From: a virus
IMG/VR virus record: IMGVR_UViG_3300006924_000007
Location: 1-64,000 of that record
Strand: one strand, 5' to 3'
Length of the DNA: 64,000 nucleotides
Made by a program: the position numbers and the translations under genes. Shown here piece by piece: positions 1 through 64,000 of the stretch. The notes beneath the pieces were generated by a model. It saw only the letters and a list, made by a program, of their open reading frames with translations, made no database searches and had not been told where the DNA came from. Within the stretch, counting starts at the first letter, position 1, and every line of letters starts with the position of its first letter.

Positions 1-98
1 AGACCTAGAACTTCATTCCAGTCATAGGATTGCAGGTCTAGATCTTCATAACACTCAATGTCTAGTGTAACACTCACAATGCGTTTCTGTGCGTACAT
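1..98 (-). CDS. hypothetical protein, runs off window start (MYAQKRIVSVTLDIECYEDLDL...)
   Basis: ATG at 96-98, open to the window edge; extended -10 TGATATAAT at 123-131 upstream. Confidence 0.6.
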   Translation of the reverse strand, partial: MYAQKRIVSVTLDIECYEDLDLQSYDWNEVLG

Positions 99-128
99 GT
101 GTATCTCGTGTGATGTTTACGTATTATA

Positions 129-314
129 TCATGCGTAATGTTTGTATGCAAGTTCCTGATAGTCCATGCTATCGCGTGCATACTCATCATCTAGATCATA
201 TGTGTATTGTGTATCATGATGTATGTGCATCTCGTCGAGCATATACATCTCGTCGCGAGTATCATGACATGATGTCTCGTAGCCCCACATGTAGAATGTC
301 TCGTAGTCGTTCAT
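129..314 (-). CDS. small acidic Tyr/Asp-rich hypothetical protein
   Basis: 61-aa ORF downstream of TTGACA(366-371)-18-TATAAT(342-347). Confidence 0.6.
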   Translation of the reverse strand: MNDYETFYMWGYETSCHDTRDEMYMLDEMHIHHDTQYTYDLDDEYARDSMDYQELAYKHYA

Positions 315-341
315 GGTTCTCTTCGAGATATCTAGTGTATG

Positions 342-371
342 ATTATATCATGTAATCTCGTTCTATGTCAA
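342..371 (-). promoter_or_regulatory. sigma70-type promoter
   Basis: TTGACA, 18-nt spacer, extended -10 TGATATAAT. Confidence 0.65.
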
Positions 372-471
372 GTGTAAGATCTCGACGAGATTTATAATCA
401 ATATATTTATACTATAAGATGTCTTTATGTAACATTTTATGTCTCGTCGAGAAAAATTCGCGTCCCGTGGG

Positions 472-500
472 TTGACAAACCGCGCTCTCCATGATACGCT
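472..500 (+). promoter_or_regulatory. sigma70-type promoter pointing into the DnaA-box cluster
   Basis: TTGACA(472-477)-17-TACGCT(495-500) with TGn extension; no plus-strand ORF follows. Confidence 0.5.
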
Positions 501-548
501 CGCTAAACTTGCATAAGATCTGATGTTTAGAAGATATTATACTCATAG

Positions 549-660
549 TTTTCCACAGATAAACAACTAATATCAGGGTTTATCCACACAAATAATACAC
601 TTTTCCACAACCTTGTTAAAAAAGAGTTTTATATTTATAATCATATTTAAAACCTATTTT
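549..660 (+). other. three DnaA boxes followed by AT-rich tract (oriC-like)
   Basis: TTTTCCACA 549-557, TTATCCACA 580-588, TTTTCCACA 601-609, then ~45 nt nearly pure A/T. Confidence 0.55.
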
Positions 661-932
661 TTAATGTATTCTGTATCAATGGATACACTTTTACTCTGAT
701 TCCAATCCCGAAGGGGTGAGGGACGCGAAGTGTCCCAATGTCTCACCACTCCTGCCACAATAAAGACATTCGTCAACAGATAAGTCAGTAATATACCCGT
801 TCTTAGAATACAAATAATATTATCATATCTCTCAGTCTTTTCATCATTAAAACTACCCAGAGTATACTTCCATACCTTAACTATCTCATTCACCAAGCAT
901 TCATTATCATTCACCATTTGTAGATAGGACAC
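654..932 (-). CDS. hypothetical membrane protein
   Basis: ORF with WKYTLGSF motif and one hydrophobic segment. Confidence 0.6.
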   Translation of the reverse strand: MSYLQMVNDNECLVNEIVKVWKYTLGSFNDEKTERYDNIICILRTGILLTYLLTNVFIVAGVVRHWDTSRPSPLRDWNQSKSVSIDTEYIKK

Positions 933-1183
933 TCACTTACTTTGAACTTAACCTTATGTTCTAACCAACAACCACAGTGTTTACATCTATTATGTCTCAT
1001 ACTATAATACTCACACGTCTTACATATATCCAATCGTTCTTTTTTTAATTCATCATTTGCGAATACTTCTCCCTCCGTGACTCCTATATTGAGCACACTA
1101 TCCTTGACCACTTCGAATGTAAACTTGGCAAGATTCTTTCCTTGTTCCTTAATTGTAGGAAACTCTTCCTTATTATTATCCAT
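911..1183 (-). CDS. Cys-rich metal-binding protein (DUF6171-like)
   Basis: CxxC...CxxCGC...K...CPxxKW; probable start MDNNKEEF. Confidence 0.65.
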   Translation of the reverse strand: MDNNKEEFPTIKEQGKNLAKFTFEVVKDSVLNIGVTEGEVFANDELKKERLDICKTCEYYSMRHNRCKHCGCWLEHKVKFKVSECPIYKW

Positions 1184-1778
1184 TGTAATTTGCCAGATAA
1201 AACCAACCTGTTGCAATATACTTTGTACCTTCTAATACTAACCCTCCTCTATGGCAATGTGTCATACCTGCGGGCCATATTAGTAACTTTCCCTTCTCAG
1301 GTTGTATCCTTTTCTTATAATATAGGAACTCTGTTTCTCCACCCTGATAATCATCATTCAAATAGATCATCCATACAAGGCATCGATTGGCATGTTCTAA
1401 TCCTGAGTTTTCATCGTGCCAGACATGATAACCACCACCGGCAGGAGTTTTCTGTATCTTCTGTGAGAGTGAATACATTGGTACAGTCTTTAGATGACCA
1501 AAGACATTTACATATTCATTAAAACATGATTGTAATGTCTCATTCAGTAATTGTGAATGATTATCCTTCATTGCAGGATTCATCTCTGCCAAATCTAATG
1601 CCCAATCAAATCGTCCGGCATTACTGTTCTCAAATTGATTATCTTCACAAAAGACTGCATCAATATCCTGATAATAATCAAAAGACTTAATAATACTATC
1701 ACAAAACTTGGAATCATATACATTAGAATACGTTCCTATAAAATCATTGTATTCACCTTTGAGTTCAATTGTTTCCAT
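1176..1778 (-). CDS. 2OG-Fe(II) oxygenase (prolyl-4-hydroxylase-like)
   Basis: HxD (WHDE), YLND..GGET.F, distal H (THCHRG), KY..TGW. Confidence 0.9.
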   Translation of the reverse strand: METIELKGEYNDFIGTYSNVYDSKFCDSIIKSFDYYQDIDAVFCEDNQFENSNAGRFDWALDLAEMNPAMKDNHSQLLNETLQSCFNEYVNVFGHLKTVPMYSLSQKIQKTPAGGGYHVWHDENSGLEHANRCLVWMIYLNDDYQGGETEFLYYKKRIQPEKGKLLIWPAGMTHCHRGGLVLEGTKYIATGWFYLANYNG

Positions 1779-2100
1779 TCAAATACTCCTTCAGTTCTGG
1801 GTTCTTTTCAATAATCTTTGATTTTAAATAATCATAGTGTTCATCATACCACTGTTCACTATTTGATATCCACTTATCTAATGGACAATCACCAAATGGA
1901 TCCCTTATCTTATGTGGTAGATAACATCCACAATACTTACATCCTTCTTCGGGTTCATCAAAGTGTTCACATCCATCACAAATTGACCATCTCTCCTTTT
2001 GACAGTTCTTTGATGCACTCCATACCTTTCCATCTGATTCCTGTAAAAAGAATTCATCCAGAAAATGAAATACAATTGTTGATAGTTTCGCATCATCCAT
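1765..2100 (-). CDS. Cys-rich protein (DUF6171-like)
   Basis: CDGC...CKYCGC...CPLDKW; probable start MDDAKL. Confidence 0.65.
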   Translation of the reverse strand: MDDAKLSTIVFHFLDEFFLQESDGKVWSASKNCQKERWSICDGCEHFDEPEEGCKYCGCYLPHKIRDPFGDCPLDKWISNSEQWYDEHYDYLKSKIIEKNPELKEYLNGNN

Positions 2101-2128
2101 TATATTATTATACCATACAATTGTTTCT

Positions 2129-3313
2129 TTATGTATTAAGAATTCCGCCCTTGATAGTATTAGCCGATGACCCTTGATTAACACTTGTTCTCTTCTTTAC
2201 AATTGCATATCCGGCACTACCTCCGGGTGATGGTGCAACTCCCCATGTTCCTCCCGTAATACCACTATTTCCAGAATTTCCGACACTGGTTGCACCTGAG
2301 TTCGCACATGAGTTAGTATTACCAGGATTACCCGCATTACCTGCACCAGGTCCACCTTGATTACTAAACCCTTGTCCGACTCCTCCATTACCTCCATTGC
2401 CCCCATTACCACCGGCAATGTTATTAGTTTGAGATGCATTACAAACAAATGACCAATTCGGACTACAGGCATAACCATTTCTTGCAACCGAATTCCATCC
2501 CTGTCCTCTTCTAAATGAACCACCACGACAACGTGTTCTTACACTATTTGGATTGGCAGAAGCAATACCATTCACACTAAAATTAGTATTTGCCTGACAG
2601 GCATTGATTCCTACTCCATCTCCAGGATAATTTCTTCCGCCACTACCGTAATTACCACTTACCTGAGTATTCGTGCTACATGAAATAGAAGAACCACTAT
2701 TTCCACTGTTTCCACCAGCTCCGCCGCCACCACCTGCCCATATTCTACCATTACTTCCTAATGTGATTGATACATTATCATAACTGGCAGTATTTTTAAT
2801 GTACAAGGCACTACCACCATTTCCTCCTCCGGCAGCACCACCCTCACCATAGATTGCACCACCATTCGGTACATCAATTGTTAGGTTATTATAATTTCCA
2901 TCATCAAACTTCAGTGCATACTTACTCACCTCATTCGCATATATTGTTCCTGTGACACTCATCTTCTTAGTCACATTCTTTGATAAATTAGAATTCCATT
3001 GTGATGAATTACTATCGGCAAATTCTAATTCTTCATCATTTCCACTTTGTGTGATATTATATTCTAAGATTGAATCTCTTAATTGTGATGTACTCCAATT
3101 AGATGATGTTGCAACATCTGCATTCTCTGTTGCATTTGGTACTCTAGGAGTGATATTAGCATCATCAGACCAGTCAACATCATCACCGGCATTTCTTAGG
3201 TAATCAGATGCACTTACATTTGTTCCTGCCAAATCACCAAAAGTATCCCGAATGGCACTGAACTTAATCTCTCCGGAAGTAAAGTATTTGGTTTGTGTTT
3301 TATTAATTGCCAT
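2129..3313 (-). CDS. glycine-rich virion/tail-fibre-like protein
   Basis: GEGGAAGG, IWAGGGGG, GGNGGNGG; late-promoter-like ATAAATA upstream (~3335-3345). Confidence 0.65.
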   Translation of the reverse strand: MAINKTQTKYFTSGEIKFSAIRDTFGDLAGTNVSASDYLRNAGDDVDWSDDANITPRVPNATENADVATSSNWSTSQLRDSILEYNITQSGNDEELEFADSNSSQWNSNLSKNVTKKMSVTGTIYANEVSKYALKFDDGNYNNLTIDVPNGGAIYGEGGAAGGGNGGSALYIKNTASYDNVSITLGSNGRIWAGGGGGAGGNSGNSGSSISCSTNTQVSGNYGSGGRNYPGDGVGINACQANTNFSVNGIASANPNSVRTRCRGGSFRRGQGWNSVARNGYACSPNWSFVCNASQTNNIAGGNGGNGGNGGVGQGFSNQGGPGAGNAGNPGNTNSCANSGATSVGNSGNSGITGGTWGVAPSPGGSAGYAIVKKRTSVNQGSSANTIKGGILNT

Positions 3314-3345
3314 TACAGAAACATTTTTTACCCATATTTATTTAT

Positions 3346-3825
3346 TCACATATATTTAATTGCGACAGTAAATCGATGGTCATTTCTAAATGTTGTGGCA
3401 CGATGCCATAGATTCGCACTAAACACAACCATACGATTCGGTATTGGTAAGATACCATACAGTTCATCATTCATTAGAAATTGTGTCTCTCCTCCATCAT
3501 CTTTGTCCCATCCCATATTTGGATAATACAGGAATGTTACTCCATTATCACCATCGGTATGAAAATATGGACGCTCACATGGTACAAAACAATTCACATA
3601 CATTCGGTAGAGTTTCTTACCCTGCACTTGCTCTGATGAATCTTTTAACTTCTTTTTGATCAGTTTATATACAAACTCCGTCTCTGGTATATTATGAATC
3701 ATACCCGTCACAGGTAGATTTGCATCATCTCTCTCACCATATGAATACTCTGCACTCATACAATACTCATGAATAACCTGATGCTCCTCCTCAGAAAAGA
3801 ACTGATCAATATAATTAAGGTCCAT
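3346..3825 (-). CDS. 2OG-Fe(II) oxygenase
   Basis: FHTD, GGETQF, WHRA, RFTVA. Confidence 0.85.
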   Translation of the reverse strand: MDLNYIDQFFSEEEHQVIHEYCMSAEYSYGERDDANLPVTGMIHNIPETEFVYKLIKKKLKDSSEQVQGKKLYRMYVNCFVPCERPYFHTDGDNGVTFLYYPNMGWDKDDGGETQFLMNDELYGILPIPNRMVVFSANLWHRATTFRNDHRFTVAIKYM

Positions 3826-4465
3826 ACAATTTGTCCTCTCCGTATTCTGTCAGGATAATATTAAATGCCACACTGATTCTTGGATTGTCCGGTGTTGGTT
3901 CTGATTTTGGTACATAGTGCTCTAAGTATGGAGGGAACATAATAATACTACCCTCTCTTAATTGTGGTTCATACTTCTCCTCATAGTTATTCGAGTCCAG
4001 TTCAATTGAATTGGTCTGCCTCAGTTCTCTAATTGGATCATTGAATACTACTGGTTGATGTACCTCAGGGTCAAACTTCAAGTAATGAATACATGAGAAA
4101 TGTGGACGTAGTGAAAACATATCAGGTTGCACATGTGTATGCACTTCCTGATACTCACCATCACTATAATAATTAAACCACATATCAAGCACATTCACCT
4201 TTGTGGGTTTATCAAAGAACTTAAGAATATATTTTTCATACAATCTCTGTGTCACCTGACTCTCGGTAAAGAGTTTGAAGTTAAAATTATCTGCATCATA
4301 TGATGTCAGTAGATTATCAGTCAACCATCCTTCGGGTACTTTTGAATCTCCCTTATCACGATAGTTTTCAATCGCATGAGACAATTCCCTCTTAATTAAC
4401 TCATTCTCCTTGATATGAGACTGAAAGATGTGTATTGGAAATAATACCTTTTTATATGGGTTCAC
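3815..4465 (-). CDS. putative 2OG-Fe(II) oxygenase (TIGR02466-like)
   Basis: WFNYY..GEYQEVHTH, MFPPYLEHYV, RISVAFN. Confidence 0.85.
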   Translation of the reverse strand: MNPYKKVLFPIHIFQSHIKENELIKRELSHAIENYRDKGDSKVPEGWLTDNLLTSYDADNFNFKLFTESQVTQRLYEKYILKFFDKPTKVNVLDMWFNYYSDGEYQEVHTHVQPDMFSLRPHFSCIHYLKFDPEVHQPVVFNDPIRELRQTNSIELDSNNYEEKYEPQLREGSIIMFPPYLEHYVPKSEPTPDNPRISVAFNIILTEYGEDKLYGP

Positions 4466-4469
4466 AAAT

Positions 4470-4772
4470 TTAATCTACCTCAACATTATCAAACCGATTG
4501 TATGTATCCATCTCATCTAAGGTTTTACCATACTTATTCTTCCTTGTGTAGACATATTTCAAGTCATTCCAATACTGTGGATGACAAACTAAAAGTGTAT
4601 GAATATATTTGTGCCTCTCAATCTTTGTATATTCACAATTTGGTTTTGGTTTGACACCAGTCTCAATCGTAATATACAGTTCATCTACAAAATATACCCA
4701 ACCTTTGTGAACTATATCATTTTTATCCCAAATAACATAGTCATCAACTTTTGGAGTATAGTGCATATTCAA
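4470..4772 (-). CDS. hypothetical protein
   Basis: ORF in the co-oriented run. Confidence 0.65.
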   Translation of the reverse strand: MNMHYTPKVDDYVIWDKNDIVHKGWVYFVDELYITIETGVKPKPNCEYTKIERHKYIHTLLVCHPQYWNDLKYVYTRKNKYGKTLDEMDTYNRFDNVEVD

Positions 4773-5046
4773 GAGGGTTGAGGTTGAGTTGCATTGCGGT
4801 GTATGGAGTCGTAGAACTAATATCTACCTTATCTCCGTGCTTGGTGGAGTTAATAGGCGCATGATAGCATCTCTTCTTTGTACCATAGAATCCCCAGATT
4901 GATCGGGGAGGTGTATCAGTATAAGAGAACATGCCATGGTTGATAATCCAAATAGCAAGCATATTTTTTCTATGCTCTGTAACTTCATATGAGAAACCTT
5001 TTGGAGATTGATGTATGAAATCACGCGGGAGTTCAATCGTTGTCAA
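4744..5046 (-). CDS. hypothetical cyanophage protein
   Basis: probable TTG start overlapping upstream stop; SIWGF...TPYTAMQLNLNPLE. Confidence 0.65.
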   Translation of the reverse strand: MTTIELPRDFIHQSPKGFSYEVTEHRKNMLAIWIINHGMFSYTDTPPRSIWGFYGTKKRCYHAPINSTKHGDKVDISSTTPYTAMQLNLNPLEYALYSKS

Positions 5047-5218
5047 TAACTGCTCTGAGTCTGTCTGGTGCGATTCCAATTCCGAGATAGTCTTGCAGTT
5101 TGGCATTACATTGTTCCTTGGTCAATTTGCGATTAGAATGATCGTCTTCAACAATATCCTCCCACCCGACTGTACTCAACTCTTGAATTTTGTAAAGTCT
5201 TTCTTCCATGTGGTTCAC
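5033..5218 (-). CDS. hypothetical protein
   Basis: 61-aa ORF behind promoter 5234-5262. Confidence 0.7.
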   Translation of the reverse strand: MNHMEERLYKIQELSTVGWEDIVEDDHSNRKLTKEQCNAKLQDYLGIGIAPDRLRAVIDND

Positions 5219-5233
5219 CTTAAGTGTGTTACT

Positions 5234-5262
5234 ATTTTACTTTAATTTATACCACATGTCAA
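5234..5262 (-). promoter_or_regulatory. sigma70-type promoter
   Basis: TTGACA-17-TAAAAT. Confidence 0.65.
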
Positions 5263-5368
5263 TGGAGGAACTTCAATCATAATCCACTCAGAAGAGAATA
5301 GGTTAATCGTGTTCCCCAATTCATAAACCACATGAAAGATGCTATGAAGATTAGTTTGTGTGTGGCAG

Positions 5369-5527
5369 TCATGCTGGTGTTACATTCCATTCATCTGTCG
5401 GAACCATTGTGTTGATGACGTGCTCAACATTTTCGATCCCATAGACCACAACCTGCTGAGTTGAAGTGTAACCATTTTTCTTCTCACGTTTCCATGAGAC
5501 AACCCATCGATCACATGATACTTTCAT
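5369..5527 (-). CDS. small hypothetical protein (MKVSCDRWVVSW...)
   Basis: 52-aa ORF, ATGA overlap with upstream gene. Confidence 0.55.
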   Translation of the reverse strand: MKVSCDRWVVSWKREKKNGYTSTQQVVVYGIENVEHVINTMVPTDEWNVTPA

Positions 5528-5730
5528 CCATTATTCTCCATAAATTCATCAAGAGTGTAACCTTCGTCAGTGCTAGTTTCTTCAATCAATTCTTCGATTG
5601 TAAGTTTTTCCATCTCCTTACGATATTCTTCCGATGTTAGATCTTCTGGGTCATAATCATCATGGCAGAGATAGTCCCACTCATAGACCAAGGCATCAAT
5701 TAATTGTTCTCTGGTATAATTCATAATCAA
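5524..5730 (-). CDS. acidic hypothetical protein
   Basis: coupled ORF. Confidence 0.65.
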   Translation of the reverse strand: MIMNYTREQLIDALVYEWDYLCHDDYDPEDLTSEEYRKEMEKLTIEELIEETSTDEGYTLDEFMENNG

Positions 5731-6113
5731 GCACCCTGATAGTATGCGTTACGATAGAGATAACCACCTGCCCAATCACAGTTCTCCAACACAAACTCAC
5801 GTTCTTCGATGATTAGCAGATTGAAACGCACACCTTTTGCAGGTGCTTTGACTGATGCAGGTTTGTAAACTTCACCAGTCTTCTTATCAATGAAGGCATG
5901 AACTGATTCAGTCTGACCATCTACACATTGCATCACTTTGTGATACTTACGACCAGAAACTAATGCGTAAGAATAGTTACGACCATTTGGATGTGAACGT
6001 TGATAGTTTTGTTGTAGTGCATCACAAAGCATGAGAGCATACTTGGTGACATTCAACTGAATGGTGTTCTGAGCGTCTTTCTGAGCAACGTAGTCGGTGA
6101 AGGTGGCAGTCAT
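5727..6113 (-). CDS. conserved early cyanophage hypothetical protein
   Basis: SVHAFIDKKTGEVYKPAS.KAPAKGVRF motif; ATG 6113 at end of repeated promoter unit. Confidence 0.8.
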   Translation of the reverse strand: MTATFTDYVAQKDAQNTIQLNVTKYALMLCDALQQNYQRSHPNGRNYSYALVSGRKYHKVMQCVDGQTESVHAFIDKKTGEVYKPASVKAPAKGVRFNLLIIEEREFVLENCDWAGGYLYRNAYYQGA

Positions 6114-6191
6114 GGGTGGTTTCCCTTGTATGAATGTATTATAGGGCATCCTGAAGGAGTTTCAACATGCCGTGTGACACTAGTTAAACTG
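6109..6191 (-). repeat. 83-bp direct repeat copy 1 (early promoter + leader + start codon)
   Basis: 82/83 identical to 7290-7372; TTGAAA...TATAAT. Confidence 0.95.
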
Positions 6192-6690
6192 GCACATAAA
6201 GGGTTCCATATTTACCAAAAGTGTTCTTGAATCGGTCAAGATCAGTTCCAAGGTATATGATAGCAGACTGAAATGGTGCTGCACTTTTGGCAGCACCGAA
6301 TCTTAACCGTCTATTGACTCCTATCCATGGATATTTCTCAATAGATCTCCACCATTTGGTAGAAACGTCCAACTTAATGAGAAGAACCATTTCTTTCGCA
6401 TTTCCATTTTCGTATTGGGCAGCAGCATGGGGAATCCAGGTTTTACTGGCAGAATATGGATGATTCATAAAAACCTTACCAAACCATGGATGTTTTAAAC
6501 CATCCGTTTCTTCAGTATAAAGAACCTTAGCAGGAACGTTTGGATTGTTTACATCATTACAACATGGGTCAGTATCAATCTGCCCATCAAAGAATTTGAC
6601 AACATCACCCACAAATTCTACAGGAGTATTCCACGTATCTTTACGATTGCCTGTACTTGCTGTTAGAACTTGAAGTGTGTTTGATGTCAT
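6184..6690 (-). CDS. phage DNA N6-adenine methyltransferase (Dam-like)
   Basis: W.TP, DPCC, FMNHPY (NPPY-like motif IV), RLRF...APF.S. Confidence 0.85.
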   Translation of the reverse strand: MTSNTLQVLTASTGNRKDTWNTPVEFVGDVVKFFDGQIDTDPCCNDVNNPNVPAKVLYTEETDGLKHPWFGKVFMNHPYSASKTWIPHAAAQYENGNAKEMVLLIKLDVSTKWWRSIEKYPWIGVNRRLRFGAAKSAAPFQSAIIYLGTDLDRFKNTFGKYGTLYVPV

Positions 6691-7115
6691 GAATAGAGAT
6701 ACTCTTGAACGAATTGATTGTGATTGATGATACGAACATCAGGATAGATAGACTTCATTTTAGCACAGAACTCTTCAGAAAGATAGTATTCTTTCCACTT
6801 CCATGCTTTGTCAGGTCCGGCAACAACAATCGTTGCAGACTTGTATTCATAATCATCAATCGCATGTTGCAATTTCATGAACTCAAAAGGAATTTTTTCC
6901 TCGGCAGTTCCCTGAACACGTTGATACTTAAGACTAATAAGTTCGGTTTCATCTAGAAGAATATCAAGTTTGTGTTTACCACCATTGCGCTTTTTACCAA
7001 TCCAAACTTGTGACTCTACCTTGTGGTCACTAAATTGCTCCAGAAGATTTTCAACCTCTGTCTCATAATTAGTGCCGGTCGTTGTGTCGCGGGATGCAGA
7101 AGTTGCCATAATCAA
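6687..7115 (-). CDS. PD-(D/E)XK endonuclease, restriction-enzyme-like
   Basis: G.NYE, LDILL...ISLKYQ..GTAEEK; coupled to MTase. Confidence 0.7.
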   Translation of the reverse strand: MIMATSASRDTTTGTNYETEVENLLEQFSDHKVESQVWIGKKRNGGKHKLDILLDETELISLKYQRVQGTAEEKIPFEFMKLQHAIDDYEYKSATIVVAGPDKAWKWKEYYLSEEFCAKMKSIYPDVRIINHNQFVQEYLYS

Positions 7116-7294
7116 TAAGAATAGGTAGAAAGATTGCGAGCAGGAACGTGATACCCATTATCAGGATTATTCACATCAAAAACCCATACCAACTCATCAT
7201 CGGATGCCCGATAAACATCCATAGCAAACAAGGGAACCAGTTTGACCATGAGAGTACCCCAGTAATATTCTGTATCAAAGTCAAAGGTGGTCAT
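7112..7294 (-). CDS. small hypothetical protein
   Basis: ATG 7294 at end of repeat copy 2. Confidence 0.7.
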   Translation of the reverse strand: MTTFDFDTEYYWGTLMVKLVPLFAMDVYRASDDELVWVFDVNNPDNGYHVPARNLSTYSY

Positions 7295-7372
7295 GGGTGG
7301 TTTCCCTTGTATGAATGTATTATAGGGCATCCTGAAGGAGTTTCAACATGCCATGTGACACTAGTTAAACTG
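7290..7372 (-). repeat. 83-bp direct repeat copy 2
   Basis: 82/83 identical to 6109-6191. Confidence 0.95.
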
Positions 7373-7613
7373 ACACCCTGGACTTGAAATAAAGACCAGC
7401 AATCTGCATCATATCAATCAATACCGATTGAATTTTTTCAAGTTCTTCTGGATCAATTTCAGAATCCCAAAAATCTACAATTTCAAACTCCTCAAAATTT
7501 ACACTACCATTTTTATACATTGGAGAGTAAAATAGTTCCCCCTCAGTACAAACAGCATAGACTCTGCCATGATTTTTAACCGTTACAAATACACCAGAAA
7601 ATTGTGGGTTCAT
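7365..7613 (-). CDS. hypothetical protein
   Basis: 82-aa ORF whose stop lies within the promoter palindrome. Confidence 0.65.
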   Translation of the reverse strand: MNPQFSGVFVTVKNHGRVYAVCTEGELFYSPMYKNGSVNFEEFEIVDFWDSEIDPEELEKIQSVLIDMMQIAGLYFKSRVSV

Positions 7614-7756
7614 GATTCGGGAAGAGTTAGTTGTTCAAATCGAAGATGATCATCACAAGAGTCATCGTCTTGCAAATCAATCATCTCAGTATCAGTGAGG
7701 GAAGTGAGTTTACCGAAGAGAAAATCGATAAACTCATGGTCTTCTTTGGTGAACAT
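7610..7756 (-). CDS. small acidic hypothetical protein (MFTKEDHEFIDFLFGKL...)
   Basis: 48-aa ORF filling the gap, ATGA overlap. Confidence 0.6.
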   Translation of the reverse strand: MFTKEDHEFIDFLFGKLTSLTDTEMIDLQDDDSCDDHLRFEQLTLPES

Positions 7757-7758
7757 AA

Positions 7759-8025
7759 TCAGCAACCCATTGGAGTGTACTCGGAACGATCCATTTTGTC
7801 GGTGTTGTAGTTAGTAACTGTTGCACCGTTGGCAATACGCTCTGCCCACTCATTCTTGGCAGTGAGCATAGTCACAGTGCTATAAGATTTTTGACCATTA
7901 GCACGGAAAGTGACACGTTTTTGGAAACGCTTAACAACAACCTTCGTTCCTGTGATAGGATCTGCCTCGGCAATGAATGCCTCAGGGAAGAAATCAACGA
8001 TACAGACGGAGTTGGTGAGTTGCAT
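7759..8025 (-). CDS. conserved early hypothetical protein
   Basis: follows promoter unit 8048-8105. Confidence 0.75.
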   Translation of the reverse strand: MQLTNSVCIVDFFPEAFIAEADPITGTKVVVKRFQKRVTFRANGQKSYSTVTMLTAKNEWAERIANGATVTNYNTDKMDRSEYTPMGC

Positions 8026-8047
8026 GGGGTGGGTTGCTTATGTAGTT

Positions 8048-8105
8048 ATTATAGGGCATACAGAGCACTTTCCAATGGGTTCTGTGACACTTCTTCAACT
8101 GGCAC
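8048..8105 (-). promoter_or_regulatory. early promoter with upstream 22-bp palindrome
   Basis: TATAAT 8048-8053; GTGACACTTCTTCAACTGGCAC 8084-8105. Confidence 0.8.
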
Positions 8106-9032
8106 AAGAGTTTCTATTGATTTTTCAAATAATATCTTACCATCAGTGTTAAGATCAAATAAAATGTAATTTCTATTTGTCAGAATGGCACTTCTCCCCA
8201 CCGTGCCCGATCCGGCACAAGCATCAAGGACAATAGAACCTTCATTGCTAAACATTTTCAAAATTCTATTCAATAGTGCCACAGGTTTCTGCGTTGCATA
8301 ATCCAACTTCTCAACACCTTGAATTTGTTTGATATCATTCCACACGTCTTTTACTGGAATACCATCCATTTCATCAAGATATTTTTTTACTCTAGGAATA
8401 CCCGTATTGGGAGAATACTCCAGTCGATTATCATCGTGAAGCATTTGCATTCTCTCCTTTGATACATGCCACTGGAGATCATTACCATTCCATTCATATC
8501 TCAAATTGGGGCGAGACACAACATTTGGTTGACGATTAACGAGTGCAGATGTATTATATTTCTTCTTACGAACCTTACAGATTTTTGCTTTCTTTACAGT
8601 TTCTGTGTCATATTGTTTATGTTCTGCATTGTATATTGATTCCTTACCTTTCTGATATACAATAATTGTGTCGTGGTTTCTTTGTAATTGATACTTTGAT
8701 TTGTGATTACCACCAGACACCCATACAATTTCGTTCTTAAATTTTTTTTCTCCAAAGATGTCATCAAGAACAATGCGAACATGATGAGAGATCTTTGCCT
8801 CTACATGAATAACAATGTTGCCGACATCAGTCAAAATTCGATGACACTCTTCAAACATTGGACGCAACAACAATTCACGATAATCTGCACTGGAATTGAA
8901 TCTATCATCAAAATGATAAAAATCTCTTCCAGTGCAATAGGGTGGATCAATATAAATTAGATCCACAGTATTTGACTCAACTTCCTTCAGAAGTTCTCTG
9001 TTGTCACCTATTTTATACTCGTTGATTTTCAA
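8049..9032 (-). CDS. site-specific DNA methyltransferase (beta-class N6A/N4C, Mod-like)
   Basis: LIYIDPPY, YATQKP..LL, VLDACAGSGT; probable TTG start at 9032. Confidence 0.92.
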   Translation of the reverse strand: MKINEYKIGDNRELLKEVESNTVDLIYIDPPYCTGRDFYHFDDRFNSSADYRELLLRPMFEECHRILTDVGNIVIHVEAKISHHVRIVLDDIFGEKKFKNEIVWVSGGNHKSKYQLQRNHDTIIVYQKGKESIYNAEHKQYDTETVKKAKICKVRKKKYNTSALVNRQPNVVSRPNLRYEWNGNDLQWHVSKERMQMLHDDNRLEYSPNTGIPRVKKYLDEMDGIPVKDVWNDIKQIQGVEKLDYATQKPVALLNRILKMFSNEGSIVLDACAGSGTVGRSAILTNRNYILFDLNTDGKILFEKSIETLVPVEEVSQNPLESALYAL

Positions 9033-9549
9033 GATTGGTGATGACCTCTTTTGCTCTTCCTTCGTATTTACGACGAAGAACTGCGGGGACTTGACCAACA
9101 CAGAAACCAGGCATTTTCTTATCCTCCAGTTCATAACTAGGGATTGCAAGATACTCCCACTCAGAAATATCTTCATGTCCCTTTGGAATGATAAACAAGA
9201 TTACATCGAAAGAATCGATTGCATATCTTACTTGACCATTCTTTGCACCGTTGGTTGCATTTTTACCAGTTGTGCGACGAGTCTGCTCCATGTGGAGAGT
9301 ATTACCTCCACGATATTTTACCTGGATACGAATTCCGCCGGGAGTAATACGATCATACTTCTCTTGTTGTCCTTCAGAATCGTCAGGTGATGGAGTGGTT
9401 GCAATATCACAAACATTACGCAACCATTGTGGTGCGATAATGCGTTCTGTGGGAAATGCAAGAAACTTACCAATTTCCCGTGTGTCTCCCTCTTTAATCA
9501 GTTCTTCAAAACCGAGAGCAACGATTTCGGAAAGTTGTGAAACTCCCAT
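9013..9549 (-). CDS. putative restriction-type endonuclease
   Basis: YD...RIQVK (D...QxK variant of PD-(D/E)XK); overlaps MTase start. Confidence 0.6.
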   Translation of the reverse strand: MGVSQLSEIVALGFEELIKEGDTREIGKFLAFPTERIIAPQWLRNVCDIATTPSPDDSEGQQEKYDRITPGGIRIQVKYRGGNTLHMEQTRRTTGKNATNGAKNGQVRYAIDSFDVILFIIPKGHEDISEWEYLAIPSYELEDKKMPGFCVGQVPAVLRRKYEGRAKEVITNLENQRV

Positions 9550-9579
9550 CAGTGGTCTCCTTGTGTAATGTACTTAATC

Positions 9580-9637
9580 AGTATAGTATTAAAAAAGCAC
9601 CCTGTCAAGGGTGCTGTGCCAGTTAATGAACTGAAAA
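9580..9637 (-). promoter_or_regulatory. early promoter with -35 inside a terminator hairpin, plus palindrome
   Basis: TTGACA(9603-9608)-17-TATACT; AGCACCC..GGGTGCT stem + T-run; GTGCCAGTTAATGAACTG from 9616. Confidence 0.8.
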
Positions 9638-9639
9638 GT

Positions 9640-9966
9640 TTAAGATTTAAATCTGTTGAACAGGATAGACTCTAACCCATATGCCTCCTCCTCTCTCTGA
9701 GTGTCATCAAACTGACCATTTTCATTCTGAACAACATGAACAAGTTCATGCAATAGTGTGGTAATGTAATCATTCTCATTCAAATCATTGTGAATCTGAA
9801 TGAATTGCTCATCACCATTGATTTCAGTAAAACCAAATGCATTGTCATCAGTGAGATCTGTATGAAATACTTCAACATCACTCTTTACACCATAGAGTGA
9901 TGTAAAGAACTCAAATATACTTTGAGCAAGATGTGAGTGTGATGATTGTCCAGAAGTGAAAAGCAT
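9640..9966 (-). CDS. HExxH metallopeptidase-like protein
   Basis: TTLLHELVHV...EEEAY. Confidence 0.7.
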   Translation of the reverse strand: MLFTSGQSSHSHLAQSIFEFFTSLYGVKSDVEVFHTDLTDDNAFGFTEINGDEQFIQIHNDLNENDYITTLLHELVHVVQNENGQFDDTQREEEAYGLESILFNRFKS

Positions 9967-9971
9967 TGATG

Positions 9972-10379
9972 TCATACTGCAAGTGCTCCTTCTGGAATTT
10001 CAGTAAGTTCAGGAAGTTTATCATTGAACTCATTCATGTCATAGCATACCCACTCACCACTACGGAAGATGTAAGAATACTCTTCACCTTCTTTCAAATA
10101 CTCACATACGTTGTTGTCAAGACGGGGAGGGCAACTCTCACCACGAGCAGAATAATACTCAGGAGAATACTCACCCTCAGGAAGTTTATCACCCCAGATA
10201 GAATCAGTCCAGCAAGATGACATGTCACCACCATCAATCAGTTCTGCTACTTTCTCCTTTGTATTGTAGTGCGTCTTGAGAATCCGACCCAACCAAGTAG
10301 GATAACCATCCCAGTGATGATAAACAGAAAGAATAGAATCATCTGAGAGTTGAATGCCAATGCGTGAGCGAGTTGCCAT
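9972..10379 (-). CDS. conserved cyanophage hypothetical protein
   Basis: MATRSRIG...YHHWDGYP motif. Confidence 0.8.
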   Translation of the reverse strand: MATRSRIGIQLSDDSILSVYHHWDGYPTWLGRILKTHYNTKEKVAELIDGGDMSSCWTDSIWGDKLPEGEYSPEYYSARGESCPPRLDNNVCEYLKEGEEYSYIFRSGEWVCYDMNEFNDKLPELTEIPEGALAV

Positions 10380-10479
10380 GCTAGAAAGAGAAGGTGGATG
10401 AGAGGCGGCAGAAGTTTGTCTCTGCTCTTATGTGTGTTGCCTCTGGGTGTGTTGTGTCAGGTCTCCCCTCCACTCATCT

Positions 10480-10537
10480 AATATACACGAAAAAGGGGGG
10501 TATGAAACCCCCCTTGTGCCACTTATTCAAGTGTCCC
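10480..10537 (-). promoter_or_regulatory. early promoter/terminator hairpin with palindrome
   Basis: TATATT -10; G6/C6 stem + T-run; GTGCCACTTATTCAAGTGTCCC 10516-10537. Confidence 0.75.
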
Positions 10538-10539
10538 AA

Positions 10540-10767
10540 TCAGTCTTCATAAACTAAACATTCAGGTTCTGATGGGTTGGCATCACAATATAGTTCAAGT
10601 GCAGTTGGATCATGATGATCACCTGCTTCAATTTCTTTCTGATGATGTTCTACATAATCTTCCAATTCATGTAGTTCACCTTCAATGTGACGACGTTGAT
10701 TAGGAGAAGTTAGAGGGTTGTCAAGGATCTGTTTATCTACCTCAATATGCTGCTCGATTGTGTCCAT
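10540..10767 (-). CDS. cp12: CP12 Calvin-cycle inhibitor (auxiliary metabolic gene)
   Basis: C-terminal LELYCDANPSEPECLVYED signature. Confidence 0.92.
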   Translation of the reverse strand: MDTIEQHIEVDKQILDNPLTSPNQRRHIEGELHELEDYVEHHQKEIEAGDHHDPTALELYCDANPSEPECLVYED

Positions 10768-10812
10768 GCGAAGTTTTGTAATTTGTTTTACTTATTTATT
10801 TTGATTAATGGT

Positions 10813-10977
10813 TCAAAGTGCTACATTTGCACTATTCTTGAGTCTTTGAACCATAGAATCTGCGAGTGCTTCCATCCTTTCGGGATGAATTGAACGGATT
10901 CCTGCCTCTTTTAAGGCAATTTCCATACTTTTCTCCTCTATTTCTGTCAATTTCTTGCCATTTTGGGGAAGAGTCAT
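10813..10977 (-). CDS. small hypothetical protein (MTLPQNGKKL...)
   Basis: 54-aa ORF. Confidence 0.55.
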   Translation of the reverse strand: MTLPQNGKKLTEIEEKSMEIALKEAGIRSIHPERMEALADSMVQRLKNSANVAL

Positions 10978-11071
10978 AGGTGTCTTGCTTTTACTGAGAT
11001 ATTTTAGCGTTTCCGCACAAAATTAGTTAGTAATTTAAGGTTTTCTTTGTAATTGCTTTACAAATATTGTG

Positions 11072-11446
11072 CTAAGTTCCTGGTGTCCATTCGTATCCAC
11101 CTTCTTTACTAATTCTATCCATCTCTTGTTTTAAAGAAGAATTGAATTTTAAATGATTCTCATCATACCAAAAATTTTCCCATTGTTTCATGGACTCCTC
11201 AGATCCATCTTTTCCTGAAAAAGCAATAGTTTCTTTCTTTGATGTGAGTGCTGATTCACCTTTTAAGAGCTCTAAAAGTTTCTTACTATGTTTATAGCAT
11301 GTTTCATGATAGTCTCTTCTCTCTCTGACAGTTCTTACAATTGTTTCATATACTTGTTGTGGAGTGTGTGGAGACTCTAATGATTCTTTCACCCAATCGG
11401 ATAACATATTCAGTGAGTAATCTTCATGCTCATCAAATGGTTTCAT
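11072..11446 (-). CDS. hypothetical protein
   Basis: 124-aa ORF ending GGYEWTP. Confidence 0.7.
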   Translation of the reverse strand: MKPFDEHEDYSLNMLSDWVKESLESPHTPQQVYETIVRTVRERRDYHETCYKHSKKLLELLKGESALTSKKETIAFSGKDGSEESMKQWENFWYDENHLKFNSSLKQEMDRISKEGGYEWTPGT

Positions 11447-11594
11447 CTAGATTATCTTTGACTAGGGTCTCTATCATAGTGCTAATTTCTTTACTTGTCA
11501 AGTTATTTAAAAAATTCCACTTAGGATCATTCTTATCCCATTCTATAGTAAATGTACCATCGTTATTCTGGTTTACTTTCAGACTGTCTTCCAT
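11433..11594 (-). CDS. small hypothetical protein (MEDSLKVNQNNDGTFTIEWD...)
   Basis: 53-aa ORF. Confidence 0.6.
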   Translation of the reverse strand: MEDSLKVNQNNDGTFTIEWDKNDPKWNFLNNLTSKEISTMIETLVKDNLDETI

Positions 11595-11862
11595 TTTTCT
11601 TTAATTGCTTTCTAATCATTTTAGCATACGTAACCTCTTCTTGGGAATACCAGTTGGGATGTTTTTTGGATCTTTTGATAATTTTTTTGGTTGCCTTTTT
11701 GTCGGATAAATCCACTTTAAGTCTTATTTGGATGTTTTAAGTATTTAACAACTTTGCATTAAAAAACCCCCTTGCGAGGGTTAATCGTATTAAATTCTCT
11801 GAATAATCAAGGCGGATGCAGATAAACTAACATTTTTTACCTCTAACTGACTGTGTGCAAAC

Positions 11863-12024
11863 TTAAGTTAGAACCTCCCGACAGATTCTTTTACAGACTG
11901 ACTGATTATTGTCACATTCTACCAGACATTCATAATACTCGTTGATCAAATTATCAGAAATTTCAGACTTGTTTTCCTCCAGTTTAAAACCTGCTAATTG
12001 ATTAAACGATATTAAATTGTGCAT
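11863..12024 (-). CDS. small Cys-containing hypothetical protein (MHNLISFNQL...ECLVECD...CKRIC)
   Basis: GGAGG RBS, 53 aa, hairpin+T-run terminator at ~11761-11782. Confidence 0.7.
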   Translation of the reverse strand: MHNLISFNQLAGFKLEENKSEISDNLINEYYECLVECDNNQSVCKRICREVLT

Positions 12025-12170
12025 GATGAACCTCCATGTATTAGATAAGCAAAAGACATAATATAAAGATTTTCAGATCATTGTTCCTCCGAAGTTCTCC
12101 CTAATATTTATCACGAATTGCTGACATTTGCAAGTTTCTGAAATAAAAATTTATGCCTAGGATGATGTGC

Positions 12171-12338
12171 TTATCTTGATATAGTCTTGAGAACTTCTTG
12201 TTGTTTGAGGTAAAGTTTCATATAACATTTACATATATCTCTCAGTTCATCAGGAGTTAAACCATCAAGATCACGAGACATCTTTTCATAGGTAAATTGC
12301 CTACTTGTAGTTTCTAAAGTAATTTTTTCTGGATCCAT
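12171..12338 (-). CDS. NblA-like phycobilisome degradation protein (tentative)
   Basis: 55 aa, MDPEKITLETTSRQFTYEK...KLYLKQQEV; size and L..QF...LY..Q pattern resemble NblA. Confidence 0.45.
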   Translation of the reverse strand: MDPEKITLETTSRQFTYEKMSRDLDGLTPDELRDICKCYMKLYLKQQEVLKTISR

Positions 12339-12371
12339 AACTTTAACTATAGTTCTTTATTAGTTATATTA

Positions 12372-12566
12372 TTACCATCTTTTTGTTTTGAGATAATCTA
12401 AAACATCATTGCGAACATCCATCAGTTCATGATAACATTTTTGATTACGAGCACAATCGCGGAGAGATGCATCAGGTTTAATCACGGATTCAATAAAGAT
12501 ATCAAGTCCACGATTCCACTTTTCCTGTTTGCTTTCGCAATCTTCAATGCTGTTTTGATCCTTCAT
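12372..12566 (-). CDS. hypothetical protein
   Basis: 64-aa coupled ORF. Confidence 0.7.
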   Translation of the reverse strand: MKDQNSIEDCESKQEKWNRGLDIFIESVIKPDASLRDCARNQKCYHELMDVRNDVLDYLKTKRW

Positions 12567-12796
12567 CGTTTTTTCTTCAGATTTTTTTCTATGTATGAAA
12601 CAGCAGATGGATAATTTTTTGAAGTGTGAACGATCGATCCGTTGTTGATAATCACAAACTTTTTAGATTTTGCGAGTGGAACAGCTGCCCACATACCATC
12701 CTTGGTTACATAACCACTTGGATATCCAACTTTGTTTTCTAAAATGTCTTTGTTAGGACAAGTGTAGAACTTTCGGTAGTCTTTTGATTCACTCAT
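12563..12796 (-). CDS. hypothetical protein
   Basis: GYVTKDGMWAAVP motif. Confidence 0.7.
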   Translation of the reverse strand: MSESKDYRKFYTCPNKDILENKVGYPSGYVTKDGMWAAVPLAKSKKFVIINNGSIVHTSKNYPSAVSYIEKNLKKKR

Positions 12797-12936
12797 TAGA
12801 AGACGGCAGTAACACTTACAACTGTTGCCGTAGGATTACGTGCAAGTGCAGTTTTTCTTGCTTCTTCATAGTTTCGTGCGATGACAATCTCATCAAAGAC
12901 GGTGCCAGAAACATAGAGTTGAACTTTGCACTTCAT
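12796..12936 (-). CDS. small hypothetical protein (MKCKVQLYVSG...ALARNP)
   Basis: 46-aa ORF behind promoter unit, TAATG overlap. Confidence 0.7.
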   Translation of the reverse strand: MKCKVQLYVSGTVFDEIVIARNYEEARKTALARNPTATVVSVTAVF

Positions 12937-12961
12937 GGGAGGTTCCCTTGATTACCTTTGT

Positions 12962-13018
12962 ATTATAGCAGAGTGGAGCAGCATTCTACTCCTGATGTGA
13001 CAGTTCTACTTCCGGACC
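12962..13018 (-). promoter_or_regulatory. early promoter with degenerate palindrome
   Basis: TATAAT 12962-12967; GTGACAGTT at 12997. Confidence 0.7.
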
Positions 13019-14181
13019 ACCGAGATGGCAGGTTCACCCTGCTCAAATACAGTGTCAACCACTGCCTGTACGCTCTTGGCAGTGCTGATTCCCACCTTAT
13101 CAAAGACTGGCACGCAGACCAGTCCAAAGGTCTTCTCAGCACCACCCAGACGGATCACACGACCGATAGACTGACTGATTCCAATGTAGTTCATGTTTCG
13201 CATGAATAGAACTGCCTCCAGTCCCTTGACATTGATGCCCTCGGACAGGATAGAGTGGTGCATGACAACAAAACGAGTGCTATCCTGACCCCAGGTATTC
13301 AAAGTCTTGAAGAATTCCTCACGGGAAACTTTCTTACCATTGATGATTGCACCGGTCTTAGATGTAATATACATCCAGTTGTATCCACGCTCATGTAGTT
13401 GCTGACAAAAGTCAGATTGACTTACCATACGCAGAATCTGCTTGGTAGAACGTGCTGCAATTAGAATCTTATTGAGTGAGTTTGCATCAATAGTATCAAG
13501 CAGATTCTTCTCATCAGATTGCTTGAAATCTCCCTGAGGCAGTTGCTGAACCACAACTTTGGGAGGAAGGATATAACCTTCTTTGACAAGTTGAGGTGCA
13601 GGAATGTTGCAGATGACCTGACCATAAACCTCAGGATCATTCATTCCTGGTTTGAATACAGACAACGAGTGCTTAGGAGTCGCAGTGAAGAAATAGCAAC
13701 GATCAGCATCGCTACTGAAGAACTCAGTTGCAGGAAAGAAGTTACGTTGAACTGAGTTATGTGCCTCATCAAAGTAAATTGTATTCACTTCAATGTCTGC
13801 CTCTACAAGACGATGTAGGGAGTGATATGTGGTGAAGATGATGACATTCTCACCAGCAGTTCTTGCAGTGTTGTTGAACAGGTGAATTGTATCTGCTTTG
13901 GTGGTGCTGAAATACTCAACATCACCACTATGAACCTGCATTACATGAGTGTGAGTAGTATTAATCACCTCAAGAAACTCTTTGCAGAGTTGTTCTGCTA
14001 GAAGAATGCGGGGTGCTACAACAACAATAGTAGAACCATTATCAATATACTTTTGATTCTCAATAATATCATGTATCATACACATGGTCTTGCCACCACC
14101 CGTAGGGATGATGACCTGACCCCTGTCATATGCCAGCATTGCATTCAGTGCTTTCTTCTGGTGTGGGCGAAGGGTGACCAA
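13006..14181 (-). CDS. SF2 DEAD/DEAH-box helicase (type III Res-like)
   Basis: LRPHQ, PTGGGKT, DEAH, TATP, SEGIN, QSIGRVIR. Confidence 0.92.
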   Translation of the reverse strand: MVTLRPHQKKALNAMLAYDRGQVIIPTGGGKTMCMIHDIIENQKYIDNGSTIVVVAPRILLAEQLCKEFLEVINTTHTHVMQVHSGDVEYFSTTKADTIHLFNNTARTAGENVIIFTTYHSLHRLVEADIEVNTIYFDEAHNSVQRNFFPATEFFSSDADRCYFFTATPKHSLSVFKPGMNDPEVYGQVICNIPAPQLVKEGYILPPKVVVQQLPQGDFKQSDEKNLLDTIDANSLNKILIAARSTKQILRMVSQSDFCQQLHERGYNWMYITSKTGAIINGKKVSREEFFKTLNTWGQDSTRFVVMHHSILSEGINVKGLEAVLFMRNMNYIGISQSIGRVIRLGGAEKTFGLVCVPVFDKVGISTAKSVQAVVDTVFEQGEPAISVVRK

Positions 14182-14206
14182 GTGCTGTCCTGTTTGGTAT
14201 GAATAT

Positions 14207-14263
14207 ATTATAGCAGAAAACCACCCCGATTAGGAGGTGGTGTGACAGTTTTACAACCGGTTT
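14207..14263 (-). promoter_or_regulatory. early promoter/terminator hairpin with palindrome
   Basis: TATAAT 14207-14212; CCACC..GGTGG stem; GTGACAGTT at 14242. Confidence 0.75.
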
Positions 14264-14304
14264 CTATAGTGTCTTAAAGCTTCCTCTTCAACCCGGACAA
14301 AGGT

Positions 14305-14333
14305 AGTCTATAGGGTTTTCATGATTCTGTCAA
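14305..14333 (-). promoter_or_regulatory. sigma70-type promoter
   Basis: TTGACA-17-TAGACT. Confidence 0.55.
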
Positions 14334-14337
14334 GTTA

Positions 14338-16713
14338 TTATGTTGAACTTGTTACTGCCTCCCATGCAGAACCATTCCAGAAGTTAAGTTTGTTTGTGGT
14401 TGTGTTATACATGATTGCACCTTTAGGAAGGTTGCCATAACCACTCATTAAGTTTCTCTTGGTGCTATTGAATGTGGGGATTGCAAGTGAATCATATCCA
14501 GATTGATTCTGTGTCAATGTTGCAACACCACAGAATACTGTGCCACCTGTGCTAACATTAAGTCTTCTGGATTCATTGTTATAAACGACTGAACCACCAG
14601 GAATTCCAGATTCACCAAGAAGTTTCTTGGCAGTTGCTGTTCCAAATCCAGATTGAACTGGATTTACGTTTTGATTACCACCAGCATTTGAGGTGTGAAG
14701 ATTGGCAACGATGTCTAATTCTTCATTATTAAGTGAAGGCATGATGACAAAACTGCTCATCGTGGTACTTGCCATACCAACATCAAGAACAGATCTTGCA
14801 AAGTAAGTATTGATTCCAATTCTAGTTAAATATTTTTTATCTCCTGCATCAGTTGGAACTAGTCCTTGATTAGTTGCTCCATATCCTGCCGCAACAATAG
14901 GAGCAGTGGGAACAAATAATCCACTTCCGCCAAACATGACGAAACTATTTTGCGTTTGGAAACTTCCATTTGCAAAATCAGGAACAGTTTGTCCTAATGC
15001 AGATGGAATTATTCTTGGATCAGATATAAATGAACCATCAGTACTGGTGGCAATTCCAAGTTGTGTTGCAGAAATAATTTTTCCAAAGGCATAAGAATCT
15101 CCAAAAATTGCAGACTCAAAAGCACCTGCGGGTGGGAATCCATCAACACTATCTGTGCCAATCCCTAACTTCCCACCAACAAAAGTATTTCCTAAGAATG
15201 TTCCTATGCCATTTCCAACTTGAAAATTGCGACTAACAAGAAGATCATTGAAGGTCGAAATACCACTGGTTACACTAATAACAGCACTACTAGAAATTGG
15301 TAGAGCACTACCATCACCCAGAGTAAGTTGATTAGCACCTTGTCCTACGGTAAGAATACCAGCAACTTGTCCGTAACCACTTATAAATGTATTTCCTCCG
15401 ACTTCCAGTTCTCGTGTTAATGTAATACCATGACGATTAACACCTACTTTACCATCATATGTGGTTTCAAATTTAGTATTATCGTCATATCTAACCTTGA
15501 AACTTTCTGTTGTTCCGGCACCAGATCCAGAATGGAGATTGATATTAACTCCACCAAAATCATAGTTGGAGAGACTTAGTGTTCCTGAGTTGAAACTTAA
15601 AACACCACTACTATTACCTGTTCCAACAGATTGTCCGACACTAATTCTAGAAGTATTACTGGATGTAATAACATCTATTGCTGTATTTGTTGTCTTTCTG
15701 ATTTCAATATCAGAGGCAGGAGTATCAGAACCAATACCGAGTTTATTATCAACAACCAGTGCGGTTACAGTTGCGGATGAACCAACAATATTTCCTACTG
15801 TAATAGCAGGTGTACCATCAAGTCCGAATGAAGTTGATGCAAATCCTGCTGTCTGTGCAACACCACTCAAATATCCTGTGACATTACCAGTCACATTACC
15901 CGTAACATCACCTGTAACATCACCAGTTACATCTCCAGTGAGATTACCATCAAAACTTGTTGAAGTAGTGACACCAGTAACATTTAATCCACCAGCAGTA
16001 ATTTGTGCATCATCGGTGAATGTTGCAATACCAGATACTACAATACCTGTAGAGTTTGTATCAAACTTCGCGGCATTAACTTCTCCAGTTAAATTTCCGG
16101 TAAAACTTGTAGCAGTTACGGCACCACCAACATTTAAATCATTCTTTATCTCGGCACTGGAGAAGAATGTGGAGAATCCGGATGCAAGTATGCTTGAACC
16201 AGTTATAATGCCAGTTGCTCTGAATGAACCAGCAGTTACAATACCTGTGAAGTTACCTTGTCCTGTTGAATCAATACCAACACCATAAGTTGCCGATGTT
16301 GGATCATCACCAATTTGTAATAATGATACGGGATTAGTGGTGCCTACCCCAACATTAGCTATTGTGGAGATTCCTGCGTCGGTGATGGACCATCCGGTTC
16401 TTGCAACAGCAACAACACCGGATAGTAAACTACCATCACCAATAAATTGCTGTGCCGTTACAACACCGGTTGCATTAAGACTAGTTGCATCTAATACAGT
16501 TAATGTCGATACGCCCGATATGAATACGTCCTCAGTGACAAATAAGTCCGTTGTCGATACAACACCACTGACCTTTGCAGTTCCTCTTACATCAAGAAAC
16601 TCGCCCGGAATCGATGTGCCGATTCCGACCAGACCATTTGCATCTACTATGAAGTTGTCATTATCAACTTGGACACCATTACGAAAATTAAAGGACTTCT
16701 TATAATTTGCCAT
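14338..16713 (-). CDS. tail fibre-like structural protein
   Basis: VGIGT repeats, GDVT/GNVT repeats, C-terminal GAIMYNTT..L....G..W. Confidence 0.8.
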   Translation of the reverse strand: MANYKKSFNFRNGVQVDNDNFIVDANGLVGIGTSIPGEFLDVRGTAKVSGVVSTTDLFVTEDVFISGVSTLTVLDATSLNATGVVTAQQFIGDGSLLSGVVAVARTGWSITDAGISTIANVGVGTTNPVSLLQIGDDPTSATYGVGIDSTGQGNFTGIVTAGSFRATGIITGSSILASGFSTFFSSAEIKNDLNVGGAVTATSFTGNLTGEVNAAKFDTNSTGIVVSGIATFTDDAQITAGGLNVTGVTTSTSFDGNLTGDVTGDVTGDVTGNVTGNVTGYLSGVAQTAGFASTSFGLDGTPAITVGNIVGSSATVTALVVDNKLGIGSDTPASDIEIRKTTNTAIDVITSSNTSRISVGQSVGTGNSSGVLSFNSGTLSLSNYDFGGVNINLHSGSGAGTTESFKVRYDDNTKFETTYDGKVGVNRHGITLTRELEVGGNTFISGYGQVAGILTVGQGANQLTLGDGSALPISSSAVISVTSGISTFNDLLVSRNFQVGNGIGTFLGNTFVGGKLGIGTDSVDGFPPAGAFESAIFGDSYAFGKIISATQLGIATSTDGSFISDPRIIPSALGQTVPDFANGSFQTQNSFVMFGGSGLFVPTAPIVAAGYGATNQGLVPTDAGDKKYLTRIGINTYFARSVLDVGMASTTMSSFVIMPSLNNEELDIVANLHTSNAGGNQNVNPVQSGFGTATAKKLLGESGIPGGSVVYNNESRRLNVSTGGTVFCGVATLTQNQSGYDSLAIPTFNSTKRNLMSGYGNLPKGAIMYNTTTNKLNFWNGSAWEAVTSST

Positions 16714-16745
16714 CTACTTTAGAATACTTTAGGATCTCCATCTAG

Positions 16746-19700
16746 TTATTTATCTGATAATTTTTGCTCTAGAATTTCAACCTTAGATGATAGTTCCTTA
16801 ACTGCTTCAATAAGTAGTGCAGTGAGTTTGTCGTATTTGACTGCCATGTAACCAGTTTCTCTCATAACTGTGAGTCCAGGAAGTCCAAGAGCAGCAATTT
16901 CTTGTGCGATGACACCCGTATCTTCACCTTCATGAACACCACCTTCAATCCAGGTAAATGTATTACCACTAATTGAGAGCACCTTGGCAAGAGGTTGTTC
17001 AATTGGTGTGATGTTCTCCTTCAATCTTTCATCAGAAGAGAAGAATGCAGTAATATCATCGGTGACCTGAAGTTCTCCAGTAATTTTGACACCATCACTA
17101 ATAGTTTCAAGTTTCTTGGCATTATTGTGGTAAAGTTCTACTGCACCATTGCCAATAACTTTAATGCCGTCTTCACCGCCTTGAGGTTGAATGAATACAT
17201 CATCCGCACCTCTTAAGTAAAGATCATTATTGTTTTGAGAGTCAATGTATAAATCTCCAACACCATTCGCCTCGATTAACGAGTTAGTCCCATCATGATA
17301 AAGTTGCAAATCATGATTTGTTCCAAGTCTTAATCTATCATCATCAAGTAGATTTACATTGGCTCGGAATGTGGAAATACCGGTTACATTTAACTCACCA
17401 TCAACACTCAAATCAGCATTAACAGCAATCCTATTAGTGGCAGCATCAATTTTTAAATCGCCCGTGCTCGTATCAAGTGTATTATCATCGGTAATTGCAA
17501 TCTGAATATTGCCGAAAGTAGCACCTGCACCAGTGATATTATTATCAAAACTTGTATTGCCATCAACATTTAAGTCTCCGCCAACATTTAAGTTTTTACT
17601 AATACCAGCACCACCATCAACGATAAGTGCTCCGGTAGTTTTAGTTGTTGATTGTGTTGTGTTTGCAATCTTGACTGGACCTTTTGCCGTTAAATTATCT
17701 TTAAAGGTGACTTCTCCATTAAGAGTAACTGGACCATCAAATTGTGAAAGAATCTGTCCCGAATCTCCACCCTCAACTACAAGATTATTTTTGACGATAA
17801 CTTCATCAAAAACTACACTGAGACTAGATGGATCTTCACCAGTAACTGTTGAAACTGGGATGTCATAAGTTTTTTCTTCGCCTGTTGAAGATGATGTTCT
17901 TCTATTTCCAATGTAAAAATCACCCTTGTTATTCATACCCGTATAAACAACAATACCACCCCTTCTTTCCTGCGCCTGAGAGAGGAATTCTTCGGTCTCT
18001 GAGAGTGTTCTGTCCTGAACTTGTGGAAGACCCGTTGAGTAGTTGCCTGGACCATATCCAAGATATTCAAATGTATGACCGGATGCACGAATGATAGATG
18101 GTCTGCGGAATTCAACTGCAATTGGATCTACTTTATTCAGTAAAGAACCAGAATCATGAGTAGAGATTCCTGTGCCTAATGCTCCTCGTGCCACAGTTAT
18201 TTCATTGCTACTAGTACCAGTGATGGTGTCAGTTACAACTCTCATAATCTCTTCATCAACCTGAAGATATGAACCGAGAGGGAATCTCTTAGTGGTTGCA
18301 ATACCAGAATAAGGTGAAGATACTTGTAACTTAGTATCGCCATTGAATCCACCGAGTGTTAGAGACTCGGTGTCAAATAGAGAGACGCCACGAGCATCAA
18401 TGTTCTCTTCAGTCGGATCGGATATGCCATCATTTGATGACATGCCATGCTTGAGAACATACTGTGCCGATAGACTTGAATTGGTGGTGGCAGTAAATGT
18501 ATTGACACCAACTCTAGATTTAACCAGATAATCTCCAAGATTATTATTGCCACTATCAAGAACTCTGAACCTGCTTCCTGCAACTAATCCGTGAGGAGTG
18601 GAGCAGTTAAATTGTTGAACTCCTGTGGTAGAGTTATATGAATTGGATGAAACTTTTCCTGTTGGAGCAACAATATAAACATATTGCCCAGGAATACTTT
18701 CAGGGTCTCCTGCTGTTTTTGCAATAGAAACTTTATCTTTGGCTGGAATACCAGAAGTTCTATAAAGACCAAATGCAGTTGTTCCGATACCAGTAACCTG
18801 AACAACGGCACCATCAGTTGTAGAAAGACCACTAGCAGATAATCCTCTTTGAGCAACGGTGATTGTTGCATCAGCAGATCCACCAATTACTAAGGTGTCA
18901 AAGAATAATGTGGCACCAGATTGATAACCAGAACCGGGTGATTGAATATCCATGCTGACAACAGCACCACCAGATACACCGACGATGGCAGTGGCACCAT
19001 TCCAACTAGATAGTTCAACCTCATTAAAGAGTTTTACGTTATAGTGTGTTCCATTTGTATGACCAGAACCACCAGTAATCGCACCTTCATGAGTCACAAT
19101 TCCCGATAAACCATGATTTCTAGTGAATGTTAGTGTGGCAATACCTGCAACAACACTCAAATCTGATTCGGCAGATACTTCTAGATGCTTTCTGAACTTC
19201 TTATTGAACGAGTCAGTAGATTCTTTTGTGATACTTTTCTTGAGATCATTAGTTTGGACTTCTCCAAGTGGTTCTCTCAGTGCAAACGACTTAGCAGATT
19301 GTGGATTATCATTGACATTATCTCTATCTAACTGAGGGTAGAGGTCAACAACATTTTGATTATATTCATAATTTGTAAATTCTGTAGGAACACTAAGGTT
19401 TGCATTTAGTGCATACAGATGATAGATTCCATCCTGAACATCTTGAATATAGTCAGTAATGATTTCATTTCTATAAACGAAAAGTTTATTCTGTAAATCA
19501 TTTACCTCATATCTTGGTAGAGATGTTGTTCTATTGGTTAAATCATTCGTCAATGCAGGTCCAAGAGATGCACCTGTTTCATAGGTGAACTCCATATCAT
19601 TAGGAATTGATACGACGGTAAATGTTCCGTTGTATCCACTATTAGCAGTGCCAACAGTATTGGATGTATCTTGTATATTCTTGGTAATGATTACATCACC

Positions 19701-22301
19701 AACAGATACGTTATGTGGTAATTCAGATCTAACAGTTACTGTTCCGCCAGAGAATGTGCAACTACCAATGAATCTTGAATTTTTGTTGAAATCGTAATCA
19801 TCTATTGTAATGGACGAGAGAGATGCATCGGCATCAGTTCTTAATCCAGTTGTGCTAGATTCTTGAAGAATGAATCCACTTTCTGGATTCTTTCCATTAG
19901 AAACTTCTTTTGGAATTACAACTCTAAGTTTGTAAATCTTTTCATCAAGACTTCTAGTATCTGATGTTCTCTTTAAGAATGAAACTTCCGTTCTTGTATC
20001 TAAACCATTGTTAGTTTGAACACCAACTTGAGTCAGAGCATTGTAAATGTCACTGCCTGCATTGGTGTTAATATACCACTGCTTAACCCCTACGGTAGAG
20101 TCATACTGAACTGGATGACCAATATCTCCTGCATCTTTATCAGATACTCTACTCAAAATTACAAGGTTTGTTCCACCATAAACGGTAATTGGAGTTCCGT
20201 TAATAGATGCTGCAAATGAAGATGCAACCTTAATTTTATTATTATCTCCACTATCAATTACATAGTAAGTTCTTTCTGGAGTAAGGTTTTCTGGTAAGTC
20301 GGCATCATCACTCTTGATGATAATTTTCTCGCCAGTTGATAAATTATGAGCACCAATGGTAAACTCATTTGATGTTGGACCTGATACTACTCTATATTCT
20401 TTAACACTACTTGTTTCCTCATCACTCATCAAAATGTTTGCTTCACTTATACCATAACCTGTGACGGCACTGAAGTCTACACTTAATACATCTCCTACTT
20501 TTGCACCAACTCTAAAACCTTGAGTGAGAATTGATGGTTTGATGTCTGCTTCTGTGAAACCAAAGAGATATAGTCTTTTGTTATTTGCAACAGAAGTTGT
20601 GACACCAACGTCAATTGTTTGCCAGTCAATATTTTCTTCTAAACTCGTAATTGCTCTAGGAGCAATGATATTAGTGACGAATCCTTTATTGTCTTTTGCA
20701 AATGCATCTTTCTTAAATCCTGCGGATATAAGAGCTAGTTGTCCAAAGTTTGAGTTTGAGTTGGTAATAGATGCATCACCACCAGTATCGGCAAAGAAGT
20801 GCTGGTTAAATCCGATAGCAAAGACAGAAACAATCTGGAGGATTGCATCATTTACCATTGAAATATGTGCGGTCTCCCAGTCTTTTCTATAGACGGCACC
20901 TGAATCTAAATGATAAACAGTGCTGGCATTAGTGGATGATGATTGCGTAGATAATGCGGATCCAGTTACTTTACCAACACCAATACCTTCATATGTTCTA
21001 TTTGACTTGTTATACTTTACAAAGGCACGATCATCTTTTTGAAGACTGACTCCAGTGAATTGAGCCACAACCATTGAACGGAAACCGGATGCCTTAGAAC
21101 CATCGGCTTTCATTCCGTTCATGCCAAAAACAGAACGCAGAGAGATATTAAAGATGTATGGTGATGCACCAGTTACAGTATCAGTTTCAATCGTTACAGT
21201 GGCACTTGATGTATTACCAGGTGTCTCTAGATTCTTTCTAAAATCTGGAAGTAAATATGTGAATACTTTTGGATTATCTGTAGAAACACTCTGAACTTTC
21301 GTTGAAATATTATAATCGTCGGGAACAACTCCTTTAATTTTTATTGGAGTTCCTGCTTGCAATTCATGATCGGTTGCCGTGGTTACAGTAACTACACTCG
21401 TAGGAGTTCCACCCGAACCAGATACAATGGCACTAATCTCTAGTGGGTCAGATGCAAAAGCACCAACAATTTCCCATTCCGGTCTTTGCTTCTCAAATCC
21501 TTGTGGGTTGGCAGGATATTTTTGGTCAATAATTCTACCCGATGCCTGATTATATGCATTACCAAGTTTTGCATAATACATGTCAAGGTCAGTGAGATCA
21601 TAACCACTGACATTATTAACACCATCGGCATACTCAAAACAAGTAAGTTTGTGGTGTGAGAATGTTGGTTTAGACCTATTATCTACTGAGAAATCAACGG
21701 GGTCGGTATATACTACACCTGCATCATCTCCATCAAAGAAGGAGAACTGCCAAAAATAACATGTGCCAGTAATTCTAAAGATTGCCGAATCAGCAACTGC
21801 TAAATCTGTAGGATTGGGAACATATTTTGGACGAACTTTGGTCTTTCTTAAGTCAAGACCAACAACGGATGTTCCTCTGGGGATAATAATACCACCATTG
21901 ACACTATTGAACTTATAAAGAATATTATCTTCTTGGTTAATATCAAAATTAGAATCAAGTTGTAAATTTAAAGTATCCGATGCCGCAGTTTCTCCACCAC
22001 CAGGAGAAATTACTTTTGCAGTTCCGCCATCATTTTTTACTGCAAATCCAGGTCTATTATCAACTTCATGAATTCCGGGCATGAGAAGAATAGTGGTCTT
22101 CTCTACCAAATCATTACTATTTCCTTGCACATAAGAAAATCTTGCCGACTCTAAGAGTGCTCTCTGAAGAGTTTTGAATGGTTGAGCAAGGGAATTGCCC
22201 TGGTTATTAATACTATCAGTTGCATCCAAATCCGATGGACTTACATATAAGATTCGACCTTCAGTATTCTTGATAAAATTATCTAGTTTATTCAGAGGCA
22301 T
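16746..22301 (-). CDS. large virion structural/tail protein with C-terminal intramolecular chaperone (peptidase S74)
   Basis: 1851 aa; SDERLKENI...GVIAQE...YDKLTALLIEAVKEL. Confidence 0.85.
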   Translation of the reverse strand: MPLNKLDNFIKNTEGRILYVSPSDLDATDSINNQGNSLAQPFKTLQRALLESARFSYVQGNSNDLVEKTTILLMPGIHEVDNRPGFAVKNDGGTAKVISPGGGETAASDTLNLQLDSNFDINQEDNILYKFNSVNGGIIIPRGTSVVGLDLRKTKVRPKYVPNPTDLAVADSAIFRITGTCYFWQFSFFDGDDAGVVYTDPVDFSVDNRSKPTFSHHKLTCFEYADGVNNVSGYDLTDLDMYYAKLGNAYNQASGRIIDQKYPANPQGFEKQRPEWEIVGAFASDPLEISAIVSGSGGTPTSVVTVTTATDHELQAGTPIKIKGVVPDDYNISTKVQSVSTDNPKVFTYLLPDFRKNLETPGNTSSATVTIETDTVTGASPYIFNISLRSVFGMNGMKADGSKASGFRSMVVAQFTGVSLQKDDRAFVKYNKSNRTYEGIGVGKVTGSALSTQSSSTNASTVYHLDSGAVYRKDWETAHISMVNDAILQIVSVFAIGFNQHFFADTGGDASITNSNSNFGQLALISAGFKKDAFAKDNKGFVTNIIAPRAITSLEENIDWQTIDVGVTTSVANNKRLYLFGFTEADIKPSILTQGFRVGAKVGDVLSVDFSAVTGYGISEANILMSDEETSSVKEYRVVSGPTSNEFTIGAHNLSTGEKIIIKSDDADLPENLTPERTYYVIDSGDNNKIKVASSFAASINGTPITVYGGTNLVILSRVSDKDAGDIGHPVQYDSTVGVKQWYINTNAGSDIYNALTQVGVQTNNGLDTRTEVSFLKRTSDTRSLDEKIYKLRVVIPKEVSNGKNPESGFILQESSTTGLRTDADASLSSITIDDYDFNKNSRFIGSCTFSGGTVTVRSELPHNVSVGDVIITKNIQDTSNTVGTANSGYNGTFTVVSIPNDMEFTYETGASLGPALTNDLTNRTTSLPRYEVNDLQNKLFVYRNEIITDYIQDVQDGIYHLYALNANLSVPTEFTNYEYNQNVVDLYPQLDRDNVNDNPQSAKSFALREPLGEVQTNDLKKSITKESTDSFNKKFRKHLEVSAESDLSVVAGIATLTFTRNHGLSGIVTHEGAITGGSGHTNGTHYNVKLFNEVELSSWNGATAIVGVSGGAVVSMDIQSPGSGYQSGATLFFDTLVIGGSADATITVAQRGLSASGLSTTDGAVVQVTGIGTTAFGLYRTSGIPAKDKVSIAKTAGDPESIPGQYVYIVAPTGKVSSNSYNSTTGVQQFNCSTPHGLVAGSRFRVLDSGNNNLGDYLVKSRVGVNTFTATTNSSLSAQYVLKHGMSSNDGISDPTEENIDARGVSLFDTESLTLGGFNGDTKLQVSSPYSGIATTKRFPLGSYLQVDEEIMRVVTDTITGTSSNEITVARGALGTGISTHDSGSLLNKVDPIAVEFRRPSIIRASGHTFEYLGYGPGNYSTGLPQVQDRTLSETEEFLSQAQERRGGIVVYTGMNNKGDFYIGNRRTSSSTGEEKTYDIPVSTVTGEDPSSLSVVFDEVIVKNNLVVEGGDSGQILSQFDGPVTLNGEVTFKDNLTAKGPVKIANTTQSTTKTTGALIVDGGAGISKNLNVGGDLNVDGNTSFDNNITGAGATFGNIQIAITDDNTLDTSTGDLKIDAATNRIAVNADLSVDGELNVTGISTFRANVNLLDDDRLRLGTNHDLQLYHDGTNSLIEANGVGDLYIDSQNNNDLYLRGADDVFIQPQGGEDGIKVIGNGAVELYHNNAKKLETISDGVKITGELQVTDDITAFFSSDERLKENITPIEQPLAKVLSISGNTFTWIEGGVHEGEDTGVIAQEIAALGLPGLTVMRETGYMAVKYDKLTALLIEAVKELSSKVEILEQKLSDK

Positions 22302-22338
22302 GGGATTATTTTACTGCTGAAATATTTCTATATTCTAT

Positions 22339-22557
22339 TTAGTTACCTTTATTAATTGATTTTTTTCTTTTACGCACTAAAGGTTTAGCATACAACACCA
22401 TTTCTGAATCAATATGTTTTTCAATAATTTTTAGAACGTTCATAAACTCGTTTATGGTCTCGCATTCTACTAGTCTTGTGTCGCCTTCATTACCGAGCAC
22501 AATGACAGTTCTTTTGCAAACATCAATTAAAATGTTGCTAACATTTTCAGTTCCCAT
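22339..22557 (-). CDS. hypothetical protein
   Basis: 72-aa ORF in structural operon. Confidence 0.7.
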   Translation of the reverse strand: MGTENVSNILIDVCKRTVIVLGNEGDTRLVECETINEFMNVLKIIEKHIDSEMVLYAKPLVRKRKKSINKGN

Positions 22558-22579
22558 ATGAATACATCCATATCTGGCA

Positions 22580-23503
22580 TTATATAGCTGTTGATAGTCC
22601 AGTTATTGCAGCTATTGTATCTGATTCGGAAGTTGCTCTTGCTTCAACCTCAAGTTTAGTATTTTTACATCCCCAATTTTGTAGTTCTTTTTCAGATTTT
22701 TTATTCTTGACAGTATTAAGATCGTCTCTAAGTGCTCCTATTCCATTTCTAAGTACATTAATATCGGTATACAAGGAATCGATTTCAGTTTTTATTTGAG
22801 CACATGTTTTCGAACCACTAATGGGTATTCCGGTTCCAGATAAATCAAGTCTGCCACTTGTTGAAATAACTGGTCCACTTCCATCCGTTTTGAGTCCGGT
22901 CACAGATCCGGCACTATTTTTATAAATGAAAGGTTCTGCAACATTCTCGTATCCAAATCCTGCATATTGTGATGTTGATTCATTCAATGCTATTGTAGTG
23001 TCAGGTTCAAATGGATTTTGTGCTCCATAATCAACATCAGGACCTGCCATTTTGGTGTATATTTTGATAGTTTCTGTATCTTCATTTATTTCAAATAGTG
23101 TAAGACCAATACCTGCCGACGAATTGCAAAAATTGAGTGGACTATCTACTGTTCCGGTTGAAATTCCTGCTGTGAGTGATAGAGTAACTATTTCCCTTTT
23201 CTTAGCATCAATCTGAGTTAAAATACCAATAATTTTATTATCTACATCTGCACAAAATTCTTGCAATACTTTTGCTTCCTCTTCAATTTCTGCCTCTCTT
23301 ACACCAATCACTCCACCATCTTTTAATCCACTATCAACAATTTCTTTATTTTGACTCCAAGTTCCATCAGAGTTTTCTGTGACAGTTATTTTTTCTATTT
23401 TCTCGGGAGCAGTATATTCTGATTGATTTTCATATACACCTTTTAATTGATCCTGGTCCCTGTTTACGACTTCAAGAGCCCTGTTTGTTAAATTTTCATT
23501 CAT
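22580..23503 (-). CDS. hypothetical structural protein with coiled coils
   Basis: coupled ORF in baseplate cluster. Confidence 0.65.
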   Translation of the reverse strand: MNENLTNRALEVVNRDQDQLKGVYENQSEYTAPEKIEKITVTENSDGTWSQNKEIVDSGLKDGGVIGVREAEIEEEAKVLQEFCADVDNKIIGILTQIDAKKREIVTLSLTAGISTGTVDSPLNFCNSSAGIGLTLFEINEDTETIKIYTKMAGPDVDYGAQNPFEPDTTIALNESTSQYAGFGYENVAEPFIYKNSAGSVTGLKTDGSGPVISTSGRLDLSGTGIPISGSKTCAQIKTEIDSLYTDINVLRNGIGALRDDLNTVKNKKSEKELQNWGCKNTKLEVEARATSESDTIAAITGLSTAI

Positions 23504-24300
23504 GATTCTAATTCAGTAATTCTAGTTTTCAATTCTTCAATTTGTTCTTGTTGCTCTTTGACTGCTCCAATTAATACGGCAGTAAGTTTCTCGTAGTTGA
23601 CACTTTTCCATTTTTCGTCATAAATTTTTTCTTCTCTTACAACTTCAGGAATGATGTCTTCAATCTCTTGTGCTATTAATCCAATCTGTCTTCCCTCTTT
23701 ATGATTTTTGACAAATGACGAGGGAAGAATATCCTTTCTCCATTCATAATATACTGGGTTTAATTGTAGCACCTTTGTCAAGGATGTAGAATTGGGAATG
23801 GATTCAATTTTCTTTTTTAATCTTGAATCGGAGTGAGTATGGAGTGTATTAAGAGTGAGTCCATTATATGCCCAGTGTCCTAATAAATCTCCTGCCAGAG
23901 CTATATGTGTTTCTTTCGGTGCCACAGAAGTATCTGCCGGAGCTACAGTTACTTCTTTTCCGGTTACTTTATTAAAGAATGCACTATATCTTGCCGCGAT
24001 TGCACCTAGTGATATATCAGAACCAACCTTTACATCTACACCGAGTATATTTCTCACCCCTACTTCAGCACCAAGACCCAAAAAGTTCCATGATAATGGA
24101 GTGGGAATAGGACCAACAGAAGGTGCAGTAACTAATGATGCACTATAAGGAATTGCACTAGATCCCTGTCCAAAGTGTCCCTTATATGCCGATAGAACAC
24201 CTCCACCGGGTTCGGTAAGCATTTTTGGAAACGCAAGACCACCACCGGTAAACGAATTAAAAACATCTATATGGTTTGCTTCCAAATAATCAAATGCCAT
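23500..24300 (-). CDS. protein with peptidase S74 chaperone domain (spike/fibre)
   Basis: HSDSRLKK...GLIAQE...YEKLTAVLIGAVKE; HxH just before cleavage motif. Confidence 0.8.
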   Translation of the reverse strand: MAFDYLEANHIDVFNSFTGGGLAFPKMLTEPGGGVLSAYKGHFGQGSSAIPYSASLVTAPSVGPIPTPLSWNFLGLGAEVGVRNILGVDVKVGSDISLGAIAARYSAFFNKVTGKEVTVAPADTSVAPKETHIALAGDLLGHWAYNGLTLNTLHTHSDSRLKKKIESIPNSTSLTKVLQLNPVYYEWRKDILPSSFVKNHKEGRQIGLIAQEIEDIIPEVVREEKIYDEKWKSVNYEKLTAVLIGAVKEQQEQIEELKTRITELES

Positions 24301-24309
24301 TTCTACTCC

Positions 24310-24900
24310 TTATCCACAAGTTTTTCTAACAGTATCTATAAAACCACCAATAATATCTCCAGTTAATAATTTTGCAACTACATTAAGAGGAGATGACTTT
24401 ACCACATCAGCACAGAATAAATTTAAAAAACCCTGAGCATTCAAAGTAATGGAATCAGATGACAACATGCATATTTTAGAACCACTTATGGTTATTTGCT
24501 CTCCGGCAGTCATTGTTATGTGATCATTTGCCTTTAATAAAAATGACCCATCATTACCATCACCTATACATTCTGCGTATATGTTTTTTGCCTTAAATTT
24601 TATATTTCCATTTTCGGCAATGATACAGATGTCACCATTTTTCGCAGTAATAATTTTTGCAATTGCTTCTTTTGATGCCTCTTGTTGGTCACCCTGAACT
24701 AGATTAGTCCCGCAAACTTCTTCAGATTTTCCTGGATTAATCTCTGCTTTATTTCCATTTTTGTTGCATAAAATAGTATGCCCTCCATCTAAGGACAGAA
24801 GCATTGCAGTATTATCATCCTTCTCCTTTGGTGCTATGGGACCGAAGGATAATATTCCATGAGGATTATCTGTAACTATAGTTTCTGGGATAAATGTCAT
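24310..24900 (-). CDS. gp5 C-terminal beta-helix/spike-like protein
   Basis: repeated I.I.A.NG.I.. beta-strands; synteny. Confidence 0.55.
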   Translation of the reverse strand: MTFIPETIVTDNPHGILSFGPIAPKEKDDNTAMLLSLDGGHTILCNKNGNKAEINPGKSEEVCGTNLVQGDQQEASKEAIAKIITAKNGDICIIAENGNIKFKAKNIYAECIGDGNDGSFLLKANDHITMTAGEQITISGSKICMLSSDSITLNAQGFLNLFCADVVKSSPLNVVAKLLTGDIIGGFIDTVRKTCG

Positions 24901-24912
24901 AATGTTTTATAT

Positions 24913-27789
24913 TTAATATCCACCACCACCATATCCACCTCCTCCGGAGGGTGGTGGTGAAGGTGAAGGACTTGGAGTAGGTGAAGGACTTGGAGTAGGT
25001 GTGGGAGTAGATCTTGGTGCTGGTGTGGGTCTTGGTCTCGGTGTCGATGCAGGAGTTTGAGAAGTTGCTGGTGTAGGAGTTGAAGGTTGAGTAGATCTCC
25101 TTCTTTTATTTAAACTTTCTTCAGCAGTATCATAAATTGTTTCATGATATCCTGAAATGTGGAAGGCACCAACCATTTTTACACCTTTAGATGGGTGAAC
25201 ATGGAATGGTCCAGAGTATGGTTGACCATTAACATATCCAATGACGGGAGGTGTATTACCAACACAATCAATTACACGAACAACATTTCTTTGGGCAAGA
25301 ACGGCAATACTTTCATCGCTGGCAATTGTTCTATCAATAGGAATAATTGTTTGTGGTGGCAGTTCTTCTTCAGTATCGTCAGTAATTTTGATGAAGGAGA
25401 ATTTTGGTTTAATTTTAGCACCTTCTCCTGTTGGACTATCTATTGTAATAGTTGGAATATCGGTGAGACCACAAACTTTTCCTATCATGGTTATACTTAT
25501 AATTTGACCTGCCTCTGTCATTCTCACAGATGCCTCTAAATTGGGAAGATCTGGTGTGATTATAATTTCATCTAATTGAGAATATCCAAGTCCTGTTGAA
25601 ATAATATCAAATCCTTCTAAGCAAACAATATAATCATTAACTCCTCTATTCGGATCTATAATCACGCCTCCACCACCGGGATCACCAGGAGTTCCATCAC
25701 CACCATCACCACCGGGAGTGTCACCACCACCACCAGGAGTTCCGCCACCACCAGGTGCTGTTGGATCTATCAGATTACCAAATTCATCACGACCAGTTGG
25801 TCTATTTGGATATCCATTTCCATGATTGACCATTATAATGTCAGTAATCTGACCGTATGTGGATGATTGAGAATTATAATCAATCTCTGCATATCCGGAA
25901 GCATAATTACCATTATCACACGGATCAATAATACTTACAAATGGAGGTCTTGTGTATCCAGAACCTCCATTTTCTATGTTGACACCATAAATTTGTCCAA
26001 GATCATTAATAACTGCCTTTCCAACGGCACCAATACCACCGCCACCAAAAATTTCAACACTAGGAGGACCACATTTAAATGGATTTGTATCACATGGGAA
26101 TGGTGCATTAGGTGCATCTGCCAAATCTCCTAATGTACCACCAAAAATTGATAATCCATTAACAGAATCTTCCAATCCTCCCTCTAAAATTGCACTTTCT
26201 GCATTATCTAAGAAATTATCAAACTCATTTCCAAAAGGTTTTGATGGAGCATTTGCCCATGGTCCTAATGGTGTTGCCTTAATTTCTGGACAATTTGGTT
26301 TTTGGCAAAGATATGCTTCAAATCCGAGAATGAAATCAATTGCTTCAAATATTGATCCTGCAATTTTGCCAATACCACCTAAAAGGTCATTGATACTGTC
26401 TAGAACTGGTCCCAATGCTTCATCTACCATTGCAACAACGTTGTTAATTAATCCATTTGTAAATTGTTGCACTGCACAGAGGGGAACATTTACAATTTTA
26501 CCAACAAGTTCAAATAAGAAGTCGGCAACAAGTTGTCCAAGATTATCAACTATATCTTTAAACTTACATAAAATATTATCAATGATTTGTCCGATTATCG
26601 TATTCTTAAATTGTTTGGCAAGAGTCGGAAATAGATTATCAATCAGTAATTGAATTCCTTTTCTGATTTTGTCTAACAACCAATTACGAAGATTCTGCAT
26701 CAAACCTTTCATGATGCTACCAATTACAGATGCAGTATTTCTGATTAAATTGGTAATTCTATATACGGAATTGAAGGCACTATTGATATATGTGTCTCCA
26801 AATTTTCTAATTTGTTTTAATGTATTGAAAAATTTTAATAATGTGGTATTGATTTTAGCTAGATCACTTGTTCCGCATGGATCTGGTAATGAAACTTCCT
26901 CTCTCAATAATGCAACTGCATCTCCGTATGCCTTTGTCTTTCTGAATGTTGTGCAGTCAGGAGCTCCTGGAAGACTCCATGATTTGCCTATAGTTTCTCT
27001 TGCCAAACAATTAGCAGCATCATTATCGGATGCAAGTTCTTTTAAGTTTTCATCTAATTCTGCTAATTTATTAAGTTCATTATTATATTCTGCTTTTAGT
27101 TCATCACTCCACTGATCATAAGCAGTTCCTTCATTATCTTTTATTAATTTATTGACAACATCTACTTGATCATTAATTGCATTTGCACTCCTAAGTGCTT
27201 CTTGACTCAACTCTTTGGGATTGGATACTTTTACTTTTTCTTTTGGTATAACTGCCTGTTGATCTGCTGTTGGTGATGATGATGTTGGTGATGATGATGA
27301 TGTTGAAGGAACTGATCCAGCATAAATGCTGTCTCCCGTAACTCCAAAATTGTTTATATTATCAGTGAATGTATGTCCTCTATATGTAATCGCATCAGGT
27401 CTACCTTGACCACCTAAAGAATCAAATCCGTTGGATAATACTAAACCTCTTGCGTTTGTTGCACTAACACCATCTGATTGAACACTCCTCTGAAGTTCTG
27501 CCGGATTTTTTGCAAGTTGAAATGCTTTTTCTGCGTTACTTAATTGTGTTGTACTAAAACTTTGATCAATAGAATTTCTGCTGTCTCCTACTGGTTGATA
27601 TTGATTTGGTGCGTATATAATATCCCTAATATTAGTGCTTCTAGTATTAAAATTAGCACCTGCTCTTATTGCCTCTCTTCTGTTTAAGACACTTCTAATG
27701 ACGAGTGCCATTCCCACAACACCCTCACTTCTTGCTTCTGCAAGAGCAAGTCTTTTTAAAAGTTCCTTATCCTGCGCGGAAATTGACAT
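24913..27789 (-). CDS. baseplate hub-associated protein with N-terminal cell-wall hydrolase (SleB/Hydrolase_2-like) domain
   Basis: LALAEARSEG..GM..V..SVLNR...IIYAPNQY; Pro/Thr tail ending GGGGYGGGGY. Confidence 0.75.
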   Translation of the reverse strand: MSISAQDKELLKRLALAEARSEGVVGMALVIRSVLNRREAIRAGANFNTRSTNIRDIIYAPNQYQPVGDSRNSIDQSFSTTQLSNAEKAFQLAKNPAELQRSVQSDGVSATNARGLVLSNGFDSLGGQGRPDAITYRGHTFTDNINNFGVTGDSIYAGSVPSTSSSSPTSSSPTADQQAVIPKEKVKVSNPKELSQEALRSANAINDQVDVVNKLIKDNEGTAYDQWSDELKAEYNNELNKLAELDENLKELASDNDAANCLARETIGKSWSLPGAPDCTTFRKTKAYGDAVALLREEVSLPDPCGTSDLAKINTTLLKFFNTLKQIRKFGDTYINSAFNSVYRITNLIRNTASVIGSIMKGLMQNLRNWLLDKIRKGIQLLIDNLFPTLAKQFKNTIIGQIIDNILCKFKDIVDNLGQLVADFLFELVGKIVNVPLCAVQQFTNGLINNVVAMVDEALGPVLDSINDLLGGIGKIAGSIFEAIDFILGFEAYLCQKPNCPEIKATPLGPWANAPSKPFGNEFDNFLDNAESAILEGGLEDSVNGLSIFGGTLGDLADAPNAPFPCDTNPFKCGPPSVEIFGGGGIGAVGKAVINDLGQIYGVNIENGGSGYTRPPFVSIIDPCDNGNYASGYAEIDYNSQSSTYGQITDIIMVNHGNGYPNRPTGRDEFGNLIDPTAPGGGGTPGGGGDTPGGDGGDGTPGDPGGGGVIIDPNRGVNDYIVCLEGFDIISTGLGYSQLDEIIITPDLPNLEASVRMTEAGQIISITMIGKVCGLTDIPTITIDSPTGEGAKIKPKFSFIKITDDTEEELPPQTIIPIDRTIASDESIAVLAQRNVVRVIDCVGNTPPVIGYVNGQPYSGPFHVHPSKGVKMVGAFHISGYHETIYDTAEESLNKRRRSTQPSTPTPATSQTPASTPRPRPTPAPRSTPTPTPSPSPTPSPSPSPPPSGGGGYGGGGY

Positions 27790-27839
27790 CTATAATTTTA
27801 CCTCCTTATGCTCGTATTTATCATCTTTAATAGTAATGT

Positions 27840-28622
27840 TTATCTTGCTAAAGAACCATCTGGATTAGTAGCAAATCCTCGGTTTTCATTTGCTCTTACA
27901 CGTCTGTAATATTCTTCTTCTCCTATTTTGTTAATAATTCTTTCTCTTTGGGCTGCGGAATCTGCTTGTCTCTGTGCATCTGTTCTGGTGTCAGTAGATC
28001 TTCCCTCACTCAAATTAATTACCTCTCCAGTTGGTTCTGGAATGTTTTCTATTGCTTCTGCTTCTCGTGCTGCTTGTGCTTCTGCTGCTTCTTCTGTTGG
28101 CACGAACCCTGGCAATTCTTCTCCTGGTGCCGGAGGTGATGATAGACCCTGTTTTGCTTTTTCAAAGTCTTCCTCATCCGGAACAGCAGGTTTTTTTGGT
28201 GGTGGCGCACCACCCATTTGATGTCCTTGTGCAACTTGACCAGAAAATCTCGAAACATCTCTGAATTGTGTCGTGCCATTTTCCGATGCTTTTATCTTTG
28301 CCCCCGATACTTCATTTCTTCCTAATACCTGCATGATGACTGGAAGTTGCTCATCTTCATCAAGATAAAATCCTATGACCCATTCACCGCCCGATAGTCC
28401 GGTTGATGTTCCATTACGATTTCCAGCAGAAGTTGATTGAGATACAATAGCCCATGGCAAATCCTTATCAAGAATTTCAGGTCCTTTAGAATGTTTTCCT
28501 GGTATTCTAACTTTTACTCTATTATTATGTGCATCACTCCATGTTCCATTTTGAAGATATTCAGTCCAATTAGGTGGGACTTGTCCTAAGAAAAATCCGT
28601 CTGGTAATGTTGCGCTTTTCAT
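27840..28622 (-). CDS. gp5-like baseplate hub protein, N-terminal OB-fold only
   Basis: RVKVRIPGKH...LPWA...GEWVIGFYLD...P.IM. Confidence 0.75.
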   Translation of the reverse strand: MKSATLPDGFFLGQVPPNWTEYLQNGTWSDAHNNRVKVRIPGKHSKGPEILDKDLPWAIVSQSTSAGNRNGTSTGLSGGEWVIGFYLDEDEQLPVIMQVLGRNEVSGAKIKASENGTTQFRDVSRFSGQVAQGHQMGGAPPPKKPAVPDEEDFEKAKQGLSSPPAPGEELPGFVPTEEAAEAQAAREAEAIENIPEPTGEVINLSEGRSTDTRTDAQRQADSAAQRERIINKIGEEEYYRRVRANENRGFATNPDGSLAR

Positions 28623-29923
28623 GATTTATTTTTCTCCGTATATAGACCGTAACTGTCACGAGCCAGTGTTAATGACGTAATAGACCTTGTTGGTTCATAA
28701 TGATGGCATAAATCAACTATTAAGTATTTACCACTTTGAACTGGGTCCATATATCCCTGTTCTTTTTTGGATTGCGTAATAATTTCAAAGTAGCAGTCAA
28801 TTGTATCACCTGCCCTTAAATTTGGATTGCAGGGAACTTGAATGTCAACTAACTGGCTGAATAATATATTATATCTCATTGCTGCCTGTGCCTGATAATC
28901 TTTAGGATCATTATTATCACCACCTTTAATAGTTGGTTCAAGTGTGCCGATATCTAGAATATTATAATTTGTTTTAGTATATGCATTCACATCAGGTGCT
29001 TCTGCGGATTTACCTAACGATTTTACTAATTTGCCATCAGTAAATTTATATTCAATTTCGGTCTCTTCAAAAGTTTGTGGATTAAAATAAATGTTTCTGG
29101 AAAAGAAAACTCCCGCATTTAAAGCATTCAAAATATTTTGATTTTTTCTCATATGAGATGCTAATATTTTAAAATCATTTTGATCAGTATTCATACTTCC
29201 TAATAATACTTCTGATTTAAAATATCTCGCAGATATTGGTTGGGAAATTAAACTGTCAATTGATTTAAATTGAAATCCATCTTTTGTTTCAAAGAAAAAG
29301 AATCCGGCACTATCTTTTTCGGTAGTAGATTTTGATGCCAGATTGCAACATATTTCAAAAACAGATTTACTATTTCCGGCAAAACTATATGGGTTTGCAG
29401 TATTCTGTATATTTTCTTCCTTTACTTTTATTGATTCACTTTTTCCGGTCAAAAATTGTTTGATAAGCAACTTGACAGAATCACCAATATTACCCTGGTA
29501 TTTTTTCATTGCGGTGGATTCTGAATTGAGTTTTGCTCCCTCAGAAAAAAGACTCAATAAAATTGCTTCTCTTTGAGAATTTTGATCCGGACTTGTGCTG
29601 CCATTTACAAATAAAGGTCTGTTAACAAAATCAAGTTCGCCAAGAGATGATTCAATCCTAAATTTTAATTTTTCATTTCCCGTGAGGGGAAGTGCATTAT
29701 AAATTGATCCAACTCTTTCCTGCTTATCATATTTTTTATTATATCGTGCAGAATATCCCGTATCCATAATTACCATGTTTGCAGTTATATTTGGAGACAT
29801 TATACTTTCATAGTAATTAAATTCTAAAGTTTTTCCTTCTAATTGCACCTTGATTTCCTCACCATCTCTATCTTTGGTAAGAGTTATTTCGCTGTATTTT
29901 GATGCTGCGGATGCTTTTGCCAT
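28619..29923 (-). CDS. baseplate hub/tail protein (gp27-like)
   Basis: FFFFETKDGFQFKSID, VP.NPNLRAGD, SGKYLI...LARDSYG. Confidence 0.7.
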   Translation of the reverse strand: MAKASAASKYSEITLTKDRDGEEIKVQLEGKTLEFNYYESIMSPNITANMVIMDTGYSARYNKKYDKQERVGSIYNALPLTGNEKLKFRIESSLGELDFVNRPLFVNGSTSPDQNSQREAILLSLFSEGAKLNSESTAMKKYQGNIGDSVKLLIKQFLTGKSESIKVKEENIQNTANPYSFAGNSKSVFEICCNLASKSTTEKDSAGFFFFETKDGFQFKSIDSLISQPISARYFKSEVLLGSMNTDQNDFKILASHMRKNQNILNALNAGVFFSRNIYFNPQTFEETEIEYKFTDGKLVKSLGKSAEAPDVNAYTKTNYNILDIGTLEPTIKGGDNNDPKDYQAQAAMRYNILFSQLVDIQVPCNPNLRAGDTIDCYFEIITQSKKEQGYMDPVQSGKYLIVDLCHHYEPTRSITSLTLARDSYGLYTEKNKS

Positions 29924-29932
29924 TTTATTATA

Positions 29933-31582
29933 TTATGCAGTAGTATATACGATGGGTTGTACTACAACAAGTAGTCCTTCTTCATCATCAGAAGATTGAC
30001 TGATGACATTTGCCGATATAGTTTGGTTTCCGATGGGTGATATTTGAGCATCATTATGATCTGCTCTCGAAACTGTTTGTGCTTTTTTGAATCTTCTATA
30101 ATGTTGTCTAATCATATCACGAAGTTCTGGTCCACCACTACCCTTTGCTGCTCCTTTTCTTAAACCATATAAATCCCATCGAGCAACATTGCCACCCCAT
30201 TCTGAAGGACCATAATTATCAGGTTTCCCATCTCCATCATCATCATTGTGAGCTGCAAGACCTCTGGGATCTAAACCAGAACCTGCCTCTGCATGAGTCC
30301 AAACATTTTTATTGATGTCAGATTCACTCCATCCCCATGCGATTGCTAGTCTTGCAGCTTCTGCGGTCATGGCATTTAGTTGTGCCTGAGTAGGAGGATG
30401 ACTACCCATACGATTTAAATCGGTTGCGCCACCTGCCGCAGCAATACTCAATCCAACGGCATTAGTATTCTTTCCTTCAGTATGTCCGACACGAGTATCA
30501 TATGAAGAATTGGGCTTGCGGGTTCCGTCACCTGCAAAAACTGTATGATAACTACCATTACTATCATAGTCACCAGCAGTCCAATGTAGATATATTAAAG
30601 TGCTTTTACTTCCATTACTTCCAGCATTAAATCCTGTTATGTTCATGGGAACAGGTGTTGTTTGTCCTGATGTTGTTGGTAAAACAAAAGTTTGTCTTTT
30701 TGGATCGGAACTACCCCCATTGGGACCATGATCATCTCTGCTTGCAGCAGCTGCAGCAGCAGAAGCAGCAGCATTCTCCTCCGTATAACCTTGTGGCATA
30801 TCCGGTGGCATTACATATGCTTTTCTGTCACCTTTATCATATCTTCTTCTTTGATCTGGACTGAAATCTGATCTTACAAAATTTCCTTCCGCAGTCGTTA
30901 TACCCTCTTGACCTGCTTCATTTATTGTAAGTGTTGCACCACCAGTTTGTAATTTTAATTTAGCACCAAATTTTGATGTTAAATTATCTATTAAAGGTTT
31001 TAAAGCGTCAACAAGACCTCCAAGAGGTCCTAACTTAGTTCGTATTCCCTCCAATAGATTATCTTTTGCTGTTTCTATGTCTTGACGAAACTTAATTTGT
31101 TTTTCTTCTAACTCTGGACTTACTTTTCCATCAGGACCACTCACTGCATTTATTAAAATTTGAATAGTATCAACGACTGGTGTTATAAATTTCCCAACTG
31201 CAGTAAAAATATTTTCTAATTTTTTCTTTATTGCCGGAAGTGCATTTGCCAAGATTCCTGTGAGGACAATCAATCCAAAATCCATCATCTTATCAAAAAG
31301 ACTTCCACCCGGTTTTGCTAGAGCACCTTTTACAGATGATGCCATCTTTTTAAGGGATGATGTCCCTGCTGTTAGTTTTTTCTCTTCTTCTTTCTTTTTC
31401 TTTACACTTAATTTTTTCTTTTCTTGATCATCTTCCTTTTTGTCAGTTTTCTTCGTATTCTGATTTTTCTTTATGAGAATACTCTTAATGTTAGTGACAT
31501 TAAGTTTTAACTGTTTTAATTGTGCTTGTTCTGATTGCTGAGGTTCTTTTTTTACCTCTTGGGATTGTTCTTTTACTTCCAT
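29933..31582 (-). CDS. tail-associated protein with N-acetylmuramoyl-L-alanine amidase-like domain
   Basis: IYLHWTAG, YH, HT.G.N..AVG, WTHAE. Confidence 0.7.
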   Translation of the reverse strand: MEVKEQSQEVKKEPQQSEQAQLKQLKLNVTNIKSILIKKNQNTKKTDKKEDDQEKKKLSVKKKKEEEKKLTAGTSSLKKMASSVKGALAKPGGSLFDKMMDFGLIVLTGILANALPAIKKKLENIFTAVGKFITPVVDTIQILINAVSGPDGKVSPELEEKQIKFRQDIETAKDNLLEGIRTKLGPLGGLVDALKPLIDNLTSKFGAKLKLQTGGATLTINEAGQEGITTAEGNFVRSDFSPDQRRRYDKGDRKAYVMPPDMPQGYTEENAAASAAAAAASRDDHGPNGGSSDPKRQTFVLPTTSGQTTPVPMNITGFNAGSNGSKSTLIYLHWTAGDYDSNGSYHTVFAGDGTRKPNSSYDTRVGHTEGKNTNAVGLSIAAAGGATDLNRMGSHPPTQAQLNAMTAEAARLAIAWGWSESDINKNVWTHAEAGSGLDPRGLAAHNDDDGDGKPDNYGPSEWGGNVARWDLYGLRKGAAKGSGGPELRDMIRQHYRRFKKAQTVSRADHNDAQISPIGNQTISANVISQSSDDEEGLLVVVQPIVYTTA

Positions 31583-31586
31583 ATTC

Positions 31587-33386
31587 TTATACCATTATTC
31601 CATAAATCCCAGAAGTCGCGACCCTGGATCCATCCATCGGATTAGTACTTGAAATTGTTGGTTCTTTTGTTGCTTCACCTATTGATAATGGCATCTGAGT
31701 CTGTGCCTTTGCTCCCTCTATTATTTCTGGTGGTAATGTAATCGTTCTTATTTTGCCCCTTTTTCCTGAGGAAAGAACTTGATATATTTTTTCGGTTCTC
31801 GTATTATCAATAATAGATCCATCAATTCTAGGCATAAAAAGTTCTGGTCCAGATTCTCCGACCAAATAAGGTTTGCCTGATGTTACAGGACCACCCATTC
31901 TTCTTGTACCAGCAAGTCGTTCGAAGAGTGGTGCTAATTCAACATTATATTTTTCATCTAATGCTTTAACTTTAGCTTTTTTGTTGTCATCAGCGTTGAC
32001 CATTCTAAAATATCCAGTGGGATCCCACAATCCTTTGGGTGCAACTTTATCTAACTCTTTAAAATACCTATTTTTAATTGCATCTTTATCTTGCATGGCT
32101 TTTTGAAAAGCATCCACTGCCTCTATGGTTGCATTATATTTTTCTTCCCCAAGGTATGCTTTCACTTGAGATGGTAATGCCATACCCATTTTTCGTGCAT
32201 ATTCATCAGGATCTTCACCTTTTGCTATTGCGTCCCTTTCGGTCGTAACACTACCCATAAGAGTTTTATTACCAAAAATATCTTCAAATTTTACTGATTT
32301 TCCATCATCACCCATAACTACACCTGATTGAGTAGTTTTATTAGATCTTAAGTATTTTTGTCTAGCTGCTTCATCAAATGCTGCAAATTGTCCTCCACCA
32401 CTTATAGACTTACCAAGAGCATCCGCAAGCATTGCTATTCCACCTGCTGATGTAATAATACCAAGTAATGTTAAAAGTGCAGGAGCACCGAGTAAACCAA
32501 ATAGAAAACTTCCTATTGTAAATAATATGGATCCAACACTAATTATTGAACTGACGATACCTATAATAGGACCCATTAAAAATAATCCGGCAGCCACACC
32601 TGCTATCCATTTCCAATTATTCTTGATGAATGAAAATGCATCTTCCATCTTCTTTCGGTTTTCTTCATCACTCAACCATTTAAATGCTGCATTGACTGCA
32701 ATACCTGCACCAACAGTTAAAACAAATTCTTTTATCTGATCAAAAATACCCTTAAAAGGAGAAAGAACTTTTTTCGTAGTATTTGCTAGTGCAGCACCAA
32801 TTCTCTTTCTACCTTTTTCTAGTGCGCTTTCTTCTGCTTTTAATTTTTCACGAGAACGTTCTTTTTTTTCTTTCTGCTCATCGCCTTTTTGTTCTGCAAC
32901 TTGCATTGCAAAATCACTTGCAAGTTGCTTTTGAATCTCTACAAGAATTTTATTAGTTTCTACTAATGTTTTGTTAAAATTATTTTTATTATCTTTATTA
33001 CTGCCTGGTAATTTTTCTCCGATTTTACTTTTTTGATTTTGAAGTGTATTTTTAATGCTTGTTATTTTTTTGGCATTTTTAGTAGTTTTTTTTACATTAC
33101 TTATTATTTTTTCAGTATTTTCAGTAGTTTTTTTTACGTTACTTATTATTTTTTCAGTATTTATTTTAATTTTTTTTGCATTTGAACCAATTACTTCCTG
33201 ATGTTCGGGAAGAATTTTTTCAATTGTATTTACTTTGATACGAGTGGTTCTTACAATACGAGCAAGTTTACCAATTTTACTTTCTTTTCCTAGAGCAGGA
33301 CCCTCTTTTCCGAACACTGCCGATGAGACATTCGTGACATTTATTTTTGTTAGTTTCGGTGTTTGCTGCTCTAAGTTAGATTCCAC
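31587..33386 (-). CDS. tape-measure-like / tail hub protein
   Basis: coiled coil, hydrophobic segments, R..GGPV..G.PYLVGE.GPELF.P. Confidence 0.65.
   Translation of the reverse strand: MESNLEQQTPKLTKINVTNVSSAVFGKEGPALGKESKIGKLARIVRTTRIKVNTIEKILPEHQEVIGSNAKKIKINTEKIISNVKKTTENTEKIISNVKKTTKNAKKITSIKNTLQNQKSKIGEKLPGSNKDNKNNFNKTLVETNKILVEIQKQLASDFAMQVAEQKGDEQKEKKERSREKLKAEESALEKGRKRIGAALANTTKKVLSPFKGIFDQIKEFVLTVGAGIAVNAAFKWLSDEENRKKMEDAFSFIKNNWKWIAGVAAGLFLMGPIIGIVSSIISVGSILFTIGSFLFGLLGAPALLTLLGIITSAGGIAMLADALGKSISGGGQFAAFDEAARQKYLRSNKTTQSGVVMGDDGKSVKFEDIFGNKTLMGSVTTERDAIAKGEDPDEYARKMGMALPSQVKAYLGEEKYNATIEAVDAFQKAMQDKDAIKNRYFKELDKVAPKGLWDPTGYFRMVNADDNKKAKVKALDEKYNVELAPLFERLAGTRRMGGPVTSGKPYLVGESGPELFMPRIDGSIIDNTRTEKIYQVLSSGKRGKIRTITLPPEIIEGAKAQTQMPLSIGEATKEPTISSTNPMDGSRVATSGIYGIMV
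33081..33162. repeat. 42-bp tandem duplication in coding region
   Basis: NTEKIISNVKKTT twice, one nucleotide mismatch. Confidence 0.85.
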
Positions 33387-33558
33387 TATTTTGCTGCTGC
33401 GATTTTAGGTTTTCTTCTTCAATGTGTTGCTGAAGTAATGTTAGATAAATATCCTTCTCCCAAGGAATCATATTTTCAATCTCAGTTAAAGAGTATTTAT
33501 GATGCTGAATCAATGCAAAATTAATCTTAAAGTATGACTCAAGATTCGTGTGAGCCAT
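33376..33558 (-). CDS. gp51: baseplate hub assembly catalyst gp51
   Basis: NFAL.QHHKYSL.EIENMIPWE..IY. Confidence 0.9.
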   Translation of the reverse strand: MAHTNLESYFKINFALIQHHKYSLTEIENMIPWEKDIYLTLLQQHIEEENLKSQQQNSGI

Positions 33559-33560
33559 AC

Positions 33561-34286
33561 CTAACTGAAAAAAGCTGCTAACCCTTCAAGAAGCACTTCG
33601 GATTCAACACCAGTTTCTGGATTTTTCACTGCAATCTCATGTGATAGTTTAGGCATTGTAGTAAAGAACTTTTCAATTTGTTTGAACTGTTTGGTGTTCA
33701 TTTGTTCTATAAACTCACTGAGTTCTTTTTGAGTGCAATCAGATGCTTCCCAACTTTCTTCTTGGTTATAGACCATTTCAATACAAGAAGAAATCATTGA
33801 AAGTGATTGTCCGATGTCTCCGGTGTTTGTTTGATTTACTTCAAAATTGTTTTCAATAAACTGATCCAGTGATGGATACTTAAGTTTCATTGAAATATCA
33901 TCATCAAGTTTGACGATGTTCTTATGTCCTCTGGTCTTTTTAACTTTGATGTCATCAATATTGATAGACACCTCAACTTGAGTTTCACCATCATCGGGGC
34001 ATGTTATATTCACTTCTATAGTCTCGCCAACAGACTTTGCACGAATATTAAGGAATAGATATTCAATATCAAAAGTTGCCAAAGATTCTACTTTAATATC
34101 TTTTGCAAGAATACAATCAGTAATAATTTGAATGATTGCACTGGTAATCTGATTCATGTCCTCAGATTCCATTGCCATAATAAGAATTTTTTCTTCTCTT
34201 ACAAGGAAAGGTCTATATTTAATCTTCTTTCCGGTAGAAGGCAACACCAACTCATAAGTCGGTGTATTAATCTTGGGTAAAGGCAT
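33561..34286 (-). CDS. gp26: baseplate hub subunit gp26
   Basis: MPLPKI..P.YEL.LPS....KYRPFLVREEK. Confidence 0.92.
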   Translation of the reverse strand: MPLPKINTPTYELVLPSTGKKIKYRPFLVREEKILIMAMESEDMNQITSAIIQIITDCILAKDIKVESLATFDIEYLFLNIRAKSVGETIEVNITCPDDGETQVEVSINIDDIKVKKTRGHKNIVKLDDDISMKLKYPSLDQFIENNFEVNQTNTGDIGQSLSMISSCIEMVYNQEESWEASDCTQKELSEFIEQMNTKQFKQIEKFFTTMPKLSHEIAVKNPETGVESEVLLEGLAAFFS

Positions 34287-34336
34287 GGTAATTGTGATAA
34301 CACTTCAGTAATTTTATTTAGCGGGGTTATTTAAAG

Positions 34337-35311
34337 TCACCATCCTTCTAGTACTCGTTTAACACCATCTGCAGTGAGTGGTAAGTTTTCATCAGTAATT
34401 TTACCATCCTTAATGGCTTTCAAAACAGCTGCCTGGTTATCATTGAGAGCTAACATTCTAGTTACTCGCGCCCCAGGTGACAGTTGAACATTCGATGGCA
34501 CTTCAAAAGAAAGTCCCGAACGCTCCCCTGTGTTTCCTGTTGAATCGTTAAGTAAACTATTTCTATTATCCTCAAAGGATTCATCGGCAGCTGTTGATCC
34601 AGTTGACGGGAGAGAGGTAGTGGTGGCAGTTGTATCATTTGCCACACGAGCAATATCATTAAATCCACTTGAGTTTGATTTTTTGATAGATCCTTTGGGA
34701 TTCACAATGTATCGGTCATATGTAAATTGAACAGAAACTTTTAGTAAATCTGCCGCACCATAAGATACGGGAATTGCTGTGACTAATTTTGGAAATGCAT
34801 TGACAAACTGATAGTCTATTTGAGAGTTAAAATCTCTTTCAAACTTTGAGATGAACATCGTCTGAACTTTATAGTTGTCAGGATAGTTCATTCTTCTATA
34901 ATAATTATCATCTAATTCTGATATTTCTGCTTCTGATCCCCCGGCAATATAATCCATCCATGATTCAAATATTTTTAAATTGACATAATTCGTATCAACA
35001 TAGAATGTAAAGTCAATATCAGTATATAAACGAGTATGAGCAAACTCCTGAGGAATACCCATGAAATTATCTCGAACTTCTCCTGTGGCAAGAGAACTCG
35101 TTGGCAATGATGCCTCAGAACAAAGAAGACCAGTTTTTCTAGATAAAAAATTTCTTACATCTTCTCGGAAACCAATTCTTTTCTGAATATAACTCATCAG
35201 AGTGGAATTCAATGTGGAAAAACTTACCATATAGTAATTTGTTTGAGAGAGGTCACCGACCAATTCTCTCATATCTTTCATCGCAAATTTTTTAACTGTC
35301 CTATTTGCCAC
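34337..35311 (-). CDS. tail tube initiator / tail tube-like protein (gp54-like)
   Basis: LLCSEASLP, FTFYVD, FESW, NAFP; divergent from gp4. Confidence 0.75.
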   Translation of the reverse strand: MANRTVKKFAMKDMRELVGDLSQTNYYMVSFSTLNSTLMSYIQKRIGFREDVRNFLSRKTGLLCSEASLPTSSLATGEVRDNFMGIPQEFAHTRLYTDIDFTFYVDTNYVNLKIFESWMDYIAGGSEAEISELDDNYYRRMNYPDNYKVQTMFISKFERDFNSQIDYQFVNAFPKLVTAIPVSYGAADLLKVSVQFTYDRYIVNPKGSIKKSNSSGFNDIARVANDTTATTTSLPSTGSTAADESFEDNRNSLLNDSTGNTGERSGLSFEVPSNVQLSPGARVTRMLALNDNQAAVLKAIKDGKITDENLPLTADGVKRVLEGW

Positions 35312-35352
35312 TCTAAATACCTTTCAGGAGTATTACATTATTAAGTATTTAG

Positions 35353-35790
35353 ATGTCTTATAAGGGAAAATATCGTCCATCAAATCCAGAGAAATATAGA
35401 GGTGATTATACTAATATTGTTTATAGGTCTTTGTGGGAATTAAAGTTTATGAAATATTGTGATTCCAATGAAAATATATTAGAATGGGGAAGTGAAGAGA
35501 TTGTGTTGCCATATGTTTCGCCCATTGATAATAGATATCACAGATATTTTCCTGACTTTTATATCAAGGTTAAAGAAAGAGGTGGTAAAATTAAAAAATA
35601 TGTGATTGAAATCAAACCTAAAAAACAGTGCGTTGAACCCAAAGTTCAGAAAAGAAAGACTAAGGGATATGTCTATGAAGTTTGTGAGTATGCCAAGAAT
35701 CAGGCAAAGTGGAAAGCAGCAAAAGAATTCTGTGAAGATAGACAATGGGAGTTCAAAGTTCTAACAGAGGATGAGTTAGGTATTAGATGA
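35353..35790 (+). CDS. gp4: head completion nuclease gp4
   Basis: YKGKY.P.NP.KY.GD, YRSLWE, RYFPDF, EIKP. Confidence 0.92.
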   Translation: MSYKGKYRPSNPEKYRGDYTNIVYRSLWELKFMKYCDSNENILEWGSEEIVLPYVSPIDNRYHRYFPDFYIKVKERGGKIKKYVIEIKPKKQCVEPKVQKRKTKGYVYEVCEYAKNQAKWKAAKEFCEDRQWEFKVLTEDELGIR

Positions 35791-36134
35791 ATCGCATAGA
35801 AAAGATTAAAGATAAGATTATCGGAATGACTGATCCAGAAGACCAAATGATGGAAATCATGGGTGCTCTGAATGGAACAGTGACTCCTGTTCCTGATCCA
35901 GGTGGTTACTATACTTTTGTTTATAATGCAAAGACACTCAACATTGAATATGATCAACATCCACTTATTGCCTGCACCGGAGTTTATCAGTGGGGATTCG
36001 TAGGTATTAACATGCACTGGAGACAATCTAGAGCATATACATGGGCAGAACTTGCAGGACAACTTTATATTGTTGATATTGATGAGTTTGATGATTTGAA
36101 AAATATTAATTATGCGAAATTCGTGACTAAATAA
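35787..36134 (+). CDS. DNA end protector gp2-like
   Basis: YTFVY.AKT...YDQHPLI...GIN.H; follows gp4. Confidence 0.65.
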   Translation: MNRIEKIKDKIIGMTDPEDQMMEIMGALNGTVTPVPDPGGYYTFVYNAKTLNIEYDQHPLIACTGVYQWGFVGINMHWRQSRAYTWAELAGQLYIVDIDEFDDLKNINYAKFVTK

Positions 36135-36159
36135 ATATGGAAACGAAAATAGTCATGTA

Positions 36160-37203
36160 ATGGCAGCCGTAAACTTTAATCGTAGTGGTAAAGGTCGCAA
36201 TAAACAAGTTCTGAGATATCCACTGAAGATGTTTACGGCTGGGACCGATTACCTTCAGATTGATATGATGACCTATGCTCCTGTGGGGAAGAAAGATCAA
36301 GATAAAGATCGATCAATATATGTTAGAAACCCGGACCAAGGATTTAGAAGAAATACTAATAAAGAACCCTTAGGAACTATATTATTACCAATACCAGGAG
36401 GTATTCAGGATAGGAATTCTGTTAATTATGCAGATGATTCTATGAATAGTCTGGTGGGTGCCGGATCTGGTATTTTAGAAAGTTTGATGACTGATGGTGG
36501 ATCATTAATTAGTAGTGCTCTTAGTAATATGGGTAATAATGCCGGAGAAATTAGTGCAGCAAAAGCAACTTTACTTAAAAATCTTAAGGCAGGATTTGCC
36601 GGTGCGCCAATAGATGCGGAACAAGCAATAGATATAGTTACCAAATCATTAACCGGACGAGCACTTAGTATCTTTGGTGGTAATGTTACATTACAAGGTT
36701 TACTGGCAAGATCTAATGGGCAGGTCTTCAATCCTAATATGGAATTGCTATTCAGTGGACCATCACTGAGAAATTTTGGTTTTGCATTTAAGATGACCCC
36801 AAGAAGTGCAGATGAAGGAGAAGAGATAAAACAGATAATTAGATTTTTTAAGAGAGGTATGGCTGCTAAAGCAGGAAATACTGGATTATTCTTAAAAACA
36901 CCTAATGTTTTTGAATTGAGATATCGGCAAGGAAATGAAGAACATAAGTTCTTACATAGATTTAAGCAATGCTTCTTGACAGATGTTTCGGTAAATTACA
37001 CGGGTGAGGGTGTATATGCAACTTATGATAATGGAACACCAGTCTCGATGGTAATGAATTTATCATTCAAAGAACTCGCACCAATTTATGATATTGATTA
37101 TGATAGTGATATGCAACAGAATTCTGATCCAAACTTCATCGGACCACCTGGTCCAGATACAATGATACAAAAGAACACAGGATTCGGAGGAGTAGGATAC
37201 TAA
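36160..37203 (+). CDS. gp48: baseplate tail tube cap gp48
   Basis: LRYP, NPNMELLF.GP.LR.F.F.FKM.PRS..E. Confidence 0.9.
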   Translation: MAAVNFNRSGKGRNKQVLRYPLKMFTAGTDYLQIDMMTYAPVGKKDQDKDRSIYVRNPDQGFRRNTNKEPLGTILLPIPGGIQDRNSVNYADDSMNSLVGAGSGILESLMTDGGSLISSALSNMGNNAGEISAAKATLLKNLKAGFAGAPIDAEQAIDIVTKSLTGRALSIFGGNVTLQGLLARSNGQVFNPNMELLFSGPSLRNFGFAFKMTPRSADEGEEIKQIIRFFKRGMAAKAGNTGLFLKTPNVFELRYRQGNEEHKFLHRFKQCFLTDVSVNYTGEGVYATYDNGTPVSMVMNLSFKELAPIYDIDYDSDMQQNSDPNFIGPPGPDTMIQKNTGFGGVGY

Positions 37204-37204
37204 A

Positions 37205-37852
37205 ATGGGATACTTCAGAGAACTACCAGAATTAGACTATCAGTCATTTCTATCTGATAGTAATTCATCTTCAAACTATCTAAGAGTCAAGAATCTCTTC
37301 AGGAGATGCAAACTTCGTGATGACTTACAAAATGTCTTTACTCTCTTCAATAAGTATGAGATTGTAGAAGGTGCAAGACCTGATACTGTGGCAGAAGAAT
37401 TATATGGTGATGCAGAACTTGATTGGGTTGTTCTGATGACTGCAGGTATTATTAATGTTAGAAATGAATGGCCACTCTCAGATAGACAGATTTATAATTA
37501 TTCATTAGAGATTTATGGTGCTCAATTAAATGATATGCATCACTATGAAACTAGAGAAGTAAAAGATGCTAATGGTAGATTAATTTTGCCCAAAGGTAAG
37601 GTTGTTGATTCTACTTTTAGAATTCCGGATCCTGACTCTTATACTGCAACAATATCTCCAATCAATGGAATCTCTAACTATGAATATGAAGTTAGAAAGA
37701 ATGATGCCAAGAGGTCAATTTTTCTTCTAAAAGAATCATATCTGCAACAATTCCTTAATGATATGCGTCAAGAAATGATTTACTCTAGATCATCTGAATA
37801 TGTGAATGAGAATCTAGTAAGAACAGAAAATACTAGAGTCACCTCACCATAA
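37205..37852 (+). CDS. gp53: baseplate wedge subunit gp53
   Basis: YFRELP, KNLFRR, RPD.VA..LYG...LDWV. Confidence 0.9.
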   Translation: MGYFRELPELDYQSFLSDSNSSSNYLRVKNLFRRCKLRDDLQNVFTLFNKYEIVEGARPDTVAEELYGDAELDWVVLMTAGIINVRNEWPLSDRQIYNYSLEIYGAQLNDMHHYETREVKDANGRLILPKGKVVDSTFRIPDPDSYTATISPINGISNYEYEVRKNDAKRSIFLLKESYLQQFLNDMRQEMIYSRSSEYVNENLVRTENTRVTSP

Positions 37853-37875
37853 AAAAAGAGGTCCGAAGACCTCTT
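37852..37875. terminator. intrinsic terminator between convergent gp53 and gp32
   Basis: AAGAGGTC-CGAA-GACCTCTT with A-run. Confidence 0.8.
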
Positions 37876-37879
37876 GTAA

Positions 37880-38785
37880 TTATTCTGCTAGTTTAGCAAA
37901 GTAAGATAGTGTATCATCATCTTCTTCAACTGAGGCAGTCGGTTTTAGACTGTTAAGTTCATCCTGAAGATTTTCTGGAAGTGAAGAAGGTACAGGACCG
38001 CGACCTTCACTTTCATTCTCAAGTTCTTCATCTGTGGAATGACGAACTGAGTTGCCTAGAACATATCCAAGACGCTTCTTCAAGTCTTCATAAGATTTGA
38101 ATTGATCAGCACCAACGAATTCTGCAAGAGAATATTCTTTCTTCCAGATTCCTTCCATTGCGTCATCGTCGTCTAGAAGAGCATCCTGACGGGCAAACTC
38201 AGAAGAGTCATAATTACGATAACCGGCAACGTTCTTTGCCTTCAACTTGAAGTTGGCACCCTGCCAGAAGTCAAATGGATCGATTGCTTCCTCGTCCTCA
38301 AACTCAGGTTGCATTGCAGCAGTGAGTTTGTCAAAGATCTTCTTGCCGAATTTGTAGAGCATGACTCTACCTTCATTATCAGGATTAGCAGGATCTTTGA
38401 CGACATAGATGTTTGCAACATAAGTCAGTTTGCGCTTCTGCTTACGTGCGGTTTCTTTACCTGCATCTGTGCCATTATTCCACAGAGAAGTATTGTACTC
38501 TGATACAGGATCTTTCTGACCCAGAGTCGTCAGAGAGTTCTCAATATACCATCCACCAGGACCTTGGAAGGCATGGGAGTATAGTTTTACGAATGGAAGG
38601 TCTTCACCTTCAGGAGCAGGCAGGAAACGAATGACGGCATAACCATTGCCGCCTTTATCACACTCTAGTTTCCATAGGCGTTCATCACCTGAACTACCTG
38701 CATTATTCATTTTTTCGACTTCTTTGACCAGTTTGGCAGTCAAAGAACCCAGTTTGGATTGCTTTTTAAGGTCTGCGAAAGACAT
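37880..38785 (-). CDS. gp32: single-stranded DNA-binding protein gp32
   Basis: GNGYAVIRFLP, GGWYIENSLTT, NYDSSEF, acidic tail. Confidence 0.97.
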   Translation of the reverse strand: MSFADLKKQSKLGSLTAKLVKEVEKMNNAGSSGDERLWKLECDKGGNGYAVIRFLPAPEGEDLPFVKLYSHAFQGPGGWYIENSLTTLGQKDPVSEYNTSLWNNGTDAGKETARKQKRKLTYVANIYVVKDPANPDNEGRVMLYKFGKKIFDKLTAAMQPEFEDEEAIDPFDFWQGANFKLKAKNVAGYRNYDSSEFARQDALLDDDDAMEGIWKKEYSLAEFVGADQFKSYEDLKKRLGYVLGNSVRHSTDEELENESEGRGPVPSSLPENLQDELNSLKPTASVEEDDDTLSYFAKLAE

Positions 38786-38830
38786 TTAGATTACCTCGGA
38801 TTAATTTGGATTGATTGGATTTACTTGGAT

Positions 38831-38859
38831 ATTATAGCAAAAATTTTGCAGTCAGTCAA
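38831..38859 (-). promoter_or_regulatory. sigma70-type promoter for gp32
   Basis: TTGACT-17-TATAAT. Confidence 0.75.
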
Positions 38860-39178
38860 TCTTCAATCTCAGATTTTTAATTGTCTGAGTCATGGTTTCA
38901 AAAAATGTATTGACATTGGTATTGGGCGGGAATCCCATCAAGACAAGTGACTTTTGCAATTCTTCTTTCATTTTAATCGCTTGTGGATCATCAGAAAGAG
39001 ACACTCTTGTGTACATCAGTTGTTGTTTTTCCAACAATGTTGTCATTTTTTCAATGTGTTCGTTTTTTTGTTGCGTAGTTAGAGTCGGAAAAGATGATAA
39101 TTCTTCAAATATTTCACTTTGTAATTCATTAATAATTTCTAATTCTTCCTGAACAATTTCAGAGTTAAAAAAACTCAT
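38852..39178 (-). CDS. DUF1825-like protein
   Basis: FF.SEIVQEE...R.SLSDDP.A. Confidence 0.75.
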   Translation of the reverse strand: MSFFNSEIVQEELEIINELQSEIFEELSSFPTLTTQQKNEHIEKMTTLLEKQQLMYTRVSLSDDPQAIKMKEELQKSLVLMGFPPNTNVNTFFETMTQTIKNLRLKID

Positions 39179-39179
39179 G

Positions 39180-39383
39180 TTACTCTTCCCCTTCTTCTAC
39201 GTTTTCTTCTTGTTCTTCACTTTGTTCTTCTTGAACTTTACTATTTTCAATTTGCATTAAGACATCAATAGCACCCATTAATTTTAAACGGGTATTAGAT
39301 AAGATAGTCAATTCTTCATTTGTTTGAACAAGTTGTTCCTGCAAACGAGCAAGAACTTCATCATTTTTAAGAGCCATTACCAA
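39180..39383 (-). CDS. hypothetical coiled-coil protein
   Basis: L.GAIDVL motif. Confidence 0.65.
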   Translation of the reverse strand: MVMALKNDEVLARLQEQLVQTNEELTILSNTRLKLMGAIDVLMQIENSKVQEEQSEEQEENVEEGEE

Positions 39384-39975
39384 GAATCTCCTTTATTATT
39401 TTTTTATGGTTGAACACGTTAATATTTAGAAAGGGAGTATATTTTTTTATTTTTAAATTGACGGATTCCCACACCGGATCATTTAATTTCTTATCGAAAT
39501 TTTTTGAAAAATGGAAGATGATTTCGTAGATTGTTAAAGTTTCTAGAGAGATGTTCCCTCCTAGAAATTTTTTTAGGATTTTGGGATGTCCCTTGGAGCA
39601 ATCGAATAGACTCTCCAAGTCGTTCTCCGAGAGTAATTCGTTGCTTTGTTCTTTGAATAAGTAAGTCAAACTCTGCTGACGTTTCATCCAATCGGCGTAC
39701 TTTCTTTCGCCAGAATTGATAATTTCTCCAATCCATAGGTTTTGTGGGTTGTCGGTGGAAACAAAATTAGATACAAGGAAATTAACGATTTCTTTATTAG
39801 AATACTTACGGGAAGTTTTTTCAAACCAATACTTATCCTTCCTTTTATTAAATGATGCCATTGAAGCACGGGTTTTGGCACCATACTTAAAGAAATCATA
39901 TTTTGGATTTGTAAAATGATTCTTTAATGAAAGATAATGCTGGTATGTTTCAAACGGAGTCACTTTCAACATCAT
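39367..39975 (-). CDS. gp59: helicase loader gp59
   Basis: YLSLKNHF....YDFFKY...F.KRKD.Y.F. Confidence 0.9.
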   Translation of the reverse strand: MMLKVTPFETYQHYLSLKNHFTNPKYDFFKYGAKTRASMASFNKRKDKYWFEKTSRKYSNKEIVNFLVSNFVSTDNPQNLWIGEIINSGERKYADWMKRQQSLTYLFKEQSNELLSENDLESLFDCSKGHPKILKKFLGGNISLETLTIYEIIFHFSKNFDKKLNDPVWESVNLKIKKYTPFLNINVFNHKKIIKEILGNGS

Positions 39976-40147
39976 CTACTCTTTCAAATTCTTCAATCAT
40001 ATTAACAGGAACACTGTGCTTATTGGCAATTAGATACCAGTGTGTTCCTTCACCGGGACCAATATATTTGATCTCGGTTTTGGGAATATTATGTTCCCTT
40101 ATTGCTGCCTGCATCTTAAGATGTAGGAGTTCATCATGAGAAATCAT
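39950..40147 (-). CDS. hypothetical protein
   Basis: coupled 65-aa ORF. Confidence 0.65.
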   Translation of the reverse strand: MISHDELLHLKMQAAIREHNIPKTEIKYIGPGEGTHWYLIANKHSVPVNMIEEFERVDDVESDSV

Positions 40148-40404
40148 ATCGGAAGTTTTGCTCTTGAAGTTTTCTTCATGAAATTAAGACTAATAGCATC
40201 ATACTTTAATCTTTCTTTCAGTGGTTTTGAAATTAATTTTGTTACTGAGTCTACCTCAATATTATTAATTTCGCAATAGTAGCAAATGGCATCAATGTAA
40301 TTCATACCTTCCTTTGCTACTATGGTTTCTATCTCCATAGAAAACTTAGATGGTGTCAGAAATTTGCTTTCTAACGCTTTCTCTAGTTCTTTATTCGGTT
40401 CCAT
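40144..40404 (-). CDS. gp33: late promoter transcription coactivator gp33
   Basis: F..EIE.IV....NYIDAI..YCE...LKE.L..DA..LNF; start MEPNKE. Confidence 0.9.
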   Translation of the reverse strand: MEPNKELEKALESKFLTPSKFSMEIETIVAKEGMNYIDAICYYCEINNIEVDSVTKLISKPLKERLKYDAISLNFMKKTSRAKLPI

Positions 40405-41071
40405 AGAGTTCCAATTTATCTGTAACAAACTTTCTAATGTATTCGGTAAGAAGTTTGATGTACTTTGATTTGTCTCGTTCTTCGTAGACGACGCATTCTC
40501 CATTTTCACAAGCCATAATGATTACAAATTTTTTGACTGGAATACCAGTCATTTCATACAGCATACATGCATATGCCGCACATTGGACAAAATAGTTTTC
40601 GATCCAATTTCTTGGTTTCGGTTTCTTAGAAGTCTTGAAGTCAATTATTGCTAACTCACCATCATATTCTGCAATACAATCGACGGTTCCTGCAATTCCC
40701 AACTGCTTACTATATAGGGAAGTTTCTAGAGCATGAATATTGTCAATGTTTCTTAAAGTTCCTTTAGAAATCTTAAATAGAAACTCAGAAATAGGACGAA
40801 CTTTAGGGAGATCTTCGTTCTTGAGATGATACTCTACAAGTGTATGCATATCCGTGCCACGACCAGTTGCAGCCTTTGTGACTCGATTTGCCTCTTCATC
40901 ACCAACTTTCTTACGCCACTTAACAAAGATTTCTTTATTAAAATGACTAGTCACCGAAGTGATAGAAACTAGTTTTAAAAGTTCTTTTTCATCAGGAACA
41001 GAATAATATCTGACTCCATCAATGGTCTCCCTCTCAAGTTGAGGGAGATTCAAATCAACATGATTAAACAT
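40391..41071 (-). CDS. PD-(D/E)XK exonuclease
   Basis: RGT.MH, AGTVDC, IIDFKTS, Q..AY. Confidence 0.88.
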   Translation of the reverse strand: MFNHVDLNLPQLERETIDGVRYYSVPDEKELLKLVSITSVTSHFNKEIFVKWRKKVGDEEANRVTKAATGRGTDMHTLVEYHLKNEDLPKVRPISEFLFKISKGTLRNIDNIHALETSLYSKQLGIAGTVDCIAEYDGELAIIDFKTSKKPKPRNWIENYFVQCAAYACMLYEMTGIPVKKFVIIMACENGECVVYEERDKSKYIKLLTEYIRKFVTDKLELYGTE

Positions 41072-41826
41072 TACAAACCTGCTTCTATTTTTGCGACGAT
41101 GTATTCTCGAACTAAACCTGAACGAACAATGTCTTCTATTTGAAACTCAATAACATCAAAAGAAGGCATCTTTCTCAAAATACTCATAAAATCCATAATA
41201 CCATTACGATCATTGGTTTTTGTCAAATCTGATTGTCTGGCATCACCACAGAAACAAATTTTACTGTTTTCACCAATACGAGTAATTATACTATCAAGTT
41301 CATGAAAATTCAAGTTTTGGAATTCATCGACGATAATGATTGCATTATCGAGAGTTGTTCCTCTTAAGAAAGAAGTGCTCCAAAATTTGATGGTCTCTTG
41401 TGCTTTGAGATTGCCATACAGCATTTCAAAATCCACATCAGATGTCATCTGGAACATATACTTCACCATAGATTTGTATGGAATCTGATAAAGAGAAGAC
41501 TTGTCCTCATGATCTCCCGGCAGAAATCCAATCTCGCGAGTGGCAATCAGAGATCTGACGATATACACATTTTCATATGGAGTATTCTCGTCCAGAACAT
41601 CTTTCAATGCATTGAAAAGAGTAATAAAAGTCTTACCTGTACCGGCACATCCATATGCGACTAAATGTTTGTCATCATTATATGAATCAAACAACCTTTG
41701 TTGATTATCAGTAAGAGGTTTAATATCAACCAAATAATTGGCACTCAAAGGTTTCTTCTTTTTCATTCTCATTGAAGTCATACCTACTCCAATAGATTCT
41801 TCTGAAGTCTTTTTTCTTCTAGGCAT
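41071..41826 (-). CDS. phoH: PhoH-like ATPase
   Basis: GCAGTGKT, GFLPG, RGTT, DEFQN, GDARQSD. Confidence 0.95.
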   Translation of the reverse strand: MPRRKKTSEESIGVGMTSMRMKKKKPLSANYLVDIKPLTDNQQRLFDSYNDDKHLVAYGCAGTGKTFITLFNALKDVLDENTPYENVYIVRSLIATREIGFLPGDHEDKSSLYQIPYKSMVKYMFQMTSDVDFEMLYGNLKAQETIKFWSTSFLRGTTLDNAIIIVDEFQNLNFHELDSIITRIGENSKICFCGDARQSDLTKTNDRNGIMDFMSILRKMPSFDVIEFQIEDIVRSGLVREYIVAKIEAGL

Positions 41827-41827
41827 A

Positions 41828-42076
41828 CTAAATCTTCTTTACTCTTGATCCGGGTGCTTTGGATGCTTTTGCAAGGACATCATTCCATCCGGGGTTTTTA
41901 GCAACTAATTTATCTTTCCATTCACCAACTTCTCCTGCACCAGGACATGTTGATGGGTCAGACCAATCTCTTTTCCAATCAGGATTATCATCACACCATT
42001 GAGGCCAATCATGGACACTGAGAATTACTTCTTTCTGTTCACCTGATTCTTTGTTAACTACAGGATATGTTGCCAT
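41828..42076 (-). CDS. conserved cyanophage protein (FmdB-like)
   Basis: MATYPV.N..GEQKE, GW.DVL..A.K.PGS. Confidence 0.7.
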   Translation of the reverse strand: MATYPVVNKESGEQKEVILSVHDWPQWCDDNPDWKRDWSDPSTCPGAGEVGEWKDKLVAKNPGWNDVLAKASKAPGSRVKKI

Positions 42077-42101
42077 TGTTAAAAATTCAATATAAAAATA
42101 T

Positions 42102-42737
42102 TTAGACCCATTCAAGGGATTCAGAAACAGCAGGAAACTGTTCAATAAAGATTTCTCTACATGCTTCTGCGATGTCCATATGCTCCTTCTGAGTGCCGTG
42201 TGCGGACCTCAGAGTGATATAATGGATCCACGACCTACATGAGCCGGTCATGTAGATTCTGGTAGGCGTACATAATGGAAGCACCATACGAGCACATTCT
42301 TTTGCAACTCCAGATGCAAGCATTTGTTGATAGAGTGCCATAGATGAATCAAACAGAGTTTGCATCTGAAGTTCTAGTTTCTGGACTATAAAAGGATCTA
42401 AGTCATCAATAGAGTTTTGACGATTCTTATCATCTTGACGACGTAGTTCTGGCAAAGCAATTTTCTTTGATAGCATTGAAGAATCAGCATATCGTTGTGA
42501 AAATTCTTGATATGTGAAACTACGATGCCTTAAAATCTGAGCTGCAATGGCACGAGTAGTCTCAATTTCCAGAGTCATTGTTGATTGCTCAAACACGGAC
42601 CAATGATTGTGTTTGATACAGTATTTTAGGAGACCAGAATACTTTTCATTATTCTGATTTGATGGATTAGAGACCCTAGCAATATATGCCATGGTCTGTT
42701 CTGCATCAGGGGTGACACTTATAAGTTTAACAGTCAT
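42102..42737 (-). CDS. thyX: flavin-dependent thymidylate synthase
   Basis: RHRSFTYQEFSQRY. Confidence 0.97.
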   Translation of the reverse strand: MTVKLISVTPDAEQTMAYIARVSNPSNQNNEKYSGLLKYCIKHNHWSVFEQSTMTLEIETTRAIAAQILRHRSFTYQEFSQRYADSSMLSKKIALPELRRQDDKNRQNSIDDLDPFIVQKLELQMQTLFDSSMALYQQMLASGVAKECARMVLPLCTPTRIYMTGSCRSWIHYITLRSAHGTQKEHMDIAEACREIFIEQFPAVSESLEWV

Positions 42738-42895
42738 TTTTCACCAAATCCTTTAGGTTTTGTTCTTGGAGTTCTTTTTACTGATAGTTCCAGTTGATTA
42801 AGTTGTTCTTGCATGTATTTAAGCTCATCACTACTATACAAATAATTTTGAGAAATTGCACTCTTAAGATTTTTAATCAATTGTTTAGTTCTCAT
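42734..42895 (-). CDS. small hypothetical protein (MRTKQLIKNL...KGFGEK)
   Basis: 53-aa ORF with ATGA overlaps both ends. Confidence 0.6.
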   Translation of the reverse strand: MRTKQLIKNLKSAISQNYLYSSDELKYMQEQLNQLELSVKRTPRTKPKGFGEK

Positions 42896-43068
42896 CTATC
42901 ATCGTCCTCAAAAATTTCATCATAGTCTGTAATATAATTAGAAACTGGGTCATCAAAGTTTTCCTGTTTGGAAACATATGATTCCCTGTCAGAATATACT
43001 TCGGATTTTAGAGCATCGATTAACAATTCTAAATTCCGGACAATTAGTTTTAATTTATCCTTTTCCAT
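42892..43068 (-). CDS. hypothetical protein
   Basis: KLKLIVRNL.LL.D.L.SEVYSD. Confidence 0.7.
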   Translation of the reverse strand: MEKDKLKLIVRNLELLIDALKSEVYSDRESYVSKQENFDDPVSNYITDYDEIFEDDDR

Positions 43069-43148
43069 AAAATTGTATATGGTTATAGGTATTTTACATA
43101 AAAAAGGGGGGTTAGTCAACCCCCCCTAACAATTTTAACGTAAGTGAC

Positions 43149-43316
43149 TCACTTGTTGTAGATACGACCACGATAACAGAATGTACCGTGCGTTTCTTTT
43201 GATTCTACACAACGAGTATCATACTCGACACCACGATATGAGGTGTGAGTGATTTGTGCGTCGTGCAGTGCAGATACTTTGTTGATCTGCTTGCGAATCA
43301 TGTTTAGTGTGTTCAT
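43149..43316 (-). CDS. DUF4278-like small protein
   Basis: 55 aa with YRGV.Y and YRG..Y; AGGAG RBS; directly behind glnA-type aptamers. Confidence 0.8.
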   Translation of the reverse strand: MNTLNMIRKQINKVSALHDAQITHTSYRGVEYDTRCVESKETHGTFCYRGRIYNK

Positions 43317-43350
43317 GTTGTTACTCCTAAAGTAGTTGGATTTTTAGGTC

Positions 43351-43535
43351 CGTTCCTTTAGTCGTTTGCGTCCCAATACCACTCACATTCTGGTGCTGAG
43401 TCCTTGAGGGTCTCAACTAACTCAACCTTAAGATGATTACTAAGGTTAACATTGTTCTCAATCTTCAGCATGATAGCATCAGTTTGAGTGCATGAGAGTG
43501 TTGTATAGAATAATAGTTCTAGCATGGGATGAACG
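43351..43535 (-). ncRNA. second glnA-type aptamer, split by a ~150-nt coding insert
   Basis: 5' CGTTCATCCC at 43535-43526; 3' GGGACGCAAACGACTAAAGGAACG at 43374-43351. Confidence 0.6.
43358..43525 (-). CDS. 55-aa hypothetical protein nested in riboswitch aptamer
   Basis: MLELLFYTTLSC...ECEWYWDAND; GGAG at the aptamer junction upstream. Confidence 0.65.
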   Translation of the reverse strand: MLELLFYTTLSCTQTDAIMLKIENNVNLSNHLKVELVETLKDSAPECEWYWDAND

Positions 43536-43539
43536 GCTC

Positions 43540-43583
43540 CGTTCCGCGACTTACTTGCGTCCCACCCTAGAGTGGGATGAACG
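43540..43583 (-). ncRNA. glutamine riboswitch (glnA RNA motif) aptamer
   Basis: CGTTCATCCCAC-loop-GTGGGACGCAAGTAAGTCGCGGAACG; behind TTGACT-17-TATAAT (43621-43593). Confidence 0.8.
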
Positions 43584-43645
43584 TTAGGTCTTATTATAGA
43601 CCTCATACCTTATTTAGTCAAGTGTCTTGGTATTAAGACAAATAG

Positions 43646-43984
43646 TTATTTTTTCTTCTTTGGTTTGGGTGGTTCATATCCCCAACTCTTTGGATTGACT
43701 CCACCGTATCCAAAATCAATCTTCTGAATGGCACCTTTGCCATACTTATCATAGTACATATCAAAAAGTCTGGAGTCCTTTCCACAACGAGTAAGATCTA
43801 TACACGTTACTCCATCAACAACATACCAAATTAATTTAGCATCGGTAGGAAAACTCTTGTCTTTTGCTTTTTCAATAGTAGTTTTTTCTAAAAGAATCTG
43901 ACATCCATAATCAGATTCTTTAATTGAAATCATTTCCTTTCCTGCCTCTGGCGTTGTTTGTTTTTCTTCTACTGCAGATGTCAT
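43646..43984 (-). CDS. conserved cyanophage hypothetical protein
   Basis: FDMYYDKYG...GYGGVNPK.WG. Confidence 0.75.
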   Translation of the reverse strand: MTSAVEEKQTTPEAGKEMISIKESDYGCQILLEKTTIEKAKDKSFPTDAKLIWYVVDGVTCIDLTRCGKDSRLFDMYYDKYGKGAIQKIDFGYGGVNPKSWGYEPPKPKKKK

Positions 43985-44592
43985 GTGCGATCTCCCCAAA
44001 TAATATCAGAATATGCTGCAGAAACAACATCTCTTGAAATTTTATACTTAGTTTCTAATTGTTTATCTTTAACAAGAGTTAGAATTTCTGCTTCAAGTGG
44101 ATGTAGTCCTTGTAGAATATTGATAAACATTGTTTCACGACGAATTGCATTAATTCCGCTATTTCCACCCTTAACAAAGTGATAGAAGTGTTTTGATTCT
44201 CTACGAATAGTTGTATGTCCTTGCTGATCACTAATACCTAAGGAGAAATTTCCAGATTCATACATTGTACGAATGTCATGATCAATTTTAGTTGACAAAG
44301 TTCCCGAATAAGTATTTTGCTGATCGTATCCAACATAAGGAACAGGTCCATCAGGAAGAACAGAGACGATAGATTCATCAAAGTTCCAGACAAAGAGTCT
44401 TCTCAGTGAAGGATCATTATACTTTTTCAATACTTCAATCTTCTTTGCCTTTGTTCTTGAACGAGATACCAAGTCAAAAACTTCAAATGTTAGTGGATTT
44501 CTTGGAAGATTATCCACTACAAATGAAGTTGTCTTCTTTTTAGTGGTTGTCTTTGCCTTAGTCGTTGTTGTCATCTTCTTCGCTGTCGTCAT
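43981..44592 (-). CDS. conserved T4-like hypothetical protein
   Basis: WNFDES..S.LP.G.VPY, RRETMFI..L.GLHP.EAE. Confidence 0.8.
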   Translation of the reverse strand: MTTAKKMTTTTKAKTTTKKKTTSFVVDNLPRNPLTFEVFDLVSRSRTKAKKIEVLKKYNDPSLRRLFVWNFDESIVSVLPDGPVPYVGYDQQNTYSGTLSTKIDHDIRTMYESGNFSLGISDQQGHTTIRRESKHFYHFVKGGNSGINAIRRETMFINILQGLHPLEAEILTLVKDKQLETKYKISRDVVSAAYSDIIWGDRT

Positions 44593-44785
44593 GATAGTTT
44601 TCAAAATTAAATGCTATGACCTCATCTGGAATCAGGTTGCCCTGTTCATCAAACATTTCGGGGTGAGGTCTGGGTACTTCCCGATAGTTCATCATATATT
44701 CTCTAGCAGTCCAACCAACCACAAGTCCTAGTATTAGAAACAAAACGGTCAGAAATGAACCAAAGACTAAACTTACTGCTAACAT
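44558..44785 (-). CDS. membrane protein, DUF2973-like
   Basis: TM helix followed by HPEMFDEQGN. Confidence 0.65.
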   Translation of the reverse strand: MLAVSLVFGSFLTVLFLILGLVVGWTAREYMMNYREVPRPHPEMFDEQGNLIPDEVIAFNFENYHDDSEEDDNND

Positions 44786-44891
44786 GTATCTTACCTCAGA
44801 ACTAATTTGTTTGTTTAGACTTTTTCTTCTCCTGTTTAGTATAAACTCAATACCACGATTAACTTGATGAGTGTCTTTATTTAGTGGAGAA

Positions 44892-45128
44892 TCAGATGAC
44901 TTTGTTTTCCCGGAGGAATTTAATGGTGTCAACACAACCTCCTAATTTTTTATCATCACATAAGACCTGTGGAAAAGTAGAATCTTCTTCAAACTTATCA
45001 AAAAATGATTCCCGATCAAAATCTTCTCCTAAAGTATAGACCACAAACTCACTTTTTGTCAATTCTAAAACTTTTTTAATTTTCTCGCAGTATGGACAGT
45101 TGTTTTTAGAATATATCGTGAAATTCAT
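44892..45128 (-). CDS. nrdC: glutaredoxin
   Basis: CPYC, TFPQV, LGGC. Confidence 0.92.
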   Translation of the reverse strand: MNFTIYSKNNCPYCEKIKKVLELTKSEFVVYTLGEDFDRESFFDKFEEDSTFPQVLCDDKKLGGCVDTIKFLRENKVI

Positions 45129-45163
45129 ACTTATATAAGGGATTACAAATTAATTTATAAGAT

Positions 45164-45265
45164 AAAAAAAGGGAAGAAATTCTTTCCCCCCTTAGTATAT
45201 CACCAATTTACCTTTCCCACCACAGAAAGGGTCTTCAGTCCCAAAGTTACAAGGATGCTGAACAC
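45164..45265 (-). ncRNA. candidate ~100-nt small RNA
   Basis: perfect TTGACA(45300-45295)-17-TATAAT(45277-45272), two hairpins, intrinsic terminator 45164-45191, no ORF. Confidence 0.6.
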
Positions 45266-45358
45266 TTTGATATTATAAAGTAATTTTGATTTCGTGTCAA
45301 GCACGATTGACGTGCATGGTTAAATATGATAGAGTTGAACACATCTAGAAGATTAAAA

Positions 45359-46060
45359 ATGTCAATAAGTTTTGATGATCTGACGGGCAAAAAACCTCAG
45401 CAGCAACCACAACAACAACAATCACAAGACGAATTGCTTTCGTTATTTCCAACACCAGTTCTCATCGCACAATATCCTGTTCCCTACGAGAAAGAGTTAG
45501 AATATATTCGTAACTTGCCCTGTCGTAGAGAAAACAAGGGTGGAGATGCAGGTAATAAGATACACTATAACCGACAGTCAGAAGATACTTTTGTATTAGA
45601 TAAACCTGAACTCTCTAACATCAGGGAGTTCATTAAGTCTAAGATTTTTAAGTTTGCTCGTGAAGTCATGAGTTCTAAAGATGAGGTGGTGATTACTCAA
45701 TCATGGATTAATAAGTCTGGTAAGGGTGAATCGCACCACGAACATGTTCATCCTAATAGTATGATTAGTGGTGTCTGGTATCCTGTCATCAATGAACAAC
45801 TACCACCAATTCAGTTTCGTAGTAGATCACAAAGAGATATTAGTCTGTCTAACGATAAGTATAACAACTTTAATAGCGCAACATTCTTACTACCCATGAA
45901 GATGGGAGAGTTGATTATCTTCCCAAGTAATCTCACTCATAGTGTTCCTGCTAATCAATCAGAGACTGAACGTATTAGTTTGTCCTTTAATACTTGGGTC
46001 AAGGGTAGTCTTGGTGACATCAATTCACTGACCTATCTTCCACTTGATCGCTGCGTATGA
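45359..46060 (+). CDS. putative 2OG-Fe(II) oxygenase (TIGR02466-like)
   Basis: LFPTP, SWIN, HxH (EHVHPNS), FPSNL.H.V, RISLSFN. Confidence 0.88.
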   Translation: MSISFDDLTGKKPQQQPQQQQSQDELLSLFPTPVLIAQYPVPYEKELEYIRNLPCRRENKGGDAGNKIHYNRQSEDTFVLDKPELSNIREFIKSKIFKFAREVMSSKDEVVITQSWINKSGKGESHHEHVHPNSMISGVWYPVINEQLPPIQFRSRSQRDISLSNDKYNNFNSATFLLPMKMGELIIFPSNLTHSVPANQSETERISLSFNTWVKGSLGDINSLTYLPLDRCV

Positions 46061-46989
46061 GTTCCGCACTAGCACGTCCACTCCCAGAGTTTCATGGGTT
46101 TGGATATAGAATCGCACAGATAGAAAATAATACTCATTGCAACTATAAGTGTTGGTTCTGTCCTAATGCTTATGATAAACCTGCACCAAAAGAGTGTATG
46201 ACCATAGAGCAGTTTCGTAAGATCCTTACAGAAATTCGTTCTGTCTATACACCATGGGAACTGAATGATGTCTCATTTGCCACATATAATGAACCCAATC
46301 TTGATGATGGGTTTAAGGATAAGTTGCAATTGATGACTGATATGGGATTTAATTATGAACATATCTCTAATGGTAGTATGGTTACAACTGAATTGACTGA
46401 TTGGTTGATTGAGAATCCACAACGAATTAAACAGTTTCGTCTCAATATTCCAACACTGGATGAGAAGAAGTGGAAGGATATTACAGGTGCATCTACTGCT
46501 GTAATGTATCGGATGTATTATCAGTTGATGTATCTGTTTGAGAACTCACAGAGACTTAACTTTCCCATCACAGTGATTGTGAATGGTGATGGTAGTGCAA
46601 GTCATAAAGAAGAGTTCATGAAGGTATATCAGAAGTTCCAAAGATGTCCTCCTGGTATTAACTTTAGTATGACCGGATTGATTGATAGGGCTGGAACACT
46701 TGAGGGTGCAGAGTGTGAAACACAAAAACTACCCACAGGTGCAATTGACTGGGGTGATCAACCAACACGATGTAATGCAGGATACTTTGATAATCTATAT
46801 TTTGGTATCAAAGGTAATGTATTCTATTGCTGCCATGATTACCACCAAGAGTATAGTTGTGGTAATATAAATGATACACCGCTGAAAGAACTTCTAAGTT
46901 CTGAGGCATATGAAACTCAAAAACTGAGGTTTCAACAAGATTTCTGTCGTAAATGTGAACAAGCAAGACCACTGGAGGTAGTAAAATGA
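46057..46989 (+). CDS. radical SAM protein with SPASM/twitch domain
   Basis: CNYKCWFC; C-terminal C...G.V.YCCHD...GNI....L..L...C..C. Confidence 0.9.
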   Translation: MSSALARPLPEFHGFGYRIAQIENNTHCNYKCWFCPNAYDKPAPKECMTIEQFRKILTEIRSVYTPWELNDVSFATYNEPNLDDGFKDKLQLMTDMGFNYEHISNGSMVTTELTDWLIENPQRIKQFRLNIPTLDEKKWKDITGASTAVMYRMYYQLMYLFENSQRLNFPITVIVNGDGSASHKEEFMKVYQKFQRCPPGINFSMTGLIDRAGTLEGAECETQKLPTGAIDWGDQPTRCNAGYFDNLYFGIKGNVFYCCHDYHQEYSCGNINDTPLKELLSSEAYETQKLRFQQDFCRKCEQARPLEVVK

Positions 46990-47594
46990 CTGTAACACCA
47001 CAAATGATCGCAATGAATAAGTATGATACTCAACTGCGTGACTTGATTCACGTTGAGAAGGGTATTATTCCTGCTAATCTGTGTGATTATCTCGTAGAAG
47101 AGATTGAAAAGAATGAATGGCGTCCTCATACTTGGTATAATAATGTTGCCAACTCATTCGGTTCTGAAGAGACAATGGAACTGGATGTGCAGAACATTAC
47201 TGGTGAGCATCAACAACTACTCACACCTTTTATGATTCAGGCAGGGTCAGCATATAATGCAATCTATTCATTTAACTGCGAAAGAACTCAGCAGATTATG
47301 AATAAGTTCAGTTCAATTCGTTTTAATCGTTATGCACCAGGACAGATTATGCGTCAGCACCATGACCATATCCATTCACTGTTTGATGGTAATGAGAAAG
47401 GTATTCCTGTCCTTTCATTCATTCTTAACCTGAATGATGACTATGAAGGTGCAGAACTATTCTTCTGGGATGATTATGTTGTGCCCCTGGGTAAGGGTGA
47501 TATTATTATGTTCCCGTCTCTCTTCTTATTCCCTCATGGTGTGAAGGAAGCAACTAAAGGTAAGCGTTATTCTGCTGTATCTTGGGCTTGGTAA
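46986..47594 (+). CDS. 2OG-Fe(II) oxygenase (prolyl-hydroxylase-like)
   Basis: HHDH, LNDDYEG, FPHGV, RYS.VSW. Confidence 0.88.
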   Translation: MTVTPQMIAMNKYDTQLRDLIHVEKGIIPANLCDYLVEEIEKNEWRPHTWYNNVANSFGSEETMELDVQNITGEHQQLLTPFMIQAGSAYNAIYSFNCERTQQIMNKFSSIRFNRYAPGQIMRQHHDHIHSLFDGNEKGIPVLSFILNLNDDYEGAELFFWDDYVVPLGKGDIIMFPSLFLFPHGVKEATKGKRYSAVSWAW

Positions 47595-48707
47595 TTACAA
47601 TCCACCGTGACCGTTAGATGCAGATCCAGCACCACTCCTTGATTGTGTCAAATTACCAAAATCTATTGCATTTCCAGTGCTCATAATCTGAACATAATCA
47701 ATTGTATCTGTTCTACTCGGTGTTGGACGATTACCACCAGCCCAGACTCCACGAGTTGGTGATGATGTAGCCTTCATTTCACCACCTCCAACAGTTAAAT
47801 CACCAAAATCAACTGCATCTCCTAATGTTGCAATAGTAATATACTCAATAGTATTAACATTAGGACCTGCACCCCCGAAAAGTCCCCTAACAGAATTTGA
47901 ACAAGCTCCACCACCAGATGCAAACACATCGCCAAATTCTGATGCATTACCTAATGTAGATATCATTATAAATTCAAGAGTTGCTCCACCAAATACTGCC
48001 CTTGTTGAAGACTGACAAGCAGATTTCCCGCCAACATTTGAAGCATTACCAAAGTCTTGTGCATTTCCTGTTGACTGAATAGTTATATAATCAATAGTAT
48101 CAACATTAGTAGTAGTATAACCAGCAATAAAAAGACCTCTGGTTGAATTTGAAGCACCGCCAGCAGACATTCTTGCTTGTGATAAATTACCAAAATCTGC
48201 TGCATTTCCAGTTGATGCAATAGTAACAAAATCAATTGTATCTAATACTGTTGGAGTTCTTCCACCTCCGAAACACGCTCTGGTTCTGTCAGAAACTCCT
48301 GCTTGTAAGTGAACACCACTGCTTTGTGCATCACCAAAATTAATTGCATCTCCTGTTGACTGAATAGTTATATAATCAATTGTATTCGTATTTGGAGTTT
48401 CTCCACCAGAGAAGAGTCCACGAGTTCCACCAGTCTGTAACTCTGGTGACCAACTATCAACTTCCATCCATATTCCGTTGGGAGTTGTTCCAAATCCAAC
48501 GGGCCCGAGTATATAAACTTCTAATTTCTTGGAGTCAGTATTAAATCTGATTGATCCTGCGGGTGCTTGATTGTATGATGGTAATTCTTGTCCAGAAACA
48601 TCACCAAAGGCACTTCCACCTCCTACTGTGGTATAACTTCCGCTACCACCACCTGAACCACCGGAGCTGCCACCGCCTCCGCCTCCGCCGCCGCCACCAT
48701 ATCCCAT
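47595..48707 (-). CDS. kelch-like repeat protein, paralog 1 (poly-Gly N-terminus)
   Basis: six RG.F.GG...IDY.TI...GNA.DFG.L repeats; ends SNGHGGL. Confidence 0.8.
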   Translation of the reverse strand: MGYGGGGGGGGGGSSGGSGGGSGSYTTVGGGSAFGDVSGQELPSYNQAPAGSIRFNTDSKKLEVYILGPVGFGTTPNGIWMEVDSWSPELQTGGTRGLFSGGETPNTNTIDYITIQSTGDAINFGDAQSSGVHLQAGVSDRTRACFGGGRTPTVLDTIDFVTIASTGNAADFGNLSQARMSAGGASNSTRGLFIAGYTTTNVDTIDYITIQSTGNAQDFGNASNVGGKSACQSSTRAVFGGATLEFIMISTLGNASEFGDVFASGGGACSNSVRGLFGGAGPNVNTIEYITIATLGDAVDFGDLTVGGGEMKATSSPTRGVWAGGNRPTPSRTDTIDYVQIMSTGNAIDFGNLTQSRSGAGSASNGHGGL

Positions 48708-49729
48708 TAGCCTAGACCTCCATGTGAATCAGAACAAGCAGCAGTTTGGTTTCTTGCAAGATCTAAGTCACCAAAATCCTGTGCATCTCCAAGAGTGTTT
48801 ATAGTTACATAAGAAATAGAATCGCCATCAGATGTCATATCACCAAAAATTGCTCTGGTTGGTGATGAACATGCTGATCCTAAAGTACATCCACTAATAC
48901 AATCACCAAAATCTATTGCATCACCAAGACTTGCGATCGTTATATGATCAATGATATTAGTATTAGATGGATTTGCTCCACCAAAAAATAATCCCCTCGT
49001 AGAATTGGATGCGGAAGCACCTTCTTTTCTCGCGTCTGTCAAATCCCCAAAGTCCTTTGTATTACCTTCAGTTGATATTGTTATATACTCTATTGTATTA
49101 ACTGCAGGGTATGGAGATGCATATGGAGAATTTGATAAAGCAATAATACCTCTAGTTGTTGATGCATTCGACATGCCATAAGCAAAGGTTGCTGATGCAT
49201 CTCCAAAAGTAGTTGCATTACCAAGACTGTTTATAGTTATAAACTCCATCTCACGAAAAGCTGTAACAGTGGGAGCAATATTCCCTCCCACACAAATACC
49301 TCTGGTGTTATCAGAAAGACAAGCAGTTCCTCTTTTTTGTCTGGTTAAATCACCAAAGTCAAAAGTATTTCCAAGTTGAGATATTGTAAGATATTGTATG
49401 GTGTTAATGTTAGTTGGAAATGTCTCTCCACCCATGAAGATGCCACGAGTGGATGATGCACAACCACCAAATTCTGCAGTGGTTGTTGTTAAATTGCCAA
49501 AGTCGAGACCATTTCCTAAAGTAGAGATGGTAAATTTATCCATTCTCTCTTTGAGTCCTGGTGATGTTCTACCACCGACAAAGATACCAGTTCCTCTACC
49601 ACCACGATAAGCAGTATCACCTCTTGGTAGTGCCATTGCACCAGTAGAGTTCATCTCAACGGTGCCAGAAATTACAGGACCATTAGTTCCACTCAAACTT
49701 TGTATATTGTTTACCTTAATGTCTGACAT
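48707..49729 (-). CDS. kelch-like repeat protein, paralog 2
   Basis: same repeats; ends SDSHGGLG. Confidence 0.8.
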   Translation of the reverse strand: MSDIKVNNIQSLSGTNGPVISGTVEMNSTGAMALPRGDTAYRGGRGTGIFVGGRTSPGLKERMDKFTISTLGNGLDFGNLTTTTAEFGGCASSTRGIFMGGETFPTNINTIQYLTISQLGNTFDFGDLTRQKRGTACLSDNTRGICVGGNIAPTVTAFREMEFITINSLGNATTFGDASATFAYGMSNASTTRGIIALSNSPYASPYPAVNTIEYITISTEGNTKDFGDLTDARKEGASASNSTRGLFFGGANPSNTNIIDHITIASLGDAIDFGDCISGCTLGSACSSPTRAIFGDMTSDGDSISYVTINTLGDAQDFGDLDLARNQTAACSDSHGGLG

Positions 49730-49752
49730 CGGTTAATATCTCATACGATTAT

Positions 49753-50886
49753 TTATCCAAGACCACCATGTGAATCAGAACAACCATTTTTTAATCTTCT
49801 TCTTGCGGCAGTTAAATTTCCAAAGTCGGTTGCATCACCAAGAGTTGCGATAGTCACATAATCAATGACATCACTTAATGATGGTGATTCTCCCCCTGCC
49901 CAACAACAACGAGAGGGTGAAGAAAACGCACCTACTTGTCCTCTTCCTACAGTCAAATCGCCAAAATCTAGTGAATCTCCAAGAGATGCGATTGTGATGT
50001 AATCTATTGCTGCATTAAAGGGAACTCCCGGATAATCTCCACCACCAAATACACCTCTTACAGAATTCGATGCACCGTTAGCATCAGTTGCCCCATTTAT
50101 ACCAGCATCTCCAAAATCTTGTGCATTTCCCATCGTGGAAATGGTCACGTATTGCATGGTATTGTTATATGTTCCAGGTGATGGAGCATAATAGTTTATC
50201 CAAATACCTCTGGTTGAACTTGCTGCATTGGAGAAATTATTACAAGCAGTGACCAGATCACCAAAGAAGAATGCATTCCCTAATGTAGAAATTGTAATTT
50301 GATCAATGGTGCTTCTATAATTGGACTGGTCGTAACCTCCTCCGGCCAATCCTCTAGTGTCATTTGATACTGTACCGACTCCGTGCTCTGCTGAACTTAA
50401 ATCTCCAAAATCAAATGCATTTCCAGTTGCAGAAATTGTTACATAATCAATTGTATTTTGAGAAGTATCACCTGGAGCATTTCCTCCACACCAAACTCCA
50501 CGCACAGAAGAAGCAAGACCAGAAACATAATCGTTTGCTCTAGTTAAATCGCCAAAATCGGTTGCATCTCCTGTTGTTGCAATTGTTACGTAATCAATAG
50601 TATTAAATTGTGAAGGACCAAATCCTCCACCCCACATTCCACGACCTCTACTACCTCTCTCTGCCGTAGTTCCACTTGGAGGAATGAAGTGTGCCGTGGA
50701 ATTTACTTCTACAATACCATCAACATCTGTTCCTCTCTTTCCATCTCTGCTTGTTATATTATCTACTTTTAGGTTTGCGGTTCTATCATCACTTACACGG
50801 CGATATCCAGACCCACCAGAAGCACCTGATCCTCCTCCTGATCCACCGCCACCGCCGCCGCCGCCACCGCCGCCACCGTATCCCAT
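49753..50886 (-). CDS. kelch-like repeat protein, paralog 3 (poly-Gly N-terminus)
   Basis: same repeats. Confidence 0.8.
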   Translation of the reverse strand: MGYGGGGGGGGGGGGSGGGSGASGGSGYRRVSDDRTANLKVDNITSRDGKRGTDVDGIVEVNSTAHFIPPSGTTAERGSRGRGMWGGGFGPSQFNTIDYVTIATTGDATDFGDLTRANDYVSGLASSVRGVWCGGNAPGDTSQNTIDYVTISATGNAFDFGDLSSAEHGVGTVSNDTRGLAGGGYDQSNYRSTIDQITISTLGNAFFFGDLVTACNNFSNAASSTRGIWINYYAPSPGTYNNTMQYVTISTMGNAQDFGDAGINGATDANGASNSVRGVFGGGDYPGVPFNAAIDYITIASLGDSLDFGDLTVGRGQVGAFSSPSRCCWAGGESPSLSDVIDYVTIATLGDATDFGNLTAARRRLKNGCSDSHGGLG

Positions 50887-50917
50887 TAGTTACTCCGACT
50901 ATAGTATCTCACAGTAT

Positions 50918-51988
50918 TTATCCCAATCCACCGTGACCATTAGAAATGCCCATAGAAAGTCTTCTTGCACTGGTCAAATTACCAAAGTCAACTGCATCAC
51001 CTAAACTCATAATCTGTACATAAGCAATTGTATCAACATTTGGTGTTCCTCCGCCAGCAAAAATTGAACGAGTCGATGATGCTGCTGATGTTGAATATGC
51101 TGCATCATAGGTTAAATCACCAAAATCTATTGCATTTCCAAGGGTGGCAATTGTTCCATAACTTAAAGATCCAACAGGAGATCCACCATCTCCATGAATA
51201 CCTCTTACAGAATTGGAAGATGAACCTCTATTTGAAGTGGTAGATTGTGCATCTCCAAAGTCCGCAGAATTTCCTAATGTGGATATTGTAATATATTGAA
51301 TTGTATTAATGCTGCTAATACTGGGAGTTGTACCTGTGTTTCCACATAGGTGAATACCTCTTGTTGATGAAGCCCATCCACCACCTGTATGATTTCCTGC
51401 ACCAGTATATAAATCACCAAAATCAACAGCATCTCCTGTTGATGCAATGGTTATGTAGTCGATTACATTTGATCCTTTATAATTGGGAGATTGAGGTGCA
51501 AGACCACCCATAAGAACACCACGAGTGGAATTTGCACAACTGCCCATACTTCTTCTGGCAGTGGTCATATCACCAAATGTGGTGTCATTACCTGTTGATG
51601 ATATGGTGATGTACTTCAGGTTCGTTGAATAATGAGGTAAATTTCCTCCGAATACACCTCTTGTTCTTGATGCCAGAGCAAATCCCTCATAATCGGATGT
51701 TGCAGTTCCAAAAGAAATTGCATCGCCAGTGGAACTCATATTAACATAATCAATACCAGTTTGATCTCTTCCACATACAATTACACCACGAGTTCCACCA
51801 GTCTGAATATCTGGTGAATCAGTTGTGAGTTGAACCCATTCTCCTGCTGCCATGGTTCCAATGCCAGCATAAGAACTTGTGCTTCCACCTTCCATTCCAA
51901 TACGGAAATACTCTAGTTTCATAGAGTCCGTGTTGAATCTGATTGCTCCTGGAGTTATATTACCTGGTGCGTTTTCTCCGTGTGCCAT
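50918..51988 (-). CDS. kelch-like repeat protein, paralog 4
   Basis: same repeats. Confidence 0.8.
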   Translation of the reverse strand: MAHGENAPGNITPGAIRFNTDSMKLEYFRIGMEGGSTSSYAGIGTMAAGEWVQLTTDSPDIQTGGTRGVIVCGRDQTGIDYVNMSSTGDAISFGTATSDYEGFALASRTRGVFGGNLPHYSTNLKYITISSTGNDTTFGDMTTARRSMGSCANSTRGVLMGGLAPQSPNYKGSNVIDYITIASTGDAVDFGDLYTGAGNHTGGGWASSTRGIHLCGNTGTTPSISSINTIQYITISTLGNSADFGDAQSTTSNRGSSSNSVRGIHGDGGSPVGSLSYGTIATLGNAIDFGDLTYDAAYSTSAASSTRSIFAGGGTPNVDTIAYVQIMSLGDAVDFGNLTSARRLSMGISNGHGGLG

Positions 51989-52992
51989 TATCCTAGACCT
52001 CCGTGTGAATCAGAACATGCACCAACTTCTCTTCCTGCTTCAATTAAATCTCCAAAGTCAACTGCATTACCAATAGATGCAATGGCGACATAATCAATTA
52101 CATCACTATCACTTGGAGTATCACCACCACCCCAGACACCACGAGTACTAGAGGAACAAGCACCAGGATAATATCTTGCTAATGTCAAATCACCAAAGTC
52201 TTGTGCATTTCCTTTTGATGCAATAGTGACATAATCCATTGTATTAACTCTGGCTGGGGCCGAGACTCCACCAGCAAAAACACCACGAGTTGATGAAGAA
52301 CAAGCAGAAACTCCATATCTTACTTGAGTTAAATCTCCAAAGTCTGCTGCATTTCCTAATGATGCTATGGTGATAAAATCTATTGTGTTTTGATTAGTTG
52401 CTCCAGGATCTTGACCACCACCAAAGACACCACGAGTACTAGAGGAACAAGCACCAAGATTACTTCTTATTTGAGTTAAGTCACCAAAGTATGCAGCATT
52501 TCCTTTTGATGCAATGGTAATATAATCTATTATTTTTACTTTAGCTGTTGCATCCTCACCACCACCAAAGACCCCACGAGTACTAGAGGAACAAGCAGGA
52601 AATTCTTTTCTTACTCCAGTCAAATCACCAAAATCAAATGCATTACCTGTTGATGATATAGTTACAAATTCTATTATGTTTAATCTACTTGGAACAGCAC
52701 CACCACCAAAGACACCACGAGTACTAGAGGAACAAGCACTCGGAGCTTTCCTTGCTGCAGATAAATTGCCAAAATCAGTTGCATTTCCTAGTGTAGAAAT
52801 TGTTATATACTCAATTCTATCAGTAGATGGATCTCCCCCACCAAAAACACCACGACCTCTACCACCACGATAAGCAGTATCACCAGAAGGCATCACAATA
52901 CCAGAAGTTCCAGTGAAGGTAGTGATACCTGCAATATCTGGTCCTCTGGATGCATCTTGACTTTTGATTTGATCTATTCTAAATTCTGACAT
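51988..52992 (-). CDS. kelch-like repeat protein, paralog 5
   Basis: six highly homogeneous repeats ACSSSTRGVFGGG. Confidence 0.8.
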   Translation of the reverse strand: MSEFRIDQIKSQDASRGPDIAGITTFTGTSGIVMPSGDTAYRGGRGRGVFGGGDPSTDRIEYITISTLGNATDFGNLSAARKAPSACSSSTRGVFGGGAVPSRLNIIEFVTISSTGNAFDFGDLTGVRKEFPACSSSTRGVFGGGEDATAKVKIIDYITIASKGNAAYFGDLTQIRSNLGACSSSTRGVFGGGQDPGATNQNTIDFITIASLGNAADFGDLTQVRYGVSACSSSTRGVFAGGVSAPARVNTMDYVTIASKGNAQDFGDLTLARYYPGACSSSTRGVWGGGDTPSDSDVIDYVAIASIGNAVDFGDLIEAGREVGACSDSHGGLG

Positions 52993-54047
52993 TATAAACC
53001 TCCGTGACCATTAGAGCATCCCATTTCTTGTAAAAGAGTTGGGTTTATCAGGTCACCAAAATCAATTGCATTGCCGGTTGTCATAATTTGAACATAATCT
53101 ATTATATTAGTTTGTGTTGGTGCCCAAGATCCTGCCCAACATCCACGAGTTGGTGATGATACTGCACCAATCTCATGTCTTGCTGTAGTTAAGTCACCAA
53201 AATCAGTTCCATTACCAAGAGTACTCATCGTCACATATTCAATGGCATTTGTACTTGATCCGGCATTACCACCACCATTCAAACCTCTCACTGCATTTGA
53301 ACATCCGGCAGCATAATATTTTGCAACATTTAAATTACCAAAATCTGCAGTATTTCCAAGAGTTGATATGGTAACAAATTGAATATAGTCTTTGATATCA
53401 CTTATATATCCTCCCATTGCAAATCCACGAGTGGGTGAATTAAATGATGATTGAGATCTCACTGCCTCAGTAAGATCGCCAAAATCTTTTCCAGCACCTG
53501 TTGCTGCAATAGTGACATATTCTATACTTGCAGTTAAAGGTGATGGTCCAGTAAAACCACCAGCTATAAGACCCCTAGTTGAATTACTCATACCAACAGG
53601 ATAATACCTACCAGTGGGTATATCACCAAAATCTGTTGTATTGCCACCACTTGCTATGGCACAAGTATCAATAGAAGCAAGTGTAGATGGAGTAAGTCCT
53701 CCTGCCCACATTGCTCTTGTTCTACTAGAGAATCCAGCATTACCATATACTGCTCCACTTCCAGATAAAGTTCCAAAATCTACTGCATTACCAGTAGTGT
53801 TAATCTGTATATATTGAATGTCATCATATCTTGGATGAGGCGATGTTCCAAAACCACCTGCATACAATCCACGAGTTCCACCAGTCTGAACCTCTGGTGA
53901 TGTTGCTTCTATTTCTTCCCACTGACCAGCAGCAAGTGTGCCGATTCCTGCCATTGAAGCAGTTCCTTCATAGTTTGCACTACCACGAAAGATCTCCAGC
54001 TTCATGGAGTCGGTATTAAATCTAAATGCTCCTGGTTTAATCGTCAT
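52992..54047 (-). CDS. kelch-like repeat protein, paralog 6
   Basis: same repeats. Confidence 0.8.
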   Translation of the reverse strand: MTIKPGAFRFNTDSMKLEIFRGSANYEGTASMAGIGTLAAGQWEEIEATSPEVQTGGTRGLYAGGFGTSPHPRYDDIQYIQINTTGNAVDFGTLSGSGAVYGNAGFSSRTRAMWAGGLTPSTLASIDTCAIASGGNTTDFGDIPTGRYYPVGMSNSTRGLIAGGFTGPSPLTASIEYVTIAATGAGKDFGDLTEAVRSQSSFNSPTRGFAMGGYISDIKDYIQFVTISTLGNTADFGNLNVAKYYAAGCSNAVRGLNGGGNAGSSTNAIEYVTMSTLGNGTDFGDLTTARHEIGAVSSPTRGCWAGSWAPTQTNIIDYVQIMTTGNAIDFGDLINPTLLQEMGCSNGHGGL

Positions 54048-54072
54048 CAGATATTACTCTCCATAGTTATAT

Positions 54073-55206
54073 TTAGAGACCTCCGTGACCGTTGGAACAA
54101 CCACCTTCTCCGCTCCATCTTGCAACTGTCAAATTGCCAAAATCTACTGCATTACCGGTTGTTTGTATTGTTACAAAATCAATAGTATCATCGTTTGGTG
54201 CTGCACCACCAGCCCATAAACCTCTTATAGGTGAAGAGGTTGAGTTTCCGTGTTGCATGGTTCTTGTTAAATCACCAAAGTCTTGTGCATTTCCTAATGT
54301 TGCAATGGTAATAAATTGTATTGTACTAACTTTTGATGGTGTTAATCCTCCTCCATGTACTCCTCTTGTCGCATTACCACATCCAATCGCATCAAATTGA
54401 TTCTGCACCAAATCTCCAAAGTCTTGTGCATTTCCGGTAGTAGATGTGGTTACATATTGAATTGTAGAATCCTCTGCTGGTGTAGAACCTCCGGCAAATA
54501 TGGCACGAACTGGTGATTGGCATGTTCCAACATTATTAGTTGCTGCAATTAGATCTCCAAAATCAACTGCATTACCTGTTGATTGAATTGTAACATAATC
54601 AATTGTATTTACTTTAGTTGGACTTGCAACTCCACCACCAAATAGTGCTCTCGTTGAATTAGCAGCGGATCCAGCACCTCTTCTACCTACACTCAAATTT
54701 CCAAAATCTTGTGCATTTCCTGTTGACGAAATTGTTACATAATCTATTACATCATTTGTTGGATTTTGTCCTCCCCATAAACCTCTAGTTCTATCCGCAT
54801 TAGCTGCAGCAGCATATCTTGCTACTGTTAGATTTCCAAAGTCCTGTGCGTTTCCAAGAGTAGAGATAGTAACATAATCAATTACATCTTGATTTGCTGG
54901 TGCAGCATATCCACCACCAAACAATCCACGAGCTCCTGTTCCACCGGAAGAGTTTGTATTATTTTGATCTCCAAGTTCGTTGTTATTAGTAATCACATCA
55001 ACCCAAAGTTCACCTGTGTAATACTCAAGGTGACCACTATCAGTATTAAACCTTATCATCCCTTCTCCGGGACTTGAAGGTCTCTGTGCTGTTGAACCTG
55101 ATGGTGGAACAAAATAGTTTGGTGATGAGAATGTAGAGATGCCAGATACTACTGGTGCTCCATCTTCGTTCTCGTTAAAAAGATTGCTTACATTAAGTCT
55201 TGACAT
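54073..55206 (-). CDS. kelch-like repeat protein, paralog 7
   Basis: same repeats. Confidence 0.8.
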   Translation of the reverse strand: MSRLNVSNLFNENEDGAPVVSGISTFSSPNYFVPPSGSTAQRPSSPGEGMIRFNTDSGHLEYYTGELWVDVITNNNELGDQNNTNSSGGTGARGLFGGGYAAPANQDVIDYVTISTLGNAQDFGNLTVARYAAAANADRTRGLWGGQNPTNDVIDYVTISSTGNAQDFGNLSVGRRGAGSAANSTRALFGGGVASPTKVNTIDYVTIQSTGNAVDFGDLIAATNNVGTCQSPVRAIFAGGSTPAEDSTIQYVTTSTTGNAQDFGDLVQNQFDAIGCGNATRGVHGGGLTPSKVSTIQFITIATLGNAQDFGDLTRTMQHGNSTSSPIRGLWAGGAAPNDDTIDFVTIQTTGNAVDFGNLTVARWSGEGGCSNGHGGL

Positions 55207-55208
55207 GA

Positions 55209-56342
55209 TTATAAACCTCCATGACCATTAGATATTGCACCATAACCATATGATCTTGCTTGAGTTAAATCTCCAAAATCTGTTGCATTTCCAGTGGTGG
55301 CAAATTCAATATAATCAATCGTATTACGTTTACCACCTGGTTTCTGACCACCAGCAAATACTCCTCTTGTAGGACTTGCAGCAGCAGAAGTTCCAGTTCT
55401 TGCTTCAGTTAAATCACCAAAGTCTTGTGCATTTCCTGTGGTTGCAATTGTCATAAAATCAATCGCATTATTAGTGCCACTTCTCCCTGCATAAACTCCC
55501 CTTGTTGCATTTGAGGATGCTCCTGCACAGTTTCCTTCAGCCGTCAAATCTCCAAAGTCCTGTGTATTTCCTGTTGTTGAAAGAGTTACATATTGAATAA
55601 CATTGGTGGCGTCACCTGTTCCACCCATTGCTAATCCACGAATAGATGATGCAAAGTTTGATGTTCCCTGAATTGCTACTATCAAATTACCAAAATCAAC
55701 AGCATCTCCGTCTGATGCAATTTCTACATAATCAACAGTATCTTGTGAAGATGGATTTACTCCTCCACTAAAAATACCCCTTGTTTGATTAGAACATGCA
55801 CCTATATTATGCCTAGCTACAGTTAAGTCTCCCCCAGTATCAACTGCATTTCCAGTTGATGCAATTGTAATCTTCTCTATAGCATCTCTTTGTCCTGGTG
55901 TATATCCACCAGCAATAAGTCCTCTAGTTCTTGATGCACACTGACCAGAACTTCTATATACTGAAGTTTGATTACCAAAATCTTGTGCATTTCCTAAAGT
56001 TGAAATGGAAATATAATCTATTGTATCAACTATAGTTGGTGTATATCCACCTGCAAATACCGCACGAACTCCTGTTCCACCAGCAGAGTTTGATACATTA
56101 TTATTACCAAGATTAGGAGACTCACCAAGTATCGTTGCCCAGTGGTCGTTTCTCCATACTTCAAGTCTTCCAATATCAGTATTAAACCTCAACATCCCTG
56201 GTGGAGGACTACTGGGTCTTTCTGCTGTTGATCCTGATGGTGGAACGAAATAATATGGTGATGTAAATGTTGTAAGTCCTACAATATTTGGACCGCTACT
56301 ACCAAATTCATCACTAAAACCTGAAGCCTTAAATTCTGACAT
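55209..56342 (-). CDS. kelch-like repeat protein, paralog 8
   Basis: same repeats. Confidence 0.8.
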   Translation of the reverse strand: MSEFKASGFSDEFGSSGPNIVGLTTFTSPYYFVPPSGSTAERPSSPPPGMLRFNTDIGRLEVWRNDHWATILGESPNLGNNNVSNSAGGTGVRAVFAGGYTPTIVDTIDYISISTLGNAQDFGNQTSVYRSSGQCASRTRGLIAGGYTPGQRDAIEKITIASTGNAVDTGGDLTVARHNIGACSNQTRGIFSGGVNPSSQDTVDYVEIASDGDAVDFGNLIVAIQGTSNFASSIRGLAMGGTGDATNVIQYVTLSTTGNTQDFGDLTAEGNCAGASSNATRGVYAGRSGTNNAIDFMTIATTGNAQDFGDLTEARTGTSAAASPTRGVFAGGQKPGGKRNTIDYIEFATTGNATDFGDLTQARSYGYGAISNGHGGL

Positions 56343-56344
56343 AA

Positions 56345-57478
56345 TTATAACCCTCCGTGACCGTTAGAGCAAGACATCATACCTCTGTTAGTTCTTGTCA
56401 AATCACCAAAATCTGATGCATTTCCTGTGGTTGGAATAGTTATAAAATCAATAGTATTAACAACAGTTGGAGTTCCACCACCACCAAAACAAGCACGGGT
56501 TGGTGAAGAAACTCCAGCTCTACTGAAACTAGCAGTCTGTAAATCACCAAAATCTTGTGCATTTCCTGTTGTTGATATAGTAATAAAGTCTATAATATTA
56601 GTGGTCGGTTCTCCTCCGGCAAAAATACCTCTTGTGGCATTTGATCCCGATCCAGCAGTTCCTCTGGCAAGTGTTAAATCTCCAAAGTCTACTGCATTTC
56701 CTAGAGTTGTTAGTGTTATATACGATATATTATTAATTTTTGAACCAGTATTACCGCCAGCAGCAATTCCACGAATCGGTGACCCACAAATTCCCTCTGT
56801 TTGTGCATCTGCAGTATAACTTAAATCACCATAATCAACTGAATTTCCTTCTGATGCAATACTGATATATTGAATTACATTTGATTTCGATGGAGCTCCT
56901 CCTCCAAAAAAGACACCTCTTGTAGAAGATGATGCTCCACCAACACCTTGTCCCATTCCTGTAGCCAAATCACCAAAATCTGAAAAATTTCCAGTGGATG
57001 CAAAAGTACCAAAATCTATTGTATTAACTATTGAACCAGTCTCACCTCCAGCAGCTACGGCACGAGTTGATGATGCTGCGGATCCCCCTGTCCATCTTGC
57101 TTGAGATAGATTGCCAAAGTCTTGTGCATTACCGAGTGTTGATATACTTATGTAGTCTATGGTATCTGAAACGGATGGACCTCCACCCATGAATAATCCA
57201 CGATGTCCTGTTCCACCGGTAGAGTTTGTATTATTTTGATCTCCAAGTTCTTCACTACTTGCCTCAAACTCTAACCATACTAATCCATTCCAATACTCTA
57301 AGTGTGCAGAGTCAGTATTAAAACGAATAGACCCAGGAGGGCAATCAGAGGGTCTCTGTGCCGTGGTTCCAGTTGGGGGTATAAAATATTGCTGACCAGA
57401 AAATGTCGTGATACCAGATAATACAGGGCCACCAGTATTTGATTCGTTTCCTAAAGTGTTGACCCTTATCTCAGACAT
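56345..57478 (-). CDS. kelch-like repeat protein, paralog 9
   Basis: same repeats. Confidence 0.8.
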   Translation of the reverse strand: MSEIRVNTLGNESNTGGPVLSGITTFSGQQYFIPPTGTTAQRPSDCPPGSIRFNTDSAHLEYWNGLVWLEFEASSEELGDQNNTNSTGGTGHRGLFMGGGPSVSDTIDYISISTLGNAQDFGNLSQARWTGGSAASSTRAVAAGGETGSIVNTIDFGTFASTGNFSDFGDLATGMGQGVGGASSSTRGVFFGGGAPSKSNVIQYISIASEGNSVDYGDLSYTADAQTEGICGSPIRGIAAGGNTGSKINNISYITLTTLGNAVDFGDLTLARGTAGSGSNATRGIFAGGEPTTNIIDFITISTTGNAQDFGDLQTASFSRAGVSSPTRACFGGGGTPTVVNTIDFITIPTTGNASDFGDLTRTNRGMMSCSNGHGGL

Positions 57479-57481
57479 GTA

Positions 57482-58273
57482 TTATCTGTTCCAGAAATCC
57501 ATATTGATATACTTATTTATCACAGATGAACTGAGCACTTCTGAGTAATGTTTTGAAGTCTTTTTAATACTTGGTCTGACTTCGTGCATTGTCTCAAGAC
57601 CATATACTTCCTTATCTTTTTCTCTGTCTTTTGCAACGATATTATCAAAATTATACTCATATGGTTTTAACTTCAAAAACCAGTGGATGCCTTGTAGTGC
57701 CTTTTCTGGGTCATTTACCAAATCATCATATTGCACAAAATGAATGTGTTTTGTCTGATTTTGACGAAATGCGGTTGCAAGTGCATTCATACTTTCCCAT
57801 ACAATTCCACCAGGATTCATCATAAACTCACACCGACTATCATCAGTGATAAACAATCCTTGCTTGAGCATTGCCTTATCAATAAAATTGAATCCTCCAT
57901 CCTTATGAAACAATGTAATGAAAGATGCCAATATATCTAGTGGATTACGAACAGTGCAAATAATCCTAGGATCATCTGTTACGTACTTTTTTAACATGTC
58001 AATGTGTGCTGGCCATGCACGACATTTGTCAATAATAATAGGTTCGTCTCTATTACAATAATAAGTGATAATCCCATCACGTACCATTTTACGAAATATA
58101 TCCGGTTTGGGAAATGCCTGTGCCTGCTCCCCTTTAAGTATATCGTCCGTATAATACATAACCTCAAATACAGGAGATAGTGTTCCCGCATGTATTTGAG
58201 GATTTTGGTTTAATATTGCCGTCAGAAGCGTAGATCCCGAACGTGGGAGTCCGCAATCAAAATGAAATTTCAT
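57482..58273 (-). CDS. sulfotransferase
   Basis: 5'-PSB GLPRSGSTLL; 3'-PB RNPLDILAS; YDDLV..P. Confidence 0.9.
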   Translation of the reverse strand: MKFHFDCGLPRSGSTLLTAILNQNPQIHAGTLSPVFEVMYYTDDILKGEQAQAFPKPDIFRKMVRDGIITYYCNRDEPIIIDKCRAWPAHIDMLKKYVTDDPRIICTVRNPLDILASFITLFHKDGGFNFIDKAMLKQGLFITDDSRCEFMMNPGGIVWESMNALATAFRQNQTKHIHFVQYDDLVNDPEKALQGIHWFLKLKPYEYNFDNIVAKDREKDKEVYGLETMHEVRPSIKKTSKHYSEVLSSSVINKYINMDFWNR

Positions 58274-58298
58274 AATTTTTGAAAAACCCTACAGGTCA

Positions 58299-58331
58299 AA
58301 AAATTGCCGGGATTTTTTTACGGCAATTTTT
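58299..58331. repeat. intergenic 11-bp inverted repeat
   Basis: AAAAATTGCCG-11 nt-CGGCAATTTTT. Confidence 0.8.
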
Positions 58332-58353
58332 GGAAATAAAAGTTGAATTTGGT

Positions 58354-58932
58354 TTAGGAGTTGACTGCCTCGTAAATATCCCAGAGTCTTGTTGCCTCTG
58401 CTGCATAATCGTATGCAGTCTCAAAGGTTGTAGTATCAGTTGTCGTTATAGTATCGGTTCTAGATTCTGCACCATCAGTTGTCACAATAGTTCTTGATGT
58501 TGATGTGGCAGTCTTGACCTCTACAACATTTCCGGTTCCAGAGAACGTAACCTTATCGGTCGTGGTTGTAGAAAGTCCTACTCCCGTGAACCATGCATCA
58601 TCAGTGCCAGTAGTAATTGAAGTCTGAACACCAGTGACTGTATCAGTCAGAACTTTATAGTCATTCGTAGTTCCAACAGTTGTAATATAAGTTTGAAGGT
58701 CTGCCTTACTTGCAATAGAACCAACATAACCATCAGGAGTTCCGTCAGAATCTACATCACCACATCCCATACCCAAATAAATGGTGTCTTGTGGAGCACC
58801 AAAACGAGGAAGTTTGCCTGCCTTATTTGCACTTACGCTGTGTTGACCTTTGAATGCTCTGGAGTCCGTGCATAACCACTCAGGTTGCTTACCATGAATG
58901 GTTAATGTATATTTAATGAGAGGATATGCCAT
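58354..58932 (-). CDS. Thr-rich hypothetical protein
   Basis: 192-aa ORF in operon. Confidence 0.7.
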   Translation of the reverse strand: MAYPLIKYTLTIHGKQPEWLCTDSRAFKGQHSVSANKAGKLPRFGAPQDTIYLGMGCGDVDSDGTPDGYVGSIASKADLQTYITTVGTTNDYKVLTDTVTGVQTSITTGTDDAWFTGVGLSTTTTDKVTFSGTGNVVEVKTATSTSRTIVTTDGAESRTDTITTTDTTTFETAYDYAAEATRLWDIYEAVNS

Positions 58933-58937
58933 TGTTG

Positions 58938-59660
58938 TTAATTGTTCCTAGAGTATTTACCATTGAAGAGATGTGAACCAAAGTGTCCGGTCTCCACCCA
59001 AGGAGCACACCAGACTTTGCCACCAATCTGCCTATAAGAATGACAGAAGAAATAATCTTCCGATAACAAATGATTTGTATCTTTATTTATCTCAACACGG
59101 AAGTAGTCTTTGATTTCTACTCCGTCTGGTAATGATCTCCCACCATTAGTATATATCGGAGTTTGTGGTTCTAGTGCCTGCAAACAATCACGACGGATCA
59201 TCATGAATGCATTGCCACCATGTTCAATCTCAAATGGAGTTTCTTCATTCTCCATCTCAATACCAGGAAGTGTATTGATATTAAAGACTCCACCAGTGCG
59301 TCCAATATCATCATCACCGGCAAGTGCTGCCTGACGAATCTCTTCCCAGTTATATCCTTTCAGTGCAACAGGTCCAATGATTAGTTCCTTATCTGCCTGA
59401 ATCATCTTTACAATATCCTCAACACGGAATTTAATATCCGCATCAATGAATAGAAGATGAGTTGCATCAGGTAGATTCATAAAGTGGTGAGCAATAGTAT
59501 TACGCCCACGCTGAATCAATGACTCATTACCAAGAAAGATGGTAGTGAGTTTGACACCAGATTTATTGCAAGACTCAGAGAGTTTAAGTAATGAATCTGT
59601 ATATTCACTTGTACACATACCCCCGTACATGGGGGTTCCAATCACAAGATGCAAATCCAT
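58938..59660 (-). CDS. GT-A fold glycosyltransferase-like protein
   Basis: TPMYGG, ESLI.RGRN, LLFIDAD (DxD), LSEDY.FC, H.G. Confidence 0.85.
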   Translation of the reverse strand: MDLHLVIGTPMYGGMCTSEYTDSLLKLSESCNKSGVKLTTIFLGNESLIQRGRNTIAHHFMNLPDATHLLFIDADIKFRVEDIVKMIQADKELIIGPVALKGYNWEEIRQAALAGDDDIGRTGGVFNINTLPGIEMENEETPFEIEHGGNAFMMIRRDCLQALEPQTPIYTNGGRSLPDGVEIKDYFRVEINKDTNHLLSEDYFFCHSYRQIGGKVWCAPWVETGHFGSHLFNGKYSRNN

Positions 59661-59661
59661 A

Positions 59662-60591
59662 TCACTCTTCTACAGATGCTTTCAGTTTAGCATACTCTTC
59701 ATCTACTTTAGATTCTGGAAGAACAGCATAGTTTGGTATTGCAAGAGACTTCTCATCAAGAATCTTAAATCCACGACTTTCTGCAAAGCGTTCTGAACAA
59801 TTCTCAAACTTATCTGCACACTTTTCAAGCCACTCAACAGTCATCTCATGTGAAGGTGCCTGACCATTTGCAATCAGTTCGTTCTCCATCTTCAGATAGT
59901 TGAAGACTTCTGCTTGTGCATGTGAAACATTGACACCAATATCAAACAGATAGATAGAGTTTCCTTCATCAATCACACCACCACGAGGACGGGCAGAGTT
60001 CAATGCTTGCTTCAGGCAGGTCATTACATGATAACGCTTCTCTTCACGCTCATAATCTTCTTCTGTAATATGGTCTTTGCCAATGTGATCTAGAACAGAA
60101 CGATACTGAGTCATCAGGAAGGACATCTTACGGATGGCACCCTTCATTGAGTTCTCAATGTTCATGTTGTTATTCATGAGTTCGATCATCTCAATCTCAA
60201 GTTCTTCACGATCTAAATCATCCTTTTCAGCATCAATCTCACGTTGCTTCTTACGGATTTTAATGTCATTCTTACGGCGATTGATTTGTGCCTCTGCAAG
60301 GGCACTCTTTGTTCTTTCAATCGCGGCAAGAGTATGCTTGATGCTACGGATAGGTGTCAGGTCAGTGATGTCCAAAGTCACAGTCATCATCTGTGAGTGT
60401 GACTTGTAGAAGTTGTCACAAGCAAGTTTAGTTGCAGGTAATGTTTCCTCAATATGAGTCAACATTCCTGTGTATTCTTGCGGCAGAGGACCAGTTGCAA
60501 GTTGTGCAAGGTCACTCTTGAGCGTTGTGACAGAAATCTCTGAACCAGGTGTAATATCTACCGAAGTAATAGCAGAACTTTCTTCATTCAT
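59662..60591 (-). CDS. hypothetical coiled-coil protein
   Basis: 309-aa helical ORF; late-promoter-like ATAAATA upstream (~60622-60629). Confidence 0.75.
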   Translation of the reverse strand: MNEESSAITSVDITPGSEISVTTLKSDLAQLATGPLPQEYTGMLTHIEETLPATKLACDNFYKSHSQMMTVTLDITDLTPIRSIKHTLAAIERTKSALAEAQINRRKNDIKIRKKQREIDAEKDDLDREELEIEMIELMNNNMNIENSMKGAIRKMSFLMTQYRSVLDHIGKDHITEEDYEREEKRYHVMTCLKQALNSARPRGGVIDEGNSIYLFDIGVNVSHAQAEVFNYLKMENELIANGQAPSHEMTVEWLEKCADKFENCSERFAESRGFKILDEKSLAIPNYAVLPESKVDEEYAKLKASVEE

Positions 60592-60650
60592 ATCAGTTCA
60601 ATCTATAGTGTAATAACTACCATATTTATTATACTATAAGAAGTCGGTTT

Positions 60651-61688
60651 TTACAACCCTCCGTGAGCGTTGGAGCAAGCAGCAATATTGTTTCTTGCAA
60701 CTGTTAAATCACCAAAGTCAACAGCATCTCCTTGTGTTGAAATAGTTACATAATCAATGATATTAGAATATCCAGGATCACTTCCTCCACCATTAACGCC
60801 TCTTGTTGGTGATGAGCATCCAGCACTGGTATCCTTAACCGTAGTTAAATCACCAAAGTTTGTTGAATTTCCTGTGGTTGCAATTGTAATATATTCTATC
60901 GTATTTACAGCGGCTGGTTGACTTCCACCAAAGAATAATCCCCTAGTTGAATTGGAAGCACCAGTTCCCATTGCGGCTCTATTTGCAGACAAATCTCCAA
61001 AATTTTGTGCAGATCCAAGTGTCGGTATTGTTATAAATTGAATTAAACTTTGAATTCCTGGATTTTGACCACCGGCAAAAACACCACGAACAGGAGATGC
61101 TACAGAACTGTGGTATTTTGATGCACCAATTAGATTGCCAAAGTCTTTTGATCCTCCTTTTGATGCAATCGTAATATAATTAATTGTATCAATACCACCA
61201 GTCAAAGGTGAATTACCATCTCCACCAGCAATTATACCCCTTGTTTGATTGGAAACTGTTCCTGCTCTTGCTGTTGGGTCTATTAGATCACCAAAATCTA
61301 TTGCATCTCCTGTTGAAGCAATGGTGATATAGTCAATAGTATCAAGTCTTGGTGGAGTATATCCACCCATAAAAACTGCACGAGTGTTTGATGCTAAACC
61401 ACTCAACATACCACGACCACCAGTTAAATTACCAAAGTCAGTCGCATTTCCAGTAGATGAAATATTTGCATAATCAATTATATCCAGGTATCCACCAGCA
61501 CCAGGATTAAGTCCTCCCGCCCATACACCACGGGCACCAGGTTGAGTATCAACACTTCTACCAAGGTTTGGTGTGCTTAACTGAAACTCTGCCCACTGTG
61601 AGCCATCCCAGAGTTCTGGTTTATTACTATCAGTATTAAATCGTATTGCGCCTCTTGGGATTTCACCTGATGGGGGAAGATTACTCAT
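60651..61688 (-). CDS. kelch-like repeat protein, paralog 10
   Basis: same repeats; ends SNAHGGL. Confidence 0.8.
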   Translation of the reverse strand: MSNLPPSGEIPRGAIRFNTDSNKPELWDGSQWAEFQLSTPNLGRSVDTQPGARGVWAGGLNPGAGGYLDIIDYANISSTGNATDFGNLTGGRGMLSGLASNTRAVFMGGYTPPRLDTIDYITIASTGDAIDFGDLIDPTARAGTVSNQTRGIIAGGDGNSPLTGGIDTINYITIASKGGSKDFGNLIGASKYHSSVASPVRGVFAGGQNPGIQSLIQFITIPTLGSAQNFGDLSANRAAMGTGASNSTRGLFFGGSQPAAVNTIEYITIATTGNSTNFGDLTTVKDTSAGCSSPTRGVNGGGSDPGYSNIIDYVTISTQGDAVDFGDLTVARNNIAACSNAHGGL

Positions 61689-61710
61689 ATTTTTATACCT
61701 CTATCGATAT

Positions 61711-63462
61711 TTATCCAAGACCACCATGAGCATTTGATAATCCAAATAAACCATTCTCATCGTAAACCAGATCACCAAAATCAATTGAATTTCCGGTGGT
61801 TGGGATTGCAATATATTGAATTACATTACCAGCAGAGGATGGTTGACTTCCACCAGCAAATATTCCACGAGTTGATGATGAGGCAGTGTTTCCTCTTTGG
61901 TTATGTTTGTATAAATCACCAAAATCCTGCCCATTTCCAGATGTTGATATTGTGACAAATTCAATTGTCTGTGTATTACTAGGGGTGATTCCCCCACCAA
62001 ATACGGCTCTTGTCGAATTTGAACACCCTGACAATCTAAATCTAGATTCGCTTAAATCACCAAAGTCTTTTGCATTTCCAGTTGTTGCAATGGTTACATA
62101 TACTATGCTGTTTTCAGCACCACCCGAATTTGAACCAGCGATTACCCCTCTGACAGGACTTGCTCCTCTTGCCGATGCATATAAACCTTGTATTAGATCG
62201 CCATAATCTGTGGCATCACCAGTGGTTGCAATTGTTACATAATCAATAACATTGAATGTGCTTGGAAAATATCCTCCAGCAAACACTGCACGAGTTGAAT
62301 TAGAAATACCAGCAGCTTGCTGCCTTGCTTGGGTTAAATCACCAAAATTTGTTGCATCTCCTGTTGATGTAATGGTAATATAATCTATTGTATTTGTCGC
62401 TGCGCTGGTAGATGGTGCTATGTTTCCTCCAGCAATTATACCCCTTGTTCTTGATGCACAACCATTACCATCTAAAGCACCAGACTGTCGAGTCAAATCA
62501 CCAAAATCTGTGCCATTCCCAAGGGTTGCAATAGTAATATACTCAATGGTATTAACATGAGGATCGCCACCACCAAAAACACCACGGGCACTACCATCAC
62601 TAACAGCATTGGTAGCAAAATTCGGAAATCTTTCTTCTGTCGTTCCCTTTGGTAGTGTTAACCAGTTCTGTGAGACAAATCCTGCTCCACCTTGGAATGT
62701 TGGACCAGCAGTAGGATCAACATTTCTTGTCAGTCCTGGATTGAATGTTGTAATACCAATGGGACTATCAGTTGCTGTGGGTGTTGGAGAACTTGTGCGA
62801 TCACCATGTGCTACAATGACCTTTCCTGTTTTTTCTGCAAAAATATTCTCTCCATCATACAACCCAAGGAAAACAGTTTCTGGGTGAACTTCTAGTTCTC
62901 TGGTTGGAACTGTAAAGTTTTCTGTATAAACTGCATGTCCCTTACAAATACGAATGTTGGACATATATCCTTGGAATTCATATGTGGCTGGCGCGGGTGT
63001 ATAGTCTCCAATTCCTAAAGGAGTTAGATCATTATATATTGTTCCCGATACAGTATTGGTGTATTTCTCTATACCATTTATAAAATATCTAAAAGTATTA
63101 CTACTTCTAGTAAGAGCAAAATGACTCCATTCATTTTGAAATATACTGTCTGTTCCAGTTGCATTGGCAGTAGAAATCATATCATAACTACCACCATTGC
63201 TACTCACATATAATGACAAAGAATTTGAACTCATAAAGTATGTCTGTAGCGAATATCCAGGAGTAACAAGTGTTGCATATGAACCCTGAGGTATTCCAGT
63301 TGGATAAATAAATCCTTCTATTGTAAAGTCTCCACTACCAAAACTAAAGTCATCACTATCAGCAATACTCAAATGATCCTGAACCCCATCAAAAAATACT
63401 GACCCTGTGTTCTCGGTGGATACTCCAACTGCTGCAATCTTATTGACTCTTAAATTTGCCAT
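61711..63462 (-). CDS. kelch-like repeat protein, paralog 11, with N-terminal LamG/ConA-like domain
   Basis: SVFFDG..D.L, DFTIE.F.Y, W.HFALTR, F.GYMSNIRI then six repeats. Confidence 0.8.
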   Translation of the reverse strand: MANLRVNKIAAVGVSTENTGSVFFDGVQDHLSIADSDDFSFGSGDFTIEGFIYPTGIPQGSYATLVTPGYSLQTYFMSSNSLSLYVSSNGGSYDMISTANATGTDSIFQNEWSHFALTRSSNTFRYFINGIEKYTNTVSGTIYNDLTPLGIGDYTPAPATYEFQGYMSNIRICKGHAVYTENFTVPTRELEVHPETVFLGLYDGENIFAEKTGKVIVAHGDRTSSPTPTATDSPIGITTFNPGLTRNVDPTAGPTFQGGAGFVSQNWLTLPKGTTEERFPNFATNAVSDGSARGVFGGGDPHVNTIEYITIATLGNGTDFGDLTRQSGALDGNGCASRTRGIIAGGNIAPSTSAATNTIDYITITSTGDATNFGDLTQARQQAAGISNSTRAVFAGGYFPSTFNVIDYVTIATTGDATDYGDLIQGLYASARGASPVRGVIAGSNSGGAENSIVYVTIATTGNAKDFGDLSESRFRLSGCSNSTRAVFGGGITPSNTQTIEFVTISTSGNGQDFGDLYKHNQRGNTASSSTRGIFAGGSQPSSAGNVIQYIAIPTTGNSIDFGDLVYDENGLFGLSNAHGGLG

Positions 63463-63465
63463 GAC

Positions 63466-64000
63466 TTATAATCCTCCGTGACCGTTAGAGCAGTTTCCTC
63501 TCATCATTAGACTTCTAGCAACAGTTAGATTTCCAAAATCAACAGAATTTCCTGTGGTCATAATCTGCACATATTCAATTGTATCAGTTGTAGATGGAAA
63601 TCCTCCACCACCATAACATGCACGAGTTGATGATGATGGAGATCCTCCAGAATAATGATTTGTTGCAACTGTTAGATCACCAAAATCTAATGCATTACCT
63701 AAAGTTGCAATAGTAAGATAATTTATATCTTCCGCGCCTCTTCTAAAATATAATGCCCTTACTGCATTAGATGATGCACCACCACTGTGATCTACAATTG
63801 TTAAATCACCAAAGTCTGCTGAGTTTCCAAGAGTTGAAATAGTGACAAAAGTAATTGTATTTGTATCACCTGGTGCTGTCCCTCCCATGACTAGACCACG
63901 AGTAGGACTTGCTGCTCCAGCTGGGGAACTAGTTGCTGCCGTCAAATTTCCAAAATCAATAGTATTTCCATTCGTATCTATTGTAGTATATTGAATAATA
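63466..64000 (-). CDS. kelch-like repeat protein, paralog 12 (5' part outside window)
   Basis: same repeats, open to window end; ends SNGHGGL. Confidence 0.8.
   Translation of the reverse strand, partial: IIQYTTIDTNGNTIDFGNLTAATSSPAGAASPTRGLVMGGTAPGDTNTITFVTISTLGNSADFGDLTIVDHSGGASSNAVRALYFRRGAEDINYLTIATLGNALDFGDLTVATNHYSGGSPSSSTRACYGGGGFPSTTDTIEYVQIMTTGNSVDFGNLTVARSLMMRGNCSNGHGGL

Follow-up and report, generated by a model that had tools for sequence, protein, structure and literature searches.

A tandem array of kelch-type propeller genes in a putative host-recognition island of an uncultured marine cyanomyovirus

Why would a virus carry a long run of paralogous propeller genes, with genes for a putative glycosyltransferase, a sulfotransferase, a radical SAM protein and two 2OG oxygenases lodged inside the run or abutting it? 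We analysed a window of 64,000 bases (bases 1–64000 of a 72,257-base viral contig) whose PHROG set includes gp32, gp59, PhoH, ThyX, a baseplate hub and a tail fibre, and whose gp32 shares 82% identity with the gp32 of Synechococcus phage S-SKS1. The source is probably an uncultured marine cyanobacterial virus, a T4-like cyanomyovirus with S-SKS1 as a relative. We hold this identity jointly with a reading of the whole locus, to which we give a little better than an even chance: a cyanomyovirus host-recognition island in which the propellers would be diversified virion heads, an all-alpha protein (CC309) their dedicated partner, and the enzymes lineage-specific accessories.

An array of six-bladed propeller genes

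Twelve propeller paralogs lie in the window, all co-oriented on the minus strand, and five more follow up to the end of the contig; 17 is a lower bound. The first-pass annotation had proposed a large array of at least 12 paralogs. ORF tables and a blade HMM bear out the array and the 12 in the window, but the total is at least 17 on the contig. Each of the 17 has exactly six blades of ~47 aa (102 blades in all) and ends in S[N/D]xHGGL plus zero to three residues, as had been described for the twelve. The paralogs consist of a short N-terminal leader, present whole (AB) or as its first (A) or second (B) half, followed by the propeller; ConA-like lectin domains sometimes precede the leader. B-type leaders occur in P01 (47595–48707, 370 aa, with a Gly-rich N-terminus), P04 (50918–51988, 356 aa), P06 (52992–54047, 351 aa), P10 (60651–61688, 345 aa) and P12, which the window cuts at 63466–64000 and which is whole in the contig (63466–64488, 340 aa). 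A-type leaders occur in P02 (48707–49729, 340 aa), P03 (49753–50886, 377 aa, also Gly-rich at its N-terminus), P05 (51988–52992, 334 aa) and P11 (61711–63462, 583 aa), the last with an N-terminal ConA-like domain (Laminin_G_3, PF13385, E 1e-17). Full AB leaders occur in P07 (54073–55206), P08 (55209–56342) and P09 (56345–57478), each of 377 aa.

A four-gene block sits within the array (57482–60591), and a plus-strand set of 2OG, radical SAM/SPASM and 2OG genes (45326–47594) meets the convergent P01 with zero gap (47594|47595), the second oxygenase ending a single base ahead of the P01 stop codon; the ORF tables agree with the earlier description of both. Promoter and terminator scans gave no signal above shuffles, and a T4-type late-promoter motif was absent from the array. 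RNA-library contigs cover the array in short pieces only, at 90–97% identity, which falls short of proof that it is transcribed.

Chance is excluded as the source of the family because the array DNA has a repeat period of 141–147 nt (57–63 copies per family) and because the database candidates, at least 8,000 relatives, all score E ≤ 0.001 (8,000 of 8,000 scored). The family is large (17,543 clusters when grouped at 50% identity). Pfam has no model that matches it at E ≤ 10, and we could find no existing name for it in databases or literature. Among cultured phages only S-SKS1 has the family, and a P05 search of phage records matched only its two records.

By structure prediction, the paralogs are six-bladed kelch-type propellers, the fold previously suggested from the repeats. 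The AF2 model of P05 (pLDDT 90.7, pTM 0.85) has this fold, and Foldseek matches it to kelch domains in the PDB (E ~1e-20, TM 0.87). The best structural matches are the eukaryotic BTB-kelch substrate adaptors KLHL17, KLHL12 and Keap1 (VIA-align Z 37.9, 37.2 and 36.7; rmsd ~2.0 Å over ~280 residues), compared with Z of 17–20 for fucose lectins, 16–17 for sialidases and 15.6 for galactose oxidase. The phage family nevertheless differs from these adaptors in sequence (11–17% identity), in repeat signature (here GNAxDFG and S-x-S-T-R-G), in having no BTB or BACK domain and in its setting, a phage tail-fibre island. Fold matches in BFVD include phiKZ-like entries named ‘virion structural protein’.

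Two variable loops on a constant scaffold

Variation in the propellers sits in two loops of one face and differs both between paralogs and between sister-phage orthologs. Entropy peaks in blade columns 9–14 and 35–42, which are 20% identical across 15 positional-ortholog pairs from sister phages, versus 64% for the remaining columns. The scaffold is constant and comprises the strands together with the GNAxDFG and S-x-S-T-R-G loops, the two variable loops lying on the opposite face; this is in keeping with the earlier description of conserved strands and variable loops. Its conserved residues recur identically in all six blades, and a Ser/Thr cluster and a Pro are conserved in every blade. Across the four contigs of this comparison, CC309, the glycosyltransferase and the sulfotransferase are 73–99% identical. 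Over the enzyme block the DNA matches the closest contig at 95% identity, versus ~65–78% over most of the array.

The 17 tandem genes most likely encode swappable host-binding heads. The locus would be the distal part of a tail-fibre island with at least 17 stand-alone heads, each using the shared leader to dock on the virion and its variable face to contact host surface structures. If so, the phage has a repertoire of host specificities under strong diversifying pressure. There are parallels in phages with branched anchors and multiple receptor-binding proteins, such as CBA120 (TSP1–4), G7C (gp63.1/gp66) and PhiK64-1. Each of these genomes encodes several such proteins from tandem genes placed after the tail genes, and every protein joins a conserved N-terminal module for docking to a head that varies. 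The array shares the constant N-terminal module, the variable head and the tandem position behind tail genes. Its heads, however, are small, monomer-sized kelch-type propellers rather than trimeric beta-helix tailspikes; they number 17, their docking is surmised, and they come with a separate conserved all-alpha partner gene.

CC309 and the embedded enzymes

Among the embedded genes, CC309 (59662–60591, minus strand; 309 aa, unknown family) is the tightest partner of the propeller genes; it had been described at first as an unknown coiled-coil. Of the 61 viral loci that could be tested in a forward search, 50 have it beside them, and a reverse search from CC309 found a propeller gene in 67 of 74 loci, immediately upstream in 49 and elsewhere in the locus in 18. 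The pair also occurs in 12 of 16 MAG or genome contigs from very different taxa, and phages of unrelated types carry it in their tail modules. CC309 is not an obligatory partner, because 11 of the 61 loci have no counterpart and S-SKS1 lacks it: tblastn against 50,697 phage records, S-SKS1 included, and a CC309 HMM run over 31 kb of S-SKS1 both gave no match. Its AF2 model (pLDDT 81.5) has a helical hairpin at residues 80–170 and a helical C-terminal domain, and fold searches with it returned only generic hairpin matches. We propose that CC309 could serve the heads as an assembly chaperone or adaptor.

Next to CC309 lies a putative nucleotide-sugar glycosyltransferase (58938–59660, minus strand, 240 aa), which matches phrog_1574 (E 6e-38, function unknown). 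Residues D73 and D75 of its D-A-D motif do not vary across 26 homologs, and its Atlas lead is ‘nucleotide-diphospho-sugar transferase’, with Anp1 in 32% of members. Sequence searches of Pfam and the PDB gave no match, so the ‘GT-A’ label applied on first inspection is a lead, not an identification. The adjacent Thr-rich protein (58354–58932, minus strand, 192 aa) joins a small conserved domain to a Thr-rich C-terminal tail readable in the translation; it has no Pfam or PHROG match, and only its N-terminal ~110 aa are conserved in other loci (median coverage 0.48). After CC309, the glycosyltransferase is found in 29 of 65 testable loci and a Thr-rich-family gene in 27 of 65, across different phage types. 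In loci L100–L115 the Thr-rich gene precedes CC309, and the company kept despite such changes of order amounts to more than single-lineage synteny. Mycobacteriophage glycosyltransferases encoded beside structural genes reportedly O-glycosylate Ser/Thr-rich tails of virion proteins, as Freeman and colleagues are said to have found in 2023. That system is a possible model for the glycosyltransferase and Thr-rich protein here, although the glycosyltransferase family differs and a sulfotransferase and 2OG/radical SAM genes are also present.

The remaining enzymes are confined to cyanomyovirus lineages. The sulfotransferase (57482–58273, minus strand, 263 aa) exceeds the cut-offs of PF13469 (E 8.1e-18) and PF00685 (E 4.8e-13) and matches phrog_27463 (E 4e-79). 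On the plus strand, the first oxygenase (45326–46060) belongs to the TIGR02466 family (PF13759, E 1.4e-21, 77 bits against a cut-off of 27; phrog_81) and the second (46986–47594) to a P4H-type family (PF13640, E 4.5e-12; phrog_61). Between them, the proposed radical SAM–SPASM protein (46057–46989, 310 aa) clears the SPASM cut-off (PF13186, 36.9 bits against 21.5) and has a readable CxxxCxxC motif, but its Radical_SAM score of 28.6 bits falls just under the 29.5 cut-off and its NCBIfam matches are weak, far below cut-offs. Among 69 propeller loci, sulfotransferase genes occur in 9, radical SAM genes in 5 and 2OG genes in 16, always on cyanomyovirus-type contigs; the 16 MAG or genome loci, in 15 of which a propeller gene is labelled, show no sulfotransferase or radical SAM hit, and a short 2OG-like ORF in L169 only. 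The first-pass annotation had asked whether CC309, the glycosyltransferase, the sulfotransferase and the radical SAM gene co-occur with such arrays: CC309 is constant and the glycosyltransferase accompanies it in about half of loci, whereas the other two are restricted to the cyanomyovirus type.

What do these enzymes modify? As island accessories, an assignment less certain than that of the heads, they may decorate proteins of the virion, and the acceptor could be the Thr-rich protein or the conserved face of the propellers, which is rich in Ser and Thr. A credible though doubtful alternative is that they are ordinary residents of a hypervariable host-recognition cluster (HRC), functionally untied from the propellers and directed at glycans of the host envelope (to exclude superinfection or remodel receptors), at phage DNA or at the Thr-rich protein only. 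Published readings of such islands favour this view. The HRC of T4-like pelagimyophages and cyanomyophages (Zaragoza-Solas et al. 2020, PMC7029224) resembles this locus: it too is large and hypervariable, lies within the structural region and mixes tail-fibre genes with glycosyltransferases and radical SAM cassettes, and its variability makes it a poor recruiter of metagenomic reads. The parts of that account used here interpret the glycosyltransferases and radical SAM cassettes as host O-chain modification, and they describe no propeller family, tandem arrays of 15–20 genes, split leaders or CC309 partner. Cyanophage glycosyltransferases have also been interpreted as modifying cell walls or DNA (in the part of PMC12801897 used). 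Shared position could explain the presence of the glycosyltransferase and 2OG genes, since the glycosyltransferase family occurs in 110 phage records versus two, both S-SKS1, for P05, and since S-SM1, without propellers, has 2OG genes beside tail-fibre-adjacent genes; 2OG genes are widespread in cyanomyoviruses (PMC3037559, in part). Against this explanation stands the company that the glycosyltransferase and Thr-rich genes keep with CC309 across phage types and altered gene orders.

The first-pass annotation went further and placed all four kinds of enzyme in a single dedicated pathway by which the heads would be hydroxylated, glycosylated and sulfated. We consider this unlikely. The enzymes do lie inside or against the array and stay conserved while the heads diverge, and each blade offers its Ser/Thr cluster and Pro. 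Similar sets accompany propeller or leader-bearing genes elsewhere: the sulfotransferase recurs inside the S-SKS1 array, lies between leader/LamG proteins with a glycosyltransferase homolog in AG-345-L05, and in S-SRM01 sits among RCC1-annotated propeller genes with 2OG and glycosyltransferase genes. Iyer et al. 2010 (PMC2938197, in the portion drawn on) predicted bacterial operons in which hydroxylation by a 2OG enzyme and then sulfation would modify phage-tail-like proteins encoded alongside; these resemble the present locus in that pairing but are bacterial, known by prediction only, and have tail-collar or collagen repeats rather than propellers as substrates. The pathway is opposed by the low counts of its members among the 69 propeller loci, by their scarcity in the MAG and genome loci, and by the single match, at 22%, of the radical SAM protein in cultured phages. 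The co-occurrence counts back the proposal only in part, with CC309 as the constant partner and the glycosyltransferase and Thr-rich genes found with it in about half of loci.

Possible virion display of the heads

It is plausible, from tail-gene context and the shared leader, that the heads are displayed on the virion. The P07 leader matches phrog_1325, 2803 and 5621 as well as phrog_20787 (‘virion structural protein’), and the LamG part of P11 matches PHROGs named baseplate wedge subunit or virion structural protein. Proteins matching the P09 leader occur in 197 phage records, mostly of cyanomyoviruses but also of other marine phages; in the three records inspected, leader-matching genes lie just after tail-fibre genes (P-SSM4, S-SM1) or inside one (S-SSM7). 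One of them, SSM1_044 of S-SM1 (E 6e-8), belongs to T4-GC 347, which the supplement to PMC3037559 flags for virion proteomics (‘proteomic data: YES’). In two sister contigs the genes immediately before the arrays encode tail-fibre proteins; in S-SKS1, tail-fibre and baseplate wedge genes lie upstream of the array, and neighbours in other propeller loci include tail-fibre, tape-measure and virion structural proteins. Jumbo phages also encode six-bladed kelch-type propellers (vB_PcaM_CBB CBB_550/552/554; phiKZ-like), and CBB_552 is a component of the mature virion (PMC5259590). These proteins, unlike the present family, match InterPro/Pfam kelch signatures and do not form long arrays, and the consulted part of that source reports no CC309-type partner or enzyme block.

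Two other roles have been weighed against virion heads. That the propellers are intracellular or released effectors binding host proteins, like poxvirus or cellular kelch adaptors, is improbable: the closest solved folds are indeed peptide-binding BTB-kelch domains, and T4-GC 349, 350 and 351, the cyanomyovirus genes with the closest leaders, have no proteomic flag in the PMC3037559 table as consulted, but the propellers lack a BTB or other adaptor domain, follow directly after tail-fibre genes in the same orientation, share leader and LamG modules with virion, tail-fibre and baseplate proteins, and pair with CC309 in the tail modules of unrelated phages. That they are glycan-cleaving depolymerase or sialidase-like heads rather than binders is very improbable, even though the six-bladed propeller is the second commonest predicted depolymerase fold among Klebsiella phage receptor-binding proteins (41 domains; PMC11448410, in part), since the model scores far closer to kelch domains (Z 37–38) than to sialidases, residues conserved identically in all six blades form a scaffold pattern rather than a single active site, and conservation is lowest in the surface loops.

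A tandem propeller-gene array, its predicted fold and its variable loops

On the minus strand, from position 47595 to the end of the window (bases 1-64000 of a linear viral contig from IMG/VR, 72,257 bases long), lie 12 related genes, P01-P12, split by a four-gene block at 57482-60591; five further genes beyond the window, P13-P17, bring the array to 17 paralogs and carry it to the contig end. Spacing between consecutive array genes is -1 to 80 nt. A blade HMM, seeded with one paralog and iterated, finds six blades in each of the 17 proteins (102 in all), and every one of them ends in S[N/D]xHGGL plus 0-3 residues, with propeller-domain identities between paralogs of 32-53% (median 44%). A plus-strand trio at 45326-47594, encoding a 2OG oxygenase, a radical SAM protein with a SPASM domain (rSAM) and a second 2OG oxygenase, abuts the last propeller gene with a gap of zero. 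The first-pass annotation had described an array of at least 12 paralogs, each with six repeats and an invariant HGGL C-terminus, adjoined without a gap by this operon; these features are borne out, and the size of the array was understated, with 12 paralogs in the window and 17 on the contig.

Elsewhere, the window encodes T4-like functions, among them gp32 SSB, the gp59 loader, PhoH, thymidylate synthase, baseplate hub and wedge proteins, DenV, several 2OG oxygenases and a tail fibre of 1851 aa. Its gp32 shares 82% identity with the protein of Synechococcus phage S-SKS1 and 78-79% with those of P-SSM2 and P-SSM5; the source phage is an uncultured marine cyanomyovirus from the neighbourhood of S-SKS1. 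The T4 late-promoter motif TATAAATA occurs twice in the window, both times outside the array and below the shuffled count; sigma-70 and terminator scans did not rise above shuffles.

An AlphaFold2 model of one paralog, P05, computed from a 67-sequence alignment, is all-beta with 24 strands (mean pLDDT 90.7, pTM 0.85). In a Foldseek search of the PDB, this model matches the kelch domains of KLHL12, KLHL3, Keap1 and PfK13 at E 1e-20 to 1e-18, with TM scores of 0.86-0.9 on the target, an rmsd of ~2.5 Å and 11-17% sequence identity. VIA-align against 48,161 chains ranks KLHL17, KLHL12 and Keap1 at Z 37.9, 37.2 and 36.7 (rmsd ~2.0 Å, ~280 residues aligned), followed by the kelch mutarotase YjhT (Z 25), YWTD domains, NHL domains and fucose lectins (Z 17-20), sialidases (Z 16-17) and galactose oxidase (Z 15.6). 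The predicted fold is thus a kelch-type six-bladed beta-propeller, with four-stranded antiparallel blades arranged around a central axis, and the earlier description of these proteins as kelch-like is correct at the fold level, given Z scores of 37-38 to kelch domains.

By sequence, the propeller proteins form a separate family. At E <= 0.01, the propeller repeats of the 12 window paralogs match no Pfam family, the sole Pfam lines being Laminin_G_3 at the N-terminus of P11 and, for the truncated P12 fragment, Nmad4 below threshold. The P05 sequence finds nothing in the PDB better than E 0.39, and the only PHROG matched by the propellers is phrog_19111, of unknown function. Membership in the Pfam kelch repeat sequence families is rejected because no kelch model was matched; for three window paralogs, this held for Kelch_1 to Kelch_6 even at E <= 10.

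The family itself is large. In a collection of 5.8 billion proteins, all 8000 scored candidates fell at E <= 0.001, giving at least 8000 relatives, and the source names among the matches listed are ‘hypothetical protein’ or uninformative tags. A profile search of 1.84 billion cluster representatives returned 17,543 members at E <= 0.001, counted as clusters at 50% identity, with 9,565 at 1e-10 and 4,952 at 1e-30. Many of these representatives are two-propeller forms of ~630-650 aa and some are longer, multi-propeller proteins, so stand-alone single heads are only one architecture of the family; the best-scoring members (P0121-P0265) have either two propellers in ~630-650 aa or several propellers in up to 3090 aa. 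Among 50,697 GenBank phage records, P05 at E <= 1e-5 matches only S-SKS1, at 16 places, and megablast of the array against GenBank phages gave no match, in a collection from which the record of the window or close relatives may be missing.

Across the 102 blades and 47 match columns of the blade profile, three parts are nearly constant: the first strand, which starts with R-G and ends with G-G; the I-D-Y-x-T-I strand together with the G-N-A-x-D-F-G-D-L turn and strand; and the closing S-x-S that precedes the next T-R-G. Entropy and insertions peak in two stretches, columns 9-14, which form the loop joining strands 1 and 2, and columns 35-42, which form the loop joining strands 3 and 4; the four-stranded meander topology would place both loops on one face of the propeller. 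The variable columns were picked from the paralogs; the separate ortholog data, 15 position-matched pairs that set the window against three sister contigs, show 20% identity in these columns against 64% in the scaffold. The conserved strands and highly variable loops noted at first reading are thus evident both in blade entropy and between orthologs.

This divergence is concentrated in the array. Across four sister contigs, identity to the window is 89-99% for CC309 (the 309-aa product of 59662-60591, minus strand), 80-98% for the putative glycosyltransferase (GT; 58938-59660, minus strand) and 73-98% for the sulfotransferase (57482-58273, minus strand), and 36-63%, with a few at ~80%, for position-matched propellers. 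At the DNA level, the closest contig is 95% identical over the enzyme block, 88.7% over the 2OG-rSAM-2OG trio plus P01, and ~65-78% over most of the array; P02 retains 89% DNA identity at a shifted array position. These comparisons point to a fixed framework with fast-evolving surface loops and a conserved gene order. Direct DNA repeats in 47595-64000 are 60-85% identical (the longest pair is 291 nt at 74%) and the array DNA contains no near-identical repeats of the template/variable pair type, so a diversity-generating retroelement or recent gene conversion is rejected as the cause of the loop pattern.

The hypervariability lies between lineages rather than within the population. At least half of the sampled words from 54073-61688 are present in each of 14 marine DNA runs, one of them possibly the source run, and contigs from run X2 differ from this stretch at 0-4 positions in pieces of up to 4.2 kb. 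A near-identical genotype in at least 13 further marine DNA runs thus marks a real, widespread population, in which the genotype is stable. RNA libraries X15 and X17 yielded contigs of 150-450 nt that are 90-97% alike to pieces of P08, the sulfotransferase, ThrRich (a small domain with a Thr-rich tail; 58354-58932, minus strand), GT and CC309, which is compatible with, rather than proof of, expression of relatives; uncovered parts carry no weight.

Tail-fibre setting and N-terminal leaders

The propeller genes are encoded in a tail-fibre module, co-oriented with the tail-fibre genes. The sister contigs contain 15, 20 and 18 propeller matches, and in two of them (G001 and G002) runs of tail-fibre proteins, as assigned by PHROG, stand directly upstream of the arrays on the same strand. 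The S-SKS1 array wraps round the record ends; a sulfotransferase gene sits in mid-array, each flank has 2OG genes, and upstream come tail fibre and baseplate wedge genes. The cited part of PMC7029224 describes the host recognition cluster (HRC) of cyano- and pelagimyophages as a hypervariable island in which tail fibres and GT and rSAM cassettes lie between conserved modules. With its conserved flanks and enzyme block, divergent array and upstream tail fibres, the present locus is such an island, a type already known from that source. In G001, the tail-fibre genes are separated from the array by a gene for a 288-aa tyrosine-recombinase/integrase-like protein (L186:13041-13907; phrog_1, E 6e-38).

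All 17 paralogs carry a leader before the first blade, in one of three types: a full AB leader (five paralogs), A only (six) or B only (six). The AB leader consists of a P-x-G-x-T-x-x-R motif followed by a G-x-x-R-F-N...L-E-x-x-x-G-x-x-W motif; in P11, P13 and P15, the A-only leader stands behind one or two ConA-like Laminin_G_3 domains (Pfam E 1e-17 in P11). Read in the direction of transcription, the leader series is AB AB A B A B A B, then CC309, GT, ThrRich and sulfotransferase, then AB AB AB B A B A A B, the order past the enzyme block being identical in the sister loci L012, L028 and L013. Upstream of the block, A and B leaders thus alternate as A B A B A B.

The leader reaches well beyond the propeller family. 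Proteins that match the P09 AB leader come from 197 phage records, with few exceptions cyanomyoviruses; in P-SSM4 and S-SM1 the matching genes lie immediately 3' of tail-fibre genes, and in S-SSM7 the match falls within a gene annotated as a tail fibre. Among the supplement sequences of Sullivan et al. 2010 (PMC3037559), the same leader occurs on T4-GC 347, 349, 350 and 351, whose C-terminal domains are unrelated, and the P09 leader matches the S-SM1 T4-GC 347 protein (SSM1_044) at E 6e-8 over 55 residues. In the ORF table of that paper, T4-GC 344, 346 (fibre) and 347 have a YES under ‘Existence of Proteomic Data?’, and T4-GC 348-354 have a blank entry; T4-GC 349-351, which carry the same leader and are the nearest leader analogues of the propeller genes, are among those without the flag. 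Because of the tail-fibre positions in P-SSM4, S-SM1 and S-SSM7 and the T4-GC 347 match, the leader appears to be a module of cyanomyovirus proteins encoded next to tail-fibre genes, and at least one of these proteins is found in virions.

Phages with multiple RBPs and docking modules are known. On balance, we lean toward a model in which the propeller proteins are virion-attached, host-binding heads that dock via the leader. There are two implications. First, cyanomyoviruses control Prochlorococcus and Synechococcus populations, little is known of how they recognise hosts, and most of their hypervariable ‘host recognition’ islands lack annotation; the propeller family, which has a constant kelch-type scaffold and one hypervariable face and reaches 15-20 tandem copies in one marine lineage, is a concrete candidate for this function. 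Second, if the heads are virion-borne, they would provide a small binder scaffold open to engineering and direct access to the host range of phages not yet cultured. Speculatively, A-only and B-only leaders could complement each other in trans to give two-headed units, a step that we regard as improbable. Kelch proteins have been seen in jumbo-phage virions, according to the part of PMC5259590 consulted. In searches of mostly open-access literature, we found no published description of the repeat family or of the propeller-CC309 pair, nor of 15-20-gene arrays, split leaders or the recurrent company of sulfotransferase and GT genes.

CC309 as a recurrent neighbor of propeller genes

The most frequent companion of propeller genes is CC309. 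A forward search of IMG/VR with the propeller alignment gave more than 700 matching stretches, the best 80 of which define 69 loci whose genes were labeled by BLAST; this sample is the top of the similarity ranking and its loci are not independent, as L017/18/19, L055/58, L036/37, L077/78 and L030/33 are the same or near-identical contigs. The first-pass annotation had asked whether CC309, GT, sulfotransferase and rSAM co-occur with such arrays in other phages. Among these loci from the best 80 stretches, the association held for CC309, which is present in 50/69 loci and in 50 of the 61 testable ones (those in which CC309 was seen or at least 1.2 kb lies past the last propeller gene); it was partial for GT (31/69) and infrequent for the sulfotransferase (9/69) and rSAM (5/69). 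A ThrRich-family gene is present in 27/69 of the same loci and at least one 2OG gene in 16/69. As a rule, CC309, GT and ThrRich, in that order, follow one to three propeller genes. CC309 is absent from 11 of the 61 testable loci (L029, L040, L041, L042, L044, L053, L064, L067, L070, L083 and L085) and from S-SKS1, and is therefore not universal.

The adjacency also recurs when the search starts from CC309. A reverse search with the CC309 alignment found more than 528 relatives, from which 80 loci were kept, 74 of them with at least 900 nt upstream. In 49 of the 74, a propeller gene lies immediately upstream of CC309; in 18 it lies elsewhere in the locus, mostly with a ~680-aa protein of different N-terminus between the propeller gene and CC309; and in seven there is none. 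Within the next three labeled genes, 29 of the 65 loci with downstream sequence have GT and 27 a ThrRich-family gene, and a sulfotransferase gene occurs somewhere in nine reverse-search loci. Many of the loci L100-L163 have a ~620-700-aa blade-less protein directly before CC309, or before a ThrRich-family gene plus CC309; the full-length N-termini of these proteins are alike, and they may be alternative heads for CC309.

This pairing extends across very different contigs. Among 50 neighbors annotated with PHROG, drawn from 16 of the 17 listed loci, are a 2759-aa, collagen-like tail fibre that lies directly upstream and also tape measure, tail fibre, virion structural, major head, portal and terminase proteins, which places the propeller-CC309 pair in structural modules of several phage types. 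In a one-genome-per-species collection of genomes and MAGs, P05 matched 16 loci (L167-L181 among them) in bins that include Parcubacteria, Nomurabacteria, Methanospirillum, Nanoarchaeia, Promethearchaeota, Vicinamibacteraceae, Smithella, Desulfobacter vibrioformis DSM 8776, Epulonipiscium and Pirellulales, and a CC309 homolog stands beside the propeller gene or genes in 12 of the 16. These loci are probably phage or prophage contigs. The CC309 pairing thus spans phages of many morphotypes as well as contigs in bacterial, CPR bacterial and archaeal bins.

As for a likeness to known chaperones (Tfa, gp38, gp57A), CC309 itself has no match in Pfam, NCBIfam or GenBank phages, matches phrog_1409 weakly, and as a profile reaches only E 0.028 in the PDB (LcrV). 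Its model (42-sequence alignment, pLDDT 81.5) is all-alpha: residues ~80-170 form a long helical hairpin, and the C-terminal domain is compact and helical. Foldseek returned nothing for this model at E <= 0.001, and VIA-align returned generic helical hairpins at Z <= 10.3, which is under the noise level of that tool for helical proteins and has no bearing on whether the fold is new. Tail-fibre chaperone genes usually follow the fibre or head gene directly, and CC309 occupies the position immediately downstream of the head gene in 49/74 loci. It is this position, together with the breadth of its distribution, that leads us to call CC309 a partner; whether it would act as a chaperone or adaptor of the propeller heads we judge to be evenly balanced.

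Island enzymes and models of head modification

The 263-aa product of 57482-58273 is, from its translation, a clear member of the sulfotransferase family, with Pfam scores of 65.9 bits for PF13469 (cut-off 27) and 49.5 bits for PF00685 (cut-off 22) and a legible N-terminal P-R-S-G-S-T loop, presumably the PAPS 5'-phosphosulfate loop. The middle protein of the trio is a putative radical SAM/SPASM enzyme, with a legible CxxxCxxC motif, a SPASM domain at 36.9 bits (cut-off 21.5) and a Radical_SAM core just under its cut-off (28.6 versus 29.5 bits). GT has no sequence match in Pfam, NCBIfam or the PDB (best PDB E 0.072 as a single sequence and 0.13 as a profile), and the NCBIfam search of the window proteins gave only sub-threshold lines. 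GT does have the DxD metal/nucleotide-sugar motif of GT-A glycosyltransferases, as D-A-D, with D73 and D75 invariant in 26 homologs, and an Atlas search on language-model features ranks for it a ‘nucleotide-diphospho-sugar transferase’ cluster (score 0.98) in which 32% of members carry Anp1, which serves as a lead only. ThrRich has a conserved domain of ~110 aa and a Thr-rich tail of variable length that is found only in the lineage of the window.

These enzymes could act on the host surface or on DNA, with no functional tie to the propellers. Published readings, in the parts of PMC7029224 and PMC12801897 that we cite, assign island enzymes to host-surface or DNA modification; 2OG oxygenases adjoin the same class of genes in S-SM1, a phage without propellers; and rSAM is confined to the close lineage (the five forward loci and L015, at 82-98% identity to the window protein). 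GT relatives are present in 110 phage records from many hosts; P05 matches only two S-SKS1 records. The best argument for a functional tie comes from the company of the sulfotransferase and GT genes. Relatives of the sulfotransferase occur in S-SKS1, two single-cell ‘Marine virus AG-345’ records, S-SRM01 and S-SCSM1. In AG-345-L05, genes for ~950-aa proteins that share leader or LamG modules flank the sulfotransferase gene, and a GT homolog is close by. In the freshwater phage S-SRM01 (L184, NC_070963 222789-239538), a sulfotransferase 29% identical to that of the window lies among three RCC1-annotated propeller genes, a 2OG oxygenase, a GT and a sugar epimerase, and genes with the same leader and LamG modules follow. 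Sulfotransferase and GT thus recur with leader and variable-head genes despite a different head family. The S-SRM01 genes, annotated ‘regulator of chromosome condensation’, present a parallel architecture with another propeller family.

A model in which the island enzymes decorate island-encoded virion proteins is a tentative one, and we consider it rather unlikely. The Thr-rich tail encoded beside GT would be the most natural acceptor, and the conserved Ser/Thr cluster and conserved Pro present in each blade would be possible acceptors. For bacterial operons that combine 2OG and sulfotransferase genes, Iyer et al. 2010 (PMC2938197, in the part cited) predicted hydroxylation and then sulfation of co-encoded tail-collar/collagen-like proteins, a precedent for the idea of head modification, itself as a prediction. 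The embedded sulfotransferase, GT and Thr-rich genes would make phage-particle sulfation or glycosylation testable in S-SKS1, the only cultured carrier, grown on Synechococcus WH7803.

More broadly, the separate steps could be joined in a combinatorial head library with a split anchor, in which A and B leaders build two-headed units, CC309 mediates assembly or docking, and sulfated O-glycans are placed on a mucin-like Thr-rich virion protein (ThrRich) or on the conserved Ser/Thr face of the heads. Taken jointly, these steps amount to a long shot. If true, such a library would be a widespread, previously undescribed phage receptor-binding apparatus of ~17,500 protein clusters with its own post-translational chemistry.

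Two minor observations concern other parts of these genomes. In the S-SKS1 record, positions 201813-203168 (L016:11800-13160) contain two propeller matches without an annotated CDS, one with an internal TAA, and this stretch may be a pseudogene or a missed gene. In the window itself, a second enzyme cluster on the minus strand at 1176-4465 encodes a 2OG oxygenase, a 394-aa protein, a DenV-like protein and another 2OG oxygenase, and resembles the 2OG/DenV neighborhood beside the tail-fibre-adjacent genes of S-SM1.
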